From the IMG/VR virus record IMGVR_UViG_3300033066_001269, positions 3,426-67,425 of that record: a stretch of DNA of 64,000 nt; one strand, given 5' to 3'. The translations under genes and the position numbers were made by a program. The notes under the pieces are model-generated. The model saw only the letters and a list, made by a program, of their open reading frames with translations, ran no database searches and was not told the DNA's origin. Positions 1 to 64,000 of the stretch are shown here, piece by piece. Source of the DNA: a virus. Taxonomy: Duplodnaviria; Caudoviricetes. How positions within the stretch are numbered: position 1 is the first letter of the stretch; each line of letters begins with the position of its first letter.

Positions 1-1
1 A

Positions 2-229
2 CAGCAAGCGCCGTCGCCGAACGCGGAGAATGGCCGGACGAACTACCGCAAGGCTGACGGGGAAGAGTCCTGCGGCAACTGCTCGGCGTACGAGGATAGC
101 GGCCAGATGGGTGAGGGGCAGTGCCGGAAGTACAGCCTTTCCTGCCGCGCGGACCATGTGTGCGACGGCCACATGGAAGGCGGCGGCGGCGAGGGGATGG
201 TGGAAGGCGCAGAAGGCGGAGAAGAATAG
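2..229 (+). CDS. Partial (5'-truncated) small Cys-motif protein
   Basis: Frame 2 is open from the window start: NYRKADGEESCGNCSAY...GQCRKY...HVCDGH, stop TAG at 227-229; not in the ORF track. Confidence 0.55.
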   Translation, partial: QQAPSPNAENGRTNYRKADGEESCGNCSAYEDSGQMGEGQCRKYSLSCRADHVCDGHMEGGGGEGMVEGAEGGEE

Positions 230-255
230 CAGTTCCGAAAGGGGGTGATCCAACC

Positions 256-303
256 TTGGCGAAGAAGATGAAAAAGGGAGGCGGCAAGAAAAAGAAGTGC
301 TAA
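256..303 (+). CDS. Putative 15-aa basic micropeptide MAKKMKKGGGKKKKC
   Basis: TTG at 256 preceded by a G-rich SD-like AAAGGGGGTGA; fills the gap before TerS. Confidence 0.35.
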   Translation: MAKKMKKGGGKKKKC

Positions 304-318
304 CTACAGCACTGCTCT

Positions 319-1164
319 ATGCCGCGCTCACAAGCATCGGAAGACCTTATGTCACCGGGAGTGATTCGAGCCCAGTTATGGGAAGCGTACAACCGGGACA
401 AACCGCTTCCGGGGACTCCGTTTACGGAGTGGTGCCAGGAACAGGCAAAGACCTTTGGCGGCGTCATCAACGCCGCTACCGTCATGTCGTGGATCGCCCA
501 CGATGTGCGGGAGTTCGAGCAGCAGGTCTCTGCAAAAAAGGCGACGCTGGCGCAAAAGATCGCCGAACTTACTGGCGCCGGCCTCGTCAAGACACTGACC
601 CGCCTGGGTGAGCTGCTGGACGCGGAGAAAGTACGGCCGGTGGTGGACAAGCAGGGCGTTCCCCAGTTTGACGCTGCCGGCAACATGATGATGATTCGGA
701 CGCCGGACAATGCGACGCGCATGGCGGCGGTCCGGATGGGCGTCGAGATCTTCGGAGCGGCGGCGCCTAAGAAAGTGGAAGTCGAGCACGGCATCAGCGA
801 GGAACTCAAGAACCTGACGGAAGCCGATATTCAGGTGAGAATTCTCGAGTGGGCGGCGACGGCGAACCGATTACTTGGCGGAGAGACAACAGCTTTTACA
901 GATCCAGAAGCAGATCGAGGCGGCAGCGCAGGAACTCATGTTCCGGAAAGCGCAAAGGGACGCCTTCTACTGGCTGACGGAACTGACGCTGACGAAGGAC
1001 GAACAGGACCTCGACGACCCGTACAAACCGTTCCCGAAAAAGGAGTACGTCCGGCTCATGCTCGAACTCATCGAGCGGGAGCCGATTCTGTTCATCGAGA
1101 AAAGTCGCACGATGCTGATGTCGTGGACGGTAAGCGGGTGGGCGGCCCACAAGGGCTTCACTAG
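319..1164 (+). CDS. Putative terminase small subunit
   Basis: Immediately upstream of TerL; helical N-terminus, then APKKVEVEHG...LKNLTEADI typical of TerS C-termini; the 3' 290 nt overlap TerL. Confidence 0.6.
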   Translation: MPRSQASEDLMSPGVIRAQLWEAYNRDKPLPGTPFTEWCQEQAKTFGGVINAATVMSWIAHDVREFEQQVSAKKATLAQKIAELTGAGLVKTLTRLGELLDAEKVRPVVDKQGVPQFDAAGNMMMIRTPDNATRMAAVRMGVEIFGAAAPKKVEVEHGISEELKNLTEADIQVRILEWAATANRLLGGETTAFTDPEADRGGSAGTHVPESAKGRLLLADGTDADEGRTGPRRPVQTVPEKGVRPAHARTHRAGADSVHREKSHDADVVDGKRVGGPQGLH

Positions 1165-1552
1165 GCCGGCGACCTGCACGGTCTTTCAGTCCAAAGACGA
1201 AGACCGCGCGATTCACGATATCGAGTACGTCAAATGCCTCTGGGAAAACAGTCCGGATTGGTTGAAGGCGCGCTGGCCGCTCGAACGGCCGCTCGACCGT
1301 CAGGCGTTGACGGAGCTGAAGGCGGCGAACGGAAGCCGCTGGGTAGCGATTCCCGGAGATCCGGACAAGGTTCGATCGGAGCACCCGACGATCTACGTCC
1401 AGGACGAAGCGGCGATCATTCCGCACGGGGAGGAGAGCTACAACGTGGCGAAAGCGGCAAAACCCCTGTGGATTGTGGCGCTGTCGTCGGCCAAGCCGGG
1501 GTGGTTTCAGGCAGTGACCGAGGAGGCGAAGCCGGCAGCGTGGCCCGCGTGA
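875..1552 (+). CDS. Terminase large subunit, N-terminal ATPase half
   Basis: Walker A-like EKSRTMLMSW, Walker B IYVQDEAA, coupling motif SSA then PGWF; stops at 1552 with no nuclease domain. Confidence 0.85.
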   Translation: MAERQQLLQIQKQIEAAAQELMFRKAQRDAFYWLTELTLTKDEQDLDDPYKPFPKKEYVRLMLELIEREPILFIEKSRTMLMSWTVSGWAAHKGFTRPATCTVFQSKDEDRAIHDIEYVKCLWENSPDWLKARWPLERPLDRQALTELKAANGSRWVAIPGDPDKVRSEHPTIYVQDEAAIIPHGEESYNVAKAAKPLWIVALSSAKPGWFQAVTEEAKPAAWPA

Positions 1553-1585
1553 TCGGCAAAGATTTCGTAACTGGACGGCTTTTTT

Positions 1586-2500
1586 ATGCCTGAAATCAGA
1601 ATCGACGGGCCGGATGATAACGGCGGACTGGGAAGCACGGGATCGAAACAAAGCTTGAAAACCGTCCTTTTTAGCCCGGTATGCACGTCGCCCGCGATCC
1701 TTCGCGAAACGCTGCCGGACTGGTTCGCTCTCCGCGGAGTAGATGAGATCTGGGTCTACGACGACAACAAAGACCCGGAATCGAGCGAGATTCTGAAGAA
1801 GGCGAAGGTCAAGATTCTGCCGGCGGAAGACCTTTTGCTATCGTCCCGCGAGAACAGCGAGTACAGCACCGACGAGATTACGCACCGGTGGACAAAAGAT
1901 TCTGTCAAGCGGGTCACCCAGATCAAGGACTTCGCTATCTATCTTGCGGGCAAGGCAAAAGCGAACCTGTTCCTGATCGACGCTGACGTAGCTCCGCATC
2001 CGGATACGGTTGCCAACTTGGCCGAGGAGAGCGGATGCCACCCAAGAGCAACGATCGTCGGGGAGGTGTTCTGGACGCAGTGGGCTCCGGGCCAGCCGTA
2101 TTTGCCAAATGCGTGGATGACTCATCCCTACAATTTCAACGGTCCGGACTCTCTCATTAATTTAGCGAAGGGATACCCAATCCAGCATGTTGGAGGGATC
2201 GGAGCGTGTACATACATCCCCAGAAGTGCCATGGAGAAGGGTCTTGCTTTTAAACCAATTGTTGGGATCCCTGAATCGTGGTGGGAAGACCGAACTTTCT
2301 GTATCCGAGCGGCGGCGAAAGGGGTACGGCTCCTCGCCAGCACGACACACCCACCATTCCACATCTACCGCGAGTCGATGATTCCCGAGTGTAAGGACTG
2401 GAAGAAGGCTGGCCGGTCCAAGGAATGGTTTCTCAAGAACTGGCTTACTGACCAATGGCGGCAACAGGTAACGGATCTTCTATCGCCCAAGCCGCAGTAG
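1586..2500 (+). CDS. GT-A fold (GT2-like) glycosyltransferase inserted between the TerL halves
   Basis: VYDDN, DxD motif LFLIDADV, EVFWTQW, VGGIGACTYI, WEDRTFCIRAAAKG and PFHIYR motifs typical of GT2-like enzymes. Confidence 0.8.
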   Translation: MPEIRIDGPDDNGGLGSTGSKQSLKTVLFSPVCTSPAILRETLPDWFALRGVDEIWVYDDNKDPESSEILKKAKVKILPAEDLLLSSRENSEYSTDEITHRWTKDSVKRVTQIKDFAIYLAGKAKANLFLIDADVAPHPDTVANLAEESGCHPRATIVGEVFWTQWAPGQPYLPNAWMTHPYNFNGPDSLINLAKGYPIQHVGGIGACTYIPRSAMEKGLAFKPIVGIPESWWEDRTFCIRAAAKGVRLLASTTHPPFHIYRESMIPECKDWKKAGRSKEWFLKNWLTDQWRQQVTDLLSPKPQ

Positions 2501-3444
2501 GCCGCGGCGCTCCTCCGTTGGGACCGTCAAGCCCGCTGCCCGGGCTGGGGTTCCGGCGAACGGCGAACGGCATTGCGGTGGCGCGCGTCCACTGGTCCGC
2601 GGATCCGGACAAGACGCAGGCCTGGGCGGAGAAGGAGTTCGCCGGCTATACCGATAAGGCGTTCTGGCTCCAGGAAATGGAGATCCAGTACGACGCCCGG
2701 GACGGCCAGCGGGTCTATCCAGAGTTCGACACTTCGGTCCATGTGATCACGCGGGAGGAGATGCCGCCGCGGATGACCCGGTACATGGCGATCGACCCTC
2801 ACCCGCGCACGCCGCACGCGATGTTGTGGGTGGGCATTGATCAGTGGTCGGACTGGTACGTCTATCGGGAACTGTGGCCGTCGATCATCTGCGGGCTGCC
2901 GAAAGCGCTCAAGGACACCGACGAGGAGAATTCGTTCACCATCCGGGACTACGCGGAAACGATGGCGGTGCTCGAAGGGAACGAACTGGAGTGGCACAAT
3001 CCTGAAACCGACCGGGAATACGGCATTTATCGAATGCGCGCGGGCGGGGAAAAGATCGTTTACCGGTTCATGGACCAGGCGGGGAAAGCGTTCCGCGCTA
3101 CCGGCGAGGGACAACAAGCGGAATCCTACGCCCAGCGGTATGCCCGGTTCGGCGTTCAGTGCCAGGACCCGCTCAAGAAACACGAAGCGGGCGAGGATGC
3201 GATTCGGAAGCTCCTGAAGCCCCGCAAGCACGATATCCGGGGAACGTGGCCCAAGCTGCATATCTCGGCGGATTGCCCCGAGTTGATTTTGGAGTTCCAG
3301 AAGTATAAGTACAAGTCGATGAAACGGCTGAATGCGGAAAAGGAACTCTACCAGGACGGGGTAGAAGCCCGCTGTCACCTCCTGGACGACCTACGGTATC
3401 TCGCGACGGCGGATATCGGTTACATCCCCACGATGGTGAGCTGA
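2455..3444 (+). CDS. Terminase large subunit, C-terminal RNase H-like nuclease half (start uncertain: ATG 2455 or TTG 2518)
   Basis: VHWSADP, WLQEMEI, VYPEFD, acidic catalytic motif MAIDPH, C-terminal HLLDDLRY. Confidence 0.85.
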   Translation: MAATGNGSSIAQAAVGRGAPPLGPSSPLPGLGFRRTANGIAVARVHWSADPDKTQAWAEKEFAGYTDKAFWLQEMEIQYDARDGQRVYPEFDTSVHVITREEMPPRMTRYMAIDPHPRTPHAMLWVGIDQWSDWYVYRELWPSIICGLPKALKDTDEENSFTIRDYAETMAVLEGNELEWHNPETDREYGIYRMRAGGEKIVYRFMDQAGKAFRATGEGQQAESYAQRYARFGVQCQDPLKKHEAGEDAIRKLLKPRKHDIRGTWPKLHISADCPELILEFQKYKYKSMKRLNAEKELYQDGVEARCHLLDDLRYLATADIGYIPTMVS

Positions 3445-3451
3445 GGAACTT

Positions 3452-3835
3452 ATGGAATTTACTCGTTTGATGGATTGCGGCGACGGGTTTCGTCGCGCTG
3501 ACAACGGTTGCGTGGCGACGGATATTCTCGCCAAGACGGCCGATTACACGATCAAGGCTCTCGACACCGGCAAGATCTTCACCAACCGGGGGGCATCCGG
3601 CGCGGTTGCGTTCAACCTGCCTGCCCCCAAGAAAGGCATGTGGGTAGGCTTCCAAAAGGCGGTGAACAACCAGAACATGGTCGTCAACACCGACGTCGCT
3701 GCCACGAAGATCCACAACCTGACGCAGGGCGTGACCTTGACGAACAGCACTACCGAGTACGGTTATTGCGAGATCTTCTCCGACGGGACCGCGTGGTTCG
3801 TCCGCAACATCCGCGGAACCTGGGCCGTTAGCTAA
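3452..3835 (+). CDS. Small beta-rich virion protein (head decoration/fibre-like)
   Basis: KTADYTI...FTNRGASGAVAFNLPA pattern; lies between TerL and portal. Confidence 0.45.
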   Translation: MEFTRLMDCGDGFRRADNGCVATDILAKTADYTIKALDTGKIFTNRGASGAVAFNLPAPKKGMWVGFQKAVNNQNMVVNTDVAATKIHNLTQGVTLTNSTTEYGYCEIFSDGTAWFVRNIRGTWAVS

Positions 3836-3841
3836 TTATTC

Positions 3842-5845
3842 ATGTCCGACCGTTCCAAAGCGTCCGAAATTCAGGAGCAAAAGAAGTTATCCCGTGACTG
3901 GCTCACGGATAACTTCTATCCGCAGTGGGAGCGGGCTTACAAGAACTATAAGCTCGAGCCCGACCCGGAGATTGGTCCCGATGGCAAGGTCGACACCGAG
4001 CTGACCTCCATCGGTATGCCGGATACGTGGTCGTTCGCGCGCCGCCAGGTGGCGCGGGTGACGGCGCAGATTCCCAACTTCAAGTTCCGATCGCGGTACG
4101 AAGAGGTGGGGAACCTGATCAGCCGGACGCTGATGTACCAGTGGGACCGAGCAGGGATTCAGCGGCTGCAGAAACGCCACGCCCTGCAGGCGACCATCTT
4201 CGGGTGGAGCCCGCGCCCGTGGTACTGGCTGGTGGACGAGGGAGTCAGTTCGAAGCGTGTCAACATCCTCGACCCGGAACTGGATCCGGTGTCCCTGGAT
4301 CAGGTGGCGAGGACGTACGAGGTCGACACCAAGGCGCTCATGGACGCCCAGCAAGGGCCGGTCCTGCGGGCGCAACTGCTGGCGGAGAAGGGCCGCGGCG
4401 GGCTGCTGCCGGTCAAGTACACGTACAAGTACTACGAGGGGCCGAAGGCGGACTTCCTGTTCGTGGGCGATTGCTATCCCGAGCCGGACTTCGAGTCGAT
4501 TCAGACCTCGCAGTGGTTCATTGTGGAGCGACGGCGGGATAAGGCCTTCTTGAAGCGGCTGGTGACGGCATATCCCCAGTTCGCCAAGGGCGTGCAAACG
4601 TTGCTTGAGAAGAACCCAAAGGGCAGCGTTCGGTACCACCAAAGCAACGAGACGGATGACTTCCGCCGGCGGCTGGAATCCGCGATCGGCCGGACGCGGA
4701 ACTTCGACGACTTGAACGAAATCTCGGGCGAGTGGACCATCACGGAGCGCCACATCCCGGGGGACAACCCGAAGTTGGCGCTGGTGGCCGAGGACTCCAT
4801 CTTCCTCGGCGAGATCGACTACCCGTACGATCTGGCGGGCAAGATCGCCTTCACGGAGTGCGTGCTGATCGACGATCTCCTCTGTGGCATCGGGGACTCG
4901 ATTCCGCGCGTGATGCGCGGGCTACAGCTTCTCCACGAGAGGCAAGTCTGCCGGCGCGTCGACCTGGTGCACAACATCCTCCGCCCGCTGATCGGGACCA
5001 GCAACCGGGAACTCTATGAGGACCCGGGCCTCATCAAGCGCCATGGCGGTTTCCGCATGGTGTGGATGCGTGGGCAGGGTGACCTGTGGGTACAGCCGGA
5101 GCAAGCGGCGATGGCGGCCGCGGCGGTCGGTCTCAATGACGAGGCCGGCTTGATGCGGTTGTACCAGATGCTCACCGGCGACACGAACATGAGCATGGCG
5201 GCGAACGTGGATCCGCAACAAGGGCGGACCGCGACCGGCGCCCGCATCATGCAGGTCAATCAGGACATCCTGACCAAGGATCTGAACGACTCGATGGCGT
5301 ATAGTTCGCTCTCCGCGGATGGGGAAATGATGCGCCTGCTCAACCGCGCGGAGCTGAGCGAGCCGATTGAGTTCAACGAAGCGCCGTATAAGAGGATCTA
5401 CGCCAAGGAGGAAGACTCCTGGAAAGACGCCTGGGTGAAGATTGAGCCGCTGCAGTTCCAGGTAGACGGAGAAATCGTCGCGGAAGTCGGGTCCACGATC
5501 GCCGACGACGACGAAACGCGGGTAGCGAAGGCGACCAACCTGTATCAAGCCGCCATGGCGAGCCCGAACCTTTTCAATTTAGAGACAGCACGAGACGAGT
5601 TCCTCATCGCCCACGGCAAAGGTCCGGAGATCGCGAAGTGGCGGGCACAACCCCAGCCGCCGGCGCCGGAGATGCGGTCCAGTCTCTCGATCGCGGTGAA
5701 ATTTGAAAGCCTCTCAGCGGAAGCGCAAGCGGAAGTCCTTGGCAAAGCAGGTATCGCGGCGCCGGACGGGCCGGCGATGCAGCGAGCGCAAAGCGGACTC
5801 CCGCTAACACAGACGCAGCCGCCGCAGGAAGGACCGGTGCAATGA
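3842..5845 (+). CDS. Portal protein
   Basis: 667 aa after TerL and before scaffold and MCP; GRTATGA motif and helical composition typical of podovirus portals. Confidence 0.8.
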   Translation: MSDRSKASEIQEQKKLSRDWLTDNFYPQWERAYKNYKLEPDPEIGPDGKVDTELTSIGMPDTWSFARRQVARVTAQIPNFKFRSRYEEVGNLISRTLMYQWDRAGIQRLQKRHALQATIFGWSPRPWYWLVDEGVSSKRVNILDPELDPVSLDQVARTYEVDTKALMDAQQGPVLRAQLLAEKGRGGLLPVKYTYKYYEGPKADFLFVGDCYPEPDFESIQTSQWFIVERRRDKAFLKRLVTAYPQFAKGVQTLLEKNPKGSVRYHQSNETDDFRRRLESAIGRTRNFDDLNEISGEWTITERHIPGDNPKLALVAEDSIFLGEIDYPYDLAGKIAFTECVLIDDLLCGIGDSIPRVMRGLQLLHERQVCRRVDLVHNILRPLIGTSNRELYEDPGLIKRHGGFRMVWMRGQGDLWVQPEQAAMAAAAVGLNDEAGLMRLYQMLTGDTNMSMAANVDPQQGRTATGARIMQVNQDILTKDLNDSMAYSSLSADGEMMRLLNRAELSEPIEFNEAPYKRIYAKEEDSWKDAWVKIEPLQFQVDGEIVAEVGSTIADDDETRVAKATNLYQAAMASPNLFNLETARDEFLIAHGKGPEIAKWRAQPQPPAPEMRSSLSIAVKFESLSAEAQAEVLGKAGIAAPDGPAMQRAQSGLPLTQTQPPQEGPVQ

Positions 5846-6150
5846 GCAATTGGAAAGAACTCCTGGGAATCGGCCGGAAGGAGGCAACTCCACCGCCGCC
5901 TACGCCGGGATTCGGACCGCTCACCGCGGAAGAGACTGAGTTTCTGAAGCAGATCGTCAAGAACGATGGGTTCATGGCGGTGCTTCGCAAGGTTATGCAC
6001 TATGAGGCAGTAGCGCAGGACGCCTACACGCGGTCCCAGTTACTGACCGGCACGCAGGTGGACGCCACCAAGTCCGCCGCGGCCGCGGAAGCGCTGTCGA
6101 GCGTTCCGTCTATCCTCATCCAGCACACGAACTTAAAGCCGAGAGGCTAA
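5842..6150 (+). CDS. Hypothetical head-module protein
   Basis: ATGA overlap with the portal stop; 102 aa. Confidence 0.6.
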   Translation: MSNWKELLGIGRKEATPPPPTPGFGPLTAEETEFLKQIVKNDGFMAVLRKVMHYEAVAQDAYTRSQLLTGTQVDATKSAAAAEALSSVPSILIQHTNLKPRG

Positions 6151-6181
6151 TCCCACCCGGGGACCACCCCGAGGAGAATCA

Positions 6182-7321
6182 ATGCCAGATAACGTCATCA
6201 ATGACGCGGGTACGACTGTATTCGACGTTGCCAACGATCCCAGTTTCCAAGACTCTGGAGCCAACGACGACCTATTCAACGGTCCGGCCGAAGGGTCAGA
6301 CTCGCAAGAGGGGTCTGGGGACGACGAAGCAGTAGCCGAAAGCACGGAGACCACTCCGGACAAGGATGAGTTCCTAGAAGACTTTCTCAAAAAGCTCGGG
6401 GTCAACAATCCCAATGACCCAAGCGAATTGGCGAAGGTCGACGTCAACAAGCTGCTGAAGCGGCTGTCTGACCAGGACAAGCACATCCGGACGCTAAAGC
6501 AGACGCCCGCGGAAAAAGAACCGGACATCGACTGGACCGAGGGGCTTCAACTCCCGAAAGAGGCCAAGGCGGAGGAGGCTACCCCCGAGCCAAAAGCCGC
6601 GGAAGCAGCCCTGGACGACATCGGCAAGGGGTGGAAAGCGCCGGTCGATGCGATTCGGGACGAGAATGCAGCCTTTGAGAGCGGAGAGTTCGAGAAGGTT
6701 GCAGAGATTCGTCAGGCCGCGCTGATCCGCCATTTCAATGCCATGGTGGGGCCGCACCTGAAGGACCTCACCACCCGATTGGCCCAGTTCGAGCAGAAGT
6801 ACGGCGACGTCACCGAGCAGACGAAGAAGTCTCTGGAAACTCAACAACGCCAGGAGGATCAAAACTTCGCGTTAGAGAGCGTCAAGAGGGACCAATCCCT
6901 CGGTGAAGCGATCGGAGCGCTATTTGCTCCCGCTGCCGAAGGAGAAACGGTGGAGTTCAAGGGGCAGAAGTTCCCCGCCACCCCGTTCAACAAGATCGTC
7001 GTCGACAACCCGTGGTTGCTGGATATTCAGGTGCAAGACGAGAATCCGCGCATCGCCGTGCGGAAGACGTATGCCGCCCGGTACCGGGCTGCCGCCAAGA
7101 TCTACCAGACAGCCAATCAGCAAGACCCCAAGAAAGCGATAAGCCTGGTGAAGGCCGGCCGCGACATGGAACGTCGCCGCCAGGACACCGATCGAGTCCG
7201 CCAGTCGCTCAACGCAGGTAAGGGGGCCACGACACAGACCAATAAGCCGCGCAAGGACTATGCGCATGAGGTCATGGACGCGACCTCGGACAGTTTCAAC
7301 GTACTGAACGACATCTGGTAG
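6182..7321 (+). CDS. Capsid scaffolding protein
   Basis: Acidic low-complexity N-terminus and coiled coils; directly before MCP; SD GAGGAG. Confidence 0.7.
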   Translation: MPDNVINDAGTTVFDVANDPSFQDSGANDDLFNGPAEGSDSQEGSGDDEAVAESTETTPDKDEFLEDFLKKLGVNNPNDPSELAKVDVNKLLKRLSDQDKHIRTLKQTPAEKEPDIDWTEGLQLPKEAKAEEATPEPKAAEAALDDIGKGWKAPVDAIRDENAAFESGEFEKVAEIRQAALIRHFNAMVGPHLKDLTTRLAQFEQKYGDVTEQTKKSLETQQRQEDQNFALESVKRDQSLGEAIGALFAPAAEGETVEFKGQKFPATPFNKIVVDNPWLLDIQVQDENPRIAVRKTYAARYRAAAKIYQTANQQDPKKAISLVKAGRDMERRRQDTDRVRQSLNAGKGATTQTNKPRKDYAHEVMDATSDSFNVLNDIW

Positions 7322-7351
7322 CGACCATCGACCTCGCAATGAGGTAGACAA

Positions 7352-8566
7352 ATGGCCCAAATCATTGGGGTCCGCAATACCAATCAGGCAGTCTCCGAAG
7401 AGCGCCTGATTCGTGACGTATACCCGGATATCTCTCTGTTAGATCCGGATATCGCTCCGCTCGTGACGCTCACGATGCAACTGAAGGGGCGAAAGGATTC
7501 GGTACAGACGCCGCGCCTGGAGTGGTACGAAGACGACTACGCCGCGCGCTGGGCACAGAACAGTTCCTCGGCCGTCGCCAACAACACCAACAGCACCACC
7601 ATCACCGTCACGGACGGAACCCTATTTGTTGCTGGCGATATGTTCGTGGTTCCCAAGTCCTCGGGGTCCGGAGCGCCGGAACTGATCCGCGTCGTTTCGG
7701 TCTCGAGCAATACCCTGACCGTGAAGCGCGACGTGGGCGGCATCGGCGCCGATACCATCCCGGCAAACTGCGCGCTCCGGCTGGCTGGCAAGGCGTTCGA
7801 GGAAAACTCCTCGCTGCCGTCCGCCAAGACCACCGCGCCGACCAAGAAGACCTCGTATCTCCAGATCTTCCGGACCGTTACGAACTTCTCGAACACCAAC
7901 ATCGCTACCAAGCAGTACGGCGCCCCGAGCGGCGATCGCGCTCGCGTCCACCGCAAGAAACTGGTGGAGCACAAGGAGCAGATGAACGCGGCGCTCCTGT
8001 GGGGACAGGCTTCTGAGTCCCTGACCGGCGGCCCGACCAGCCAACCCATCCGCACCACCCAGGGATTGCGCTCGGTCATCTCCAGCAATATCACCGACGC
8101 AGGCGGCACACTCACCCGCAAGACCTTTGAAGGCTTCGCCCGCAACGTGTTCCGTTACGGAAGCTCGAAGAAGATCCTCTTGGCGGCCCCGGTCCTCTGC
8201 GGCGCCATCGGCGAATGGGCGACCAGTTTTCTGAACGTCTCCCCGGGAGAAACCCGGTTCGGCGTGAAGATCAACAAGATTGAAACCGCTCACGGCGAGT
8301 TCATGCTGGTCCGCGATTGGATGCTCGAAAACGGCATCTCCGGTCAGTCTGGGTTCGGCGGCATGGCGTTCGCCATCGACATGGACCAGATCTTCTACCG
8401 CTACCTCGCCGGCAACGGGGAGAACCGCGACACGAAGGTCATGAAAGACGTGGTGAAGGATGGAACCGACGGTAAGCGGGACGAGATCCTGACCGAAGCC
8501 GGTTTCATGATCATGCAGGAAAAGCGCCACGGCATGTTGTACAACATCACCGACTACATGGCCTAA
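7352..8566 (+). CDS. Major capsid protein (HK97 fold, DUF5309/SU10-like)
   Basis: DIAPLVTL, LEWYED, YLQIFRT, RTTQGL, EAGFMIMQEKRHG motifs; 404 aa with an inserted beta domain; SD GAGGT. Confidence 0.85.
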   Translation: MAQIIGVRNTNQAVSEERLIRDVYPDISLLDPDIAPLVTLTMQLKGRKDSVQTPRLEWYEDDYAARWAQNSSSAVANNTNSTTITVTDGTLFVAGDMFVVPKSSGSGAPELIRVVSVSSNTLTVKRDVGGIGADTIPANCALRLAGKAFEENSSLPSAKTTAPTKKTSYLQIFRTVTNFSNTNIATKQYGAPSGDRARVHRKKLVEHKEQMNAALLWGQASESLTGGPTSQPIRTTQGLRSVISSNITDAGGTLTRKTFEGFARNVFRYGSSKKILLAAPVLCGAIGEWATSFLNVSPGETRFGVKINKIETAHGEFMLVRDWMLENGISGQSGFGGMAFAIDMDQIFYRYLAGNGENRDTKVMKDVVKDGTDGKRDEILTEAGFMIMQEKRHGMLYNITDYMA

Positions 8567-8592
8567 TCGGCCTCTGTAGCTCAAATCAACGC

Positions 8593-8614
8593 GGGGGCGG
8601 CTCCGGCTGCCCCC
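8593..8614 (+). terminator. GC-rich stem-loop after MCP, possible attenuator/terminator
   Basis: GGGGGCGGC-TCCG-GCTGCCCCC; lacks a clear U-tract. Confidence 0.45.
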
Positions 8615-8633
8615 TGAACCTATCAGGAGTTCA

Positions 8634-9014
8634 ATGGAAACGAAGGCTTATTATTCCCGCTCAAAGTTCCTCCAGTTCCCCGCGGGGAAGGCATACCGTG
8701 CCTTAGAAAACGGTATTTCGGTGGTGATCGATCCGCCCTACGTTCAGTTCCAACCCTACGGTTCGGATGACTGGGGCAGGTTTCTGACCGATGACCCCAA
8801 AGTCGTCGAGCATATCGAAGCGCGGCGGAAGAGACAGATCGAAGAAGGATCTTCGCCGGATGTGCTGACGCCGGAAGAATACTCCGCCGCGATCCTCCCG
8901 ATGGAGATGAAGATGCAGGGGCTTGAAAGCGAGAACGCCCGGCTCTTGCGAATGATCGAAGATCGGAACGCCCTCATCACAAAGCTTGAGTCCGAGGGCA
9001 AGTTACGCAAGTAG
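8634..9014 (+). CDS. Hypothetical protein with a C-terminal coiled coil
   Basis: SD AGGAG; 126 aa. Confidence 0.65.
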   Translation: METKAYYSRSKFLQFPAGKAYRALENGISVVIDPPYVQFQPYGSDDWGRFLTDDPKVVEHIEARRKRQIEEGSSPDVLTPEEYSAAILPMEMKMQGLESENARLLRMIEDRNALITKLESEGKLRK

Positions 9015-9064
9015 ACGTTTTTGTCCTGACCTACTCGGAGTGGCCGAAAACCGCTCGGCAGGCA

Positions 9065-9772
9065 GTGCTCAGGATGCTGGCGTACACGGTGCGCCAGGGG
9101 CATTCCATCTATGGACCCGTCGAATACGGCAACGCGCTCGTCCACCGCGCCAGGAATGAGGCGCTATCCGCCAATATCTCCCGCGGCAGCGATTTCTGTC
9201 TCTTTATCGACGATGACATGGTTCCGGAAGAAACCGCTCTGGAGAAACTCATCCAAAACAATGTGCCCGTGTGTTCAGCCCTCTGCACCACCCGCGTCCC
9301 TCCCGTGCGGTTCGCGGCGAGCGTCTGGAGCTCGGAAACCAACGAGTTTGGAGTCTTGGACCGAATCCGGCCCGACAAGCTCGTCAGCGGGCCATTCGCG
9401 GTTGGATTCGCGTTCCTCCTGATCCGCAAAGACGCGCTTTCCGCGCTACGGGAGTACTACCTCAGCGCGAAAGACTGGATCGAAGAGAACCGCCGAATGT
9501 TTGACCGGCTACGGGTCAAGGCGGAACTCCGGGAGCAGGAACGGAAACGCCGGGAAGAGATTCGGCGGGCGCGGTGGGAAACGGGGAAGCACCTCCGGGT
9601 GTTTGACTACCTCGTCGGGGATGACGAGTGGCAGTTGGGCGAGGACGTGGCGGTCAGTAAGCGCCTATTGCGGCTGGGATACGAGATCGCGATCGACCCG
9701 CGGGTGAAGGTAGGGCACTTGGGCGAGCACGCCTACGGGCCATGGGACCTCAATGAAGACTTCGCAAATTGA
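9065..9772 (+). CDS. Second GT-A fold glycosyltransferase-like protein
   Basis: HRARNEAL, DxD motif LFIDDDM, VGFAFLLIRK, GEDVAVSKRL, IDPRVKVGHLG. Confidence 0.75.
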   Translation: MLRMLAYTVRQGHSIYGPVEYGNALVHRARNEALSANISRGSDFCLFIDDDMVPEETALEKLIQNNVPVCSALCTTRVPPVRFAASVWSSETNEFGVLDRIRPDKLVSGPFAVGFAFLLIRKDALSALREYYLSAKDWIEENRRMFDRLRVKAELREQERKRREEIRRARWETGKHLRVFDYLVGDDEWQLGEDVAVSKRLLRLGYEIAIDPRVKVGHLGEHAYGPWDLNEDFAN

Positions 9773-10415
9773 AGACCTCGCATCGAGCGGCAACCTTCCG
9801 ACGGCCGACTTCAAGCCCGGGATGGTGCTCCGGCGCATGGTTATCCCGGAATTCTTCCTGGACCTGGAAAACCAGATCGGCCGAGTCCACTGGCTCCGCA
9901 AGACCTGGACGCAGGCGATCGTCGCGGGGACGGCGCAGTATGATATGCCGACCGACTTTCGGAAGTTTGAGACCATCCGGTTTTTCAAGTCTCCGGGAGG
10001 GGTGGAAGACCACGACCTTGAGTACATCGGGGAAGACCCGATTAAGGTGCTCACTGCTCTGGCGACGACGGCCGCGGCGAAGGCGACGGGCTACTGGTTG
10101 GAGCGAGGGACCGCGCCGGCGGAGTGGGCCATTCGACTCGGCGCCGTGCCCGACCAGGGCTACACGCTGTATGGGATCTATTACCGAAAGATTCCCTTCG
10201 AAGATGAAAGCCTGGATGTCGACCTAGACCCCTATATCCCATCCGACTACCAAGCCGGCCTGGTGAAGGGGCTCCGGCGGGAGATCGCCAAGGACCGGTT
10301 TGGCGCCGGGGATAAGCGGTACGCGATGGAAGCCGCCGAGTACCGCGATTGGGTCATGAAACTGGAGCGCACTAAAGAGGCTGGGCAACGTGTCCGGCCT
10401 GTTTTTGCTCGATGA
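9753..10415 (+). CDS. Head-tail adaptor / tail tubular protein A-like
   Basis: IVAGTAQYDMPTDF and LGAVPDQGYTL..IYY motifs; position after the head genes. Confidence 0.65.
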   Translation: MKTSQIEDLASSGNLPTADFKPGMVLRRMVIPEFFLDLENQIGRVHWLRKTWTQAIVAGTAQYDMPTDFRKFETIRFFKSPGGVEDHDLEYIGEDPIKVLTALATTAAAKATGYWLERGTAPAEWAIRLGAVPDQGYTLYGIYYRKIPFEDESLDVDLDPYIPSDYQAGLVKGLRREIAKDRFGAGDKRYAMEAAEYRDWVMKLERTKEAGQRVRPVFAR

Positions 10416-12475
10416 GCCAACAGAACAAAACGACTTACCTGCGGACGTTGGGCACGGTCGAGCTGTCCGGAAATGTGCTACGCCGGACGGCTGACTCGGC
10501 ATCTCTCTGCCATAACTTCCGGGTCATGCCGGGGCGCTGGCTGCGCACCTGGGGTGGGCGAAAAGCGCGTCTGTATCAGGCGTCGGGGGAGTGGCGGCAC
10601 TTCCATGAATACCGGGATCCGCAATACTCCGGCTGGCCCAACCACGTCGCCCAGCACTATTCGTCTGGACCGACCGTCAAATGGCAATGGCTCAGTCTGA
10701 ACAACTTCCTCGTCGTCGACATTGAGACGATCGACGGGACCTATGACGGGGGATGGTGCCAGTCCAACCGGGCGGCAATTTGCAACCTCCGGGACCGCAT
10801 CATCCTATACAACGGCAAGGGAGTCATCAGCGGGTCTGGCAGCGTTCCTCCGTTCTCCATGTACTTCCCGTCGAACGGTCTGCTGATGTATTGCGGGCTG
10901 CACGCCTACACGGCAGGATCAAGCGCGCCCCAGTTGGCTTACGCCTTTTCGGGCAGCGTCACGATTACAGCTAAGCGGAAGGTTTACGTTGGCCTCTACA
11001 ACGCATTCACGGGGCACTTCTCAAATGGAATCTATTGCGGAGAGATTCCGGCCTGCACGAACCGGCGCATTGATATCTCTCTCCTGACGAACATCAAGTA
11101 CGCCTATCACGACCTGATCGAGAAGGGCTATTTGCAATACGTGGTCTATGTCACCGAGGACGGCGGCGAAGTACCTTACCCGCTGATGGCGGACGCGATC
11201 ACTCCACTGGCTGTCTCCGTGACCGTGGATTCCATCTCGATCAACACCATTTCGGACATCTACGGTCCGTCGGTCAACTGGATCGACACCACCCGAGAGA
11301 TGCCCACGGTGAACAATTACCCGCCGCGGCCGATGCGCTGGCTGACGGCCGTGCAGGGGAGACTGTACGGATGCCTGCTCGCCGGCGGGTCTGGCCAAGC
11401 AGAAGACTTCACGTACGTTCCGAACATCCGCTTCCTGTCGGGCATCGTGTACTCGGTGATCGCCAGCGACATTACGGACCAGGGCTTCTTGGGCTCTCCG
11501 GAAGAGTCCTGGCCGCCGGACAACTTCAGCCCCTCTCCCAATGGCGAGATTCCGCTATGGGGCAGCCCGACGCCAGATGGATTCGCGCTCCTCGTCCAGA
11601 CCGCTACCCACACCTTCATCGTGGAAGAGGCAGCGGACAAGGTTCACGAGTGGGAGCAGATTTCGCCCATCCACGGGATCTCCCGCGGCGAAACCTGTGT
11701 AGACACCTCGTACGGGAAGGTATGGCTGACGCAGCGCAATGAAGTGGTTCTCCTGCCCAAAGGGTCTCGGGAACTGCAGGTGATCAGCGTTCCCTATCAG
11801 CCGCTCCTGGCGGGAAAGACGCCGCGGTTTGCAACGTACACCCTGGACCCGTTGAACGCGATTGACCGGGTGGAGTTTTACTTCACCGACGGGACGGGCG
11901 TCGTCCACGACTTCACCGCGGGCGGCGGGTACACGATTGACGGCGATTACACTTCCGGCGCCACCCTGACCCAAAGCGGGACGAATAAGACGTTCCACCT
12001 CCTCGCCAAGCAGCACATCTACTCCCAGGCGGGGCAGCCAGAAGACGGCCTGGAGCGGGTAGCGAACGAGGACTTCACCGATGCGCTGCATAGGGCGCTG
12101 ACGGGGATTAGCGGCTCCTGGCAGGGGCAATGGATGCTGTTCGAGGAGTCGCAGCGACGCACAGAGTTACCGTTCCTCTCAGCCATTGGCGATATCGAGA
12201 ACCTTTCGCTCAAGATTGCCTCGAACTTTGACTTACTCCCCGACGGTTTTCGGGCAGCGGACAAGTCGCCCCATCCACAACTTCCGTCGTCCGTGATCTT
12301 CCGGGTGAGCGCACGGTTCCAGAACGCCTTCAAGCTGTGGCTGCAGCTTCAGGGGCGGACGGACTACGCCACGCACCTGACCGCGCTCGACTTCGGCGGC
12401 GAGGTAAAGGAGCGGAAGTTCTTAGGGTCCATCCTGGAGGCGGGCATGGATGCCTCGGCAGGTGATCAAAAATGA
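10412..12475 (+). CDS. Tail nozzle / tail tubular protein B-like (beta-propeller)
   Basis: 687 aa, beta-rich, follows the adaptor as in podoviruses. Confidence 0.6.
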   Translation: MSQQNKTTYLRTLGTVELSGNVLRRTADSASLCHNFRVMPGRWLRTWGGRKARLYQASGEWRHFHEYRDPQYSGWPNHVAQHYSSGPTVKWQWLSLNNFLVVDIETIDGTYDGGWCQSNRAAICNLRDRIILYNGKGVISGSGSVPPFSMYFPSNGLLMYCGLHAYTAGSSAPQLAYAFSGSVTITAKRKVYVGLYNAFTGHFSNGIYCGEIPACTNRRIDISLLTNIKYAYHDLIEKGYLQYVVYVTEDGGEVPYPLMADAITPLAVSVTVDSISINTISDIYGPSVNWIDTTREMPTVNNYPPRPMRWLTAVQGRLYGCLLAGGSGQAEDFTYVPNIRFLSGIVYSVIASDITDQGFLGSPEESWPPDNFSPSPNGEIPLWGSPTPDGFALLVQTATHTFIVEEAADKVHEWEQISPIHGISRGETCVDTSYGKVWLTQRNEVVLLPKGSRELQVISVPYQPLLAGKTPRFATYTLDPLNAIDRVEFYFTDGTGVVHDFTAGGGYTIDGDYTSGATLTQSGTNKTFHLLAKQHIYSQAGQPEDGLERVANEDFTDALHRALTGISGSWQGQWMLFEESQRRTELPFLSAIGDIENLSLKIASNFDLLPDGFRAADKSPHPQLPSSVIFRVSARFQNAFKLWLQLQGRTDYATHLTALDFGGEVKERKFLGSILEAGMDASAGDQK

Positions 12476-12825
12476 GCGATCGCCTGGAAAAACGTTCGCT
12501 CAACCGGTCCGTCCGGTTCTCGCGGATTCGCCCGCAACCCCCGCGGCAAGTCGCAGTTACTACGACGATGGTCACCTGGAAGCCGCCGGCTGACCTGACC
12601 AACATTACCCATTTCCGCATCTATGCCAACGGGAATGCGGACACGAACCTTGCGCGCGAGGTTTCGGTAGGACAAAACGAAGTAGACCTGGTTGCTCAAT
12701 CCGCCTGGGTGAGCAGTTACAGCCTTACCGGGCAATCGGAGAGCGTTCGCGTCCGCGCGTCCGCCGCCGAGGACCTATCCCAGAACTCTGACACTAATCA
12801 GGGGATTATCGCCTACTATGCCTAA
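12472..12825 (+). CDS. Small tail protein with an FN3-like motif
   Basis: PQPPRQV...VTWKPPADLTNITHFRIY. Confidence 0.5.
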   Translation: MSDRLEKRSLNRSVRFSRIRPQPPRQVAVTTTMVTWKPPADLTNITHFRIYANGNADTNLAREVSVGQNEVDLVAQSAWVSSYSLTGQSESVRVRASAAEDLSQNSDTNQGIIAYYA

Positions 12826-15800
12826 CTATTCGACCGCCATTAAGCGGAAGAACTGGGAGAAGCATGGGGAAATCCCGTCCGTGAAGGACTTCGGCGCCCT
12901 GGGGGACACGAAGGTCCGGACCGACGGAAGCATGACGTCTGGGACAGCCATCTTGACCACCAGCGGGGGAAGCCCCTTCTCGGCGGTAGATGTCGGGAAA
13001 ACGATCTGTGTGAACGGGGCGGGGGCCAGCGGGCTCCGGCTGGACGGGGCGACGATCGTGGAGGTACTGGCGAACAATCAAATCCGGATCTCGGTGAACG
13101 CTTCTACCTCGGTTTCGAACACGAAGTTCACCTTCGGCACGCCGGACCATGCGGCATTCCAGAAAGCCGTCGACAACGCGCCCAACGGGATTCTCCGCTT
13201 CCCGCGGCCGTCGCCTGGGTGCTCCTACTGGGTGCGTGCCCGCATCAACGTTACTCAGCCGATCGAGTGCATCGGGAATGAGCCCAAGATTCTTTTTGAC
13301 TTCCCGCTTTCCGCCAGCACTGCGAACGGGATGGTCTTCTACGTCACGAGCAGCAACGTCTACTTCCGGGGCCTCTGGTTCTCGCAAGACAATCTACCTC
13401 CGCTGATGTGTTACACCACGCGGCGGGCGTTCCTGTTCTCGGGCACGTCCCTCGCGCCCTTAGAGAACGTTGGATTTACGGACTGCCGGATCACGGATTT
13501 CACGCAGTATTCTTTGACGGATTCATTGACGGACCCCACTCCGCAAACGGTCTTGCCGTTCACGAAGGCATGGGCGATGGGCGGGGAGTTCCAGTGGTGC
13601 AATAACGTCTACGTCGAGAACAACCGGCTCAGTAAATCGACGGGGTACCTGTCGTTCTTCGATAGCTGCACTTACGTCGACGTGTGCGGGAACAAGGTCG
13701 ACAACACCATGACCGCCAGCGTCACGTTCAACGCGGCTTGCTATAACGTCCTGGTCGCGGACAACCGGTTCACGGGGACGGGGTACATCGGCGGGGTGCG
13801 CTCCTATTGGGGCGGGGTGATCGACTCGATTTCCCAGCACGCGGCGAACCAAGATCCGAACGCCTACTTTATCGTCCGAAACAATTTCATCAGCGGACGT
13901 TTCATGTACGGCGCTGCCATCCGGTTCGGCTCCATCAAAGGGCTGATCGTGACCGGGAACGTCTGCCGGGACCTAAATGGGGTCAGCACATCCAGCACTC
14001 CATCTACGTTCAACATCATTCTGCCTTATGCCGCGGCTGGAACGCCGGTCTACTTCGTCGAGGACACTTGGTCTGGCGTGGCGGTCTCCATCCGCGCGAC
14101 GGTGGATACGGCGAACCTGGCAAAGCGCGGCGTCAGCAACCTGGTCATCTCCGACAACGAGTTCACGCCGGTCCCTGGTTCCAAGATGGGAGTCGGCGTC
14201 TACCTGAACAACATCGACCCGACCAGTCCGGCCACGATCCCGACGGGCGGGGATGTGATCATCCGCGGCAACCGGATGCGCGGATCCTCCGATGGATCGT
14301 TCTACTGGCAGAACGGAGTGGTGGTCCACGGGAACAACTCCGGGTTCAACGGCGTGGTGATCTCGCAGAACATCATGACCTGTGGGCCCACCCAGTTACT
14401 CGCCGGCGCGATCTGCGTGGTGAGCGGCAGCGCGTCGCGGCTTCTCCTGGACTGCACTATCACTGAGAATATCGTCAAGTTCCAGGAGGGATTAGGGACG
14501 GCGACGGGAGACGCGGTGGGCATCCAAATCCACCAGTACGCCGACCGGGTGGTGTGCCGGGGTAACTACGTCAAGGAGATGTTCTGGGGCATCCTGTTGA
14601 GCGCGGATGCCGGCGAGGACGTCTATGACTTAGACGACAACCGCATCGTCGGGTCAGTCAATCTGGACATCGCCCTTGGCGGGACGAGGCGGCAATACAA
14701 GCGCGCGGTTCGCTACTCCGATAGCCACAACGGAGGGGTGAAACTGTTCCCCGGAGAATTCTCCGGGATTGACTCCTCGTACCTTGAGTTAGGCGTGCGG
14801 GAGTCAGGGAGTTCCGGTTCAGCGCGCGTGGCTCGGCTTCACAACAACGTCGTACCCGGTTGGATGAGCCTGGTGTGGACAGATGGATCTGGCTTCACGC
14901 CGATCAATACGACGGCGATGTTCAAGTTCGATGGGAACTTCCGGCTGATCGCTGCGGAGACCATGGGCTCGGACGTCTCACAGATCCAGTTCTGGGGCAG
15001 GCCGACCAGCTTCAATGCGATATCCCGTAACTTCGCAATCCGCAAGTCGTATACCTCTCCCGCTCAGTTAGACGTTACTGCTTCGGACGGTCCGGATACC
15101 GATCCCGAGGAAGGGCTGATCATGGTTGGCCTCCGCCGCAACGGGGCGAGCTTCTACCGAGCCGATGCGGCGCCGCAAGCCCGCGTTCACATCGGCGGCA
15201 GCCTCGACGGTGCGGCGGAAACCGGCCCGCTGAAACTGGATCCAGGGGTATTGCTCGGCACGCCCGAAGTCGGCACTTTCGAGCACGCTCTGGGGTCTCC
15301 GAATAGCAAATTGTTCTTCACCGTACTCCGCGCCGACGGGCTTGCCAAGTACCGGTACGAAATCCCGCTGGGCCCGCAGATGTACACCGCCAACCGCAAT
15401 CTCCAGACGGATGGGGATGGACTTCTGGTAGCGGGCCAACTCCCCTTGGGAGATCCCAACTTCACCAGCGTTGCGGGGCTGGGGACGCTTCCGCTTCGCT
15501 CTGACGGGACCAAGGTAGTCGGCGGGGCGATCAAACTGTACGACGCTTCCGACGTGGATACCCCGTTCGGGTCCGACGATCGCGTGGCCGTATTCATCTC
15601 CGGGGCGCTGGCGGCTCCGTACTCTTCGAGCGAGCTGATGAACGTGCTGATCGCGGCTATGGATGGGACCGGCGCCAACACTATCGCGGGCCGAGTTTCC
15701 ACCACCGTGTTCGAGAACACGAAGCTCGACCAGAAGAACTACACGGTCGCCAACTTCCCGTGGAGCACGGCGACGATTGAGATTCAAAGCCGCCTCGATA

Positions 15801-15997
15801 TCCCCACTTTGGCCGCCGCCGTCCAAGCCGAACTCGATTACAGCGCCATCGCGACCGCTTTGTCCAGTTACTTCGCGGCGCCCGACCACACGCATCCATA
15901 TGACGACGCTTCCGGCGGGACAGTGACGGTCGACGGAACCGACTACGCCGTGACCGGCGGCGCCGACACGGGCAGAACCACAGGACCTCCAAGCTAA
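12818..15997 (+). CDS. Tailspike / depolymerase with a right-handed beta-helix (pectate lyase 3-like)
   Basis: SVKDFGALGD, AFQKAVD, many GN/NN beta-helix ladders; 1059 aa; no signal peptide. Confidence 0.8.
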   Translation: MPNYSTAIKRKNWEKHGEIPSVKDFGALGDTKVRTDGSMTSGTAILTTSGGSPFSAVDVGKTICVNGAGASGLRLDGATIVEVLANNQIRISVNASTSVSNTKFTFGTPDHAAFQKAVDNAPNGILRFPRPSPGCSYWVRARINVTQPIECIGNEPKILFDFPLSASTANGMVFYVTSSNVYFRGLWFSQDNLPPLMCYTTRRAFLFSGTSLAPLENVGFTDCRITDFTQYSLTDSLTDPTPQTVLPFTKAWAMGGEFQWCNNVYVENNRLSKSTGYLSFFDSCTYVDVCGNKVDNTMTASVTFNAACYNVLVADNRFTGTGYIGGVRSYWGGVIDSISQHAANQDPNAYFIVRNNFISGRFMYGAAIRFGSIKGLIVTGNVCRDLNGVSTSSTPSTFNIILPYAAAGTPVYFVEDTWSGVAVSIRATVDTANLAKRGVSNLVISDNEFTPVPGSKMGVGVYLNNIDPTSPATIPTGGDVIIRGNRMRGSSDGSFYWQNGVVVHGNNSGFNGVVISQNIMTCGPTQLLAGAICVVSGSASRLLLDCTITENIVKFQEGLGTATGDAVGIQIHQYADRVVCRGNYVKEMFWGILLSADAGEDVYDLDDNRIVGSVNLDIALGGTRRQYKRAVRYSDSHNGGVKLFPGEFSGIDSSYLELGVRESGSSGSARVARLHNNVVPGWMSLVWTDGSGFTPINTTAMFKFDGNFRLIAAETMGSDVSQIQFWGRPTSFNAISRNFAIRKSYTSPAQLDVTASDGPDTDPEEGLIMVGLRRNGASFYRADAAPQARVHIGGSLDGAAETGPLKLDPGVLLGTPEVGTFEHALGSPNSKLFFTVLRADGLAKYRYEIPLGPQMYTANRNLQTDGDGLLVAGQLPLGDPNFTSVAGLGTLPLRSDGTKVVGGAIKLYDASDVDTPFGSDDRVAVFISGALAAPYSSSELMNVLIAAMDGTGANTIAGRVSTTVFENTKLDQKNYTVANFPWSTATIEIQSRLDIPTLAAAVQAELDYSAIATALSSYFAAPDHTHPYDDASGGTVTVDGTDYAVTGGADTGRTTGPPS

Positions 15998-16200
15998 TGC
16001 TTACCTCCACTGAACAATGCCTCATCAGCGCCCTCCGCAACCTGGACCAGGTCAGCGCGGAACTTGCGGACCTCAAGCAGAAGATAGCGCGACTCGGGGA
16101 GCGTCCCGCCGCGGCCGCTCCGGCGGCTAAGAGGGGCCGTCCGCTCCGTGTCGGACGGGTAGATTCCATCGCCAAACCGGCGGCAGAGCCGGAATCCTAG
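15997..16200 (+). CDS. Small coiled-coil protein, possible tailspike chaperone
   Basis: 67 aa, overlaps the tailspike stop. Confidence 0.5.
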   Translation: MLTSTEQCLISALRNLDQVSAELADLKQKIARLGERPAAAAPAAKRGRPLRVGRVDSIAKPAAEPES

Positions 16201-16203
16201 AAA

Positions 16204-17004
16204 ATGAAACTGAAGCTATTGATTGGCGCTCTGCTCTGCGGGGCGGCGTGGGCGCAGTTGCCGCAGGGGGTGGTGCAGGGGCAGCGGACGACATTTTCCC
16301 CGACCGCCGACAGCACCACGGCCATCCAGTTCAACAAAGCGGACGGCACCACCAACGTGCTGACGGTGGACACAACGAACTCGCGGTTGGGGATTGGGAC
16401 GGCGAGTCCGGGAGCACTGCTTGACGTTAATGGGGTCAGTTACTTCCGTTCGACTATCAGCCTGAACAACATCGCGTCGTTCAGCGGAAATGACATTGCA
16501 TTCCTAAACGGTGGGAAGGTGACAATGGCGGCATCTTCCGTCGGCATCGGACCCTCCAACACCTCTCCCACCGGCACTCTCCACGTCTACGACGCCACGG
16601 CGAGTACGGGGGTGACGAAGGTCACGGTGCGCGCGGGCGCGGGGCAGTCAACCACCAACCTGCAAGAGTGGCAGAATAACGCGGGGACAGTACAAGCGTC
16701 AATTTCTGCTGGAGGTTCGTACTTTGTTAACGGCGGCGCTTTGTACAATGGCAAAGTTGCTATTGGATATAACACAAGCGCGGAGCTGGTTTCAACATCA
16801 GACTCCTCTATCAAATGGGTCAGTACAACTAACCTTACAAATTCTTATGACCTCGGCCTAGCCCGCAACGCCGCTGGGGTGCTCCGCGTAACTGACGGCA
16901 GCACTGGCACCGCCATCATCGTCACCAAGTTGCCAACCTCTTGCTCTGGATTGGTTACCGGGACCTTGTACAACAATTCCGGAACTGCCGCATTTTGCCC
17001 ATAG
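16204..17004 (+). CDS. Tail-fibre-like beta protein with a Sec signal peptide
   Basis: MKLKLLIGALLCGAAWA|Q; fibre motifs RLGIGTASPGALLDV, NLQEWQN, DLGLARNAAGVL; terminal Cys pair. Confidence 0.65.
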   Translation: MKLKLLIGALLCGAAWAQLPQGVVQGQRTTFSPTADSTTAIQFNKADGTTNVLTVDTTNSRLGIGTASPGALLDVNGVSYFRSTISLNNIASFSGNDIAFLNGGKVTMAASSVGIGPSNTSPTGTLHVYDATASTGVTKVTVRAGAGQSTTNLQEWQNNAGTVQASISAGGSYFVNGGALYNGKVAIGYNTSAELVSTSDSSIKWVSTTNLTNSYDLGLARNAAGVLRVTDGSTGTAIIVTKLPTSCSGLVTGTLYNNSGTAAFCP

Positions 17005-17026
17005 GCTGCCGCATTTTGCCCATAGG
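16985..17026. repeat. Perfect 21-bp tandem duplication CTGCCGCATTTTGCCCATAGG x2
   Basis: Copies at 16985-17005 and 17006-17026, read directly. Confidence 0.95.
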
Positions 17027-17035
17027 AGGATTTTT

Positions 17036-17542
17036 ATGACTCGACTAATTTGTCTCTTTCTCGTGAGCCTCGCCGCATTCGGCCAGGCGCTCCCATCTTG
17101 CACTAGCGATTCCGTCAGCGTGACCGACATGGCGGCGGGCAAGTGCTCCTGCCCTGCGGCGCAACCCGGCGTGCAAACCACGGCCACCTTCGTATGGACA
17201 GGTGGGCAAGGACAGTTCACCATCCCCGTCAACGCTAGCGGAGTCTTTAATTGGTTCTCCAGCAAGCAGTGCCACAAGTACGGCATCTTCTGGTCGCTGG
17301 ACCAAGACGGCAAGCCCGTCCCGGTAGCCAAGCTCCCGCAACCCCAGTGGGCACTCAACATGTTTTCGATGCACTTCCAAGAGTCGCTGATTAAGCCGCT
17401 CAACGCGCTCTGCAAAGAGGACGACTCCTGTAAATCAAACCTACCTGACTTAGCGACGGCAGCAGAGCAGAAGAAAGCAGCGGAAGCGGCGGAAGCGGCC
17501 AAGGCGGCGCAGGCGGCAGCGGAGGCGCTACAGCCCAAATGA
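17036..17542 (+). CDS. Secreted Cys-rich hypothetical protein
   Basis: Signal peptide MTRLICLFLVSLAAFG|Q; six Cys in the mature part; SD AGGAGG. Confidence 0.7.
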   Translation: MTRLICLFLVSLAAFGQALPSCTSDSVSVTDMAAGKCSCPAAQPGVQTTATFVWTGGQGQFTIPVNASGVFNWFSSKQCHKYGIFWSLDQDGKPVPVAKLPQPQWALNMFSMHFQESLIKPLNALCKEDDSCKSNLPDLATAAEQKKAAEAAEAAKAAQAAAEALQPK

Positions 17543-17865
17543 AACACCTAATTTTATTCATTCTCCTGGCGTCGATCGCTTTCGGCGAAGAGAAGCCGCC
17601 CACCAAAGAAGTAAAAGGCGAAGCGGCGCTCACCGTCCTCATGCTGCACTACCAGGCGGCTCCGCTTAGGGCGGAACTGGACCGCACGGCTCCGCTTAGG
17701 GCGGAACTGGACCGCCTCAACGCGGAGATGAAAGACGCGATCGACGTGGTTTGCAAGAAGTCTAATGCTGGGCCCAATTGCCGCATCGCCACGGCGGACC
17801 CAAGGACCCGAACAGTCACTATCACCTGGGATTCTCCCAAAGGAAAGGATACCACCCCCAAATGA
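17539..17865 (+). CDS. Secreted small coiled-coil protein with a Cys pair (paralog of 33319-33633)
   Basis: MKHLILFILLASIAFG|EE; C-terminal VCKKSNAGPNCRI...TITW. Confidence 0.7.
   Translation: MKHLILFILLASIAFGEEKPPTKEVKGEAALTVLMLHYQAAPLRAELDRTAPLRAELDRLNAEMKDAIDVVCKKSNAGPNCRIATADPRTRTVTITWDSPKGKDTTPK
17657..17715. repeat. In-frame tandem repeat, period 30 bp (APLRAELDR twice)
   Basis: CGGCTCCGCTTAGGGCGGAACTGGACCGC at 17657-17685 and 17687-17715. Confidence 0.9.
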
Positions 17866-18488
17866 TGCTTCGCATCCTTGCCGCACTTTCCCTGTTCGCC
17901 GTCATGGCGAGCGCAACCGAATACCGTTACGTCATCACCGGGAACGACGGCGACGATCAAGACGAAATCCTGATCGTGGACACCGAGTCCCCCGACTTCC
18001 GCGCCCGCGTAGATTGGATCAGCGAGCGGGCCGGCCTGGTCTCGCCGCGGAAGGCGCGGGACTACATGAACCACGCGCCGGCCGTGGCCAATGCGAATCC
18101 GCTGCCCGGTACCGACGTTCCCTTGATCTGGGGACAGATGTGCTGGCAGAAGGAAGGCAAGGAGGCATGTGTCGACGTGCAGCGCATCGCCACCGGCGAC
18201 TACGGACCGATGCACGCGCTGGCGTGGCTGAATCTGTCGTTAGGGCTAGGGAAGGACCAGGACGCAATCTCCCACCTGCGCTATACTCCTCCGAAGCCTC
18301 CAGAGGCGGCAAAGGATTGTCAGGCTCCGGGGGCTCCGCTCACCTGCGATGAGATCCGCGCAGGTACATTCTCGACCGCGAACTCCGGCAAGAAGGTGGG
18401 CGATACTTGGACGGGGCCGAGCGGCGCGACTTACAAACTCACGAACATCGGAGGATTCTTCTACTACGGGGCGTGGGTGAGGCAGTAA
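17862..18488 (+). CDS. Secreted hypothetical protein with Cys pairs
   Basis: Likely start ATG 17862 overlapping the upstream stop; MMLRILAALSLFAVMASA|TE; two Cys pairs. Confidence 0.65.
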   Translation: MMLRILAALSLFAVMASATEYRYVITGNDGDDQDEILIVDTESPDFRARVDWISERAGLVSPRKARDYMNHAPAVANANPLPGTDVPLIWGQMCWQKEGKEACVDVQRIATGDYGPMHALAWLNLSLGLGKDQDAISHLRYTPPKPPEAAKDCQAPGAPLTCDEIRAGTFSTANSGKKVGDTWTGPSGATYKLTNIGGFFYYGAWVRQ

Positions 18489-18715
18489 TGGACCCCGTTC
18501 AGATCACACTCGCCCTGGAGACCGCCAAAGCGGGGTTCGAGTTCGGTACCGAGGTCATGAAGTTCCTCGCCACCGAGCAGGGGCAGAAGGTGGTGGAGAA
18601 GTCACTGGCGGACCGCGCCGAATGGGACCAGCGGTGGGCCAAATTCGGGAAGCAAATCGAGGATGCTTTTGCCGCTCTCGGTCACGCCGTCCAGCAGATG
18701 GGAGCGGCGAAGTGA
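18488..18715 (+). CDS. Hypothetical 75-aa helical protein
   Basis: ATG at 18488 overlapping the upstream TAA. Confidence 0.6.
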   Translation: MDPVQITLALETAKAGFEFGTEVMKFLATEQGQKVVEKSLADRAEWDQRWAKFGKQIEDAFAALGHAVQQMGAAK

Positions 18716-19380
18716 GGACGACTCCTCTCTGGGAGCATGGGGTCTTGGCTCTTTGCCTGAGCCTCGCTCTCTCCGCGGCCGCCCTCAGCGTCTCCGCCAT
18801 CAAATTCCTAGACGTTGCGACGAAAGAGATCGAGGGAACGCACGAAGAGGTCCGCATAGCCGTCCAGAAAAGCTATAAAGACCTGCACAGCGAGGCGGAG
18901 GGACTGCGGAAGATCCTGGAGAATCTTCAGTCCGGGGTAAACGCGGAACTCAAGGGAACCCGAGAAGGCGTCTTCAAGATCGCTGACGGCCGGCTCAAGG
19001 AAGTGACGCAACCGTTGGGCGAGCAGATTGCCGCCGTAGGCAAGGGCGCGGCGGGCACGCTTCAGGAGTCCCAAGAGGCGATCAAGACCTACCGTCAATT
19101 GCCGATCAATCTGGCGGAATCCCCTTTCATGAGAGCGGCGCAGGGCGAGGTTCTCGGGAACTTGAGAAATGCTCGTCTTGGTACCGCCCGACTCGACAGG
19201 GCTATGAACCCCATCATCGCCGACGTAAAGCGTGGCGGTGATGCGGCCGCCGACGTGGCGGTGAGCATCCGGGAAATGACGACCAGCGTCACCGCTAGCC
19301 TGACCGAGCAGGCGAAGCGGCCGCCCTGGTACGTCCGTTGGTTTCTATGGAGGCGCACGAATGCGAAAACGGCTCAGTGA
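18712..19380 (+). CDS. N-terminal TM plus long coiled-coil protein, spanin-like
   Basis: GTGA overlap; TM VLALCLSLALSAAALSVSAI followed by an extended helical region. Confidence 0.45.
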   Translation: MRTTPLWEHGVLALCLSLALSAAALSVSAIKFLDVATKEIEGTHEEVRIAVQKSYKDLHSEAEGLRKILENLQSGVNAELKGTREGVFKIADGRLKEVTQPLGEQIAAVGKGAAGTLQESQEAIKTYRQLPINLAESPFMRAAQGEVLGNLRNARLGTARLDRAMNPIIADVKRGGDAAADVAVSIREMTTSVTASLTEQAKRPPWYVRWFLWRRTNAKTAQ

Positions 19381-19525
19381 AGCGAGCTGGAAAACAACTA
19401 TCGCCGGAGTCGTTGCACTCGCGGCGGTCATCGGCGCCATTCTCGAGCCCGCCCAGGCGGACAAGTTCTTAGCCCTGGCAGGGGCCTCCAGCGCGGCGAT
19501 TGGAATCTTCGCCAAGGACCACTGA
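19361..19525 (+). CDS. Putative holin-like two-TM protein (54 aa)
   Basis: SD GGAGG; MRKRLSEASWKTTIAGVVALAAVIGAIL...LALAGASSAAIGIFAKDH; not in the ORF track. Confidence 0.6.
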   Translation: MRKRLSEASWKTTIAGVVALAAVIGAILEPAQADKFLALAGASSAAIGIFAKDH

Positions 19526-19569
19526 GGATGCGCCGTCGTGCGCAAAGCGATGTCAGCGGGAGGAACCCC

Positions 19570-19890
19570 ATGCCCGCAGAGATAAACGAGGTGCTATCGG
19601 TGAACACCCCGCAACCTGGAGAGTCTGGGTACGCGCTCCTGGCGCGAATCGACGAGCGGACCAAGAACATTGAAAAGTCCTTCGATGACCTGAAAAAGGA
19701 AATCAAGGACCGGATTGACGGACAAGACAAGCGAATCGACGAACTAGCCAAGCGATTCGGAGCAAGACTAGACCGAATCGAGAGACAGGAGGCATACCAG
19801 TCTGGAAAACAGGTGGGCATTGCCTTCGCGGTAACCACAGCGGCTTCCGCAATGAAGTGGGCCTATGACGTATGGATGGCTCACAAGTAA
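19570..19890 (+). CDS. Coiled-coil protein with a C-terminal TM (lysis-cassette associated)
   Basis: RIDERTKNIE coiled coil, then GIAFAVTTAASAMKW. Confidence 0.55.
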   Translation: MPAEINEVLSVNTPQPGESGYALLARIDERTKNIEKSFDDLKKEIKDRIDGQDKRIDELAKRFGARLDRIERQEAYQSGKQVGIAFAVTTAASAMKWAYDVWMAHK

Positions 19891-19904
19891 CGAGGTAACC
19901 AACT

Positions 19905-21539
19905 ATGTCCTTTTGGGGGATGTCCCAAACGGGTAAAGACGCGCAGGGAAAACTAGCGGAGATTCCGAACTGGCAATGGCAGCAGGCGAAGGACTGGTGG
20001 GATACCAGCAAGGCCAAGCTCCCGGTCGCTGACTACCTCCAGAACCAGTACATCGACCGGCTGACGAACGCCTATAACGAAGGGTTCGGCTCGCCCGAGG
20101 ACATCCGTGGCATCGGACGGTCCATCATGCCGGGAGTGGACGAAATGATGGCAAACCGGCGCGCCCGGGATGCCAACGTTCGCGCGTCTGCCAGCAATAT
20201 CCCCGGCGCCTCGGCGGTGGTCGACCAGTTGAACGGCATCACCGACGCCTCCGGCCGCAACGTGACCGATACGGCGGACATGAACCGCGGGCAGATCAAT
20301 GACACCTCCGGGCGCATGGCCGCACGGGGGGACTCCACCAGCCGGCAAGTCGTCGGCAACATTGGGGACACTTACGACGCCGCGGCCAATAACTCCCTGG
20401 ATACTTTCGGCAATATGCGGAAGGGAGCGTCCGGGGTCTATGGGCAAATTGGCAGTGACATCCAGGGCACGTACGGCGATCTCGCCGGCAAGACCGGATC
20501 CACCTTCGACCAGACGGACAAGCTCATTGACCGGCTGAACCCGAACGGCTCGCTTCGCGGGGCCACGACCGCCCGCGCATTTGCTCCGGAATTAGCCGCT
20601 ACCGCCGCTCGCTTGCGGCGCGCTGGTGTGGACACCGGGTCGCTCGAAGGGAATACGGCCATGCAACGGGTAGAGAACGCCCGCGCCCGCGCCATGGATG
20701 ACAATTACGCCGACGCCAACACGCAGTTCGTCGGAGCCAAGTCCGCGAATCTGCGAGACCGGCTCGCCGCCGATACCAACCTGGCGCAAAGCAGGCTGAC
20801 AGCATCGAACGCAGCCAAACAAGCTGGCCTGAACACCGACCTCAGTCTGGGCCAGAACAGCGAGGCGGCCCAGCGCGGGATGACACTGAACAAGGGCAAG
20901 GACTTCCGGGACGAACTGATCCGCGGCAGCGCCGAACAGCAGGCGATTGATAGAGCCCGCCTGGGAGACACGATAGACGTTAACAACCGGGAAGCCGCCG
21001 GGACCGCGGACTACCTGAACCAGCGCCGGTCTGATGTTGGCGCCGGACGCCAACTCGCGATCGACGATATGAGCATCCAGCGGGGGCTCAATCAGGACGA
21101 CAACGCCACCGACCTCACCGGGACGCAACTGAGCCAAGCGCAGTACGACCAGGGCGTCCAGCAGCGAGCCCGCGAAATGCAGGCGAAGAATGCGGCCGCC
21201 GCGGCCGCCGGCCAAGTGGGCAACAACGTCTGGGGACAGGCCACGCAAGCGAGTCAGATGGGCGGCAACTACGCCGGAGCCGCGCAGCGTGGGTACGACG
21301 ACGTCTATCAGCGGGAAGCCGCGAATGCAGGGTGGGGGACGAAGCTCCTTGGCGGGCTGGCTCTCGGCGCCGCGGGCATGATTCCCGGAGTCGGACCTAT
21401 CATCCAGGGCGCGGGGCGCGGTCTGGGGATTGGGAGCGGCGGAACAGGAGGCGGAGGCGGAGGCGGATGGGGAAATATCTTCAAGACCTCACAGACGTGG
21501 AAAAACCCGTACGGCGATGGCTTTGGAGGTGGAGGGTAA
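19905..21539 (+). CDS. Putative DNA ejection / internal virion protein
   Basis: 544 aa rich in A/G/N/Q/D and helical; hydrophobic Gly-rich C-terminus like podovirus ejection proteins. Confidence 0.6.
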   Translation: MSFWGMSQTGKDAQGKLAEIPNWQWQQAKDWWDTSKAKLPVADYLQNQYIDRLTNAYNEGFGSPEDIRGIGRSIMPGVDEMMANRRARDANVRASASNIPGASAVVDQLNGITDASGRNVTDTADMNRGQINDTSGRMAARGDSTSRQVVGNIGDTYDAAANNSLDTFGNMRKGASGVYGQIGSDIQGTYGDLAGKTGSTFDQTDKLIDRLNPNGSLRGATTARAFAPELAATAARLRRAGVDTGSLEGNTAMQRVENARARAMDDNYADANTQFVGAKSANLRDRLAADTNLAQSRLTASNAAKQAGLNTDLSLGQNSEAAQRGMTLNKGKDFRDELIRGSAEQQAIDRARLGDTIDVNNREAAGTADYLNQRRSDVGAGRQLAIDDMSIQRGLNQDDNATDLTGTQLSQAQYDQGVQQRAREMQAKNAAAAAAGQVGNNVWGQATQASQMGGNYAGAAQRGYDDVYQREAANAGWGTKLLGGLALGAAGMIPGVGPIIQGAGRGLGIGSGGTGGGGGGGWGNIFKTSQTWKNPYGDGFGGGG

Positions 21540-21542
21540 AAC

Positions 21543-22901
21543 ATGGCGTTCGGACAACTGCTCATTGATCCGCGGTTCGTTCTGCAGAACCAGCAAGCCC
21601 AGATCGGGGGATTCGCCCCTCCGCCCTTGCTTCCTAGCCTCATCGGTAGCTTCGACCCCGGCGAAGTAGGGTACGGAGCGCAGCAGGCTCAATCCGCGCC
21701 CGAGGACTGGGAACCGCAGGCGGCAGCGCCCGAAGCCATGCCGCACTCTGGCGACATCCAGATCGACACCGTTGCTCCCCCGCCCACTCGCTCTCGCTCG
21801 AAGACGGGCTCCAAGCGCGATTGGCGCACTGGCGTAGGGGACATGATTGATGCGGCGGTCTCGGCGGTCGCGACGCCGAACATTGCCGGCGGCGGCGCCA
21901 CTGATATCGCCCGCGGCATGATGTCAGCGCGCGGCACGATGCAGCAGAACCGAGCGCTCCGCCAACAGCAGATCGACCGGCAGATTGAGCAGCAACGGCG
22001 GCAGGAACTCGCGGACGCCGAGATGCTTCTTCGCCAGAAGCAAATGCAGGCGGCGATGCCGCGCCCCGAGGAGATGGTGGAGATTGACGCCGACCTCGCG
22101 CGCCGTGCGGGGGTAGCCGTCCCACTGGGGCAAACGACCGTCAAATTGCCGAAGGCGATCGCCCAGCCGATTGTCAGTTACAACCGGCCCAAGGGAAACA
22201 AGGGAGCCGGGGCAGACAAGCCGACGGAGCCCGAAATCGTTGCTTCGCGCGTGCAGATTGCGACGACCTTGGGGCTCAAGCCGGGAACGGAAGAGTTCAA
22301 TACCTACACGCTCACAGGCAAACTGCCGACGCGACCAGCGCAAGCGCCCAAGCCCACCGAAGAGCAGGTCCGCACCGAAAGGGCTAGAGCCGCGCTCCAG
22401 TTAGGGCTGAAGGAAGGAACCCGCGACTTTCAGGAGTATGTGCTTACCGGCAAACTCCCGAAGCCGGAGAAGCCGCCCGCCGGCCAAGGTACCCAACAGG
22501 CCCGCCTCGCCCTCGAGACGCGGAAGTACGAGGAAGGGAAACAGGACAAGCAGAACGAGCGGCGGGAGAAGGAACTCCTCCAACTGGACGCCGAAGAGAA
22601 CGGATCCGGTAAGGCGGAAGGTCTCCACTCCATTCGAATGCGAATCGGCGAGGAACTCAAAACAAAGCCGCCCACCCCTGAACTGATCGCGCAGTACAAC
22701 TCCGCGAATGCCCGTCTCCGCGCCGTCTATAAGCGAAAGCTCGACCTTGGCGCCATCTCTCCGCAGCAATACCAGCAGTACACCAGCCAACTGAAGGACA
22801 TCGGCGGGGCAGCCCCCGCACAACCTGCGCCCGCCCCCGCGCAGCCCGCTGTCTACGGAACCTACGTCCCTGGGAAAGGAGTAGTCACTTCCGCCAAATA
22901 G
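21543..22901 (+). CDS. Putative DNA ejection / internal virion protein
   Basis: Coiled coils and two LGLK.GT..F..Y.LTGKLP repeats; between ejection-type genes. Confidence 0.55.
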   Translation: MAFGQLLIDPRFVLQNQQAQIGGFAPPPLLPSLIGSFDPGEVGYGAQQAQSAPEDWEPQAAAPEAMPHSGDIQIDTVAPPPTRSRSKTGSKRDWRTGVGDMIDAAVSAVATPNIAGGGATDIARGMMSARGTMQQNRALRQQQIDRQIEQQRRQELADAEMLLRQKQMQAAMPRPEEMVEIDADLARRAGVAVPLGQTTVKLPKAIAQPIVSYNRPKGNKGAGADKPTEPEIVASRVQIATTLGLKPGTEEFNTYTLTGKLPTRPAQAPKPTEEQVRTERARAALQLGLKEGTRDFQEYVLTGKLPKPEKPPAGQGTQQARLALETRKYEEGKQDKQNERREKELLQLDAEENGSGKAEGLHSIRMRIGEELKTKPPTPELIAQYNSANARLRAVYKRKLDLGAISPQQYQQYTSQLKDIGGAAPAQPAPAPAQPAVYGTYVPGKGVVTSAK

Positions 22902-22904
22902 TGC

Positions 22905-22971
22905 AAAAAATATTCCAAAAAATATTCCTATACAAATCATGAACTTACATCAAAAAGACCCGTCTTTTTGA
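22905..22971. promoter_or_regulatory. AT-rich spacer with a 12-bp tandem repeat and an inverted repeat
   Basis: AAAAAATATTCC x2 (22905-22928); TCAAAAAGA-CCCG-TCTTTTTGA (22950-22971). Confidence 0.55.
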
Positions 22972-22989
22972 CCTGCCCCCCTACCTAAA

Positions 22990-25900
22990 GTGCCCAAAAA
23001 CATCGCTATCCCTGGTCTTCCGGGACCGGTCGCATTCCCGGACGACATGGACGACGCTGCCATCTCGGCGGCGATCGAGAACGAGATACTGCCGCAGATC
23101 AAGGCACAGAGCGGGCAGGCGATGGACCGCGCCATACGCCCCACGCCCGGTCCCTCCCTGCCCACGCCTCCGCTGAAGCAGGCTACCCCGTTCTACCAGC
23201 GTCCCGTTCCCTTACCTGGGACCTACGACCCGCAGACCGGCAAAGCGCTCCCCATTCCGGACGTCCCGATGCCGGTACCGAACGTGGAGTACCAGCCCGG
23301 TCTTCCTTCGCCTGCTATTCCGATCTCCGAGCAGTACTCGCCCGAGGAACTAGCCCGTATCCCGGATCTCCTGATGCGGGCTGGGAACCAGGGCGTCATG
23401 AGCACAATCGGCGGAATGGGCACGTCCGCCGAAGCGCTCGGCCAGATGATGAAGCAGCCGAAGAACCTCGGCCTCATCCTTGGGGAGAATCGGGAGGCGG
23501 GCCCGTTGGACATGGCGGTAGGTGATGCCATGCAGTCCGTCGGCAGCGGCATCAAGGAGTTCGCCGACCGCGGGACAGCCGACATGCCGCCGGGGTTCAG
23601 CTATGCCGGCGCGTCCTGGCTCAAGGACCCGAACCTACTTCTTGATCCGAAGTACATGACCTACCAAGCCGGTCAGGCTGGCGGGTCCATGCTGTCCTTC
23701 CTGATGCCGACATTGAGCGTCCTCGGCAAGACCAAGTGGGCTACCGGAGCGAGTAGCGTGCTTGAGTCAATGACGAACGCGGCCGAGACCTACGACAACG
23801 CGATTAAGAAAGGCGCCACCCCTGACCAAGCGGCGCAACTGTTTGCCACTAACCTCATCGCGGACGTCCCATTCACGTACATCACGAACAAGCTCGGGGT
23901 ATTCAACGAGGAAATAAAGAACCCGCTCCTCCGAGCCGCCACTGGCACGGCCCTGGAAACTCTCCAGGAGCCGGGGCAGGGCGGCATCCAGCGCGCCACC
24001 ATGCGCGCGATCGACCCGAATCAGTCCATCACTGAGGGAATGGACGTGGAGGCACTGGGCGGTCTTCTGGGCGGCCCCGTTGGGTCCGTCCTCGCCACTG
24101 GTACCGAGCAGGGACATGAGCCGCCGCCCGCACCGCCACCCGCACGGCAGGAGTGGAAACGCGGACCGCAGCAAGCCGACGCAGGGCTCGCCCAGCCCGG
24201 GCAACCGACGATACAGGAGATTGCGCGCCGGCGGGCGGAAGCACGCCAGCAGTTCGAGCAGCAGAACCCGGCACCCCCAACGCCCAAGGAATCAATCGCT
24301 TCCGAGCCCATTCAGCCTCTGGCCCCGGCGCCCGTTTTGCAAGAGCCGGTTATAAAATCACAGGAAATTGCAGAACCACAGCCCGTTCCGGAGCCTGTTC
24401 CTCCGCCGCAACCTCAACCATTACCTGAACCCCCACCTCAAGAAGAACTTCAACCCCCGCCACCGCCAGAACCTCAACCAACACTTCAACCCGAGCCGGA
24501 GACGATTCCGCCTCCTGTAGAGACGAAAGCGCCCCAGCCTGAAACGGAACCGCCTCCCGCAGAAACGAAAAAGCCCCAAGCTGAAACGGCAGCCACGCCC
24601 GAGCGCCGCCTGATCAACCGGGTGAAACAGGCGCTCCAGAGCAACGAGGATATCTCCCGCAGCTTCCAGAAGCTCGCTGATGAAGCCTACGGCGGCAGCC
24701 GCGCCGAGGGCAAGTATCAGATGAAGCAGGCGTACGACGCCGCCGAAGCAGCCGTCAACGAGCACTTGGCCGAGACGCCCGGTCTCTTGGACTCGGAAGA
24801 ATCCCTCGGTAAGCTCCGGTCTCTCCTCACTAAGCTACCTACGCAGTCCGTTCGCTCTAGCCAACAGGAGCAACTCCAGCAGTTCTCGACGCCGCCTACG
24901 CTCTCCTGGCTGACCGACAAAGTAGCGGCTCCGCAGAAGGATGACGTGGTGATGGAGCCTTCCGCGGGGACAGGCAGCCTGACAGCGATGCTTCGCCCAA
25001 TGGTCAAGGAAGTCTGGGTCAATGAGATCGACCCGGGCCGCCGCGCGCTCCTCAAAGAGCAGGGCTACGAACACATCACCGACGCTGACGCCGAGCACCT
25101 GGACGGCACCCTGGACGCCAAGGGTGTCCATGTCCGCCCCTCGCTAATCGTGATGAATCCGCCGTTCTCCGCAACGGGAGGGCGCGTCAAGAACAACAAG
25201 AACAAGTTCGGCTATGCTCATGTCCGGCAAGCGCTTCAGCGACTCGCCCCGGGCGGCCGACTCGTCGCTATCCTCGGCGAAGGCTCCACCCTGACAGCGC
25301 CGACGGCCCGCTCCTTCTGGATGGAGGTCAAGAAAACCGCTAACCTCCGCGCCAACGTGGGTATCTCCGGGAAGGAGTACGCTAAGTATGGGACCACTTT
25401 CGGCAACCGGCTTATCGTCATTGATAAGAACGGACCCACGACCGAGGAGCCCGTACAGGAAAACTTCGACACGATCGAGGAGGCCTGGAATGCACTCAGG
25501 AACATCGCAGCAGACCGCGGCGCCCGACCAGGAAACCTGGATCAAGCGCCTCAACCCGCAGACCGCGGACCAGATCTGGGAAGACCTGAAGGACCGGTTT
25601 CTCCAAATCCAGGAGAGCAAGGGCAGCAAGTTCGTCCAGGAGGTTCTGGACGGGATGATCTTCCCGCAGGCGGACGATCCGAGGGCGGAATCGGTGTTCG
25701 GACAGGTCCTGGACGTGGGCCCGAAAACCGCACTCCTTCGCCTGCACCAGTACAACCCGAACTTCAACCTGAAGGACCTCGACAAGAACAGCGACCTTCG
25801 GACGATCGAAGCGGTGTTCGGAGTGATGGCCCCGAGCCACGAAGAGTAGACCTCCCACAGAAGCCCGTCTCCGAAGGCGAGATCGACGCCCGCACGGCTG

Positions 25901-28900
25901 AGATCGCCCGCCAGCGCGCCGCAGACGCCCGTAAGCGCCTGCTCGAGCGCCGCAACAAGAAAGACGAATCCTCTGGACCAGTCGCCGGAATGGGCAATGT
26001 TGCCGAAGACGACTGGATCAAAGAGGGCTGGGATGATCTAGCGGATGTAGGCGCTGGATACTTCGCCGACGGGATGGCGCCGAAAGAGTGGCGGGCCCGT
26101 ATGGTGGAAGAGTTCGGCGACGAGATCAAGCCCCACCTGATGGACCTTATGGATACCGCCATTGAGCGGTTCCAAGCTATTAGGGCGGAAGCGCGGAAGC
26201 AATTCCAGCAGCAACCGCCCGCTCCCCCAACGACTCCTCCTGGACCGGAACCCACTCCCCAGCCGGCGCCCAAACCAAGGGCTGACACCCAGGAAGCGCC
26301 GCCTACAGAGTCCGAGCAGGAAGAGGAAGGGGGAAGTTTCGTCCGGTACCAACCCACGATCGAAGGCGCTCCGCACCCGAGCCCACTCGTGGAAACGCGA
26401 GTCATGGCTTCGGTAGAGCCGCCTTCGATCACGTACCGGCCGAAGCTGCCGGAAACAACCGTCGACGAGGGACGCGTCTCCGCAGCCCAGCTTGAGGCGA
26501 TAGCGCGTGCGGGCATGATGCACCAGCAGTTCGACGGAGAGGGACGTCGACAAGCGGCGCTGGTCGGGGACGGCACCGGTGTCGGCAAGGGCCGGGAGAT
26601 GGCCGGAATTATCTTCGACAACTTTCTTCAGGGCCGGAAAAGGGCGGTTTGGGTATCCGCTGCGGCGGATCTGATGGGTGACGCCAAACGCGACTTCGCC
26701 GGTATCGGGGCTGTTGCCCTACTCGATAAACTTCGCCGTCTCAATGACTGGGCGGCTGCGGACGCGATCGACATGGCCGAAGGCGTCATCTTTACGACTT
26801 ATGACACCTTGCGGTCGGGGCAGTCCAAGCAGGGCGGAAAAACAAGATTACAGCAACTCATCGACTGGGGCGGTCAGGATTTAGTCATCGTCTTTGACGA
26901 GGTCCATAAAGCCAAAAACGCGATCGCGTCGATTACTGGAGAGGATGGCACACTTTCCGGCCGATCCGTCGCGGAGATACAGGAGAAGCTCCCCAAGGCG
27001 TACGTGACCTACGCCTCAGCCACCTTCGCGTCCGAACCGCGTCACCTCTCCGCACTCGAACGGCTCGGATTGTGGGGGAAGGGAACCGCATTTCAGGACT
27101 TCGGCGCATTCATGACGGAGATCGGCCGCGGGAAGGTGGCCGCGCTCGAACTAATCGCCCGTGAACTCAAGGCGATGGGCGCTTACCTTTCCCGCTCTAT
27201 CTCCTACAAGGGCGTCACTTACGACGAGGTTACTCACCAACTTACTCCCGAGCAGCGCAAGACGTACCAGACCGCGGCGGAAGCATGGCAGACCGTGATG
27301 TCCGCCATGTGGGACCAACTTGAGAAGAACGGGGCGGGACGTACCGGACGTGCCCGTGCCGCAGTGGAGCAGCGCTTCTGGAGCGACCATCAACGATTCT
27401 TCCGCAACATGCTGACGGCCATGAAACTGCCAACCGTCATCCAATTAACGGAGAAGGCGCTGGAGGATGGAAAATCCGTTGTGATCTCGCTGATTGGTAC
27501 CGGAGACGCGCAGGCAAAACGCCAGATGGACAAACCGGGCAGCGGGGAGGGTGAAGGTAAGGGTGAAGGGATCGACTTCTCGCCGCGGGAAATCCTTCTC
27601 AACCTGATTGATAGTCATTATCCGGTGGAGATGTGGGAGGAGTACACCGACGACAGTGGAAAGACCCACCGCCGGAAGGTCATCCGGGACGGCAAGCCGG
27701 TCATTAACCCGGAGGCGGAACGCGCCAAGAAAGCGCTGAAGGAAAAGCTGAAGTCGGAACTCGCCCTACCTGACGCGCCCTTGCAAGCGATCGTCAACCA
27801 CTTCGGCCGACAGAGCGTTGCGGAATTGACTGGTAGGGTGGACGAGCCCCAGGTGAACGATCAGGGCAAGCTTGTCAAGGCCAGCCGCGCTCCCGAAGGC
27901 GTACCGAAGGACGCCATCAACGAGTACGAGATGGACCAGTTCCAGAGCGGCAAGAAGCGGGTGGCGGTCATCAGTAAGGCCGCCGGTACTGGTATCTCAC
28001 TGCACGCGGAGTTGAGAGCAAAGAACCAACAGCCGCGGTTCCACATCGTCATGGAACTCTCCTGGTCCGCGGATGACCAGATGCAGAGCTTCGGACGCAC
28101 CCACCGGTCGAACCAGAAGCAGCCGCCGGAATACGTCATCGTTTCGAGCGATATCGGCGGCGAGAAGAGATTCTCTTCGACGATCGCAAAACGCCTAGAT
28201 GCGCTGGGAGCGCTGACGAAGGGCCAGCGCGGTACCGCCGGCGCCGCGGTCCTCGCCAAGTACAACTTTGAGACGGAGCAAGGGGCGGAGGCTGCCAAAC
28301 AGTTTTATACGGCGCTTTATAACGGCGAAGTCGAGTTTGAGCACAACGATCCCCACGACGTGCTTCTCAAGATGGGTGTCACCGAACAGAACGACGACGA
28401 AACGCTGAAGCCCATCCCGAAGGACACGCAGGAAAACGTTACCCGCCTCCTGAACCGCATCCTCAACCTCGCCCCCGACGAACAGAACGAGGTCTACGAC
28501 TACTTCACCCGCGTCTTTGAGACCGCCGTCGATCGCGCGATGCAGGCCGGCACGCTGGACACCGGCGTCCAGGAGGTAAAGGGCGATCGCGTTGTCCTGG
28601 CTGACCAGCGAGCCATCGCCAGCAACCCCAAGACCGGGGCAAAAACCTACCGCTACCGCCTCGAGGTGGACCGGAAGAACAAGCCGATGTCCGTCGACGA
28701 CGCGAAGGCGGCCATCCAGCGCGGCAATGCCCAGACGTTAGTCGACCGAAACAACGGACAAATTATCCTCGCTCGCAAGACGGACGTCACCACGACCGAC
28801 CAGCGGACCGGCGTCGTCGATCGCATCTTCATCATTGCCCGCCCCGAGCACTACGACCCACAGGACAAGGTGGAGTTCATGACGGGGGCGGAATTGGGCG

Positions 28901-31900
28901 CTCAGTATGTCCGGACGGGCGGCGAGGAGGAAGCGGCTTGGCATAAGGCGGTGGCGGAGGAAGAGGAAGCGGAAACTGCCCACGGTACGGCCAAGCAGCG
29001 GCTAGCGGATTACAAGAAAGATAAGAGCCTCCCGCGGTACCTCATCGACGATGCCGAGCGTCAAGTGGAGGTCTGGAAGAGTCGCCTGGATGCGGTCCGT
29101 GAAAAGAAGATCTCCAACCGAGAGAAGTTCCACGCCATCCAGAACACGGAGCGGTGGGAGAAGTGGGAGAAGCAGGCGAAAGACGCCGGACCGAAGCGGA
29201 CCGACACCATCCACATGATTGGCGGGTCCGTGCTCCACGTCTGGAACCAACTGAATCCGACGGGCGGACGTCTCGATATCCGGATGGCCTATCCAGAGGG
29301 GAAGCCCTCCGTCGTCGGTCTCGTGATGGCGGAGCGGCAGGCCAACTGGATCGAGAAAAGCCTGACCGGAACCGCTCCGGCCATGAACGCCGTCGATGTC
29401 TTTAATGCCGTCATGGAGGGGAATGAAAACATCCCCCTGGCGCAAGGAATGCGGATCCAGCGATCGAGCATTAATCGGAAACCGGTCCTCCGCTTCCTGA
29501 CCCAGAACGAACGCATCATGCGAACGCTTCGTGATCTGGGCGTAATCCATGAGCGCATCGGGTGGGAGCACTTCTTCTACCTCCCCAACAACCTCGACCA
29601 GGCCGCGCCGATACTGGGGCAAATTTTGCAACAGTTCCCCGTACAGGAAGACGACTCTTCCTCCGGCGGTACGGCGTCCTATGCTCCGCAACGCAACACT
29701 CCGACCGCGGGCGGATCCTCGACCGCGACGCAGAGCGCCATGATTCAGCGCCGAAGCGAGGCGGTGAAGGGGCTCTCCGAGCTATTCGGTATCCCGATCA
29801 GGAAGGGCCGCTTCCGCGAGCGCGCCGCCGGCATCTACAAGGTCAAGCCGGAAGTAATTCGCCTCAAGGAAGCGCTGGACCTTCCCGTGCTCGCCCACGA
29901 AGTGGGCCACCACATCCACAAGTTCCTGTGGGGAACACGGAATGATGGGCTGGATAACCGCCCGCTCCGCCAGTGGGCCAGTGAACTCCGTCCACTCGAC
30001 TACGACCAGAAAAAGCGCCGCCTCCATGAAGGGTTCGCCGAGTTCCTCCGTTATTGGATGACGGACCCCAAGCAGGCGCAGGCGAAGGCGCCGCAGTTTT
30101 ACGCCTTCTTTGAGAAGACGCTGGCTTCTCATCCGGACCTGAAGGCAGGGCTGGAACTGGGACGCGATCGCATCATGAAGTGGATGGCCCAGCCATCCGC
30201 GGCGCGGGTTCTCGGGTCCATTTCGCGAGAGAAGAACGAACGGCGCCCCTTCTGGTATTACCGTACCTTCGACGAATTCTATTCGGACTTTGTAGACCGC
30301 CGTACGGCTCTTAGGACGGCCGTCGACGACATGATGAAACGCGGACCGAAGGTCTCGACGGAGAAGAACGCCGCGGATCTCGCGCAACTCATGTCGGGCT
30401 GGTGGGGCAAGCCCACGGAGTTCCTCTACAACAAGACGTTTAACTTCAAGGATCTGTCCGACCGCGGCATGTCGCTTCGGGACATCCTCCACCCGGTAGC
30501 CCGCACGGGCATCACCCTCGGCGACACGGGCCGGCTGATTCTTCAGGACCAGGGCACAAAGGACTTCGAGGATGGCCTGAATGATCTGCGGATCTATCTC
30601 GTTGCCCAGCGTGTCTTAGAGAAGACCGGGCAGCAGGGCATTGAGACCGGCATCAGCGTCGACGACGCCCGGAATGCGCTGATGGAGCTGGACAAGTACC
30701 CAGAGCGGATGAAGGACCTCCGCGTCGCCGCGGCTCGACTCTGGCGCTACCAGAATGACCTGGTGCAATATCTGGTCGACGCCCGGATGCTCAACGCCGA
30801 CCAGGCGAACCGGATGCGCGCGCTGAACCGCTCCTATGTTCCGTTCTATCGCGCGATCGAGGGGAACAACTCTTCTTCGAAGGCTGGATCCGGCCAGCTC
30901 GCCAACGTGGCGGACCCGGTGAAAAAGATGACCGGCAGCACCCGGGAAATCATTGACCCGCTCGAATCCATCATCAAGAATACGTACGCCCTGATCTCCG
31001 CGGCAGAGCGCAACCACGTAGCGCTGACGCTGGCGGAGCAGGCGGAGATGACGGACGGGGCAGGAAAATGGATGGAATTAGTTCCGCCCGACAAGTACCC
31101 CACTCGATTCAAGTTGGAAGAAATCGCCTCCACCCTGAAAAAGGCAGGCATGGACCTCAGCAAAGTCGACCTTGAGACAGTGGCAACGATCTGGCGGCCT
31201 CGGGTAGACAAGGATCGCAGCGAAAATATCCTAACCGTCGTTAAAGACGGTCAGCGGATGCTCTACGAGGTATCTCCCGAGTTGTATGAAGCGCTGGACC
31301 CCATGGACCGCGCCTCGGCGAATATCCTCATCCGCATCGGCCGGTTCTTTGCGCGGCCGCTCCGCGCGGGCGCAACGCAACTTTCTCCAGACTTCGTGAT
31401 CTCCAACCCGACGCGCGACGCCTGGACCGCGTTCATGCAGTCCGAGGTGGGCTTCGTCCCGCTCATCGACACCATCCGCGGGGCGTATCACCGCATCAAG
31501 GAAACGAAGGAGTTCCACGAGTGGCGGCGGGCAGGCGGTGAGCACTCGGCGCTGATCTCGCTCGACCGGACGAACCTGCAAAAGAAGTTGACGGACGTGC
31601 TCGACGCGAAGGGTAAATCCTACTACGCCAAGCACCCAGCCGAGGCCGCGTGGTGGATCACCAAAGCCTTGTTGACATCTCCTCTGAATACGGTGGGAGC
31701 CGCCTCGGAGGCAATGGAAGCAGCGAGCCGACTCGGCGAATACGTCAAGGTGCGGAAGGGGGCGTCCGCTCGCCAATCTGCCCTCTCAAGCCGCAATGTC
31801 ACCGACGACTTCGCCCGCGCCGGCCGGATTGGGCAGGTGGTCAATCAGGTAATTCCGTTCTTCAACGCCAACCTCCAGGGCCTTGACCGGTTTGTGCGCC

Positions 31901-32850
31901 TACATCAGTCTCGGCACCTGCAGCGGACCATCCAGCGGGGCGTTCTCTTCATCACGCTCCCGTCGCTTCTCCTTTGGTGGATGAACAAGGACGATCCCGA
32001 CTACCAGGAGATGCCGAACTACATCAAGGACTTCTTCTGGCTGGTCCCGACGAAGTGGTCTCCCTGGCTGCATGCAAAGACGCCCTTTATCCCCATCCCG
32101 AAGCCGTTCCTATGGGGGCAGGTATACGGAACCCTCTGGGAGCGCGGAATGGACGCGGCATACCGGAAGAACCCAAAAGCGTTCGAGGGCTGGGGTAAAT
32201 CGCTTGGCGACGTGTCCCTGCCGAGCTTTGTCCCACCGGTGATGTCTGTCCCGCTGGCAGTCACCGCCAATTACGACTTCTTCACCGAGCAACCGATCGA
32301 CCCAGACTCTGGCGGTGGGAAGAAAGACTCCTCCACTTACAACGTCAAGCCCGGGACATCCCGCTTTTCCCGGGAATTGGCCATCATGGCCAAGCGCTTG
32401 GGCTGGACGGTCTCTCCGAACAAGATAGATTACACCATCTTCGGCTTCACCGGCGGTCTCGGGAAATCCACCGTCCGGGTGGTCGACTGGTTCCTTCCTA
32501 GCCAAGTGCCAGAGCCCTCTCCGCGGCTGGCCGATATCCCTGTTGTTCGCAAGTTCACAGTACCGAACCCGCCGACCTACCCCAAGTCGATGCGGCAGAT
32601 GTACGACGAGCAGAAAGAACTGAACGCGCGGAAGGCGGACGCCAAGCAGCCGAGAGAGCCCGCCTTTACCAGCGAAGAAGCGCAGCGCCTGCAGCGGATG
32701 AACTCCTACGCCAAGCGGGTAGCGGCATTCCGCCGGCAGCTTCGCGAGGTGCAGCAGTCTCCCACCCTGTCGCCCGCTGAGAAGCGATCGCAGATCGACG
32801 CGCTGCAGAAGCAGATGAATTCCACGGCCCGAGAAGCCGTAGCCCCCTAA
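22990..32850 (+). CDS. Giant polyvalent virion protein: N6-adenine methyltransferase + Strawberry-notch-type SF2 helicase + HExxH zincin-like + LPD38-like
   Basis: EPSAGTG (24955) and NPPF (25156); Walker A GDGTGVGK (about 26569), DEVH (26896), GRTHRSNQ; HEVGH (29896); C-terminal FFNANLQG and PIPKPF; 3286 aa. Confidence 0.85.
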   Translation: MPKNIAIPGLPGPVAFPDDMDDAAISAAIENEILPQIKAQSGQAMDRAIRPTPGPSLPTPPLKQATPFYQRPVPLPGTYDPQTGKALPIPDVPMPVPNVEYQPGLPSPAIPISEQYSPEELARIPDLLMRAGNQGVMSTIGGMGTSAEALGQMMKQPKNLGLILGENREAGPLDMAVGDAMQSVGSGIKEFADRGTADMPPGFSYAGASWLKDPNLLLDPKYMTYQAGQAGGSMLSFLMPTLSVLGKTKWATGASSVLESMTNAAETYDNAIKKGATPDQAAQLFATNLIADVPFTYITNKLGVFNEEIKNPLLRAATGTALETLQEPGQGGIQRATMRAIDPNQSITEGMDVEALGGLLGGPVGSVLATGTEQGHEPPPAPPPARQEWKRGPQQADAGLAQPGQPTIQEIARRRAEARQQFEQQNPAPPTPKESIASEPIQPLAPAPVLQEPVIKSQEIAEPQPVPEPVPPPQPQPLPEPPPQEELQPPPPPEPQPTLQPEPETIPPPVETKAPQPETEPPPAETKKPQAETAATPERRLINRVKQALQSNEDISRSFQKLADEAYGGSRAEGKYQMKQAYDAAEAAVNEHLAETPGLLDSEESLGKLRSLLTKLPTQSVRSSQQEQLQQFSTPPTLSWLTDKVAAPQKDDVVMEPSAGTGSLTAMLRPMVKEVWVNEIDPGRRALLKEQGYEHITDADAEHLDGTLDAKGVHVRPSLIVMNPPFSATGGRVKNNKNKFGYAHVRQALQRLAPGGRLVAILGEGSTLTAPTARSFWMEVKKTANLRANVGISGKEYAKYGTTFGNRLIVIDKNGPTTEEPVQENFDTIEEAWNALRNIAADRGARPGNLDQAPQPADRGPDLGRPEGPVSPNPGEQGQQVRPGGSGRDDLPAGGRSEGGIGVRTGPGRGPENRTPSPAPVQPELQPEGPRQEQRPSDDRSGVRSDGPEPRRVDLPQKPVSEGEIDARTAEIARQRAADARKRLLERRNKKDESSGPVAGMGNVAEDDWIKEGWDDLADVGAGYFADGMAPKEWRARMVEEFGDEIKPHLMDLMDTAIERFQAIRAEARKQFQQQPPAPPTTPPGPEPTPQPAPKPRADTQEAPPTESEQEEEGGSFVRYQPTIEGAPHPSPLVETRVMASVEPPSITYRPKLPETTVDEGRVSAAQLEAIARAGMMHQQFDGEGRRQAALVGDGTGVGKGREMAGIIFDNFLQGRKRAVWVSAAADLMGDAKRDFAGIGAVALLDKLRRLNDWAAADAIDMAEGVIFTTYDTLRSGQSKQGGKTRLQQLIDWGGQDLVIVFDEVHKAKNAIASITGEDGTLSGRSVAEIQEKLPKAYVTYASATFASEPRHLSALERLGLWGKGTAFQDFGAFMTEIGRGKVAALELIARELKAMGAYLSRSISYKGVTYDEVTHQLTPEQRKTYQTAAEAWQTVMSAMWDQLEKNGAGRTGRARAAVEQRFWSDHQRFFRNMLTAMKLPTVIQLTEKALEDGKSVVISLIGTGDAQAKRQMDKPGSGEGEGKGEGIDFSPREILLNLIDSHYPVEMWEEYTDDSGKTHRRKVIRDGKPVINPEAERAKKALKEKLKSELALPDAPLQAIVNHFGRQSVAELTGRVDEPQVNDQGKLVKASRAPEGVPKDAINEYEMDQFQSGKKRVAVISKAAGTGISLHAELRAKNQQPRFHIVMELSWSADDQMQSFGRTHRSNQKQPPEYVIVSSDIGGEKRFSSTIAKRLDALGALTKGQRGTAGAAVLAKYNFETEQGAEAAKQFYTALYNGEVEFEHNDPHDVLLKMGVTEQNDDETLKPIPKDTQENVTRLLNRILNLAPDEQNEVYDYFTRVFETAVDRAMQAGTLDTGVQEVKGDRVVLADQRAIASNPKTGAKTYRYRLEVDRKNKPMSVDDAKAAIQRGNAQTLVDRNNGQIILARKTDVTTTDQRTGVVDRIFIIARPEHYDPQDKVEFMTGAELGAQYVRTGGEEEAAWHKAVAEEEEAETAHGTAKQRLADYKKDKSLPRYLIDDAERQVEVWKSRLDAVREKKISNREKFHAIQNTERWEKWEKQAKDAGPKRTDTIHMIGGSVLHVWNQLNPTGGRLDIRMAYPEGKPSVVGLVMAERQANWIEKSLTGTAPAMNAVDVFNAVMEGNENIPLAQGMRIQRSSINRKPVLRFLTQNERIMRTLRDLGVIHERIGWEHFFYLPNNLDQAAPILGQILQQFPVQEDDSSSGGTASYAPQRNTPTAGGSSTATQSAMIQRRSEAVKGLSELFGIPIRKGRFRERAAGIYKVKPEVIRLKEALDLPVLAHEVGHHIHKFLWGTRNDGLDNRPLRQWASELRPLDYDQKKRRLHEGFAEFLRYWMTDPKQAQAKAPQFYAFFEKTLASHPDLKAGLELGRDRIMKWMAQPSAARVLGSISREKNERRPFWYYRTFDEFYSDFVDRRTALRTAVDDMMKRGPKVSTEKNAADLAQLMSGWWGKPTEFLYNKTFNFKDLSDRGMSLRDILHPVARTGITLGDTGRLILQDQGTKDFEDGLNDLRIYLVAQRVLEKTGQQGIETGISVDDARNALMELDKYPERMKDLRVAAARLWRYQNDLVQYLVDARMLNADQANRMRALNRSYVPFYRAIEGNNSSSKAGSGQLANVADPVKKMTGSTREIIDPLESIIKNTYALISAAERNHVALTLAEQAEMTDGAGKWMELVPPDKYPTRFKLEEIASTLKKAGMDLSKVDLETVATIWRPRVDKDRSENILTVVKDGQRMLYEVSPELYEALDPMDRASANILIRIGRFFARPLRAGATQLSPDFVISNPTRDAWTAFMQSEVGFVPLIDTIRGAYHRIKETKEFHEWRRAGGEHSALISLDRTNLQKKLTDVLDAKGKSYYAKHPAEAAWWITKALLTSPLNTVGAASEAMEAASRLGEYVKVRKGASARQSALSSRNVTDDFARAGRIGQVVNQVIPFFNANLQGLDRFVRLHQSRHLQRTIQRGVLFITLPSLLLWWMNKDDPDYQEMPNYIKDFFWLVPTKWSPWLHAKTPFIPIPKPFLWGQVYGTLWERGMDAAYRKNPKAFEGWGKSLGDVSLPSFVPPVMSVPLAVTANYDFFTEQPIDPDSGGGKKDSSTYNVKPGTSRFSRELAIMAKRLGWTVSPNKIDYTIFGFTGGLGKSTVRVVDWFLPSQVPEPSPRLADIPVVRKFTVPNPPTYPKSMRQMYDEQKELNARKADAKQPREPAFTSEEAQRLQRMNSYAKRVAAFRRQLREVQQSPTLSPAEKRSQIDALQKQMNSTAREAVAP

Positions 32851-32860
32851 AGAGGTCCCC

Positions 32861-33322
32861 ATGAAAATCCTGATTCTTGGGCTGCTCGCCATCGCGGCGC
32901 ACGCAGTCGAATACACCATTGTCAGCGACGTTACGGGCACATCGAACGTCGTCACCATCCAACAAGACCCGAACGCTACGCCCAAGGTGGTGGCGGGAGT
33001 GGAGGCCGGCGTTGCGGTCGACGGAGCCTGTACGGTTACGATCGAACGGAGTGGGACGGCGGCCACGGCAACGGCGGGCACGCTGAACCCCGTGGTCTCC
33101 ACTTCGTCCACGGCCGCGGTGAAGGTGTACACCGGCTCCGACGTGGGGACGGGAACGGTGCTTTCCAAAATAAAGCTGACCTCGGCCGGGTTCGCCCGGT
33201 TCCCCCTGTCCTCGATTCGGCTGGCTGCGATCAAGGACGCAACGCAGAACTTTACCGTGCGCGTCGCCTGCGCATCCAGCCAGAACAGCATCATCAACCT
33301 CAAGGTGGACGAACTGAAGTGA
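32861..33322 (+). CDS. Secreted beta-sandwich-like hypothetical protein
   Basis: Signal peptide MKILILGLLAIAAHA|VE; two Cys; SD GAGG. Confidence 0.7.
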   Translation: MKILILGLLAIAAHAVEYTIVSDVTGTSNVVTIQQDPNATPKVVAGVEAGVAVDGACTVTIERSGTAATATAGTLNPVVSTSSTAAVKVYTGSDVGTGTVLSKIKLTSAGFARFPLSSIRLAAIKDATQNFTVRVACASSQNSIINLKVDELK

Positions 33323-33633
33323 CCCTCAAGCACATTGCCATAGCCGCTTTCTTGTCGGCGGCCCTCTCCCAGGCGGACCAGCAGCCCGCCGCGCCGGATA
33401 CGCCGCCCGCGATTGTTTCCAAGCCGCTCACTCCGTCCCAGGCGGACGCGCTCAAGATCTATCTGCTTCAGGTGAAGAACCGGAACCTCGAGATTCAATT
33501 CCTCAGCGCGGAGATCGCGGCGCTGGGACGAGATCAGCGAGATCGCGTGGCGGCGTGGTGTAAGGAGGCTGGCGGTAAGGATTGCGCGATCGACTTAGCG
33601 CGAGGTGCTTTGACGTGGCCCGAATCCAAGTAA
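33319..33633 (+). CDS. Secreted small coiled-coil protein with a Cys pair (paralog of 17539-17865)
   Basis: MTLKHIAIAAFLSAALSQA|D; C-terminal WCKEAGGKDCAI...LTW. Confidence 0.7.
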   Translation: MTLKHIAIAAFLSAALSQADQQPAAPDTPPAIVSKPLTPSQADALKIYLLQVKNRNLEIQFLSAEIAALGRDQRDRVAAWCKEAGGKDCAIDLARGALTWPESK

Positions 33634-35624
33634 TTGCCTTTCTATTTCCCGCGCTACTGGCGGCGCAGCCCTCGCTGACGACGATCAGTGAAACTCTCTT
33701 CGCCCCGGACGGAAGCCGTTACAACGGGGCCGTCTACACGGAGTTGGCGGCAAAGTGCACTGCTCCTCCGGGATCGAACTATATCGGCGCTGGCAAGGGA
33801 AAGATCCTCGTCAATAACGGCGTCCTGGCGACACAGTTGGTGCCTAACACCAGTTGCACGCCGGTGACGAAATACAAGGTGAAGTATGACCTTGTGACAA
33901 AGACCGGGCTTTCTCTGCGGTATGACACTTACTGGACGGTGGGAGTCTCGGCGAATCCGGTAACGGTGAGTTTCATCGAAACCGGCGATGCTCCGCCCGC
34001 GCCGGAGACCACCCTGAACGCTTCGTTACTGGTCGGGTGCACGACCGGGCAAACCCTTCGCCACAACGGCAGCAACTTTGCGTGCGTGCCGATGGCGACG
34101 ACACCCACGGCATCCGCGGCTCCGTTCTCTGACGCAGCGGGGAAACTGGCGGCCGGTTGGCTCTCGGAAGTATTGTCCTTGTCGGACCTCTCGGACGTCA
34201 CCGCCATCCGCGGAAGCACCACGACGGTGCAGATGGCGAGCGGATCCACCACGACCGGGCATTGTGCCCAGTTCGACGCCTCGGGAAACCTGGTGGACTC
34301 CGGCGATGCCTGCGGCGGTTCTGGCGGATCGCCCACGTCCATCAGTTGGGGGTCGATCACCGGCATGGTGGGGAACCAGACCGACCTCGCCGCGCTGCTC
34401 AACGCGAAGGAATCTACGGTTAGCAAGAACATCGCCAACGGCTACGAGGGCTTGACGGCGAGCACTAAGCTCCAACTGGCGCATGGGCAAGAGGTATGGA
34501 GCCTTTCTGACCTTGCCGACGTCGCGGGCAAGCAGGGAAACAGTACCACCGTCCAGATGGGGACCGGCGCCTATGTGGTCAACCATTGCGCCAAGTTCGA
34601 CGCCAACGGCAACATCGTGGACGCGGGGGCTGACTGCGGGACGGGCAGCGGCGCCGCTACGTGGGGCTCGATCACCGGCATGGTGGGCAATCAGACGGAC
34701 TTAGTGGCCCTCTTGAACGCCAAAGAGTCGACCGTCAATAAGAACGTGAGCTACGCCGGGCTCTCGGGCGGCAAACTGGCGCTCTCGCAAGGGCAGGAGG
34801 TATGGGCGCTGGCGGACCTCTCGGACGTCACCGCGATCCGCGGCAGTTCCACGACCGTTCAAATGGCCAGCGGGGCGGTCAGTACCGGAGACTGCCCGAA
34901 GTTTGACGCTTCAGGGAATCTCGTCTCGGCCGGCTTCTCCTGCGCGTCCGCGTTCCAGGTGACCTCGGCGAAGGATCAGGCCAATGGGTATGCGGGGCTG
35001 TCTGGCTCCAGTAAGATCACGGCATCCCAGGTACAAGAGGTCTTGGCCTTGGCTGACCTGTCGGACGTAGGTTCCAAGCGCGGTACCTCGACGCAGGTGC
35101 AGATGACGACCGGCAGCGTCACCACGAACAACTGCGCCAAGTTTGACGTGAACGGCAACCTGGTCGACGCCGGAACTACCTGCGGGGGCGGAGGCGGGGG
35201 TGGCAGCCCGCCGGGGTCCGATGGCGACATCGCCGGAAACATTGGAGGGTCCTGGACGGGAATTACTCCCGAGCGCGGCATCGAGATCATCGACGTGAGC
35301 GGGGCGAAGAAACTCCGCGTCAAGGACAGCACGGCTCCGTCCCATGGTTACGGAACGGGCAACGTGAACTTCTCCAACCTGTCCACGGGCGGGTGTTCCA
35401 CGGCAGTAGAGGCGGGCGCAAACACGATCACCGTCAGCCCAGCGACCACGGGGGAAGTCGCGATCGTCGGCGGACCCTCGAGCGCTTCCATCCCGACGGG
35501 AGCATGGGTGGGGGGCACGGTCACGGCGACCAACACCGTCTCGCTCTATGTCTGCAACTTCACCGGCAGCAACCTGAACTTGGCCGATTTGACGTACACC
35601 GTATGGGTTCCAAAAAAGTACTAA
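33615..35624 (+). CDS. Tail-fibre-like repeat protein with a signal peptide
   Basis: GTG 33615 with SD GAGGTG; MARIQVIAFLFPALLAA|QP; four repeats of about 60 aa, each with CxxFDxxGN..C. Confidence 0.7.
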   Translation: MARIQVIAFLFPALLAAQPSLTTISETLFAPDGSRYNGAVYTELAAKCTAPPGSNYIGAGKGKILVNNGVLATQLVPNTSCTPVTKYKVKYDLVTKTGLSLRYDTYWTVGVSANPVTVSFIETGDAPPAPETTLNASLLVGCTTGQTLRHNGSNFACVPMATTPTASAAPFSDAAGKLAAGWLSEVLSLSDLSDVTAIRGSTTTVQMASGSTTTGHCAQFDASGNLVDSGDACGGSGGSPTSISWGSITGMVGNQTDLAALLNAKESTVSKNIANGYEGLTASTKLQLAHGQEVWSLSDLADVAGKQGNSTTVQMGTGAYVVNHCAKFDANGNIVDAGADCGTGSGAATWGSITGMVGNQTDLVALLNAKESTVNKNVSYAGLSGGKLALSQGQEVWALADLSDVTAIRGSSTTVQMASGAVSTGDCPKFDASGNLVSAGFSCASAFQVTSAKDQANGYAGLSGSSKITASQVQEVLALADLSDVGSKRGTSTQVQMTTGSVTTNNCAKFDVNGNLVDAGTTCGGGGGGGSPPGSDGDIAGNIGGSWTGITPERGIEIIDVSGAKKLRVKDSTAPSHGYGTGNVNFSNLSTGGCSTAVEAGANTITVSPATTGEVAIVGGPSSASIPTGAWVGGTVTATNTVSLYVCNFTGSNLNLADLTYTVWVPKKY

Positions 35625-38600
35625 ATTTCGCGTTTTTCGCATTCCTCGCCCCGTTTTTCGCATTTTTCGCATTTCCCCTCGCCGCGGCGCCGGATGGGAA
35701 CGCCATCCTGATCGGGTCCGCGACGGCACAAACCGGCCGCCCCGTCGAGTGGAGCCGCAACTTTCCCGTTTCGGGACCGCTCTCCATTTGCGAGTACCCC
35801 AAGCCCTTCCTCCATGGCGTCGCTTTCCCGAAGTGGCAGGCGAACGTGAAGACTCGCTGGCCCGCGTCGACCGCTTGCCCGGGCGGTGCAGTGCAACAGG
35901 CGCACTTCTGGATTTACACGACAATCGGGGCCGGAGCGCAACAGGAGATCGACTTCCGCGAGTCCTCCGTCTCTTGTGAAGGGGGAACATGCGGCGTCCC
36001 GATGAGCCAGAGCGCCATTCAGAACCACATGGGCGGGGCGTGGGGGGCGAGTATTGACGCTGTGGCCCGCCCGGTTGGTTCCACCACCCTGCGAAGCGTG
36101 GACGCCCGGGCACTCATCGCGGCTGGCAATTACACCGTCCGGTATGCGGGCCCAGTGGCGACGCAAATCGTGGTGGAGGACGTCAGCACCAACCTCGCCT
36201 CGGACTTTGGATGGCATGATGCAGGCTCCGCGGAACTCCTCTCGACGATCCAGCCAACCGACACGACCCTCAATATTGAAGCGCCTCACTGGGCGAACCT
36301 GGGGCGGCCATTCACGGTCACGATGGAGGGCGAGAAAATCTCTATCTGCCATGTGGATGGACCCGGAAAAAAGATGTACGTCGGCACCACCAATGGATCA
36401 GACCCGACGTGCGCCAACGTGGCCGGCCGCGGCATAGGCGGCACGACGGCGGCGCTCCATTATTGGAGCGGCTGGGGACGGCCCGTTTTCCTCACGCAGT
36501 CCATCTATCTCACCGCGGCGATCAACGCTTACACGGAGCAGCTTCCTCTGAGTGACGCTTCTTCGATCATCGCCCCGACCGTGCTGCAGGTGGGCAATGA
36601 GAAGATTCGCGTCTGCAATAAGACCGGGAACCTCGTCACGATCGGGACGGGCAACTGGGGATGTTCTTACGACGCGAATGGACGAACTTACTACGGCACC
36701 AACATCGTGACAGACCGGAATTGGGCGCAATACACGCCCGTCCGGGACTGGTCGAACTCTTCGACGATCTGGACCGATGCCGCGGCGGCCTATCAGAAGA
36801 GTCTCCATCTCACCTTCGTGATTACGATCTTCCCCGACTGGGCCGGAGTCGGAATCGAGTACCTTGTCTCAAATACCTGGGACCGGGCGCAGGACCAGGA
36901 GTACGACATCACGTTCTACCGCGGGCCGATGGCGTCGCGGACGCAGGTGGTGACCAAGACGCACGTTCGCCATGTCGCCAATAGCTTCTACCGCATCCCT
37001 GATAATCCGATGAGTTACACGGGACGGGAGGCGGACCGCAAGATCTGGGACGGGGCGCTCCCTGCGGCGCTCACCTGGGATTTCAATCTTCCGTATCTCG
37101 CCAGCACGCGCATCATCCCGGTAGACCACACAGTGCGTCCCAGCCAGACGGCGGTGACGGGCGTCAATACGACGTGGGAGGCGTCCACGAAGTGTCAGGT
37201 GGAGGTGGGGTCCGTGGTAGCAGCCAACCGCGATTACTTCGGGCCGCTGGCGCGCAACTTTGAGGGCGGCGGTACGCGCGGCGAGATTGGCCTGTTCCTT
37301 GATGCCGACCTCATCGCTCTCGGAGCGGCCGGAAGCGGGCTGACCTACTCCGAGAATTGGGCGAAGTGGGTCTTTGGCTCGGCGGGCTGCACCAGCCTCA
37401 TCCCTGCTTACTTCCGGGAGCGGGGAACGTCTGGAACGTTCTGCGCGGCTACCGAATCGTCCTCGGCTCCCACCACCAAGACTTGCACAGGGGCGAACCT
37501 CACTGCGGCGGCCTTCGGGCGCTATCTGTCGATCGACAATCGGCCGGGACTCTCGTATATCAACGCGCAGGGGAATGCTACGGATATGATTCAGCCCGTC
37601 GGGTGGCTGAGTTACAACTACATCAATGTGGGAGATAGTTTCTCTCACTGGCCCGCGACCAGTTATGTGGCCTACGTTCTCTCGGATGACCTGTATTACG
37701 AGCGGGCGATCCAGGGCGTTGGCGCGTTTGTTCTCATCCAGGGGCCCTTCCCCGGATGGAATCCGAGTCACTCGCCCTATATCCAGGCCGGGACCGTCTT
37801 CCGGAAAGGAAGCTGGGGCATCCTGGTTCCTTTTTCGGCCTCCGATCGTCAAGTGGCGTGGATGACCCGTGGATTATTCTGGGCGTGGTACGCCTCCGCT
37901 GACGGGACGCCGGAGAAGGAGTACTTCCGCCATAAGCTCAAGATGAATGCGGCGGTCCGGCAAGGGCAATGCGGCATCACGAAGGGGGCGCTCTACGTGC
38001 CGGGGTCCGGCGGGGATCCGGATGACTATTCCCCTTGGCGCTGGGGCCGGCGCGTCGTCGGGTTCAACGATACCCGATTCCCCACCATGTGCAGCGGCAC
38101 GCAAGCCGTTGCCGGATACAACACAGAGCCCACTTATGTGGACCAGACGCATGTCTATACGCTTCAGTCCTGGTGGATGATCTACTATCTGTACGTTTCG
38201 GAAATGCTGGCACTCGACAACGGCATTACCGAGTTCCAATATGTCGCGGAGGCTCACGGGGAGTGGTTCCGAAACCTCATCCTGAATCCTGCGGTTAAGA
38301 ATCATTTCGTAGTGGATTTGTTCCGCTCGCCCCACATCCCTTGCCAGGGAGAGACGACCACCTTCGCCTCCGGGTGCGCGGGGCAAAACCTCAATTCACT
38401 CGAGACGCCGGGGACGGAATACCTCTATTCGTCGTGGGCCAACTTCTACGACTATGGGTTCACCCAAGCGGCCAAGGACCGGACGGGGTTCGACACCGAC
38501 ACATTTGCCGGCGGCGGCCGCGCCCGGGTGGCGTATGGGACCGCGGCGCTCCAAGCCTGTCTCGCCGAGGATGGACGAGCGGCCTTCCGCTGGATCCGCA

Positions 38601-41600
38601 CCAACATCAAGTACGGCGCGCTCTGGGCTGATAACCCGCAATGGCTGTTCGCTCCCTGTTACTGGTTCCAGTTGTCGATGCAGCGGACGTTCCTCTCGGC
38701 GACACGGGCGAAGATCCGGATCATCCGGCCGGAGATCCCAGCGGACTGCAGTTATCAGGTCTCCACCACGCCGATCACCGATAGCCGCAGCGTGGAGGAC
38801 GTGCCGATTAATGACCCGACGGGGCTCCAGGAAATCGAACTCGACTTGTCGGCAGTGCCGGGGACGACCAATTACGTGCGGGCGACATGCGCGCAGGCAA
38901 AGGCGGCAATCTCCTTCACCGCGCCGGATTCGAGCTTAGGAAGCCTCGCGCTTCCGCCCCTGACGGCGTTCAACGTGACGAGCGGTAACATCGCCAACCG
39001 TCAGGACCTCGCCGTGCTTCTCTCTCAATACGTGGTCCCCGCGGGCTCGCCAACCGCGCCGGGAGACACCTTTGCGCCGAGTCTGACGGGATCCACCGTC
39101 AGCACGGCGCCACTGTTGGGAGCCGCCACCTACCAAGCGAACGCGGACCGGACGATCTCTCTCCAGGGCGGTCAGTTTACCCGCCGCTCGAGCGCTTCGA
39201 AGTACTCGGATACCGCGGTCTGGATGTATGCGCAGACCACCTCCGGGAACGCACAACTCGTCCAGTTACCTACGCTGCGGGAGGACGACACCTCCGCGGC
39301 GGCGACTCTTCCCAGCACGGCGCCGTACGGCATGTACCTTGTCTGGGCGCAGAACGAGGACGGCTACAGCAAGCCCGTCCGCATCAATGCGACGGAAAGC
39401 TGGTGGATGGGTCCGACGTATGGCGTGGCGGGAGGATCTGCTTCCATCTACGGCCGCAACCTGACCTACCAGAACGGCGAGGCGACCAGTTACGTGTATC
39501 TCCGCGCCTGGAATACGAGTGGCTCTCTCACCGCCCTGACGGTTACCCGCGCCACCCCGCACAAGGTCACCTTCGCCATCCCCTCCGTCTCCGCCGGCGA
39601 CTACGAAGTCTGGATCCACAACGGGCACGGCGGCGCTTACGGGTGGTCCGGCCCGCATAAGCTGACGGTGGACGCCTCCGCGCGCTACACCTGGGGCGGC
39701 ACTACTCGCAACGTGACCAGTTACGGCGCCATCGCCAACGACGCAGGGGACGACACATCCGCCATCAATGCGGCGATTTCCGCGGCGAGCAATGGCGACA
39801 TCATCTATTTTCCCGCCGGCCGCTATATCGTCACCACCACCATTTACACCAACAAGGCGCTGTCCTTTGAGGGGGTTTCGCGTACAGCCAGCATCCTGGA
39901 GGGGTCCGTCACGATGACCTCACAGACGGCCGTATTCCAACTGGCGGGATTCCCGAGCCGGGTGAAGAACCTCGGCTTCGACTCCAAAACAACGGACCTC
40001 TATAACAACGGGGGCGTGGTCTTCTTCAACGGCAGCAATAAGGCTCCGTCGAACAATGGCGCCGTCGTCGACAACGTGGCGGTGACAACGCCTTCGGGGA
40101 CGACGTACACCGCGATCGGCGCGGACTACCTGAACGACATCCAGGTCACGAACACCACCATCACCGCGGCGGAAGGGTTGTACGCTACCCGCTGTTTCCA
40201 GGTCTTCTTCCAGGGCAATACGATGCGCGGCAATTGGCCCGACAACCAATACGCTGGCCAGGGCATGGTCACGCTGGAAGCGAGTAACGAGGCCGACGTC
40301 AGCGGCAACGATGCGGCGAGCTTCAATATGAGCGCCAGCCCGAAACAAATGTTGGCCCGCTTGTTCATCGCGCAGGGCCACGGGCACGGGAGCACGGGGC
40401 TCCATTACGTCGCGGAGAACACCGGGCGGAATCTTGGCTGCACCACGTACACTTGCGGCGAAGAGATCCTCTTTGAGACGCCAGGAGTGTACTGGGTGGG
40501 CACGGGAACGATGTCCGATTCCACCACCCTCAATACGGCCGCCTCATTCACCGCGAATTACTATGCGGCATTGAGCCGGTCCGTCTACTCCTCCTACGGC
40601 TCCCGGAAGCCCGCACTGCTCTTTATCCAGAGCGGGAAAGGGGCGGGGCAGTGGCGGCGAATTCTCTCGAATACTACGACAGATGTAGTGATCGAGCGGG
40701 CCTGGGACGTGGCTCCGGATGGGACCTCGACCTTCGCCATCATTACAGCCGGCCACCAGGCGGCAGTCTGGAAGAACGACCTTCAGGGCGTGCTGCCCAG
40801 CTTCGCCGGCACCAACATCGGCGTCGCGGCCTATGGCTCCGTGTTTGATTTGTCCATCATCCGGAACACCATCAGTAACATCCCCCGCGGCATCGAGTTA
40901 TCGGGACTGACGTACTCCTCGTGTGCAGCGTCGGGCGGTCCCACCACAACCGACTTCTGCCCGGTTTGGGGCGTCCTGGTCGCGGGTAATACCATCTCGA
41001 ACGTCGGCGCCGGCATCGCGGCATACACCCGCCGGGAGTCGCCGAACGGCTCACTGGGTGAAGTGCTTCGCCAGGTGGTCATCCGCGATAACACCATCAC
41101 TGGAGTGATCACCGGGCAGGGGCAGGGCACTTCCCACGAGGCCGGCATCGTGGTCTCTGACGCCAACGGGGAGCAGTCCTCGACGCCCTGGCAGGTGGGG
41201 ACCGTTCTCGAGCGCAACACCATCACGGACGCCAAGAACTCCATCATCCTTGGCGGGCTGACGGCCGGCATCCCGATCCGTCGGAACTCTCTCATCAATG
41301 CGGGGCTGTACTCTGATTCGAACGGGTTCCTGTTCCAGAACGCGAACGTGGCGGACTCGCTCCTCTACGGCAACATCTATCGGGGGCTGGCCACCAGCTA
41401 CGCCGGCAGCTACCAGCCGGGGTCCGCTCTCCGCCTGTTCAATCGGAACATCGCTTTTGGCGGCGGCGGGACGGCCCAGGTCACCATCTACAACACTGGG
41501 ACATCCGCCTTTACCCCTGCGGCATCTTCAGCCAACGGTTGGTTGACGTACCTTGCCCTTCCAGGGTCTCTCGCCGCGGACAGCATGAGCACGTTCACCG

Positions 41601-41713
41601 CGAAAGGTAGCGTCAGCGGGCTCAGCACCGGCAGTTACAGCAGCACCCTGACCATCTCCGGCGCGACAAAGACCTCTCCCCAGGCAGCGGCGGCCACCAT
41701 CACAGCGCCCTAA
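35603..41713 (+). CDS. About 2036-aa secreted multidomain protein with a polysaccharide-lyase-like beta-helix
   Basis: Likely start ATG 35603; signal ...FAFFAFPLAAA|P; NVTSYGAIANDAGDDTSAINAAI pectate-lyase-3-like motif, beta-helix repeats, Ig-like C-terminus. Confidence 0.75.
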   Translation: MGSKKVLNFAFFAFLAPFFAFFAFPLAAAPDGNAILIGSATAQTGRPVEWSRNFPVSGPLSICEYPKPFLHGVAFPKWQANVKTRWPASTACPGGAVQQAHFWIYTTIGAGAQQEIDFRESSVSCEGGTCGVPMSQSAIQNHMGGAWGASIDAVARPVGSTTLRSVDARALIAAGNYTVRYAGPVATQIVVEDVSTNLASDFGWHDAGSAELLSTIQPTDTTLNIEAPHWANLGRPFTVTMEGEKISICHVDGPGKKMYVGTTNGSDPTCANVAGRGIGGTTAALHYWSGWGRPVFLTQSIYLTAAINAYTEQLPLSDASSIIAPTVLQVGNEKIRVCNKTGNLVTIGTGNWGCSYDANGRTYYGTNIVTDRNWAQYTPVRDWSNSSTIWTDAAAAYQKSLHLTFVITIFPDWAGVGIEYLVSNTWDRAQDQEYDITFYRGPMASRTQVVTKTHVRHVANSFYRIPDNPMSYTGREADRKIWDGALPAALTWDFNLPYLASTRIIPVDHTVRPSQTAVTGVNTTWEASTKCQVEVGSVVAANRDYFGPLARNFEGGGTRGEIGLFLDADLIALGAAGSGLTYSENWAKWVFGSAGCTSLIPAYFRERGTSGTFCAATESSSAPTTKTCTGANLTAAAFGRYLSIDNRPGLSYINAQGNATDMIQPVGWLSYNYINVGDSFSHWPATSYVAYVLSDDLYYERAIQGVGAFVLIQGPFPGWNPSHSPYIQAGTVFRKGSWGILVPFSASDRQVAWMTRGLFWAWYASADGTPEKEYFRHKLKMNAAVRQGQCGITKGALYVPGSGGDPDDYSPWRWGRRVVGFNDTRFPTMCSGTQAVAGYNTEPTYVDQTHVYTLQSWWMIYYLYVSEMLALDNGITEFQYVAEAHGEWFRNLILNPAVKNHFVVDLFRSPHIPCQGETTTFASGCAGQNLNSLETPGTEYLYSSWANFYDYGFTQAAKDRTGFDTDTFAGGGRARVAYGTAALQACLAEDGRAAFRWIRTNIKYGALWADNPQWLFAPCYWFQLSMQRTFLSATRAKIRIIRPEIPADCSYQVSTTPITDSRSVEDVPINDPTGLQEIELDLSAVPGTTNYVRATCAQAKAAISFTAPDSSLGSLALPPLTAFNVTSGNIANRQDLAVLLSQYVVPAGSPTAPGDTFAPSLTGSTVSTAPLLGAATYQANADRTISLQGGQFTRRSSASKYSDTAVWMYAQTTSGNAQLVQLPTLREDDTSAAATLPSTAPYGMYLVWAQNEDGYSKPVRINATESWWMGPTYGVAGGSASIYGRNLTYQNGEATSYVYLRAWNTSGSLTALTVTRATPHKVTFAIPSVSAGDYEVWIHNGHGGAYGWSGPHKLTVDASARYTWGGTTRNVTSYGAIANDAGDDTSAINAAISAASNGDIIYFPAGRYIVTTTIYTNKALSFEGVSRTASILEGSVTMTSQTAVFQLAGFPSRVKNLGFDSKTTDLYNNGGVVFFNGSNKAPSNNGAVVDNVAVTTPSGTTYTAIGADYLNDIQVTNTTITAAEGLYATRCFQVFFQGNTMRGNWPDNQYAGQGMVTLEASNEADVSGNDAASFNMSASPKQMLARLFIAQGHGHGSTGLHYVAENTGRNLGCTTYTCGEEILFETPGVYWVGTGTMSDSTTLNTAASFTANYYAALSRSVYSSYGSRKPALLFIQSGKGAGQWRRILSNTTTDVVIERAWDVAPDGTSTFAIITAGHQAAVWKNDLQGVLPSFAGTNIGVAAYGSVFDLSIIRNTISNIPRGIELSGLTYSSCAASGGPTTTDFCPVWGVLVAGNTISNVGAGIAAYTRRESPNGSLGEVLRQVVIRDNTITGVITGQGQGTSHEAGIVVSDANGEQSSTPWQVGTVLERNTITDAKNSIILGGLTAGIPIRRNSLINAGLYSDSNGFLFQNANVADSLLYGNIYRGLATSYAGSYQPGSALRLFNRNIAFGGGGTAQVTIYNTGTSAFTPAASSANGWLTYLALPGSLAADSMSTFTAKGSVSGLSTGSYSSTLTISGATKTSPQAAAATITAP

Positions 41714-41921
41714 GCGCCTCCAGAATCAACCGCGTCGCCTCCGGGTTCCGGTTCTTCGCCGTATAGACGATATCCAGAATCCGGCGGTCTTCCGTTGGAT
41801 TCACGGAAGCGGCGCGGTCAATCCACTCCTGCATGGTGATCCGCTCGGCGGCGCAGAGCAATTTGATTTTGTGATGGGTAGTGTCCCTAATGGGAAGGGA
41901 CTTCGCTCCCTGGGCCGGCAT
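41700..41921 (-). CDS. Small ribbon-helix-helix-like DNA-binding protein
   Basis: KSLPIRDTTHHKIKLLCAAERITMQEWI pattern; SD GGAGG. Confidence 0.55.
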   Translation of the reverse strand: MPAQGAKSLPIRDTTHHKIKLLCAAERITMQEWIDRAASVNPTEDRRILDIVYTAKNRNPEATRLILEALRAL

Positions 41922-42026
41922 GATTCAAACCCTCCTCTTTTCGGATCTGACGTAATATCTCTTCCCTGATGGCAACGGTGGCTGCGTATTGTTCAGCCAG
42001 TTCCTGTTCCATCTTCGTAATCCTCT

Positions 42027-42509
42027 TCAGTTCCGATAACAAAGCTGGGGGGGGGCAGGTGCGCCAGTTTGGCGCGCTTCAATCTCAGCGAAGGCACGTT
42101 CGGCGACAAGCTCAAGTTGACCTCGTATGCTGCGAAGCATCCGCTTCCACGACGGGTCCTGGACTTGGACGGCAAGCTTGGCGATACGTAGCCACTCCTG
42201 CATGTCGGGCGGGACTTGAGTAGTTTCCAATATAGTGGTCGAGTCGTCAATACCAGAACCTAGCAATTTAACTGGTACTGCATTTCGGTACTGATCCAAC
42301 AAAAATTCGATGGCCGCTTTGCTGTCCAAATTACGCTTAAGTGCTTCACTGGCTACGTTGACAGCCTCCTCAATTACTCCGCTTTCCCACAAAATCAACA
42401 GACGATAAAGAAGCGGCTGCCATTTTTCTCCACGGTTTGCTCGGACGGTATCCAAGCGAGTGAACTCGCCTTCCGCCACGCGCACATTGATCCTCCGCTC
42501 TGGCTCCAT
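42027..42509 (-). CDS. Putative immunity repressor with an N-terminal RHH-like domain
   Basis: RRINVRVAEGEFTRLDTVR...WQPLLYRLL; divergent from the Cro-like gene; SD AGAGGA. Confidence 0.6.
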   Translation of the reverse strand: MEPERRINVRVAEGEFTRLDTVRANRGEKWQPLLYRLLILWESGVIEEAVNVASEALKRNLDSKAAIEFLLDQYRNAVPVKLLGSGIDDSTTILETTQVPPDMQEWLRIAKLAVQVQDPSWKRMLRSIRGQLELVAERAFAEIEARQTGAPAPPQLCYRN

Positions 42510-42545
42510 TCGATTAATCCTCTTTAATGACTCAATCGCTCAAAA

Positions 42546-42579
42546 GAGTCTTGACTCCATGGTTCAATGCCTCCATACT
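42546..42579 (+). promoter_or_regulatory. Rightward sigma70-type promoter with a palindromic operator over the -35 box
   Basis: TTGACT (42551-56), 17-nt spacer, CATACT (42574-79); inverted repeat GAGTC-TT-GACTC (42546-57). Confidence 0.7.
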
Positions 42580-42610
42580 CAGATTCGTAAGGCAAACATT
42601 CGTTAGGTAA

Positions 42611-42814
42611 ATGATGGCACAGACTGAGGAAAAAAAGCTCTGGATACGGGACAACTGGGGGGTTTTGGCGCGTACTGCACGCAAATTTGACCTTTCAGTA
42701 CCCTTTGTCCGCGAGGTGTTTTACGGGCTGTCCGCGAGCAAGGACCGTCGCGTAGAGTCCGAGTTTTCTCGGCTCGGCGCCCCCGGCTTCACGGAAAGCC
42801 CCCAAAGCCAGTAA
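42611..42814 (+). CDS. Cro-like HTH protein
   Basis: 67 aa; LARTARKFDLSVPFVREVFYG HTH; first gene after the promoter. Confidence 0.65.
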   Translation: MMAQTEEKKLWIRDNWGVLARTARKFDLSVPFVREVFYGLSASKDRRVESEFSRLGAPGFTESPQSQ

Positions 42815-42897
42815 TAACCCGTACTCTGCTGCGGATACCCGCTGTAGAGGGTAAGTCGTCGTCACAAAGAAAGAATAAAGTCGGTCGGAGGAAAACT

Positions 42898-43185
42898 ATG
42901 CAATCAAAATCGCAACTGATTGAAAAGGTTAGCGAGAAAGTATCTGTACTAGATCGCAGTACCAACCAGTCCCACACACAAGCACAAGCATCTATCACCG
43001 CAATCACTGTCCACGGTCAAAGGCCAGCGAGCGTGATTCGGCGGAGCGGAGAGAGCCTCAATCAATTCGTGGTCGATATCATTGACCACCTTCAGGTCGA
43101 AGCGCGGAAGGCGTACATGGCCGGATACCGCGCGGGTCGGAACGGTCCTCCGTTGGGACCGGTCGCGATAGGGAGGGCGGCATGA
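42898..43185 (+). CDS. Hypothetical early protein
   Basis: SD GGAGG; 95 aa. Confidence 0.6.
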   Translation: MQSKSQLIEKVSEKVSVLDRSTNQSHTQAQASITAITVHGQRPASVIRRSGESLNQFVVDIIDHLQVEARKAYMAGYRAGRNGPPLGPVAIGRAA

Positions 43186-43610
43186 AGCGGCTCGCGATTC
43201 TCATGGTCAGCTTGCCCCTGATGGCGCAGGAGTGGGGCGCTGTCCATAGCGGCAATATGGCACAGGAAGACCTGTGGGCCGTGCTCCAAAGACAACAGCA
43301 GCAGCGTCCCCGTCGCCACTTCACCCGCGGCATGGCGATCCGCGCCGGCATTCATGTTGGTCTCGCTGCTCTCGACTTCCACAGCACCACCGGGCAGCGC
43401 GAATTGAATCCGCTGATCCGCAACTCGGAGGGCCGCATCAGCGGCCCCCGGTTCCTCGCCGTCAACATCCCGCTCATCGCCGCAGCGATCACGGCGGAGT
43501 ATCTGGAATCCGGAAAACAATCTCGTGCGAAGCGCTTGGCCTGGGCCGTGATCGGCGGCCGCGCCGCGATTGTCATCAACAACTACCGGCTGAAAGGCGG
43601 CGCGCGGTGA
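43182..43610 (+). CDS. Secreted/membrane hypothetical protein
   Basis: Signal peptide MKRLAILMVSLPLMA|QE; hydrophobic segments. Confidence 0.6.
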   Translation: MKRLAILMVSLPLMAQEWGAVHSGNMAQEDLWAVLQRQQQQRPRRHFTRGMAIRAGIHVGLAALDFHSTTGQRELNPLIRNSEGRISGPRFLAVNIPLIAAAITAEYLESGKQSRAKRLAWAVIGGRAAIVINNYRLKGGAR

Positions 43611-43717
43611 GCGAGGACAGAAAGGCGCTCATCTCTCTCGGGCTGGTCGTGGCCGGCGCGATGGCTGCCGTGGCCTATTGGGCTTGGGTAGCTTGGAAGG
43701 CGTTTTGCCATGTCTGA
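43607..43717 (+). CDS. 36-aa single-TM peptide
   Basis: GTGA overlap; LISLGLVVAGAMAAVAYWAWVAW. Confidence 0.45.
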   Translation: MSEDRKALISLGLVVAGAMAAVAYWAWVAWKAFCHV

Positions 43718-43877
43718 ATCGCAGATTGGTTTTCTCGCCGTCTTATTCGGCGCTGTCGGGCTGTACGCGGGATACCTGCTCGGCCGCAACGTCGAGCGGA
43801 AGACGTGGATTGATCACCTGGAGCGGTTGGAGAAAGCCAGCCGCCACGGTGAGCCCTTCATGTACCTGGAGGACTAA
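43710..43877 (+). CDS. 55-aa single-TM protein
   Basis: IGFLAVLFGAVGLYAGYLLG; coupled to both neighbours. Confidence 0.5.
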   Translation: MSESQIGFLAVLFGAVGLYAGYLLGRNVERKTWIDHLERLEKASRHGEPFMYLED

Positions 43878-43931
43878 ATGACCACTGCTTCCCCGCTACT
43901 CCTATCATTGACCAATAAGGAGGTCAATGAT

Positions 43932-45125
43932 ATGTCGCGTCGTCGAGGCCAGCGCACAGGCTGGCTGCGAGAGAAAAGCGGCTCATGGCTGCTCACTTAC
44001 CGCCTCTACGATCAGTGGGGAACGGCAAAGAAGGAAACTGTTACCGTCGGGCCTGCTACAGGACCCGGCAAACTCAGTCAACGTCAAGCAGAACGGCTGG
44101 CGTGGGACCAATACCTCAGCAAGGTCGATCAGATTTCGATTCGCCCGAAGTCTACGATGAGCGTGCTCCAGTTCTGGGAGACGAAGTATTGGCCCTCTGC
44201 GCAACTGCGGCTCAAGAAGAGCACGCGCATCCAGTACGGCGCGCTCTTCAATAAATGGATCCGGGATCGGATAGGGAAGCTTCCACTGGCCATGGTCAGC
44301 ATGGATCATGTCGAAGCGCTTCTTTCCGAGAGTAAGGCCGGCGGACTCGCGCCCGCGAGCGTAAGACACGTTCGTAAAGTGGTCTCGGCCATCTTCACTC
44401 GCGCCAAGAAGGCGCAGTACGTGACGGGTGATAATCCGGCTGGACTGGTGGACCTTCCGGACCCGACGCCAGTCCGCAAGCCTTACGCACTCGAACCAGG
44501 GCAGGCTTCACAGGTCCTGCGGGGCGAAATGCCCGAGCCGTACCGGGAGATGGCGATGGCGGCCCTGCTCACGGGGATGAACGCCTCGGAGCTTTGTGGG
44601 CTCACCTGGGGCTACGTCAATCTGACGGCGGAATACAAAACCTACAACGGAGAGACGATTCCGCCATTCATGATCGCTGTTCGGGAGCACTGGTATCGCG
44701 GCGAGCGCGGGACGCTCAAGAACTCGGAAACCCGTCCTCGCAACCTGCCGGTGTGTGGACAGCTTCTCTCGCTTCTGCGAGAGATGTCCAGGCGTCCGGA
44801 CCATGTGGCGCCGACGAGTCCGGTATTCGCCGCCCGGAACGGAAAGCCGCTCGACGAGCATAACGTTGCGCGGCGCTACCTGAATCCGATCGGCAAGTCC
44901 ATGGGGCTCCCTTATCTGGGGTGGCACATCTTTCGGCACACCTACTCCACTTGGCTGGAGCGGGCCGGCGCGGCCGCCGCGGATCGAATGGCGCTAATGG
45001 GCCACGCCTCCATGGACATGACCGATCGCTACACCCATGATGATCGCAAGCGCATCCAGCGGTCGGCGGAGATGGTGGGGCAGATGTTGTTTGTGATGGA
45101 CGAGCAAGGAGGGAAGGTCAACTAA
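43932..45125 (+). CDS. int: Tyrosine integrase with an arm-binding N-terminus (first catalytic Arg replaced by Asn)
   Basis: SD AAGGAGG 8 nt before ATG 43932; TGMNASEL, WHIFRH, LMGH, TDRY; adjacent to attP. Confidence 0.85.
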   Translation: MSRRRGQRTGWLREKSGSWLLTYRLYDQWGTAKKETVTVGPATGPGKLSQRQAERLAWDQYLSKVDQISIRPKSTMSVLQFWETKYWPSAQLRLKKSTRIQYGALFNKWIRDRIGKLPLAMVSMDHVEALLSESKAGGLAPASVRHVRKVVSAIFTRAKKAQYVTGDNPAGLVDLPDPTPVRKPYALEPGQASQVLRGEMPEPYREMAMAALLTGMNASELCGLTWGYVNLTAEYKTYNGETIPPFMIAVREHWYRGERGTLKNSETRPRNLPVCGQLLSLLREMSRRPDHVAPTSPVFAARNGKPLDEHNVARRYLNPIGKSMGLPYLGWHIFRHTYSTWLERAGAAAADRMALMGHASMDMTDRYTHDDRKRIQRSAEMVGQMLFVMDEQGGKVN

Positions 45126-45126
45126 C

Positions 45127-45867
45127 ATGCAAAACCCGGCAAGTTCTGACTACCAGTTGGGTATAAATGCTCAAGTTTCTGAAGAAAACAAAGCAGTTAT
45201 GAATGACTTCATGTCAGAAGACCTTGCCTCCGGAGCAAGAGGCCAGAGGTTCGAATCCTCTCGGGCGTACCACCCTCTCTCCAAAAATCAACCACTTACG
45301 GGAGCCCTCCAGGAGGGCTCCCCGTCTCCGACCCCTTGCCCGACCGTCGATTCTGGCGAATTCCGCCAACCAATTGGCTTAGAGCGCCCCAGGGCCGTCG
45401 TCGTTCCCCTTTCTGGCGGATACTTCGCATGGGTAGACGAGGACGACTACGAACGGGTCTCGCAATTCAAGTGGTCCCACCACACCAACGGCGTTAACCA
45501 CTATGCGCTGCGGCAGGTAAACAGCAGACCTGTCTACCTGCACCGATTCGTCATGAACGCCCCGGAAGGGGTGTTCATCGACCATCGCGACAACGACGGC
45601 CTGAACAACTGCAAGTGGAACCTGCGGGTATGTTCTCGCAAGCAGAACAATCGAAACCGCAAAACACGCTCCCGGAAAACATCTGACTTTAAGGGCGTAG
45701 ACCTTCGGGCGGGCGGGCGCTGGCGCGCCAAGATCCGCGTCGACGGGAAGTCCATCCACATCGGCCTCTTCGCCACGCAAGAAGAGGCGGCGCGCGCCTA
45801 CGACGTGTCGGCCCGGAAACACTTTGGTGAGTTCGCTTGCTGCAACTTCCCCGAGGTGCGCGCATGA
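45127..45867 (+). CDS. HNH endonuclease with a C-terminal AP2 domain; ORF spans attP
   Basis: YLHRFVM...IDHRDNDGLNNCKWNLR and FKGV...WRAKIRVDGKSIHIGLF...AARAYD. Confidence 0.85.
   Translation: MQNPASSDYQLGINAQVSEENKAVMNDFMSEDLASGARGQRFESSRAYHPLSKNQPLTGALQEGSPSPTPCPTVDSGEFRQPIGLERPRAVVVPLSGGYFAWVDEDDYERVSQFKWSHHTNGVNHYALRQVNSRPVYLHRFVMNAPEGVFIDHRDNDGLNNCKWNLRVCSRKQNNRNRKTRSRKTSDFKGVDLRAGGRWRAKIRVDGKSIHIGLFATQEEAARAYDVSARKHFGEFACCNFPEVRA
45222..45272 (+). other. attP core: 3' half of tRNA-Arg(CCG)
   Basis: Anticodon arm CTTGC-CTCCGGA-GCAAG, T-arm AGAGG-TTCGAAT-CCTCT, 3' acceptor strand CGGGCGT-A-CCA; the 5' half is absent. Confidence 0.9.
45286..45298 (+). promoter_or_regulatory. IHF-consensus site beside attP
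   Basis: AATCAACCACTTA matches WATCAANNNNTTR. Confidence 0.65.
45301..45321 (+). terminator. Stem-loop downstream of the tRNA fragment
   Basis: GGAGCCCTC-CAG-GAGGGCTCC inverted repeat. Confidence 0.55.
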
Positions 45868-46040
45868 GCCGCCCTGGCATCGTCGGGGTCAAGACAGACC
45901 ACCAGCGCGGCGTCATCGCGCTATCCCTCCAGGTCGGCGGACAATTGCTCCAGGCTGACCTCACCGAGGAGCAGGCGAACACAGTTGCCACGTACCTCAT
46001 CAACTGCATCGGCCAGCTTGTGTTCCGGGAGGCGAAGTGA
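45864..46040 (+). CDS. Hypothetical protein
   Basis: ATGA overlap; SD GAGGTG. Confidence 0.55.
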   Translation: MSRPGIVGVKTDHQRGVIALSLQVGGQLLQADLTEEQANTVATYLINCIGQLVFREAK

Positions 46041-46318
46041 TGAGGCCCGAGCAGCGCTGCGGCACATGTAAGTGGGCGGAGCCCTACCCCGAAACGTTGC
46101 GTCTATTCTGCCGGTATCCGCTTCCAGTAGTACTGCCCAAGTCCGTGCGCGTCCATCGGGATTGCATGTTCCCTACCGACGGCACCGGCTGCCCGACGTG
46201 GGAGGCCGCCCAGGCCGCGCCGCAAAGTCCGAAGCATTGCAATTGCCCCAAGGAAAACCACAACGACGTCGGTGAACAGGGCGCGCGCTGTTACGTTTGC
46301 GGAGGTACAAACCGATGA
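46037..46318 (+). CDS. Cys-rich (Zn-binding) hypothetical protein
   Basis: CGTC, CPTW, CNC and CYVC motifs. Confidence 0.55.
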   Translation: MMRPEQRCGTCKWAEPYPETLRLFCRYPLPVVLPKSVRVHRDCMFPTDGTGCPTWEAAQAAPQSPKHCNCPKENHNDVGEQGARCYVCGGTNR

Positions 46319-46605
46319 GTAGCCTCACGCCGGAGCGCATCGCCGAGATCCGAGAGGAGATCCAGTGTAGCCACAAGCTTACTGGCATCCTCCTGATGGA
46401 CGAGCGCCGCTTGCTGGACGCCTTCGAACGCATCGCCGAGCTGGAGGCCGAGGTCGCGGCGCTGCGCGAGGACAAGGCGCGGCTGCTGGAAACGCTTGAC
46501 CTTTTGCGCCCCACGCTATCTCGCTGGCACGAGCAGATAGAAATCGACCCGGAATCCGGCGAGCCTGTTGTCATCGACGCGGCCCGCAAAGGCGGTGCCG
46601 CATGA
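46315..46605 (+). CDS. Hypothetical coiled-coil protein (Ead/Ea22-like)
   Basis: LTPERIAEI...LLDAFERIAELEAEV pattern. Confidence 0.55.
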   Translation: MSSLTPERIAEIREEIQCSHKLTGILLMDERRLLDAFERIAELEAEVAALREDKARLLETLDLLRPTLSRWHEQIEIDPESGEPVVIDAARKGGAA

Positions 46606-47777
46606 GCCAAGCGGCCGCCTACCGCGTGCAGGCCAAGAACCGCACCTACTCCTGCGACACCCTGGAGCAAGCCCAAGAGACCATGGCCCGCTCCGGCGGA
46701 GACATCTGGCAATTGCTCGACGGGCAGTGGCGCCCGTGGCCGTTGATCGCGACCGTGATGCCCGAGGTGCAGAAGGTTCCGGCGGGGGCGGAAGATCAGA
46801 ACCGGACGTTCGACGGGTACCCCCGCTGCAAAGCGGCATCCAAGGACGGCAAGCGGTGTGAGCGGTCCGCCCGGATGAATTCCGACTACTGCGCCAGCCA
46901 TACGCCAGAAGCCGCCCCCCAGACTAATGGCTCCTACTCCGGACGGCATCCGGGGATGAGAAGCGCGCGGTGGGAAGGCGTAGCTGAAAAGCTCGCTGCG
47001 CTGCAGGGAGACCAGACGGCTTTTGTCGCGACCAGGCCGGGAGAACTCGTTAGTATGCTCGCCAACCGGCTACGGTCCGCCGCGGCCAGTTGGAACCTCA
47101 CCCGGAACATGCGTTTTTCGATCCGGGTGGCGGATGGCGGTGTAGAAGTTTCAAGGCTCCAGCCAAGGAGCCATAAGAAGTTCCGATCCGAATCGGAGAC
47201 CGATTCGCAACCAAAAAGTGAAAAACCCGAAGTAAGTATGGCCGAGCAGTTCCGCAGGCCGGGTGAGTCTCAGGACCATTCATGCGCCGGGAGTGTCGTC
47301 GGGGATGAAGTGTGTTCCCCGAGACCAACTCCCGGAACGGGACACGCACAAGCGGAAGGCCAGAAACGAGTTGAAGTAACTGAGGGGCCGAGCCGAAACC
47401 GGACGCTGGAATCCGGGGAGGCCGGTGCAGTGAACGTCGGCGGTGAGGTACTCAAAAGCCCGATGAATGGCGGGCCGGTAGGAGACGTGACAGCGGGGAG
47501 AGACCCGCGACCCCGCACCGTCGAGGACGAATTCCTCGATCTGGCCCTGTACTTCCACGGGTCTGACCCAAAGCCGGCCTCCAATAAGCAGATGTTGGAT
47601 GCGGCTCAACGACTGACCGTGTTGGCGGATGGTATCCGGTCCGTCCGTCGGGCCGAGGAGATCGCCAAGAGGGCTATTGAAGAGTGGGCCGCCAAGTGGA
47701 GCGTCAAAGGCTCCGCCGCGGCCGAGTTACAAACCGAGCTTGCCAAAGTCGTGCGGTCCGTCTTGCCGCCGGCCTAA
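46602..47777 (+). CDS. Multidomain hypothetical protein with a CCCH Zn-finger-like motif
   Basis: RCKAASKDGKRCERSARMNSDYCASH; long low-complexity linker. Confidence 0.6.
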   Translation: MSQAAAYRVQAKNRTYSCDTLEQAQETMARSGGDIWQLLDGQWRPWPLIATVMPEVQKVPAGAEDQNRTFDGYPRCKAASKDGKRCERSARMNSDYCASHTPEAAPQTNGSYSGRHPGMRSARWEGVAEKLAALQGDQTAFVATRPGELVSMLANRLRSAAASWNLTRNMRFSIRVADGGVEVSRLQPRSHKKFRSESETDSQPKSEKPEVSMAEQFRRPGESQDHSCAGSVVGDEVCSPRPTPGTGHAQAEGQKRVEVTEGPSRNRTLESGEAGAVNVGGEVLKSPMNGGPVGDVTAGRDPRPRTVEDEFLDLALYFHGSDPKPASNKQMLDAAQRLTVLADGIRSVRRAEEIAKRAIEEWAAKWSVKGSAAAELQTELAKVVRSVLPPA

Positions 47778-47819
47778 GCAAAAAACCCCATCAACCTCAC
47801 AAAAGAGAAAGGGAAGTGT

Positions 47820-48170
47820 ATGACTGATCAGAAGCTAGCTGACCTTGAACGCATCGTTGCCCTACACCGGGAACGGAAGGATATCAAGCAGCAGTTGGAT
47901 GAAGGAGGGTTGCTGACGCGGCTGGATGCCGTGGACCAGGAACTCTCTATCTTGCAGGACAGGCACGGACTCTCCAGTAAAGACGCGCCTGCCAAGAAAG
48001 TCCGTATGCAGCGGGTGCTCTCCGCGGACGCTCGCCGGCGGATGTCGGAGGCGCAGTCGCGGCGGTGGCAGAAGCATCACGACGATGCCAAAAAGCGGCT
48101 TGCGGACGCGATCTCCGCCAAGAGCTACGACCCCGACGCCATGGTCGCGACGGTTCAGGGAAATGGCTGA
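47820..48170 (+). CDS. Small basic putative DNA-binding protein
   Basis: N-terminal coiled coil plus RVLSADARRRMSEAQSRRW motif. Confidence 0.6.
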   Translation: MTDQKLADLERIVALHRERKDIKQQLDEGGLLTRLDAVDQELSILQDRHGLSSKDAPAKKVRMQRVLSADARRRMSEAQSRRWQKHHDDAKKRLADAISAKSYDPDAMVATVQGNG

Positions 48171-48375
48171 TATCCGGGTGGACGACATTGTGGAAGCGCG
48201 GGTGTCCCCGAACCGCATGGGAAGAGCCCGCGTTATTGGCGTTGGGACGAAAACTGTCCACGGTGACCAGCGCGTGATTCTTGCTGTCCTTGGGGAGGAG
48301 CCACAACGTTACATGAGCGCAGACGTGAACGAGGTGACTCCGACGGGCGAGCGCTTTCCGGGGGCTAGACCATGA
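48163..48375 (+). CDS. Small beta-barrel-like hypothetical protein
   Basis: IRVDDIVEA...GRARVIGVG. Confidence 0.5.
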   Translation: MADIRVDDIVEARVSPNRMGRARVIGVGTKTVHGDQRVILAVLGEEPQRYMSADVNEVTPTGERFPGARP

Positions 48376-49436
48376 CCCGCGAAGAGTTCCTCGCCGAGCG
48401 CCGGACTGGAATTGGTGGTTCCGACGTCGGTTCCCTGTTTAATATCGCCCCGTACGGGTGTTCCCGCGCCTTGTATTACGACAAAACGGGGACAATACCG
48501 GATTATCCACAGAAGGAATCCCCCGACATGCGTCGGGGGATCCTCCTGGAGGATATCGCCTGCAATGAGTGGCAGTTGCAGAATCCGGGATGGGTGATCG
48601 TCAAGTCTCCCGTCCAAAGGCACCGCAACCATCCCTGGGCGCTGGTCCACATTGACCGGTGGTTGTTTCATTCCGAGGACCAGGTTGAGGAGGGGCAGGA
48701 GAACCCGACGAGCGGAAAAGTCGTCGAGGTCAAGTGCCCTTCGCGGGAGATGTTCTATCGCATTCGCAAGGAAGGGCTGCCGGAAGCTTACATCCTGCAG
48801 GCCCAATGGGCGATGTGGATCACGGGTGCGCGGCGGTGCAAGTTCATCGTCTTCTGCGCCGATCTCTGGGATTACCTGGATTTCGACGTAGAGGCGAGCG
48901 ACATGCACTACCTGTTCGCCCTGTGCGGGGATGCTTTCTGGAAGCAAGTCCAGGGGGGAGAGCCGCCCAAGAAACTGCCCCCCAACTCGAAGCAGTGCCA
49001 GCGCTGCCAATGGCGCACGTCGTGTCAGGGGGATGCGCTCCTTCCGGCCGTGGAAGATCCGAAGGACACGATTCCGTTCCTGCCGGACCTCGCCCCGGTC
49101 CTGAATGAGTGGGCGGCGACAGCCGAGCTACTGAGTGAGGCGGACGATTTACATTCCGCGGCGGCGGAGAAGGTGCGAGAACTCCTCGGCCCCGTGCAGG
49201 CGGCGGACGCTCCCGGTTTCCGGGTGTATTTCCGCAAGCAGGAGCGGAAGACCGGCGAGTTCGAACGGCTCTGGCTGGCTTTCCATTGCCTGCTCCAGAA
49301 CGCTCCGGACTCCGTTGAGATCCGAAAGGCACTGTCGCATCACCTGGGGCGCATCCCTGAATCGCTCAAGGACGTAGAGATGCGGGAGTTCCAGAAGAAA
49401 GGGACCGCCCGTCCGCTAAGGATCTACGCCCGATGA
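48372..49436 (+). CDS. YqaJ-like viral recombinase exonuclease
   Basis: EFLAERRTGIGGSDVG, IDRW, VVEVKC, YILQAQWAMWITG. Confidence 0.9.
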   Translation: MTREEFLAERRTGIGGSDVGSLFNIAPYGCSRALYYDKTGTIPDYPQKESPDMRRGILLEDIACNEWQLQNPGWVIVKSPVQRHRNHPWALVHIDRWLFHSEDQVEEGQENPTSGKVVEVKCPSREMFYRIRKEGLPEAYILQAQWAMWITGARRCKFIVFCADLWDYLDFDVEASDMHYLFALCGDAFWKQVQGGEPPKKLPPNSKQCQRCQWRTSCQGDALLPAVEDPKDTIPFLPDLAPVLNEWAATAELLSEADDLHSAAAEKVRELLGPVQAADAPGFRVYFRKQERKTGEFERLWLAFHCLLQNAPDSVEIRKALSHHLGRIPESLKDVEMREFQKKGTARPLRIYAR

Positions 49437-49546
49437 GCGGACATGACTGTATCTGGCGAGATCGCTATACCCGCGCGCTGGGAGCCGTGGCGGGGCTGGC
49501 GATCACCAACCTCGTCACAATGTACCTGCTCCTGAAGGGATAACTC

Positions 49547-49894
49547 ATGCCGAAAGGAAAAGCGGCACAGCCGCGCAAGAGACTGATTCAGAGGGGCGGA
49601 CTGAACGAGCCCGATTTCTACGAATTCGAGAAGTCGCCCGCCATCGAACCAAACGTTCCCGAGATTCCGCGGCGAATGACGGATGCCCATGCGGCTCTGG
49701 ATTCCGTCGACGAAGCGCTCCAGAACCTCAAGAAGCGGCTCTCCCCCGCCATGGTCGCGTTCGAGGTGGGGCCGGAAGACAACCTCGCTCAAGAGTCGAC
49801 CAGCGAGTACGGCAAGTCGCTGGATGCGATCCTTCGCCGGATTCTCCTGCACCGGGGGGAACTGGACGCCATCAGCAGGGGGTTAGCGCTCTAA
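49547..49894 (+). CDS. Hypothetical coiled-coil protein
   Basis: 115 aa within a tightly coupled operon. Confidence 0.55.
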   Translation: MPKGKAAQPRKRLIQRGGLNEPDFYEFEKSPAIEPNVPEIPRRMTDAHAALDSVDEALQNLKKRLSPAMVAFEVGPEDNLAQESTSEYGKSLDAILRRILLHRGELDAISRGLAL

Positions 49895-50196
49895 TGCCAG
49901 CAGACTTTCTCACCAACTTGGCCGAGATGCGCGACGGCGAGGTTGCCGGGGAATGCGCACAGAAGTGGCGGCAACTGATCAACGCGGTTCAGGAGACTGG
50001 CAAGAAAGGGAAGTTCAGTCTCACCATCGAAATCCAGCCAGCGGGCAACAGCAAGATGGAGATCACCGCCAAGCCCGCCATCGTGGAACCGACGTTCGAC
50101 GCCGGCAAAACGATCTTCTTTATTTCCAAGTCGGGTGACCTGACGCGGAATGACCCCAGGCAACAAGAGCTATTCGAACAAAGGAGACAGAGCTAA
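49894..50196 (+). CDS. YfdP-like prophage protein
   Basis: LINAVQETGKKGKFSLTIEI...IFFISKSGDLTRNDPRQQEL; paired with the DUF2303 gene. Confidence 0.65.
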   Translation: MPADFLTNLAEMRDGEVAGECAQKWRQLINAVQETGKKGKFSLTIEIQPAGNSKMEITAKPAIVEPTFDAGKTIFFISKSGDLTRNDPRQQELFEQRRQS

Positions 50197-51059
50197 TGGA
50201 CCTGAAAGATTCCATTGAAAAGATTGTCGCGATGGCGGTAGCCGGTACGGAGCCGACGTTCATCCAGCCGAGCGTAGACGGTCTGACCGCGTTAGCGCTG
50301 CCGCCCGGTTATCAGGTGAAGGAGTTCGACCTCCAGCACCTGTTGCCAGCGCCGCGCCGGAAACAAGCCCGCGTCCAGGTGGACAATGCCGATTCGTTCA
50401 TTCTGTACTGGGCGCAGTATTCCGCTTCGGAGAGCCGCATCTTTGCGAACGGTGCCGTGGGCCAACTCGGCTTTGTGGCCATCCTCGACTACCACCAGCC
50501 ACAAGGGCCGGCTGGATGGCGGGAACACATCGTGCAGTATCCCCTCCGCCATACGGTCGAGTGGGAGCGGTGGACCTCGAAGGAGGGCGCGAGTAACCGG
50601 ATGGACCAGGAGACCTTTGCCCAGTTCCTCGAAGACAACGCGATCGACATTGTGGGCGAGGGCAAGGACGGGTTTCCGACCGCCGCCACCATGCTTGAAG
50701 TCGCGCGTGAGATTGAAGTACGAAAAGACGTCCACTTCAACGGAAGCGTCCGCCTCTCGAACGGAAAGACGCAACTGAACTACACCGAGGATGTAGCAGC
50801 GGCCGCAGGCAAGGGGCAGTTCAGCATTCCAGAGCAGTTCAAAATTCGCATTCAGCCGTTCCTCGGGTCCGCGATGGAAGATGTCATCTGCAATCTTCGC
50901 TTCCGCCTCCACGCTCAGTCCGGCAAGGTGAATTTCTGGTACGAGTTGGTTCGCCCGCATAAGGTGATCGAGCGCGCCTTCCAGTCTGTCGTCCAGAAGA
51001 TCAAAAACGAGTGCGGCACGGAGATCTTCTTCGGCACCGCCCCAGTGCCTACCAAGTAA
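50196..51059 (+). CDS. DUF2303 (YfdQ-like) protein
   Basis: SFILY, AILDYH, QETFAQFLEDN, IPEQF.I.IQPFLG, LRFRL. Confidence 0.85.
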   Translation: MDLKDSIEKIVAMAVAGTEPTFIQPSVDGLTALALPPGYQVKEFDLQHLLPAPRRKQARVQVDNADSFILYWAQYSASESRIFANGAVGQLGFVAILDYHQPQGPAGWREHIVQYPLRHTVEWERWTSKEGASNRMDQETFAQFLEDNAIDIVGEGKDGFPTAATMLEVAREIEVRKDVHFNGSVRLSNGKTQLNYTEDVAAAAGKGQFSIPEQFKIRIQPFLGSAMEDVICNLRFRLHAQSGKVNFWYELVRPHKVIERAFQSVVQKIKNECGTEIFFGTAPVPTK

Positions 51060-51062
51060 CCC

Positions 51063-52388
51063 ATGGCGACACAGCAAGCGTACCCACGCCCCCAAGCGGG
51101 CATTCTTTACGGGCTGACGCACACCGCAGACGGGGAGCAAATCACGCGGCTCCCCCGCACGGTCAAGGTCAGCATCGGTATCCCTGGCGGGAAAGACCTC
51201 CACGTCTACAAGCGCGGCGGGAAGTGGCACATCGTCGAGGCGAAGAACGTCAAGGCCTTCGACAACGGCCGCGACGCCAAGGCGCACTATGACCAGCGGC
51301 TCCCCCTGGCGCCGGAGCGCAACTTCCCTCAAAAGCTCTCCTACTTCACCTTCCGCCGTAACGGGCCGGAAGGAGCACTGGAGCCGGACTGGCGGGCGAT
51401 CGACGCGCACGGTGATCTGCCGACGGTCATCGACATCATGTTCACGGACCGGCAACCGCTCGAAGCCGCCTACGAGATGTGGGGCGGCGGCCGCCGGAAG
51501 TGCTGGGGCGACGGGCACAATGCCTTGCGGGCGCTGGATCTCGCCGGGAATCCGGAGGAAAAAGCGCTCGCCAAGGAGGCGCAAGAGCGGGGAGAGCGCT
51601 ACTTCCCCATTGTCAACGGCTGCAATCTGCACGGCTGCCCGTACGCCAAGTCTCCGGACGGCGGCAAGAAGCCGGCGCCGTGCAAACCCCATGCGCGGCT
51701 GTCCTTCCAGTTGGTATCCGACCTCCGTCTCGGCGGTAAGGCGGAGTTCAACACGACGTCCTACCGGTCCATCTCGCAACTGTATTCCTCCCTGGAGGAA
51801 CTGACCCGCATCATCCAGGGAATCACGGGCGCCGATTCCCTCGCTGGTATCCCGATTCAGTTCTGTGTGCGGCCGTACACCACGCAGCACAACAACAAAC
51901 CGGTGAAGGCGTGGGGCGTGACGCTCGAGTTCCGGGCGGAAGCGCTCGCCGGACTGCGCAAAAAACTGATCGGGTTCGCGCAAGAGATGAACGCGCAATT
52001 AAACGCGCCGATGCCCGTCTCTCGGCAGATCGCCGCCAGCGCGGATCCGGTTGAGCCAACGCCCGAGGAAGCCGAGGCGCTCGAAGCGGAGTTTTACCCG
52101 AGCGTCGAGGACGATCCGGGACCGGATGAGGACGACTTCACCGAGGGACAGCCAGCCACTCCGTCTCAGCAAGCGGGGCAGGCGACCGCGGCGAAGATGG
52201 ACGACCTTAAGGCCAAACTGGAGGCGCACAAACCTCCGGCGCCGGAAGCCCCCAAGGAGACAGCGCCGGAGCCCGTAGCCGCCACTCCCGCACCAGCCCC
52301 CGCCCCTCCTCCCGCCGTGCCACCGGAACCGGTTAAGCCGGCCGCTCTTGAGCGGGCGAGCACGGCAAAGAAAACTGGATTCTTCTAA
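51063..52388 (+). CDS. Gp3-like / recombination-directionality-factor-like protein
   Basis: RLPRTVKVSIG, WGGGRRKCWGDG, CPY...CKPHARLSF, FNTTSYRSI; acidic Pro-rich tail. Confidence 0.7.
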   Translation: MATQQAYPRPQAGILYGLTHTADGEQITRLPRTVKVSIGIPGGKDLHVYKRGGKWHIVEAKNVKAFDNGRDAKAHYDQRLPLAPERNFPQKLSYFTFRRNGPEGALEPDWRAIDAHGDLPTVIDIMFTDRQPLEAAYEMWGGGRRKCWGDGHNALRALDLAGNPEEKALAKEAQERGERYFPIVNGCNLHGCPYAKSPDGGKKPAPCKPHARLSFQLVSDLRLGGKAEFNTTSYRSISQLYSSLEELTRIIQGITGADSLAGIPIQFCVRPYTTQHNNKPVKAWGVTLEFRAEALAGLRKKLIGFAQEMNAQLNAPMPVSRQIAASADPVEPTPEEAEALEAEFYPSVEDDPGPDEDDFTEGQPATPSQQAGQATAAKMDDLKAKLEAHKPPAPEAPKETAPEPVAATPAPAPAPPPAVPPEPVKPAALERASTAKKTGFF

Positions 52389-52397
52389 AGGAGCCTC

Positions 52398-53942
52398 ATG
52401 CAAGCCGCACAGTTAACAGTCCAGAACATCCTCGGCGTCGAGCTCGTCAAGCTCGAACTCGGGAAGCTCACCGTCCTGACCGGTCACAACGGGGCCGGAA
52501 AGACCTCCGTCATGGAGGCAATCCGCAACCTCGTGAGCGGCGGTACGGACGCGACCCTGGTCCGCAAGGGTCAGTCTGCGGGAGAAGCCGTCCTCGTCCT
52601 CGCCAACGAGGATGGCTCGCCGCTCACGATTCGCAAGCGCACGCCGTCCGAGGGGCAAGCCGACCTCGAGGTCCGCGGCGCGGATAACGTGCCGAAGCCC
52701 AAGCCCAAGAGCATCGTCGACGGGCTATTCGACGGCATCACATTTAACCCGGTGGAGTTCATCCAGGCTTCAGAGAGGGAGCAATCCCGCATCCTACTGG
52801 AGCAGATGAACGTTCGCCTGACGCCCGAGCACCTGAAGCAGGCGGGCGTGGAAGGGGTGGACGATCCCAAGTACTTCCAGATGCACGGCCTGGAAGCCAT
52901 CGACAAGATCGACAAGGCCATCCGGGACCTACGCCAGTCCATCGGCGGCCAGCGGATTAAGGTCAAAGGCGCGATCGACCGGCTGACCGCGACCCTTCCG
53001 CCAGACCAGCCGGACTTAGCCGCTGAAATTAAGCACGTGGAGACGGAGATCCAGGGGCGCGTGGATGCTCTCCAGGCGCGGCGCGCGCAGATCGGCGAGA
53101 TGCTGGGCGAGCAGAAAGACGAGATCCAGAAGGCCGCCCAGGAGAAGATCGACGAAGCGAAAGAACGTATCCGCAAGATCCGCGAAAAGATCGAGAAGGA
53201 GGAGCGCGAAATCCTGGCGGTGACGAACCGCCAGGAGGCGGATATCCTTGAGGCCCGCAACCAGGCGAACGACCTCTATAACCGCTACGCGCAAGATGAC
53301 GCCGGGCCGACCGCCGCTCTCCGGCAACGCCTTGGCCAACTCCGCGCCCAGCAAGAGGAAGCCATCCGTTCCCAGGCGTTACGCTCCGAGATCGCCACCA
53401 ACGAAGCGGAACTCCAGCAGTTAGACCGGGAATGGGACGACCGGGACAAGCAACTCAAGGCGTTGGAGGGCATCCGTCAGAAGCTCCTCGAAGGACTGCC
53501 GCTCCAGAACGTAGAAGTGAAGGAAGGCATCGTCCATGTTGACGGCATCTCCTTCCGGCGGCTGAACACGACGGCGCAATGGCAACTGGTGTGGCGTATC
53601 TGCCGGCTACGCAAGGCGAAGGTTCCCCTTGTCCTCATCGACGGCATCGAGTTCCTCGACGAGGCCAACTTTGAGGCCTTCCGGGAAACGGCCCTGGCGG
53701 TTCCGGACCTTCAGTTCTTCGTCACCCGGGCGCGGCGCGTTTGCCAGTGCGGGCAATCCTACGACGTCCACGCCCCCGAGGGCGGTCCCTGTCTCGTCAA
53801 GGGCGTGCCGTGTGAGGCGTTCGCCGATCGCGGGTTGACGGTCGAGAAGTTCGGGGATTCGCCGCGGCTGTTCCCGGAAGCGGCCGCTCCGGCGCCGACG
53901 GGGTACGAGGAGACGACGGGCAAGGGAAGGCGGCGGCGGTGA
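52398..53942 (+). CDS. SMC/Rad50-like AAA ATPase
   Basis: Walker A GHNGAGKT, long coiled coil, Walker B VLIDGIE. Confidence 0.85.
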   Translation: MQAAQLTVQNILGVELVKLELGKLTVLTGHNGAGKTSVMEAIRNLVSGGTDATLVRKGQSAGEAVLVLANEDGSPLTIRKRTPSEGQADLEVRGADNVPKPKPKSIVDGLFDGITFNPVEFIQASEREQSRILLEQMNVRLTPEHLKQAGVEGVDDPKYFQMHGLEAIDKIDKAIRDLRQSIGGQRIKVKGAIDRLTATLPPDQPDLAAEIKHVETEIQGRVDALQARRAQIGEMLGEQKDEIQKAAQEKIDEAKERIRKIREKIEKEEREILAVTNRQEADILEARNQANDLYNRYAQDDAGPTAALRQRLGQLRAQQEEAIRSQALRSEIATNEAELQQLDREWDDRDKQLKALEGIRQKLLEGLPLQNVEVKEGIVHVDGISFRRLNTTAQWQLVWRICRLRKAKVPLVLIDGIEFLDEANFEAFRETALAVPDLQFFVTRARRVCQCGQSYDVHAPEGGPCLVKGVPCEAFADRGLTVEKFGDSPRLFPEAAAPAPTGYEETTGKGRRRR

Positions 53943-54271
53943 AAAAAGAGGGAACAGCGGACAATCCGGATATCTGGGTCTATTTAGCCACCCATCGCGA
54001 CGAGGTGGGAGCCGTCATAGCCAAAAGTTTTGCAGAAATCCCTCGTCACGCTCGAAAAGCATGGGGGAAGTGGCCGGAGTCCTCTGGGCCTGAAGAGGTT
54101 GTTGTCGTCGCTTTCAACTTGCGAAACGAAAAGGTAATTCGCATTTGTCCGTGCGTGCTGGGCAGGCCGTCTCGCGGGAATTGCTGCCGAATCCTTTGGA
54201 GATTCCGAAAAGACCTGCGGCTCCTGGACGGCGACCCGAAGAAGTGGCCGAAACACACTGCTTGTATGTAA
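53939..54271 (+). CDS. Hypothetical protein
   Basis: GTGA overlap; 110 aa; visibly more AT-rich. Confidence 0.45.
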   Translation: MKKEGTADNPDIWVYLATHRDEVGAVIAKSFAEIPRHARKAWGKWPESSGPEEVVVVAFNLRNEKVIRICPCVLGRPSRGNCCRILWRFRKDLRLLDGDPKKWPKHTACM

Positions 54272-54342
54272 ACCCCCATCCCGCGTGCTTTGGCCGGCGG
54301 CGCGGGATGGGGCACATCTAGAGACCTGAAAGGAGACCAGAC

Positions 54343-54552
54343 GTGTCTATCACTGTATCCCGAGAGCAAACGCTTGAGAAAAACATCCGCGCTCTGTTCA
54401 ACGCGATAGGTACACCTACCAACTGTACGGCGTGCGGGCGACCTATCTGGTTCGTGACGACCAAGAACGGGAAGCAGATGCCGGTGACGGAAGACGCGGT
54501 ATCGCACTTCGTGAACTGTCCCGCGGCGGACCGGTTTCGGAAACGGGCATGA
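54343..54552 (+). CDS. Small Zn-finger protein
   Basis: CTACGRPIWFV...SHFVNCP; SD AAAGGAG. Confidence 0.7.
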   Translation: MSITVSREQTLEKNIRALFNAIGTPTNCTACGRPIWFVTTKNGKQMPVTEDAVSHFVNCPAADRFRKRA

Positions 54553-56087
54553 TCCTCCGCCCCTACCAAATCAAAGCGCTCAACGAGACGCGGGCGAACC
54601 TGCGCCAAGGGGCCTTACGCAATCTCCTGGTCTCGCCGACAGGCAGCGGCAAAGGAACCATTGCGTCCGAGATCATCCGCGGGGCGGGCGAGCACAAGTC
54701 CACGATTGGCTTCTGGGTCAACCGGCGCGAACTCGTCAAAGACATGAGCCGCCGACTCGACAAGCTCAACGTCGAGCACGGCGTCATGATGGCGAATCAC
54801 CCGCGGCGGCGCGCTTGGTTGCCGGTCCAGGTCGCCAGCATCGAGACGCTACGCCGCGCTCCGATCAAGCCGAAGTTTGACGTCATCATTGCCGACGAAT
54901 GCCACTTCGCGATCTCTGATGGATGGCTTGATATGTTCGCCCAGTACCCCGATTCCGCCATCGTCGGGATGACCGCCACGCCGATTCGAGCCGACGGCAA
55001 AGGGCTGGGCCGATTCTTCGAGCGCATGGTGCTCGGTCCTTCCGTACAGACCCTCATTAACGAAGGCAACCTGGTACCTACGCGGGTATTCGCCCCGTCC
55101 GCCCCTGACCTACATGGGGTGAAGAAAGGGACTAGCGACTACAACCGGAAGCAACTCGCCACGGTCTGCAACAAGCCGCAGTTAGTGGGCGATATCGTGC
55201 AGCACTGGCTTTCCCTGGCCCGCGGGCGTCCCACCGTCTGCTTCGGGATTGACAAGGCCCACGCGCAAAAGATCTGTGACCAATTCCTCGCCGCGGGCGT
55301 GCGGGCGGAGTACGCCGACTGCGATACGCCCTCCGGCGTGCGCGACAAGCTGTGGGACGACCTCGGCAATTACGCCGTTGAGGTGGTCTGCTCCGTCGGG
55401 ATCGTTTCCTATGGCTGGGATTGTCCGCCGTGCTCATGCGCCATCCTCGCGCGGCCTACGGAGTCGCTGGCGCTGTTCCTCCAACAGTGCGGGCGTATCC
55501 TTCGCCCCCACCAAGGCAAAGAGTACGCGCTCATCCTTGACCACGCCGGCAACACCCTGAAGCACGGCTTCGTGGAGGACGATCGTGAATGGTCGCTCGC
55601 CGATGGCTACGTCGAGAAGGACAAAGAGAAGGGCGAGATCGGCGTCCGCATCTGCAAGACCTGTTTTATCGCCTTTCCGGTAAGTCAGCCGAAGTGCCCC
55701 AATGGGCATTTGTACCAAGGCCAGGGGAGGCAGGTGGAGCACGTCAAGGGCGAGCTGCAGGAGATGGCCCCCGTCCGCTATTGGAAGTGCGGCTGGTGTA
55801 ACCGTTCTGGCCGTCTCGCCGAGAACCAGGACTACTCGATCCCGTGCCCCGCTTGTGGGCATGGACCTGTCTTCCCTCTGGCCAGTAAGTTTGACCGCGG
55901 CGAGAACGAGGCGGGCCGGAAAGAGCGGTACGTGGGCTGGGTTCGGGAGGCGAAGGAGCGAGGATACAAACCCGGTTGGGCCGCGATGCGGTTCAACCAG
56001 ACCTTTGGCCGTTGGCCGAAGAAGGAGTGGAAAGAAACCGCCGAGGCTCAGATGGGCTTCGATGCGCTCGTAGAGGAGGCAGTCTAA
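54549..56087 (+). CDS. SF2 DEAD/DEAH-box helicase with Zn ribbons
   Basis: PTGSGKG, DECH, TATP, QQCGRILR, ILDHAGN. Confidence 0.9.
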   Translation: MILRPYQIKALNETRANLRQGALRNLLVSPTGSGKGTIASEIIRGAGEHKSTIGFWVNRRELVKDMSRRLDKLNVEHGVMMANHPRRRAWLPVQVASIETLRRAPIKPKFDVIIADECHFAISDGWLDMFAQYPDSAIVGMTATPIRADGKGLGRFFERMVLGPSVQTLINEGNLVPTRVFAPSAPDLHGVKKGTSDYNRKQLATVCNKPQLVGDIVQHWLSLARGRPTVCFGIDKAHAQKICDQFLAAGVRAEYADCDTPSGVRDKLWDDLGNYAVEVVCSVGIVSYGWDCPPCSCAILARPTESLALFLQQCGRILRPHQGKEYALILDHAGNTLKHGFVEDDREWSLADGYVEKDKEKGEIGVRICKTCFIAFPVSQPKCPNGHLYQGQGRQVEHVKGELQEMAPVRYWKCGWCNRSGRLAENQDYSIPCPACGHGPVFPLASKFDRGENEAGRKERYVGWVREAKERGYKPGWAAMRFNQTFGRWPKKEWKETAEAQMGFDALVEEAV

Positions 56088-56255
56088 ATGGAACAAGGGA
56101 ACGCCCCGCACCGGCGGGAAATCAAGGTAGCTAAGGCAGACGATGTGCAGCGCGCTGCATTCGTCAACTACTTCAGCCAGTACTGCCGCAGCCGCGGCAA
56201 GGTTGTCGGCTTCACCCAGTTGTTGCGGGAGGTGAGGGGAGCGAAGCCGAAATGA
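56088..56255 (+). CDS. 55-aa hypothetical protein
   Basis: ATG at 56088 right after the helicase stop; SD GAGGAGG. Confidence 0.5.
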   Translation: MEQGNAPHRREIKVAKADDVQRAAFVNYFSQYCRSRGKVVGFTQLLREVRGAKPK

Positions 56256-56551
56256 TCACCTACACACATACCGTCAGCGACCCCAATACTCCTCTGCGTA
56301 TGTATATCGCGCTGAGGCTATTGCGGGCCTGGAATTCTGGCACCGCCGGCTTTTCCGCGGACGTCGTGATGATCGTCAATCGTTGGATTGACGAGGGCAT
56401 GAAAGGTCCGATTCCGTGGCCTGATAACCCGTTTTTTGAGGAGTGGGCGGAAGCGAACGGCTTCGTAAATATTAGAGGTCACGTCGGGTTCACTCTTCGG
56501 GTAGCTTTGTCGCCATTCGCGATCACCCTTCGTGAGGAAGTGTCGTTTTGA
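56252..56551 (+). CDS. Hypothetical protein
   Basis: ATGA overlap; 99 aa. Confidence 0.55.
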   Translation: MITYTHTVSDPNTPLRMYIALRLLRAWNSGTAGFSADVVMIVNRWIDEGMKGPIPWPDNPFFEEWAEANGFVNIRGHVGFTLRVALSPFAITLREEVSF

Positions 56552-56931
56552 CCTCCACCGCCCTCACAAACGACATCCTCCTGAAAATCCCCCAGCGCTT
56601 CCCCGACTCCCGCGTGTGGCGGAATAACCGGCTGGTGGCCCGCGACGCCAAGCGCACCATCTCCGCGGGCGTCGACGGCCAGGCCGATATCTCCGGCATC
56701 CTCGCCCCCAAGGGGAAGCGGCTGGAAATTGAGGTGAAGTTCGGCAAGGACCGGAGTTCGGACGTTCAGAGGAATTTCGGGACGATGATCACGCGGGCGG
56801 GGGGCATCTACATCATCGTCTGCACGGATGAGCGGACGTGCATGAAGGAGTGCTTATTTGCGATCGATGGCGGGTACGGCGTGGTGTTGGGGACGGAGGA
56901 GCTGATGCTGCTTCTCGACACCTTCGTATGA
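56548..56931 (+). CDS. VRR-NUC / PD-(D/E)xK nuclease
   Basis: GQADISG...LEIEVKFGKDRSSDVQ..F...ITRAGGIYII. Confidence 0.85.
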   Translation: MTSTALTNDILLKIPQRFPDSRVWRNNRLVARDAKRTISAGVDGQADISGILAPKGKRLEIEVKFGKDRSSDVQRNFGTMITRAGGIYIIVCTDERTCMKECLFAIDGGYGVVLGTEELMLLLDTFV

Positions 56932-57164
56932 GCGCCCTCCTCCACGCCAAGCAGCGGGCACGGGAACGCTACGGAGCGTCGCTCTCCGGTCGCGACTTCC
57001 GCGCCATGGCTCATCTGATCCGCGACGGCCGGAGCACGCCGGTCCGACGCTCCAGCCTCTCCCGCTCCGTCCATTGGGTGTTCTACCGGGACCGCGATTG
57101 GCTGGTCGTGTACAGCAGGCAGAGTAAGGGCATCGTGACGGTGCTCGATCCGGAACGAGGTTAA
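56928..57164 (+). CDS. Small RelE-like / DUF4258-like protein
   Basis: HAKQRARERY...LVVYS...IVTVL. Confidence 0.5.
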   Translation: MSALLHAKQRARERYGASLSGRDFRAMAHLIRDGRSTPVRRSSLSRSVHWVFYRDRDWLVVYSRQSKGIVTVLDPERG

Positions 57165-57169
57165 GAAAG

Positions 57170-57451
57170 ATGGCAGAGTTTGGATTTCACCCTGAAAACT
57201 GGAAGCCGATCAAGAAGAATACGCTCCTTGGGTCCTTCTCCCTCCGAGTGCTCCCGTTCAATCTCGTGATCAAGGAGTGCCTTTTTCACGAAAAAAATGG
57301 GAAGCATTGGATTGCCTTTCCCTCCCGCCCCTGGACGAACAAGAGTGGGGAGACGCAGTACGCCGCCATCCTCGACTTTGATCCGAAGGAGACATGGGGG
57401 CAGTTCCAAGATGCAGTGATTCCGCGGGTGAGGTCACTTGCCGGGCTATGA
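57170..57451 (+). CDS. SpoVG/PC4-like nucleic-acid-binding protein
   Basis: LLGSFSL...VIKECLFHEKNGKHWIAFPSR. Confidence 0.65.
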   Translation: MAEFGFHPENWKPIKKNTLLGSFSLRVLPFNLVIKECLFHEKNGKHWIAFPSRPWTNKSGETQYAAILDFDPKETWGQFQDAVIPRVRSLAGL

Positions 57452-59649
57452 GCGCAATCGCGGTGGCTTCCATGCTGGAGTGGGCGGAGCGCTACGCCGC
57501 TTTACGATGGCCAGTGTTCCCCTGTGACGGGAAGCGGCCTAACGGAAAACTGGTACCGCATGGTCTGAAAGACGCCTCCATCGAAGGGCGCACCCTGAAG
57601 CGCTGGTGGGCGAGCGCCCCGGAAGCGAATGTCGGCATCTGCACGGGCGTCGCCTTCTGGGTGCTCGACGTCGATCTCAAGTCCGGCGGGCCCGAGAACC
57701 TGGAAGCGCTCGAGCACAAGCACGGGAAGTTGCCGGATACGCTCCAGCAGCAGACCGGAAGCGGCGGGCGGCACTACCTGTTCGCCCTACCCAACTTCAC
57801 CGTGACCAACTCCCGCGGACAGTTGCCGGCTGGCATCGACGTCCGCGGCATCGGCGGGTACATCGTAGCGCCGCCGTCGATCCACCCGCAGAGCCGCAAC
57901 GCTTACGAGTGGGACGGGCTAAAGGAGTTCGAGGACCAGCCGATTCTCCCGGCGCCGGAGTGGCTTCTGGGGTTACTGCGCCCCGCCGAGAACAGCAAGC
58001 CGAAAGCGCCGCCGCTCCCCGAAAAGATCTCCGAAGGCGGGCGCAACGAAATCCTGTTCAAGGAGGCCGCCCGGGTGCGCAACCTGGGATGGACGGAGGA
58101 GGAGATCTATCGCGCGCTTCAGGTCATCAACCAGCAACGGTGCTCCCCTCCGCTGTCGAACGATGAGCTTCGCACGATCGCCCACTCCGTGCTGCGATAT
58201 CAGCCCAGCGAGCAGCGGATAGTGCAGCCGACGGGTCAATTCCGCTTTGGCCCCGCGCCACCGCCCAGGGAGGATCCCGTCCTCAATTTCACCTACACCG
58301 ATACCGGCAACGCCGACCGGCTGGAAGCGCTCTGTGGTGAGGATCTGAAGTTCTCCGCCGCTCATCGGTCGTGGATCATCTGGGACGGCCGGCGCTGGGA
58401 GTTCGACCGCATCGACCGGCATGAAGTCATGGCGCAAGCAGCATTTTGTGAGTTAGTCCAGCGGGCGGAGCGGGTGGGGTTGGAGGAACCGCAATACAAG
58501 TGGGCGATTAAATCTCTCAACCTCAGCCGCATTGAGTCCGCCCTGCGGGTACTCCGCCCCCGCCTCACCGTAGCCGCGCACCAGTTAGATCAAGACCCCT
58601 GGGCACTCAACTTCCTGAATGGGACGCTGGATCTCCGCAATGGTGAGCTTCGGCAGCACGTCCGTGCGGACATGCTGACCCGCATCGTCTATCACGACTA
58701 CCGCCCCCAGGCGCAGTGCCCCCGGTTCCTTCAATTCCTGGAACGCATCATGGGAGGAGGACCGGACGCCTCGGAAGAAGCCAACGAGCGGGCAGCGCGG
58801 TTGATCGAATATCTCCAACGGGTGTTTGGCTACGCGCTGACCGGCAAGACTGACGAGAAGGCCGTCTTTATCCTCTGGGGGGCGGGAAACAACGGGAAGA
58901 GCACGCTCCTCTACCTATTCAACGCGCTCCTACAGGACTACGCGACCGTACTCCAGATAGACACCCTCATGACCCGGCAGGAGAACAGCAACAATCAGGC
59001 CGACTTAGCCGACTTGAAAGACGCCCGGTTCGTGATCACCAGCGAGACAGAGGAAGGCCAGCGGCTAGCGGAAGGGAAGCTCAAGCGCATCACTCAGGGT
59101 CAAGGGAAAATTAAAGCCGTCCGTAAGTACGAGAACCCCATCGAGTTCCCCGAGACTCACAAGTTATTCATGGACGCCAACCACAAGCCGAATATCCGGG
59201 GGGACGATAAGGCCATCTGGAAGCGCCTCCACCTGATTCCGTTTGAGGTCACCATCCCCGATGACGAGATCGACCGCGACTTGCCCGCGAAGCTACTCGC
59301 GGAAGCGGAAGGCGTATTGGCGTGGGCGGTGCAAGGGTGCCTCCGATGGCAGAAAGACGGGCTGATGCCGCCGGAGGAGGTCACCGGGGCGGCGGCGGAG
59401 TGGAGAGCCGAGATGGACCAGGTGGGGAGATTCTTGGAGGAGGAGTGCGAGGTGAATGAGCGCGACACCTCAAGCGCCACTTCGCTATATCAGGCTTACG
59501 TGAAGTGGAGCGAGGCCAGAGGGGAACGACCTATGACGGGAACAGCTTTCGGCAAGAGAGTCAGTTCTAAGTTTGAAAGGGTAAGGAGAACGGCTGGCAT
59601 GTTCTACAACGGCGTCGGACTGAGGGCGGACCAAAGGGCGGAACAATGA
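57448..59649 (+). CDS. Bifunctional primase-polymerase + PriCT + D5-type SF3 helicase
   Basis: WPVFPC, ANVGICTG, VLDVD, TGSGGRHY, GGYIVAPPS; GRNEILF; GAGNNGKST; likely start ATG 57448. Confidence 0.9.
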   Translation: MSAIAVASMLEWAERYAALRWPVFPCDGKRPNGKLVPHGLKDASIEGRTLKRWWASAPEANVGICTGVAFWVLDVDLKSGGPENLEALEHKHGKLPDTLQQQTGSGGRHYLFALPNFTVTNSRGQLPAGIDVRGIGGYIVAPPSIHPQSRNAYEWDGLKEFEDQPILPAPEWLLGLLRPAENSKPKAPPLPEKISEGGRNEILFKEAARVRNLGWTEEEIYRALQVINQQRCSPPLSNDELRTIAHSVLRYQPSEQRIVQPTGQFRFGPAPPPREDPVLNFTYTDTGNADRLEALCGEDLKFSAAHRSWIIWDGRRWEFDRIDRHEVMAQAAFCELVQRAERVGLEEPQYKWAIKSLNLSRIESALRVLRPRLTVAAHQLDQDPWALNFLNGTLDLRNGELRQHVRADMLTRIVYHDYRPQAQCPRFLQFLERIMGGGPDASEEANERAARLIEYLQRVFGYALTGKTDEKAVFILWGAGNNGKSTLLYLFNALLQDYATVLQIDTLMTRQENSNNQADLADLKDARFVITSETEEGQRLAEGKLKRITQGQGKIKAVRKYENPIEFPETHKLFMDANHKPNIRGDDKAIWKRLHLIPFEVTIPDDEIDRDLPAKLLAEAEGVLAWAVQGCLRWQKDGLMPPEEVTGAAAEWRAEMDQVGRFLEEECEVNERDTSSATSLYQAYVKWSEARGERPMTGTAFGKRVSSKFERVRRTAGMFYNGVGLRADQRAEQ

Positions 59650-59822
59650 CGCCATCTCGCTATCAATACAACCGGAGATACAAAGGGCAGTGCGAGAACC
59701 CGGGCTGCAAAGCTCCGTTCGAGTCTCCGAACCCGAATCAGAAGGTATGTGGATTGCACGCCTGTAAGCTGTGGGCGGACCGGAAGAGAGACCAGCGGAG
59801 AAGGCGGAAGAGGAAGCCTTAG
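59646..59822 (+). CDS. 58-aa Zn-finger protein with a basic tail
   Basis: CENPGC...CGLHAC then RRRRKRK; ATGA overlap; not in the ORF track. Confidence 0.55.
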   Translation: MTPSRYQYNRRYKGQCENPGCKAPFESPNPNQKVCGLHACKLWADRKRDQRRRRKRKP

Positions 59823-60724
59823 ACTTCCCCCGTCCTAATCCCCAGCTTGTCGCACGCAGGCTTTTCCAACCCGCTAACCGTGCCAAGGTAACGCTCGGTC
59901 GTCTGTACGCTCGAATGCCCGAGCGCCGCCTGGATGCTTTGCATCTCCGCCCCGCCCTTCTTCGCCAGCGCGGCGAACGTCCGCCGCAAATCATGGGGCG
60001 AGATTCGCAGCCCCGCTTCCTCCGCCCACTTCACGGCGATCCGATAGACCGCCGAGGCAGTGAGCCCCCGGTCGGGGTGAACGCCATCCGGGTACACCTG
60101 GCGGATGAGTGGCCCCTGGCCGATCTTCGCCATCCCCACCCACGCCCACACCCGGTCCGCCACCCAGTCCGGGATAGCGACCGTGCGGAATCGCCGCCCC
60201 TTCCCCATCAGGTCCGCGATCACCCAGCGGTCCTCACGTTGCTGCACTTGGGTGATGACCAGCCCCGCCACTTCCTCCCGGCGGAGCCCGGCGCCGATGA
60301 GGAGTCCCAGCACGGCCCGGTCTCGCAAGCCTCCGAGCGTTGCGGTGTCCGGAGCCTGTAGGAGCGCCCGTGCTTGCGGCAGCGTGAGCCACCGGCCCGT
60401 GCGCTGACCAAGGCGCTTCTCGCCCTTGATGCTGGTGATCGCCATCGCCGCGGCGTGGTCCATGAGGCCCGCGGCCGCGGCTTGATTGGCGAGCGCCTTA
60501 ATCGCCGCCATGTGGAGATTCACGCTCTGCGGCTTCATCCGGTCCACCAGGCTCGCCCGGTACGCCGCCACGGTCTCGCGGGTGAACTCGGTCCGGCCCG
60601 TCGCCTCCAGCCAAAGGAAGAACCCCCGCAGCGCGGCTCCATACGCGCGGCGGGAGTTCTCGGAGTTGACGGAGTTGAGAACGAGGTCGATGGCGCGTTG
60701 CTGCCAGGGGATAGTCGGGGTCAT
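59819..60724 (-). CDS. Second tyrosine recombinase (XerC/D-like, no arm-binding domain)
   Basis: LRDRAVLGLLIGAGLRREEV, GKG, HDLRRT, LGHSSVQTTERY; likely start ATG 60724. Confidence 0.85.
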   Translation of the reverse strand: MTPTIPWQQRAIDLVLNSVNSENSRRAYGAALRGFFLWLEATGRTEFTRETVAAYRASLVDRMKPQSVNLHMAAIKALANQAAAAGLMDHAAAMAITSIKGEKRLGQRTGRWLTLPQARALLQAPDTATLGGLRDRAVLGLLIGAGLRREEVAGLVITQVQQREDRWVIADLMGKGRRFRTVAIPDWVADRVWAWVGMAKIGQGPLIRQVYPDGVHPDRGLTASAVYRIAVKWAEEAGLRISPHDLRRTFAALAKKGGAEMQSIQAALGHSSVQTTERYLGTVSGLEKPACDKLGIRTGEV

Positions 60725-60843
60725 GGCAACAACCCCAGGTGACGGCCACCTTCCGCCGGTGTCCAACCGCGCCGGCACCCGGGACAGCCCCACGGGAAGT
60801 GGCGGAGGAAGTGGGCGATGCGGTAGCGGATGCGGCGGATCAT
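60721..60843 (-). CDS. 40-aa basic hypothetical peptide
   Basis: ATG 60843 to TGA 60721, coupled to both neighbours. Confidence 0.4.
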   Translation of the reverse strand: MIRRIRYRIAHFLRHFPWGCPGCRRGWTPAEGGRHLGLLP

Positions 60844-61025
60844 ACTCCGCACCGTGCCTTAATGTGCGCTTCCACCAATTCACGAGCCATCCCCTGGTCC
60901 GTAATTTCGTTCTCCGCAAACCACCGCCGCCACCCTTCCACGATCTCTTCGTGATGGTCTACGTCGGCGATGGAAATGAATGGCTGTAGCGCGTACTCTG
61001 CTAGCTCGCGCAACTTATCTCCCAC
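60840..61025 (-). CDS. Hypothetical protein
   Basis: GTG 61025; 61 aa; operon coupling. Confidence 0.5.
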   Translation of the reverse strand: MGDKLRELAEYALQPFISIADVDHHEEIVEGWRRWFAENEITDQGMARELVEAHIKARCGV

Positions 61026-61245
61026 GTCTCTTCTCCTTCTTCTCCGCCGCGCGTTCCCGCGCCTCCTGCTTCGCCCCCAAATGGAATACCGCGTCCCAGG
61101 CCACCGCGTAGCCCTTGCGGCGTCCCTTCTGGCGGACCACCACATAGCCCGCGTAGGCTTCCACCACCAGCGGGCGAAGGCTGCCCTCCGCCCGCACGCT
61201 GATACCGGTCTCCCGGCGTAATGGATGTCCGTTGAGGGGGGTCAT
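61015..61245 (-). CDS. Small basic hypothetical protein
   Basis: 76 aa; ATGA overlap. Confidence 0.6.
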   Translation of the reverse strand: MTPLNGHPLRRETGISVRAEGSLRPLVVEAYAGYVVVRQKGRRKGYAVAWDAVFHLGAKQEARERAAEKKEKRRGR

Positions 61246-61625
61246 GATTTAGTCGCTCCGATCTTTCGAATTTCTTCAATGGATTCCACCTCGGCCTTAC
61301 ATTCGAAGCAGGTGTCCCCCACCTCCTCTGTCAAGAGCGCCCCACAAGCACACTTTGTAGCGCTTCCACTCACCTCCTCGAAGCGGACGCGCCACTTCTT
61401 GCCGGTCTCGTCGGTGAACTCCTCGCCGTCAACAACCACCACTTCGTTGATGAACACAAAGGGATTCTTCTCCAGATCCTCGGACTCCGGGTCTTCCACC
61501 TCAATCTCGTAGTCTTCGCAGATTGCGGTGCGGATGTTGAAGTCCTCGCCCGCTACCATCCGCACGTCCAGCGAGTCGTCATCGTCGAACGCCTCGCGCC
61601 ACTGTGTGATGACTAGGTTAAGCAT
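61242..61625 (-). CDS. Highly acidic protein with a C-terminal Zn ribbon
   Basis: Likely start 61625; about 34 D/E in 127 aa; CACG...CFEC. Confidence 0.65.
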   Translation of the reverse strand: MLNLVITQWREAFDDDDSLDVRMVAGEDFNIRTAICEDYEIEVEDPESEDLEKNPFVFINEVVVVDGEEFTDETGKKWRVRFEEVSGSATKCACGALLTEEVGDTCFECKAEVESIEEIRKIGATKS

Positions 61626-61812
61626 CGCGCCACTCCATCTCAACGTAAGCAATGAAATCGACCGGGATAACGATCCATACGCGCTTTTCCTGCGATGCCC
61701 ACATCCTGAATGGGGCGCCGTGCTTGTCTGGCAGTTCATTGATTGTTTCTATCCAGCCGTTCAGAGAGGGCCGACTGTCACGGAAGTGAACGGTGATATT
61801 AGCGATACGCAC
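61618..61812 (-). CDS. Hypothetical protein
   Basis: GTG 61812 with SD GGAGGTG; 64 aa. Confidence 0.55.
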   Translation of the reverse strand: MRIANITVHFRDSRPSLNGWIETINELPDKHGAPFRMWASQEKRVWIVIPVDFIAYVEMEWRDA

Positions 61813-62110
61813 AAACCACCTCCTTCTCCGTCTTCTCCACCGCTTCCAGCGCCTCCACCAGCCTCGCGCGGAGCTGCAGATGCCCACAACTCGACCATGC
61901 CTTTACGCGCTCCTGCGGGTCCGGCGCCAGGTAGGGCAGCACCTCGCGGGCGATCTCGACGATGGCGTCATACGCTTCCATCCGCGCGACGATCTCGTCC
62001 TCGTTGAGGTAGCGGACGTGCTCAATTTTCTCGGTATCGACGGTGTGGAACAAGAGGCAGAAGTCCCCCTCCCCGTCCACGCCCGTGAACCACTGGATGA
62101 TGTGTTCCAT
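61799..62110 (-). CDS. Hypothetical protein
   Basis: ATG 62110 with SD AAGGAG; 103 aa. Confidence 0.6.
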   Translation of the reverse strand: MEHIIQWFTGVDGEGDFCLLFHTVDTEKIEHVRYLNEDEIVARMEAYDAIVEIAREVLPYLAPDPQERVKAWSSCGHLQLRARLVEALEAVEKTEKEVVCAYR

Positions 62111-62178
62111 GCTTTCTCTCCTTTCGAAACCCCTCAGCACGGCCCGCCGCTGGGGTAGCCGTGCTCAGAGGTCTCTAC

Positions 62179-62829
62179 CTAAGATCTCGTCGGAGACAGC
62201 GCCACTATGGGAGACTGCCCCGGCAATTCCTTGATGTACTCACTCAGTAGCCAAGCAAGCCAGTTCTTCGCAGCCTTCTCCCCCATCCGCTGGTTATGCT
62301 CCTTGGTGAATTCCCGGTACGCCTTTTCGATTTGGCATCGATAAGGCTCCGCTGCCGGATCAAGCTTGCTAACGGCTTCCATTGGCCCATCGAAGGCAAT
62401 CAGGCATACGTTCGTCGGCTCATGCCGGATGGTATCCGTCCCCGGCTCATACGAGCACGCCAACACGTAACGGTCATCCCGCACGCAAGGGTGAACGCGA
62501 TGGTCGTGTTCGGAATAGGCCATGTACGCTTCTATGAACGGGGAGAATTCCACCGGCTCCTTGACGAATCCCGCCAGTGCGTTCAATACCTGTTGCTTCG
62601 CGGCATCGACCGTGTGGGTTTCGAGAAAACAATGCCGGTTGCTCCAGTGGGCCTGCCCGCGCCGCCGGTGGCCTTCACACTCCGCACAATTCCGGTAGTG
62701 GATCGTCGCCAGCCAGGCGCGGCCCTGGTAGTCCTGAATCTCGACGTAGTGGCTCTCGCCGTGCGGGCACTGCGCGAAACGCGCCTGTAATGAGTGGCTC
62801 ACGCCCCTCCGTTGTAGTTGAATCCTCAT
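62179..62829 (-). CDS. Hypothetical protein with Cys/His motifs
   Basis: CPHGESHY, CAECEGH; SD GGAAGGTG. Confidence 0.65.
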   Translation of the reverse strand: MRIQLQRRGVSHSLQARFAQCPHGESHYVEIQDYQGRAWLATIHYRNCAECEGHRRRGQAHWSNRHCFLETHTVDAAKQQVLNALAGFVKEPVEFSPFIEAYMAYSEHDHRVHPCVRDDRYVLACSYEPGTDTIRHEPTNVCLIAFDGPMEAVSKLDPAAEPYRCQIEKAYREFTKEHNQRMGEKAAKNWLAWLLSEYIKELPGQSPIVALSPTRS

Positions 62830-63026
62830 ATCACCTTCCTCCTGTCCAAAAGATCCAGGCCAGCGCTTCCGCCAGCCCCAGCCCTACGCCGATGGCGACG
62901 CGCATGGTTCCTCCGCTTCCTCCTCGGCCTCGCACCAGCACGGCTCGGTCGGGTCGTCGCAATCCCCGCAATGATCTTGCGGATGTCCTCCCACATCGCT
63001 TTGGGAATGGTGATGGTCTCAGCCAT
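62826..63026 (-). CDS. Small protein with an Arg-rich tail
   Basis: SD AAGGAG; RPRRKRRNHARRHRRR. Confidence 0.55.
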   Translation of the reverse strand: MAETITIPKAMWEDIRKIIAGIATTRPSRAGARPRRKRRNHARRHRRRAGAGGSAGLDLLDRRKVI

Positions 63027-63264
63027 GGGTCTCTCCTTCCTCGTTCTCCTCGCCTTCCTGGTCCTCGTCGTCGTCGTCCGCGACGATCAGGTCATCCACG
63101 TCCAGACCAGCCAAGTCCGATCTGGTGTCGATATCGACCTCGACGCCGCAATCCGACAAGTGCCGCTCCAGTTCATTGGCGGCCTCCCAGAACTTGGTTT
63201 GCAGGTCGGCCAGCGTTTTCAACATCTCCGTCGCAAGCTGTCTGTCTTCCGGGCTAAGGCTCAT
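63019..63264 (-). CDS. Very acidic 81-aa protein
   Basis: Likely start 63264; about one third D/E, tail ADDDDEDQEGEENEEGE. Confidence 0.65.
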   Translation of the reverse strand: MSLSPEDRQLATEMLKTLADLQTKFWEAANELERHLSDCGVEVDIDTRSDLAGLDVDDLIVADDDDEDQEGEENEEGETHG

Positions 63265-63440
63265 TGCGGTAATACCTCCAACCATCGCCCGCCCAGCGGG
63301 ACGAACACCTCAACGCCCTTATCCATGCGTCCTTGGACGTAAGTACCCGTCCAGCCCATCTGTTTGCACAGCGCGTCTCCCCTGCCTGCAACCGCCGCAG
63401 TTCGATGAAACCGATCAGGTAGTATCTGTGCGTCATTGCC

Positions 63441-63734
63441 TTACGCCTCCACCCGGCCTTGCGCTCCCATGCAGACCATGTGACGCAGTAGCGAAACCAT
63501 GATGTTGTACGGCTCGCCCACCGGGCATTGCACCCCACCGATGAATTGCGGCGGCGTGCGGAACGGCTGGATCTCGCACATGTTCCGCCAGCCGTCGTAC
63601 CACTGCCGGATGATGATGTAGCCGGAGACGAAGCGGTCAATCCGCTCATCCCCATCGAACGTGGGAAGCAGCCTCGCCCCCCAGAATGAGCACACCGTGC
63701 CCAGCGCTTCGCCCTTGATTGGTTGTGACAGCAT
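63441..63734 (-). CDS. Hypothetical protein
   Basis: 97 aa; SD GGAGGAG. Confidence 0.55.
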   Translation of the reverse strand: MLSQPIKGEALGTVCSFWGARLLPTFDGDERIDRFVSGYIIIRQWYDGWRNMCEIQPFRTPPQFIGGVQCPVGEPYNIMVSLLRHMVCMGAQGRVEA

Positions 63735-63739
63735 GGCCG

Positions 63740-64000
63740 TTACTCCTCCACCCGGTAACGAAGAATCGGCTCACCCAACTCCAGAATGGTGAACTCCTTG
63801 TCGTTGAGAAGCAGGCAGGACGCCTTGGGCCAATCTAGCCACGAATCCAGGCCACGCGCAGTCTGCACGTAAATCCCGTTCGACTGAACCTTGGTCACCG
63901 TTCGCGCTAGACCGCTTCCATTCGCTAGCGCTTCCCGATCTTCGGGATATCGAAAGTGGCTTGCGTGTTTCGCCCAGGTCAGCCGAAGCTTGGTCCCGAC
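63740..64000 (-). CDS. Partial (5'-truncated) hypothetical protein
   Basis: Frame open from the window end: VGTKLRLTW...RTVTKVQSNGI...SWLDWPKA, stop at 63740. Confidence 0.55.
   Translation of the reverse strand, partial: VGTKLRLTWAKHASHFRYPEDREALANGSGLARTVTKVQSNGIYVQTARGLDSWLDWPKASCLLLNDKEFTILELGEPILRYRVEE

Follow-up and report, generated by a model that had tools for sequence, protein, structure and literature searches.

A phage large terminase encoded in two pieces with a glycosyltransferase gene between them

How is a packaging motor made when its large terminase (TerL) is encoded by two open reading frames (ORFs) that stand on either side of a glycosyltransferase (GT) gene? This question is raised by the window, as we call the stretch of 64,000 nt analysed here, which belongs to the 67-kb genome of an uncultured, temperate phage (CheckV completeness 100%; linear record in IMG/VR, in which end repeats were not found). 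In the herpesvirus terminase pUL15 other genes likewise lie between the two coding parts, but there the parts are exons, and eukaryotic mRNA splicing gives one chain, whereas two chains appear to be made here. Indeed, we consider it very probable that this phage lineage has a large terminase of the "genes-in-pieces" kind, an enzyme consisting of two separately translated chains.

The two pieces and their terminase identity

The window contains an N-piece, a GT2-like gene and a C-piece (Table 1), the N- and C-pieces lying in different frames, as the first-pass annotation had described. These are real ORFs, and a search of the complete 67-kb genome with a fused-TerL profile identified the two pieces as its sole large terminase, with no second TerL elsewhere in the genome. 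The N-piece is followed by two in-frame stops (TGA 1550 and TAA 1568), and in a roughly 90% relative 329 nt stand in place of positions 1510-1656. Two starts are possible for the C-piece, namely ATG 2455, which entails a 46-nt overlap with the GT gene, and TTG 2518, and the Shine-Dalgarno sequence is weak for both candidates. No promoter-like or terminator-like site was found on the + strand between 696 and 3497. The upstream ORF, a candidate small terminase without Pfam or PHROG match, overlaps the start of the N-piece in another frame, and its end at 1164 is tentative.

Table 1. Coordinates of the features in the window
Feature	Position	Strand	Basis or remark
Candidate small terminase, upstream ORF	319..1164	+	position only; syntenic with the ORF at L002:19-684
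TerL N-piece, 225 aa	875..1552	+	TTG start, TGA stop
Spacer, N-piece stop to likely GT start	1553..1654	.	sequence
Cargo gene, GT-A/GT2-like glycosyltransferase	1586..2500	+	ORF, 304 aa from first ATG; PF00535
TerL C-piece ORF	2455..3444	+	329 aa from ATG 2455; 308 aa from TTG 2518
Predicted ATPase-domain part of C-piece: beta-hairpin, then lid helices	2518..2700	+	predicted contacts; structure alignment via L004
Predicted RNase H-like nuclease domain of C-piece	2701..3441	+	structure alignment via L004; invariant acidic residues

By sequence, the identity of the pieces as TerL is weak: Pfam terminase matches are absent for the N-piece, the C-piece and even the fused family members, and the PHROG matches are likewise weak (N-piece against phrog_5989, E 8e-4; C-piece against phrog_5653, E 1.9e-5). 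By structure, as judged from a model of the nearest fused relative, L004, it is nonetheless firm. The predicted fold of L004 (pLDDT 88.8) matches the terminases of T4 gp17, D6E, Sf6, P74-26 and P22/SPP1, with Z-scores of 20-24 for the ATPase domains of T4 gp17 and P74-26 (T4 gp17: Z 23.7, rmsd 2.9 Å, 246 residues), and its residues 322/328-564 are aligned by the nuclease domains of P22, SPP1 and G20c with Z-scores of 13-17 (P22: Z 17.0).

The catalytic residues are furthermore conserved in the family alignment. The N-piece has the Walker A, Walker B, catalytic Glu and motif III elements of an ASCE P-loop ATPase, namely a deviant P-loop with K76 and R78, both of which are invariant, the Walker B and catalytic Glu pair D177-E178, of which E178 is invariant and D177 near-invariant, and the near-invariant S204-S205 of motif III. 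The C-piece carries the acidic triad of a C-terminal RNase H-like nuclease in the invariant D93, D186 and D290 (counted from the 2518 start), which are found in the motifs AIDPHPR, FMDQAGK and LLDDLRY. The two-domain architecture and the catalytic motifs are thus shared with the single-chain TerLs (T4 gp17, PDB 3cpe/2o0j; P74-26; D6E; Sf6 gp2; HK97), but the two domains are not found in one polypeptide, since the enzyme of the window is encoded by two genes around a cargo gene, the cut between them lying inside the ATPase domain. Purifying selection acts strongly on both pieces, the dN/dS between L001 and L002, which are both split with cargo, being 0.014 for the N-piece and 0.029 for the C-piece.

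Where the break falls on the fold

The first-pass annotation had placed the split at the interdomain linker, but mapping of the breakpoint on the nearest unsplit homologue, which it had itself suggested, points to another position. On the fused-TerL profile the N-piece covers positions 5-230 and the C-piece positions 233-541, leaving 2 positions uncovered, and in the alignment with L004 the two correspond to residues 7-253 and 255-572, the N-piece ending 1-3 residues past a conserved WP. Isolated ATPase domains (T4 gp17 1-360 and P74-26 1-256) cover L004 residues 19-326, the upper end of this alignment (residue ~326) corresponding to window nt ~2698, and nuclease domains start on L004 from about residues 322-328. 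Since the break falls at 253/255 and the ATPase domain reaches to about residue 326, the break lies within the ATPase domain on the modelled fold, about 60-75 residues upstream of the ATPase/nuclease linker. Predicted contacts between residues 71-80 of the N-piece and 18-26 of the C-piece furthermore suggest that the strand GIAVARVHW of the C-piece hairpin packs against the Walker A strand. With the break at this position, the C-piece supplies the adjoining strand along with the lid and the nuclease. As the C-piece thus contains about 60-70 residues of the ATPase domain, the N-piece alone would be an incomplete fold.

Most likely, no splicing is involved and the two chains join by beta-sheet complementation, in which the strand of the C-piece takes its place beside the Walker A strand. 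The N-piece would contribute most of the ASCE ATPase core, and the next beta-hairpin of the ATPase domain would come from the C-piece, together with lid subdomain, hinge and nuclease. A normal TerL would thus be rebuilt in which the lid-hinge-nuclease link stays covalent. The break itself lies in a surface loop of variable length. That such a two-chain motor should work is not trivially expected, given that T4 gp17 loses DNA translocation when cut at the linker/hinge (PMC3012670), but that cut is made elsewhere, and the hinge would remain covalent in the terminase of the window.

A complex model of the two halves, which had likewise been proposed at the outset, supports rather than shows binding. 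The N- and C-pieces reached an ipSAE of 0.90 against 0.00 for the best of 3 controls, a mark that 58 of the 80 complexes with a solved structure attained, as did 2 of the 110 mismatched pairs, although this pass may reflect likeness to known structures, since the halves of the split gene resemble solved single-chain TerLs. Contacts agreed to at least 88% between runs and the partner pLDDT was at least 78. Alternatively, a stable heterodimer may not be formed. The N-piece would then act as an ATPase subunit and the C-piece as a nuclease subunit, with the portal as their only meeting point, or else the C-piece may have a different partner altogether. Motors of the phi29 type do function without a nuclease domain, but a reading in which the two chains act independently is made improbable by the presence in the C-piece of part of the ATPase domain, to which both the lid and the strand next to the P-loop strand belong.

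The conserved break and its variable cargo

The break recurs among 92 related loci. Of 81 viral loci and the window, about 45 are split at the same loop, and fused forms number about 18-25. Eight of the 12 loci recovered from bacterial MAGs are split as well, of which three lie on Acidobacteriota contigs of Mb size and one lies on a Verrucomicrobiia contig of 319 kb; in the remaining four MAG loci the N-piece match is absent or only partial. The top 150 cluster representatives comprise 50 whole C-pieces and 34 fused forms, and in a quick tree with SH-aLRT values the fused relatives are nested among the split ones. No close cultured relative was found in 50,697 phage records; a weak match to Meiothermus MMP17 proved to be an ordinary one-gene Mu-like terminase.

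The conservation of the split at one loop agrees well with the earlier suggestion of a naturally two-piece packaging motor, but the accompanying notion that the GT cargo caused the split is contradicted by relatives that share the break and have no cargo or unrelated cargo. The gaps between the pieces range from 0 nt to 5.6 kb, and their content, unrelated from one relative to the next, includes multi-gene arrays and minus-strand genes. In the 0-nt gaps the pieces meet in a stop-start overlap, which is ATGA in L011/12, L070-72 and L075 and TGATG in L009. An HNH_3 domain was found in one of the 113 gap ORFs and an EndoVII domain in one, and a PHROG search of the cargo ORFs that had no identification returned a methyltransferase only. 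It had moreover been stated at the outset that interest would fall if such splits were common in this TerL family. They are common, and the interest therefore shifts from one locus to a family-wide trait.

The cargo of the window has both hallmarks of a GT2/GT-A enzyme, namely a match to PF00535 above the cut-off (24.5 bits against 23.3) and a DxD-type motif, DAD, within LIDADV. Its relatives include P0151, which is 91% identical, and P0152 and P0153, which are 40-43% identical (PF13704). Since P0151 begins with MKTVLF, the gene probably starts at TTG 1655 (281 aa), which would widen the non-coding spacer on its left from the 33 nt first assumed to about 100 nt. The weak similarity that had been read as a possible insertion scar is no greater than expected by chance (it scores 16, the null being 14.1 +/- 2.7, and 26% of control pairs reach this score), and neither a scar nor a target-site duplication was found above chance level in the flanks of the gap. 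Once the loop had been cut, the space between two essential and presumably co-transcribed late genes would have become a tolerated landing site for accessory genes, which relatives have acquired, exchanged or lost. In this phage the site is occupied by the GT2-like glycosyltransferase.

Rejoining, artefact and the meaning of two chains

When terL is split, an intron is usually responsible (PMC12880540, PMC13729910), as in the Jug phages, Twort or LL-H. A group I or group II intron that carries the GT as its ORF, and the splicing of which restores a one-chain TerL, therefore has to be considered, but it is extremely unlikely in this case. No intron RNA core was found with Rfam, either in window positions 1-6000 at E<=1 or in 12 related loci at the gathering score, and the splicing or bypass event entertained in the first-pass annotation is accordingly not supported. 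Furthermore, homing endonuclease domains are confined to the two gap ORFs mentioned, and a gap that holds unrelated, multi-gene or minus-strand content and shrinks to 0 nt with an ATGA overlap is in poor agreement with an intron.

Translational recoding, whether by long-range bypass or by frameshift, could in principle make some fused protein. For the terminases of Streptomyces phages, candidate bypassing events across inserts of 7-10 nt have been put forward (PMC10732093), and the frame changes at the junction in adjacent-split relatives. In the window, however, the distance between the pieces is about 900 nt and takes in a complete translated gene, two stops follow the N-piece, and the junctions of the adjacent relatives look like ordinary stop-start overlaps, all of which leaves recoding with very little probability. 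The in-frame stop furthermore differs between L014 and L015, being TAG in one and TAA in the other, which argues against stop-codon recoding.

Just as hard to credit is the idea that the arrangement arose by misassembly, or that it is a pseudogene decaying within a defective element, even though the data derive from metagenomes and the linear record is without detected end repeats. An identical 64.8-kb Logan contig, possibly from the same source sample, and a 3.4-kb contig from a separate, independent study, in which a roughly 90% relative keeps the N-GT-C order, indicate that the assembly is sound, as does the recurrence of the arrangement in dozens of loci. Decay is likewise at odds with purifying selection on both pieces and the retention of all catalytic residues, and a defective element with a complete genome in which this is the only TerL.

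Least probable of all, to the point of being negligible, is ligation of the chains by protein trans-splicing through a split intein, even though fractured genes with split inteins exist in phage metagenomes (PMC2677866). No intein N-fragment or C-fragment is found at the junction, the pieces abut on L004, and the surplus of the C-piece amounts to about 22 residues at most, with no HN-Cys/Ser/Thr junction, which leaves no room for intein fragments. The initial impression that intron core and intein are both missing is supported.

A literature search, in which subscription journals were sparsely covered, returned intron, intein and bypass cases and no publication on an unspliced two-chain terminase. 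The NrdA of the T4-like phage Aeh1 is reportedly split by mobE and is comparable in that a free-standing gene interrupts the gene of an essential enzyme, cutting it into two ORFs with their own start and stop, the chains of which reportedly reassemble without splicing. The insert of Aeh1 is however a homing endonuclease that caused the split, whereas the window has a glycosyltransferase and its relatives other accessory genes, and the split seen in the window is old and clade-wide and exists in cargo-free forms. The intron- or intein-containing terL genes (Jug phages, PMC12880540; Twort, PMC13729910) and the fractured genes with split inteins (PMC2677866) likewise consist of several ORFs with genes between them, but recognisable elements rejoin them as RNA or as protein, and no such element is detectable here.

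It is conceivable, though rather unlikely, that the loop acts as an evolutionary toggle. The split would then be ancestral, and would have been kept because it provides a slot, expressed late, for genes of host interaction (glycan-modifying enzymes, for example), or because Avs-type immune receptors that sense TerL find a two-chain form harder to recognise, and the fused L004, L018 and P0019-like clade would be independent re-fusions. As to the two-chain terminase itself, models of the packaging motor, which are mainly based on T4, take TerL to be one chain with its ATPase, lid, hinge and nuclease in mechanical communication. A large natural clade that is cut inside the ATPase fold and keeps the lid, hinge and nuclease covalently linked would show which covalent link the motor tolerates losing, and the split TerL would offer a ready-made two-component system for the study of motor assembly. 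The slot between the pieces would furthermore be a previously undescribed kind of accessory-gene hotspot, located inside an essential late operon, and annotation pipelines and TerL-based phylogenies will miscount or truncate terminases that are split in this manner.

Two terminase genes and their neighbourhood

The ATPase ORF, the GT2-like ORF and the nuclease ORF in another frame claimed by the first-pass annotation are confirmed by the ORF listing and the sequence (table); the N-piece and the glycosyltransferase (GT) ORF share a frame, but two stops lie between them (TGA 1550, TAA 1568). Since neither ORF flanking the GT has a terminase match in Pfam and their TerL matches in PHROGs are weak, their identity was tested via relatives and structure. 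A profile built from fused TerL relatives gave exactly two matches in the genome, a 67,425-nt IMG/VR virus record with a completeness rating of 100%, at positions 5-230 (N-piece) and 233-541 (C-piece), and no further TerL match was found in that record. We can therefore conclude that the two pieces are the sole TerL of the phage, and that they jointly span the entire protein with no part lost or doubled.

Features of the window and of the related locus L002
Feature	Position	Length	Remarks
TerS-like ORF	319-1164		overlaps N-piece at 875-1160, other frame
TerL N-piece	875-1552	225 aa	same strand as GT ORF and C-piece
GT ORF	1586-2500	304 aa	same strand as both pieces
TerL C-piece	2455-3444	329 aa	same strand as N-piece and GT ORF; frame differs from N-piece
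Portal-position ORF	3842-5845	667 aa	syntenic with 683-697-aa ORFs of related loci L001 and L002; no match in Pfam or PHROG
SU10-type major capsid gene	7352-8566		downstream of terminase pieces
Second GT-A-like ORF	9065-9772		weak Anp1 match (E 0.0036)
Adaptor gene	9753-10415		downstream of terminase pieces
TerS-like ORF of L002	L002: 19-684		overlap 545-684

The TerS-like ORF runs into the start of the N-piece (140-290 nt of overlap in the window and L002), and one stretch of DNA encodes the conserved LLLADGTD in its frame and YWLTELT in that of TerL, so that the 3' end given for the upstream gene is putative. The GT ORF passes the GT2 profile PF00535 and has few homologues, which carry PF13704; a 91%-identical one begins MKTVLF, indicating TTG 1655 as the probable GT start. 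The second GT-A-like ORF sits between the capsid and adaptor genes, and two glycosyltransferases within the head module suggest glycosylation of the virion or of the host surface.

Position of the cut and predicted assembly of the chains

The nearest unsplit homologue, L004 (572 aa, 54-61% identical to the window pieces), gave an AlphaFold2 model of mean pLDDT 88.8, in which the only low-confidence internal stretches are a linker at ~250-270 and residues 535-542, and its top Foldseek matches are the T4 gp17, D6E, Sf6, PhiV-1/T7, P74-26 and HK97 terminases. The ATPase domains of T4 gp17 (crystal structure 2o0j; Z 23.7, rmsd 2.9 A, 246 residues aligned) and P74-26 (Z 20.6) cover model residues 19-326 and 33-325, and the nuclease domains of P22, SPP1 and G20c run from 322-328 to 564 (Z 13-17). 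The window pieces align to L004 residues 7-253 and 255-572, so that the break at 253/255 precedes the domain boundary by 60-75 residues. Judged from this model the cut lies inside the ATPase domain, and the earlier placement of the break at the ATPase/nuclease linker is not borne out. The N-piece contains the P-loop, Walker B and motif III strands and the following helix, and the C-piece a beta-hairpin, the lid helices and then an intact hinge and nuclease.

Structure prediction of the two halves favours a complex, with a score of 0.90 in each of three runs against 0.00 for the best of 3 controls; 58 of 80 solved complexes attain the mark, as do 2 of 110 mismatched pairs, counts that are rough as own alignments were used. 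Contacts agree between runs to at least 88%, with partner pLDDT of at least 78. The most confident ones join C-piece 19-25 (GIAVARV) to the strand that runs up to the P-loop (N-piece 71-77), and the N-piece tail (205-224) also contacts the C-piece head, a geometry as expected for sheet complementation. The model supports rather than establishes binding of the two chains, which would assemble in this manner; as solved structures exist for single-chain members of the family that the pieces are halves of, passing may reflect likeness to these rather than an independent binding signal.

Alternative explanations and the cargo slot

In the searchable literature, interruptions of terL are put down to group I introns and inteins (PMC12880540; also Twort), to split inteins (PMC2677866) and to a proposed short-range bypassing (PMC10732093). 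The first-pass annotation saw little room for an intron core and no intein motifs, and this holds: Rfam gave no match at E<=1 in window 1-6000 and no gathering-score match in 12 related loci, and inteins are ruled out, since the pieces abut on L004 with no spare residues for fragments. The flanking similarity proposed as an insertion scar is at chance level (score 16 versus 14.1 +/- 2.7 for control pairs, 26% of which reach it). As for misassembly, positions 600-3800 are identical in a Logan contig of 64.8 kb, although this may stem from the source sample, and the same N-GT-C order recurs in a ~90% relative carried on a 3.4-kb contig of another study, on bioreactor sludge. The latter differs mainly at 1510-1656, from the N-piece tail through the spacer to the GT 5' end, where 329 nt stand instead of 145 nt, so that the junction is variable even among close strains.

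Where the pieces are adjacent in related loci they are joined by an ordinary stop-start overlap: ATGA (L011/12, L070, L071, L072, L075), TGATG (L009) or an in-frame stop followed by GTG (L014/L015); within this last pair one locus uses TAG and the other TAA, which speaks against recoding of the stop codon. Adjacent N and C genes are two cistrons rather than a damaged gene, and would be co-transcribed. Comparison of L001 with L002, each a split locus with cargo, gives dN/dS values of 0.014 (N-piece), 0.029 (C-piece) and 0.23 (cargo ORF between the pieces), and the N-piece value for L014/L015 is 0.017.

Gaps in related loci range from 0 to 5.6 kb and contain between 0 and 9 ORFs, part of them encoded on the opposite strand. 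The cargo of near relatives is a GT1-like gene (L005), a GT2 (L007), DUF6625, an RmlD-like reductase and a GT2 (L013), a cell-wall hydrolase (L016) or unknown secreted or Pro/Gln-rich proteins (L001/L002). A distant split clade (L040-L054) recurrently has epimerases, a PCMT-like methyltransferase, usually as the first gene past the N-piece, and members of an unknown ~200-aa family (14 copies) that often directly precede the C-piece; slot content there is semi-conserved (e.g. L047:2078-2596, L047:5137-5781). Homing endonucleases are not the driver, since HNH_3 and Endonuclease VII domains each occur in just one of 113 gap ORFs. No homologue of the window GT was found in the gap of any other locus compared. 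The GT was earlier held to have caused the split, yet relatives are split without it and the slot predates it; the GT is incidental cargo filling a slot already present.

Distribution and meaning of the split

With the C-piece as query, exhaustive phmmer searching yielded 532 matches, and the 150 best cluster representatives comprise 34 single chains with both parts (e.g. P0001, P0005, P0007), 50 whole C-pieces starting at most 45 residues from the homologous point, 8 proteins with long unrecognised N-extensions and 58 fragments or others. The N and C parts were located in each of 80 related viral loci: split pieces lie 150 nt or more apart in 34 and are adjacent in 14, 18 loci are fused and 7, outgroup members, probably fused, with 8 lacking an assigned state. 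Splits are thus common in this TerL family, which the first-pass annotation had said would lower the interest of the locus. Eight of 12 loci from bacterial MAGs are likewise split, the N-piece match being absent or partial in the other 4. Three of the split ones are on Mb-sized contigs of Acidobacteriota, and one is on a Verrucomicrobiia contig of 319 kb. The copies in these bacteria (L089, L091 and L092, 0.9-4.3 Mb; L093) are integrated prophages with adjacent split genes, which suggests that the wider family has hosts among Acidobacteriota and Verrucomicrobiota.

In fused proteins the break maps to a loop of highly variable length (~15 to ~100 residues), bounded by conserved ...GWF..(helix)..WP and P-x-P/C-x-G-(L/M)..RT..G..V.R.HYSADP. 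Both the C-part tree and the quick tree of concatenated N+C show fused forms nested within split ones at three separate points, as in (L085 split,(L004 fused,(L001,L002 split))) with SH-aLRT 98, and the starred branches force at least 3 changes of state. The nested fused genes are L004:1440-3158, L018, and L023-L038 with L058. This suggests that the loop was repeatedly cut or that split genes re-fused.

According to a T4 review, gp17 split at the linker retains its ATPase and nuclease activities but loses translocation (PMC3012670). The natural cut in the window TerL, in contrast, avoids the linker. The closest functional precedent is Aeh1 nrdA, reportedly a 'genes-in-pieces' case whose enzyme is split by the gene of a homing endonuclease; its insert is a nuclease, whereas the cargo of the window TerL is not, and the TerL split is clade-wide. 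No unspliced two-chain TerL with a cargo slot was found described in the searchable literature, and the form is apparently unpublished. The two-piece motor of the first-pass annotation, with a GT between the pieces, stands, except that the GT is incidental and the break falls inside the ATPase domain. On the sequences compared, a two-chain packaging motor cut in this way would be a widespread form, and it is this motor, not the GT-bearing locus alone, that is the object of interest.

Follow-up and report, generated by a model that had tools for sequence, protein, structure and literature searches.

Late genes of the phage and their products

The window analyzed here is a stretch of 64,000 nucleotides from the 67.4-kb genome of an SU10-type podophage with 62 called ORFs. 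The source is an uncultured soil phage, which is temperate on the evidence of two tyrosine-recombinase genes. Because an HK97/SU10-type capsid and a terminase are present, an internal-membrane phage was rejected. Scans with single proteins yielded no relatives of the nozzle or the capsid, for which alignments were required. Two phage glycosyltransferases are located in the head module. Genes are designated below by their first position, and all those given with coordinates lie on the + strand.

The gene following the nozzle gene (12472..12825) encodes an FN3-like tail protein of 117 amino acids (aa), which carries no signal, recurs in every relative, and probably serves as the "anchor" of a fiber or spike. 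Next comes a beta-helix tailspike of 1059 aa (12818..15997; Pfam Beta_helix, 1e−8), for which the absence of a signal peptide, noted in the sequence-only reading, was confirmed. Over the N-terminal ~130 residues, and beginning with residue 1, it can be aligned with at least 10 of the listed cluster representatives, which have other C-termini and likewise no signal. Judged from these alignments, 12818 is a conventional receptor-binding protein with a classical conserved N-terminal module.

Within the late operon, the eight genes with signal-peptide-like N-termini form two translationally coupled runs of four neighbors, which are either separated by gaps of 3–31 nt or overlap. Together they occupy ~11 kb (16% of the genome), and GC3 agrees with their called reading frames. 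Scans for promoters and terminators around the eight genes detected no sites above chance with a sigma-70 consensus, which may not fit the host. In an all-against-all BLAST, no member of one cluster was a significant paralogue of a member of the other (17539 versus 33319, E 0.15).

Cluster 1 begins with a fiber-like protein of 266 aa (16204..17004) with a signal ending at about AWA/Q (the slash marks the predicted cleavage site) and two mature cysteines (247, 265). Its AF2 model (pLDDT 71) matches predicted phage fiber proteins (BFVD, E = 1.6e−5 to 1e−3); among solved structures in the PDB, the best matches are the MAT fibers of Bdellovibrio, although these are weak (Z 4.5, 46 residues). The second gene (17036..17542) has a strong ribosome-binding site and encodes a Cys-rich protein of 168 aa with the signal AFG/Q, six mature cysteines, and an Ala/Glu/Lys-rich tail. 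It is followed by a 108-aa protein (17539..17865; signal AFG/EE) with a coiled-coil-like repeat and a C-x8-C pair. The fourth gene, whose end had been placed at 18352, indeed encodes a signal (ASA/TE) but extends to 18488 (17862..18488, 208 aa) and contains two C-x8-C pairs. Neither a Pfam nor a PHROG family was found for 17036, 17539, 17862, and also 33319 of cluster 2 at E values up to 0.1, and an Atlas search with 17862 returned no usable match. Downstream of cluster 1 are located genes for a transmembrane protein (18622) and a coiled-coil protein with a weak XhlA-like match (19528).

Cluster 2 starts directly past the gene of the polyvalent ejection protein with a 153-aa protein (32861..33322; signal AHA/VE, two Cys). 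The second product (33319..33633; 104 aa, signal SQA/DQ) has a coiled-coil-like stretch and a C-x7-C pair and thus the same architecture as 17539, but homology between the two is not significant. The third gene (33615..35624) encodes a fiber-like protein of 669 aa with the signal LAA/QP, five conserved Cys-pair repeats with a spacing of 15–16, and a Cys-bridged knob-like domain at the C-terminus. The pairs C217/C233, C325/C341, and C594/C647 are invariant in its homologues. The protein shows a weak PHROG tail match (7e−5) and has repeats in common with signal-less fiber-like proteins. The last gene (35603..41713) encodes a giant of exported type (2036 aa) with a predicted signal (AAA/P), which combines a host-type N-terminal module with a phage-specific C-terminal half. 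The host-type module (residues ~10–1100) consists of a beta-rich, a helical, and an FN3-like part. A profile of this module gave only a marginal FN3 match to PDB sequences, and AF2 modeling of residues 1–1100 with 8 sequences reached a pLDDT of 36.5. Residues 1369–1517 form a polysaccharide-lyase-like beta-helix of the pectate-lyase type (Pfam E = 1.4e−11; PDB polysaccharide lyase 9ozd, E = 2e−7). The fiber or depolymerase likeness suggested earlier for three of the proteins was recovered for 35603 by the beta-helix, for 33615 by the weak PHROG match and the repeats, and for 16204 by the BFVD matches to predicted fibers. Against 50,697 phage records, none of these three proteins gave a match.

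Predicted export signals and cysteine content

Signals were judged by a simple rule for n-, h-, and c-regions applied to the 62 called ORFs, together with conservation. The rule selects exactly the eight genes plus one weak false positive (57394), and all eight N-termini have the form attributed to them in the sequence-only reading. They comprise a basic n-region, an uncharged core of ~8–15 residues, and small residues at positions −3 and −1 (AWA, AFG, AFG, ASA, AHA, SQA, LAA, and AAA in gene order). Exceptional is 35603, whose core is longer (~24 residues) and rich in Phe and whose Pro directly after the AAA site is unfavorable. Lipoproteins and Tat export were rejected, since the canonical L-[AS]-[GA]-C motif and RR-x-F-L are absent from all eight N-termini (inspected by eye), with a borderline "LPSC" in 17036.

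In five of the eight ORFs, no in-frame start precedes the one that encodes the signal. Two genes, 33319 and 33615, begin with GTG, and clear Shine–Dalgarno-like sequences precede 17036 (AGGAGG), 32861 (AAAGAGG), and 33615 (GAGGTG). True starts downstream of the hydrophobic segments had been considered beforehand, but no clearly better-placed start was seen there in any of the eight ORFs. The same rule classifies as signal-positive 33 of the 52 homologues found for 33615 and 42 of the 91 found for 16204. Among 95 signal-positive relatives, the hydrophobic core ends in small-x-small/Q in 60, an eleven-fold enrichment over the background of 5.7%.

The mature proteins contain 2, 6, 2, 4, 2, 2, 14, and 25 cysteines in gene order, an even number in seven of the eight. 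The closely paired cysteines previously reported for most of them were found in seven. Cysteine accounts for 1.59% of the residues in the eight proteins versus 0.49% in the other late proteins (Mann–Whitney p = 0.0007), and the ejected proteins (4282 aa together) contain none. Sec export and oxidative folding, which we infer for the eight proteins together with disulfide formation, are well supported, albeit indirectly, by the conserved signals, the lineage-wide pattern, the cysteine enrichment, and the exported host homologues.

Counterparts in related phages and in acidobacterial exopolysaccharide loci

Six related phages have the same two variable slots, which are filled with mostly unrelated large proteins, nearly all with signals. 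In G001, G002, L028, L049, and L051, both late slots hold large, mostly non-homologous signal-bearing proteins, whereas the 700–970-aa late proteins of distant marine relatives of the SU10 type carry none. The trait is common to the clade and not a new system peculiar to this phage.

Homologues of the anchor protein were found in L028, G002, L049, and L051 (~205–219 aa), and in G001 a signal-less protein of 740 aa carries the homologue as an N-terminal fusion. Where relatives have signal-bearing slot proteins, their anchor is extended at the C-terminus by a domain of ~100 aa, which could be the receptor-binding tip itself. The gene directly past the anchor carries a signal in L028, L049, L051, and G002, and its start overlaps the anchor stop in L028, L051, and perhaps G002. 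The slot proteins of L049, L051, and G002 share a fiber-type module at the mature N-terminus, while the remainder diverges. An identical fiber N-terminal module occurs both with and without a signal, and the signal-bearing proteins have modules in common with annotated tail fibers. No N-terminal module following the signal is shared among the eight proteins themselves or between them and the proteins of G001, G002, L028, L049, and L051.

A scan of one genome per species revealed 22 bacterial loci with homologues, 19 of them in Acidobacteriota, and among all phage proteins only 33615, 35603, and 16204 match these loci. The best E values were 1e−139 for 35603 and 2e−25 for 33615. Homologues of both genes are adjacent and in the phage order in 11 loci (for example, L001 9755–15453 and L007 9275–14276). 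Sequence identity amounts to 31%–33% over ~1137 aa between 35603 and its counterparts in L007, L008, and L011, and to 26%–42% in the best segments between 33615 and the host copies, in the C-terminal ~500 aa. The host copies begin with signals in the loci examined, and both phage proteins align with them from the signal onward, with no extra N-terminal virion-binding domain. Neighboring host genes encode GT4 transferases, Wzy_C/DUF5935, Polysacc_deac_1+DUF3473, Asn synthase, a FemAB-like protein, and UDP-glucose dehydrogenase. The host module proteins themselves have no family match in Pfam and NCBIfam.

Like the phage pair, the acidobacterial module consists of a fiber-like protein (~540–580 aa) and a protein of ~1000–1190 aa in the same order, both with signals. 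It differs in its location amid genes for sugar-polymer synthesis, often with a gene for a 337-aa membrane protein in between, whereas the phage pair follows the polyvalent ejection protein and is not surrounded by polysaccharide-synthesis genes. The host copies also lack the 930-aa beta-helix half of the large phage protein, and the N-terminal ~160 aa of 33615 represent another domain. Judged by homology and gene order, at least 33615 and 35603, the two largest of the eight, are phage copies of a two-gene module of host exopolysaccharide loci.

The host is probably an acidobacterium similar to Bryobacterales. This assignment is based on gene sharing only: of 401 Bryobacterales genomes, 36 contain the large module. 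The search for prophages gave no confirmation, as the capsid profile matched none of these 401 genomes and detected only two weak places in a further 401 genomes of the phylum (802 in total).

Possible roles of the putatively exported proteins

Our leading reading, held tentatively at somewhat under an even chance, is that the eight late proteins, some of them derived from the host, are exported, act on polysaccharide of the envelope by binding or cutting it within the periplasm or on the cell surface, and do not belong to the particle. This substrate and role are inferred from the company of a conventional signal-less tailspike and from the copying of a host module by cluster 2, both of which favor a non-virion, envelope-directed function. 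Since two of the proteins copy exported host proteins of slime loci, they would most likely act outside the cytoplasm. The late proteins would leave the cytoplasm via the host Sec pathway, signal peptidase I would remove the signal, often exposing Gln, and folding with disulfide bonds would take place in the periplasm of the acidobacterial host. The phage copy of the large protein may have gained its polysaccharide-lyase-like beta-helix half, so that late in infection the cell's own envelope polysaccharide would be bound and cut from the periplasmic or outer side. Such cutting would both eliminate receptors and release the progeny from debris and slime. Among the exported proteins, the small ones would act as partners, folding helpers, or in part lysis proteins, and on the particle the signal-less tailspike 12818 would serve. 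Further support comes from the restriction of the signals to eight of 62 ORFs, their conservation, the presence of the large module and absence of the capsid in Bryobacterales genomes, the missing matches in phage records, the lack of a shared module after the signals, the cysteine bias, and the precedents of WceF, the MAT fibers, and signal-bearing prophage CAZymes treated below. Against this reading stands the large outlay, 16% of the genome, for proteins outside the virion. Hypervariable large proteins in fixed late slots are moreover the pattern of receptor-binding genes. The signal-bearing genes directly after the anchor in four relatives (three with a fiber-type mature N-terminus), the fiber N-module with and without signal, and the overlap with annotated tail fibers fit poorly, the 1100-aa N-terminal module of 35603 matches no known fold, and the host is assigned only by gene sharing.

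Several of these observations speak for true receptor-binding proteins of the virion, which would leave the cytoplasm via Sec, acquire their fold and disulfides in the periplasm, and attach to cytoplasmically assembled particles only once holin lesions or lysis bring the two compartments together, with the small exported proteins as adaptors or periplasmic assembly chaperones. The trait is clade-wide in both variable slots and absent from the marine SU10-type relatives, the signal-bearing gene overlaps the anchor stop in L028 and L051, a shared mature N-module with a diverging remainder is the signature of receptor-binding proteins, and the genes lie inside the late operon. We nevertheless regard this alternative as rather unlikely, because a signal-less tailspike with a conserved N-terminal module is already present, no common docking module follows the signals of the eight, 33615 and 35603 have added no virion-binding domain to the host proteins, and the extra domain of the anchor could itself provide the receptor-binding tip. 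A literature search found no description of signal peptides on receptor-binding proteins of tailed phages or of such docking after export. The fuller version of this alternative, in which the host-recognition proteins of the clade are docked via the small anchor protein after holin opening, an arrangement enabled by the recruitment of exported slime-processing proteins of the host, is unlikely. Compatible with either view of the large proteins is the possibility that some small ones, chiefly 17036, 17539, and 17862, are an exported or signal-anchored endolysin and spanin-like proteins. Since no endolysin, holin, or spanin family was recognized anywhere in the window (Pfam, PHROG), the lysis genes should be among its unassigned ORFs; 17539 and 33319 have the layout of an i-spanin (N-terminal hydrophobic segment, coiled coil, Cys), and 18622 and 19528 lie nearby. 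This explanation appears improbable, as the small proteins match no family even at E 0.1, the coiled-coil type with a Cys pair occurs twice, once per cluster and beside a fiber-like gene, the N-termini finish in cleavage-type motifs rather than long anchors, a clear lipobox is missing, and 16204, 33615, and 35603 are left unexplained.

Lysogenic conversion, in which a lysogen displays or secretes the proteins and thereby remodels its surface (superinfection exclusion, adhesion, or matrix turnover), in the manner of Lom and Bor of lambda or Llp of T5, which are encoded beside tail genes, would suit a temperate phage whose host homologues are located in exopolysaccharide loci. Exclusion proteins with signals are known to be encoded next to receptor-binding genes. 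However, the eight genes are tightly packed and translationally coupled inside the late operon, promoter or terminator signals above chance do not flank them (with the reservation regarding the consensus used), and the proteins are far larger (up to 2036 aa) and more numerous than the products of known conversion genes, so that we consider it very improbable. Even harder to credit is the assumption that the N-termini are not working signals but chance or structural hydrophobic leaders, or that true starts lie downstream. The rule-based assignment and the atypical core and Pro of 35603 leave some room for it, but the qualifying ORFs are exactly eight and clustered, their signals are kept in distant homologues and host copies, in each ORF the start with the signal comes first or is the best placed, the Gln-exposing motif is enriched, and the abundant cysteines are mostly even in number. 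The sequence-only reading had left the choice between fibers that join virions and a secreted or cell-surface appendage; of these, the envelope-directed, non-virion side is now tentatively favored, and lysogenic conversion as its purpose has become less likely.

The particles of tailed phages are thought to be completed in the reducing cytoplasm. In this clade of soil phages, by comparison, nearly all variable fiber-like or sugar-cutting late proteins carry working-looking export signals and paired cysteines. New are the link of 33615 and 35603 to host exopolysaccharide loci, the clade-wide slot pattern, and the conserved N-module of the signal-less tailspike. On the sober reading, exported proteins of slime loci have been acquired by these phages from Acidobacteriota, a phylum that is dominant in soil but poorly studied, for use beyond the cytoplasm in the lytic cycle. 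Host exopolysaccharide loci deserve attention when the hosts of soil phages are predicted or depolymerases are mined from these phages, and "tail fiber" annotations in such phages may denote proteins that are never on the particle. Docking after export, if true, would extend the assembly of tailed phages by a new final step. Whether the proteins belong to the particle or are secreted can be tested, because cultured Acidobacteriota podophages exist, Tunturi 1–3 on Tunturiibacter (PMC11924767); the paper on these Tunturi phages contains no proteomics and does not mention signals.

Canonical spikes and fibers of podoviruses (P22 gp9, T7 gp17, SU10 fibers) have no signal and possess a conserved N-terminal particle-binding module. 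They resemble the eight proteins in their beta-helix or fiber modules, hypervariable C-termini, and slots after the nozzle and ejection proteins, but the eight carry signals and share no docking module, whereas 12818 fits the canonical type. Signals are found on 5% of prophage CAZymes (PMC13507307), and phage genes of Porphyromonas obey the Q rule, with cleavage exposing Gln (PMC10367356). Both cases are similar in their host-adapted Sec signals, and Gln-exposing cleavage is seen in the present clade, too; neither study names tail-fiber-like proteins or proteins in tailspike position or describes a clade-wide pattern in a late operon.

Pantoea stewartii WceF is a tailspike-fold glycanase of the stewartan biosynthesis cluster, which is exported via a cleavable signal and acts on the polymer (PMC7949094). 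It is likewise a phage-tailspike-like exported protein encoded with exopolysaccharide genes, but it is a host protein with a Tat signal, whereas the phage signals are of Sec type and their genes are part of a late operon; no sequence relation to the phage proteins was found. The mosaic adhesive trimer (MAT) fibers of Bdellovibrio bacteriovorus are phage-fiber-like trimers with a signal peptide at the cell surface (PMC10769870; PDB 8ond, 8onc, 8oml). Their match to the 16204 model is local and below a safe threshold, and they are encoded by a predatory bacterium and not by a phage. In the MAT fibers, a constant domain directly follows the signal and the tips are swappable (PMC10769870).

Signal-bearing late genes of the phage

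The 64-kb window (G+C ~61%) belongs to a stand-alone viral contig of 67,425 bp. Its gene content makes it a temperate, short-tailed phage, with a major capsid protein of the SU10 type (Pfam SU10_MCP, 2.7e-41), an SU10-type adaptor, a nozzle-sized tail protein (10412-12475), ejection-type proteins of 544 and 452 aa, an ejection-type polyvalent protein of 3286 aa carrying methyltransferase, Strawberry-notch helicase and LPD38 domains (all three within 19905-32850), a Prim-Pol/D5 replication module, and tyrosine recombinases at 43878-45125 and 59819-60919 (minus strand; Phage_integrase and SAM-like domains). The two recombinase genes lie apart in a single 67-kb phage genome. No close isolated phage was found among the 50,697 records searched, the highest capsid identity being 27%.

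Translation confirmed that eight late genes begin with signal-type N-termini of the form described in the sequence-only reading, and that they lie in two sets of four adjoining genes, 16204-18488 (cluster 1: 16204, 17036, 17539, 17862) and 32861-41713 (cluster 2: 32861, 33319, 33615, 35603). Signals were judged by conservation and by a rule demanding a basic n-region, an uncharged hydrophobic core and small residues at −3/−1. Applied to the 62 called ORFs, this rule selected precisely the eight and one weak false positive; the tailspike 12818 lacks a signal, as had been stated. The frame of the fourth gene, previously ended at 18352, was corrected to 17862-18488 (208 aa). Within both gene runs, the genes are separated by 3-31 nt or overlap by 4-22 nt. 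The reading frames of the eight are backed by GC3; in five of them no other in-frame start precedes the one that includes the signal, and three have good ribosome-binding sites. Cluster 1 is followed by 18622-19380, encoding a TM protein, and 19528-19890, encoding a coiled-coil protein whose XhlA-like and TraF_2 matches are weak.

The same rule scores as signal-positive 33 of the 52 homologues of 33615 (669 aa; further ones by eye) and 42 of the 91 homologues of 16204 (266 aa); nearly all examined host homologues of the giant protein 35603 begin with signals. In 60 of 95 signal-positive sequences, Gln comes after a small-x-small motif that closes the hydrophobic core, versus 5.7% of background 14-mers. 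Neither chance nor untranslated leaders could produce this pattern. The eight proteins are very probably exported.

The closely paired cysteines noted earlier are present in seven of the eight proteins, whose mature forms contain, in gene order, 2, 6, 2, 4, 2, 2, 14, and 25 cysteines. Cysteine accounts for 1.59% of residues in the eight versus 0.49% in the remaining late proteins (p = 0.0007), with individual contents of 1.1-4.2% in the exported-type proteins. The two ejection proteins and the polyvalent protein have no cysteine in 4282 residues, and the scaffold, the adaptor, and the 117-aa tail protein (12472-12825) are also devoid of it. Protein 33615 combines Cys-pair repeats, with a spacing of 15-16, and a C-terminal domain that is Cys-bridged; the pairs are invariant in the alignment (A2), and repeats of this type also occur in signal-less fibre-like proteins. 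Protein 35603 contains a pectate-lyase-type beta-helix (residues 1369-1517, Pfam 1.4e-11), and its C-terminal half matches the solved polysaccharide lyase 9ozd (1.9e-7). The AF2 model of 16204 (pLDDT 71) resembles predicted phage fibre proteins (BFVD E 1.6e-5 to 1e-3); its matches to solved structures, Bdellovibrio MAT fibres and streptococcal phage hyaluronidase fibres, are weak and local (Z 4.5 or less). No family match was found for the five small proteins.

Variable slots in related phages

At E below 1e-20, 220 relatives of the capsid were found, many of them on 64-68-kb contigs. Six related genomes or fragments were compared: G001 (complete, 66,162 bp), G002, L024, L026/L028, L049, and L051. 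They have in common a split terminase, portal, capsid, head-module glycosyltransferase, adaptor, nozzle, a small FN3-like protein after the nozzle (12472-12825 in the window), and ejection proteins. The glycosyltransferase (9065-9772) occupies the same position in G001 (49% identity) and G002 (43%), probably also in further relatives, and is therefore a core gene rather than cargo. For a second glycosyltransferase (1586-2500), conservation was not found in G001 and G002.

Two slots are variable, one after the FN3-like protein and one after the ejection proteins. Nearly all slot occupants of the six relatives carry textbook signals, although their sequences are mostly unrelated. Signal-bearing occupants are an 881-aa beta-helix protein in L028, proteins of 913 and 681 aa in G002, of 1098 aa in L049, of 1248 aa in L051, and of 1087, 448, 733, 187, and 248 aa in G001; in these relatives they are Cys-rich (1.6-2.9%). 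Nothing occupies the first slot in L024. Occupants without a signal are 12818 and a 740-aa G001 protein that begins with the FN3-like protein.

Marine SU10-type relatives (about 30% capsid identity) served as a control. Of their 55 late ORFs of at least 250 aa, five were flagged; four of the five are members of a single 363-aa family, and all of the 700-970-aa late proteins went unflagged. The trait is thus specific to this clade and maintained by selection on unrelated proteins. The conserved ~363-aa marine protein (L091 15987-17078, L094 15656-16747, L109 15540-16649, L111 15055-16146) starts with a signal-like segment whose end, AAQ or IGQ, precedes a D.

The FN3-like protein occurs in three forms: the 117-aa form of the window, a form of about 205-219 aa with an extra C-terminal domain in four relatives (L049 15458-16087, L051 7157-7816, L028 15271-15888, L037 3892-4527), and the fused form of the 740-aa G001 protein (L032 1169-3391). 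Slot proteins with a signal coincide with the 205-219-aa form. Its extra domain could itself be the receptor-binding tip, and the case for some relatives lacking any other receptor-binding protein is weaker for it.

Homologues in acidobacterial exopolysaccharide loci

Searching the fibre alignment against one genome per prokaryote species yielded 22 loci: 19 from Acidobacteriota (Bryobacteraceae, Bryobacterales, Terriglobia and others), two from MAGs labelled Arcobacter, and one without a name. Both Arcobacter-labelled contigs (L002, L019) carry the acidobacterial fibre-plus-large-protein module and may be mis-binned. When all phage proteins were compared, only 33615, 35603, and 16204 matched these loci; capsid, portal, and ejection proteins did not, so the loci are not prophages. 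In 11 loci, a 33615 homologue is followed by a homologue of residues ~10-1100 of 35603, in the same order as in the phage, and both host genes begin with signals. Identity of the large module to the L007 and L008 loci is 31-33% over about 1137 aa.

The neighbours of this pair are sugar-polymer genes: GT4 transferases, Wzy_C with DUF5935, Polysacc_deac_1 with DUF3473, asparagine synthase, a FemAB-like acetyltransferase, and UDP-glucose dehydrogenase. By these neighbour genes, the set resembles exosortase-type exopolysaccharide loci. Of 401 sampled Bryobacterales genomes, 36 contain the large module and none the phage capsid. Some of these genomes (G423, G655, G715, G768) have at least two copies of the ~1000-aa exported-type module, and L008 has copies at 3279-6179 and 11736-15290 inside one exopolysaccharide locus. 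Given this homology and synteny, and since 16204, 33615, and 35603 had no match in the isolated-phage collection, cluster 2 is at least partly an exported host module copied by the phage, in which the large protein has gained a ~930-aa beta-helix half. The host link of the module is new here, and from this gene sharing we infer the probable phage host.

Possible roles of the signal-bearing proteins and known counterparts

We tentatively favour a role outside the virion for the window's signal-bearing proteins over that of true virion fibres matured in the periplasm, which we consider less likely. Fibres would fit the high genomic cost (about 11 kb), the slot behaviour, which is like that of receptor-binding genes, and modules in common with cyanophage and Ralstonia phage proteins annotated as tail fibres. 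The stop codon of the FN3-like gene falls inside the signal-bearing gene in L028 and L051; the mature N-termini in L049, L051, and G002 have one fibre-type module in common while the remainder diverges, and one N-terminal fibre module of the 16204 family is found both at a bare N-terminus and behind a signal. However, the signal-less 12818 is a receptor-binding protein of the canonical kind: at least 10 listed cluster representatives with other C-termini and no signal align to its first ~130 residues, starting at residue 1. Moreover, no post-signal module common to the eight, or shared with the relatives' proteins, was found, and 33615 and 35603 align to host proteins from the signal onward, with no docking domain added.

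Alongside either role, some small proteins could serve in lysis, because Pfam and PHROGs revealed no family of endolysins, holins, or spanins in any scanned ORF of the window. Lysogenic conversion is unlikely, as the operon structure speaks against it. The Tunturi paper (PMC11924767) contains no proteomics and does not mention signals.

Exported phage-like proteins have precedents in bacteria. WceF, encoded in the stewartan cluster, combines a tailspike fold with a Tat signal (PMC7949094), Bdellovibrio MAT fibres are surface-displayed and comprise a signal, a constant N-domain, and variable tips (PMC10769870), and 5% of prophage CAZymes bear signals (PMC13507307). Signals ending in small-x-small with Gln at +1 were noted across a set that spans 16204, 17036, 33319, and 33615, the relatives G001, G002, L028, L049, and L051, and the listed homologous proteins (P0001-P0263), including acidobacterial ones. 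This habit of the phage clade and its acidobacterial homologues is similar to the 'Q rule' known from Bacteroidetes, which has been noted on Porphyromonas phage genes (PMC10367356).
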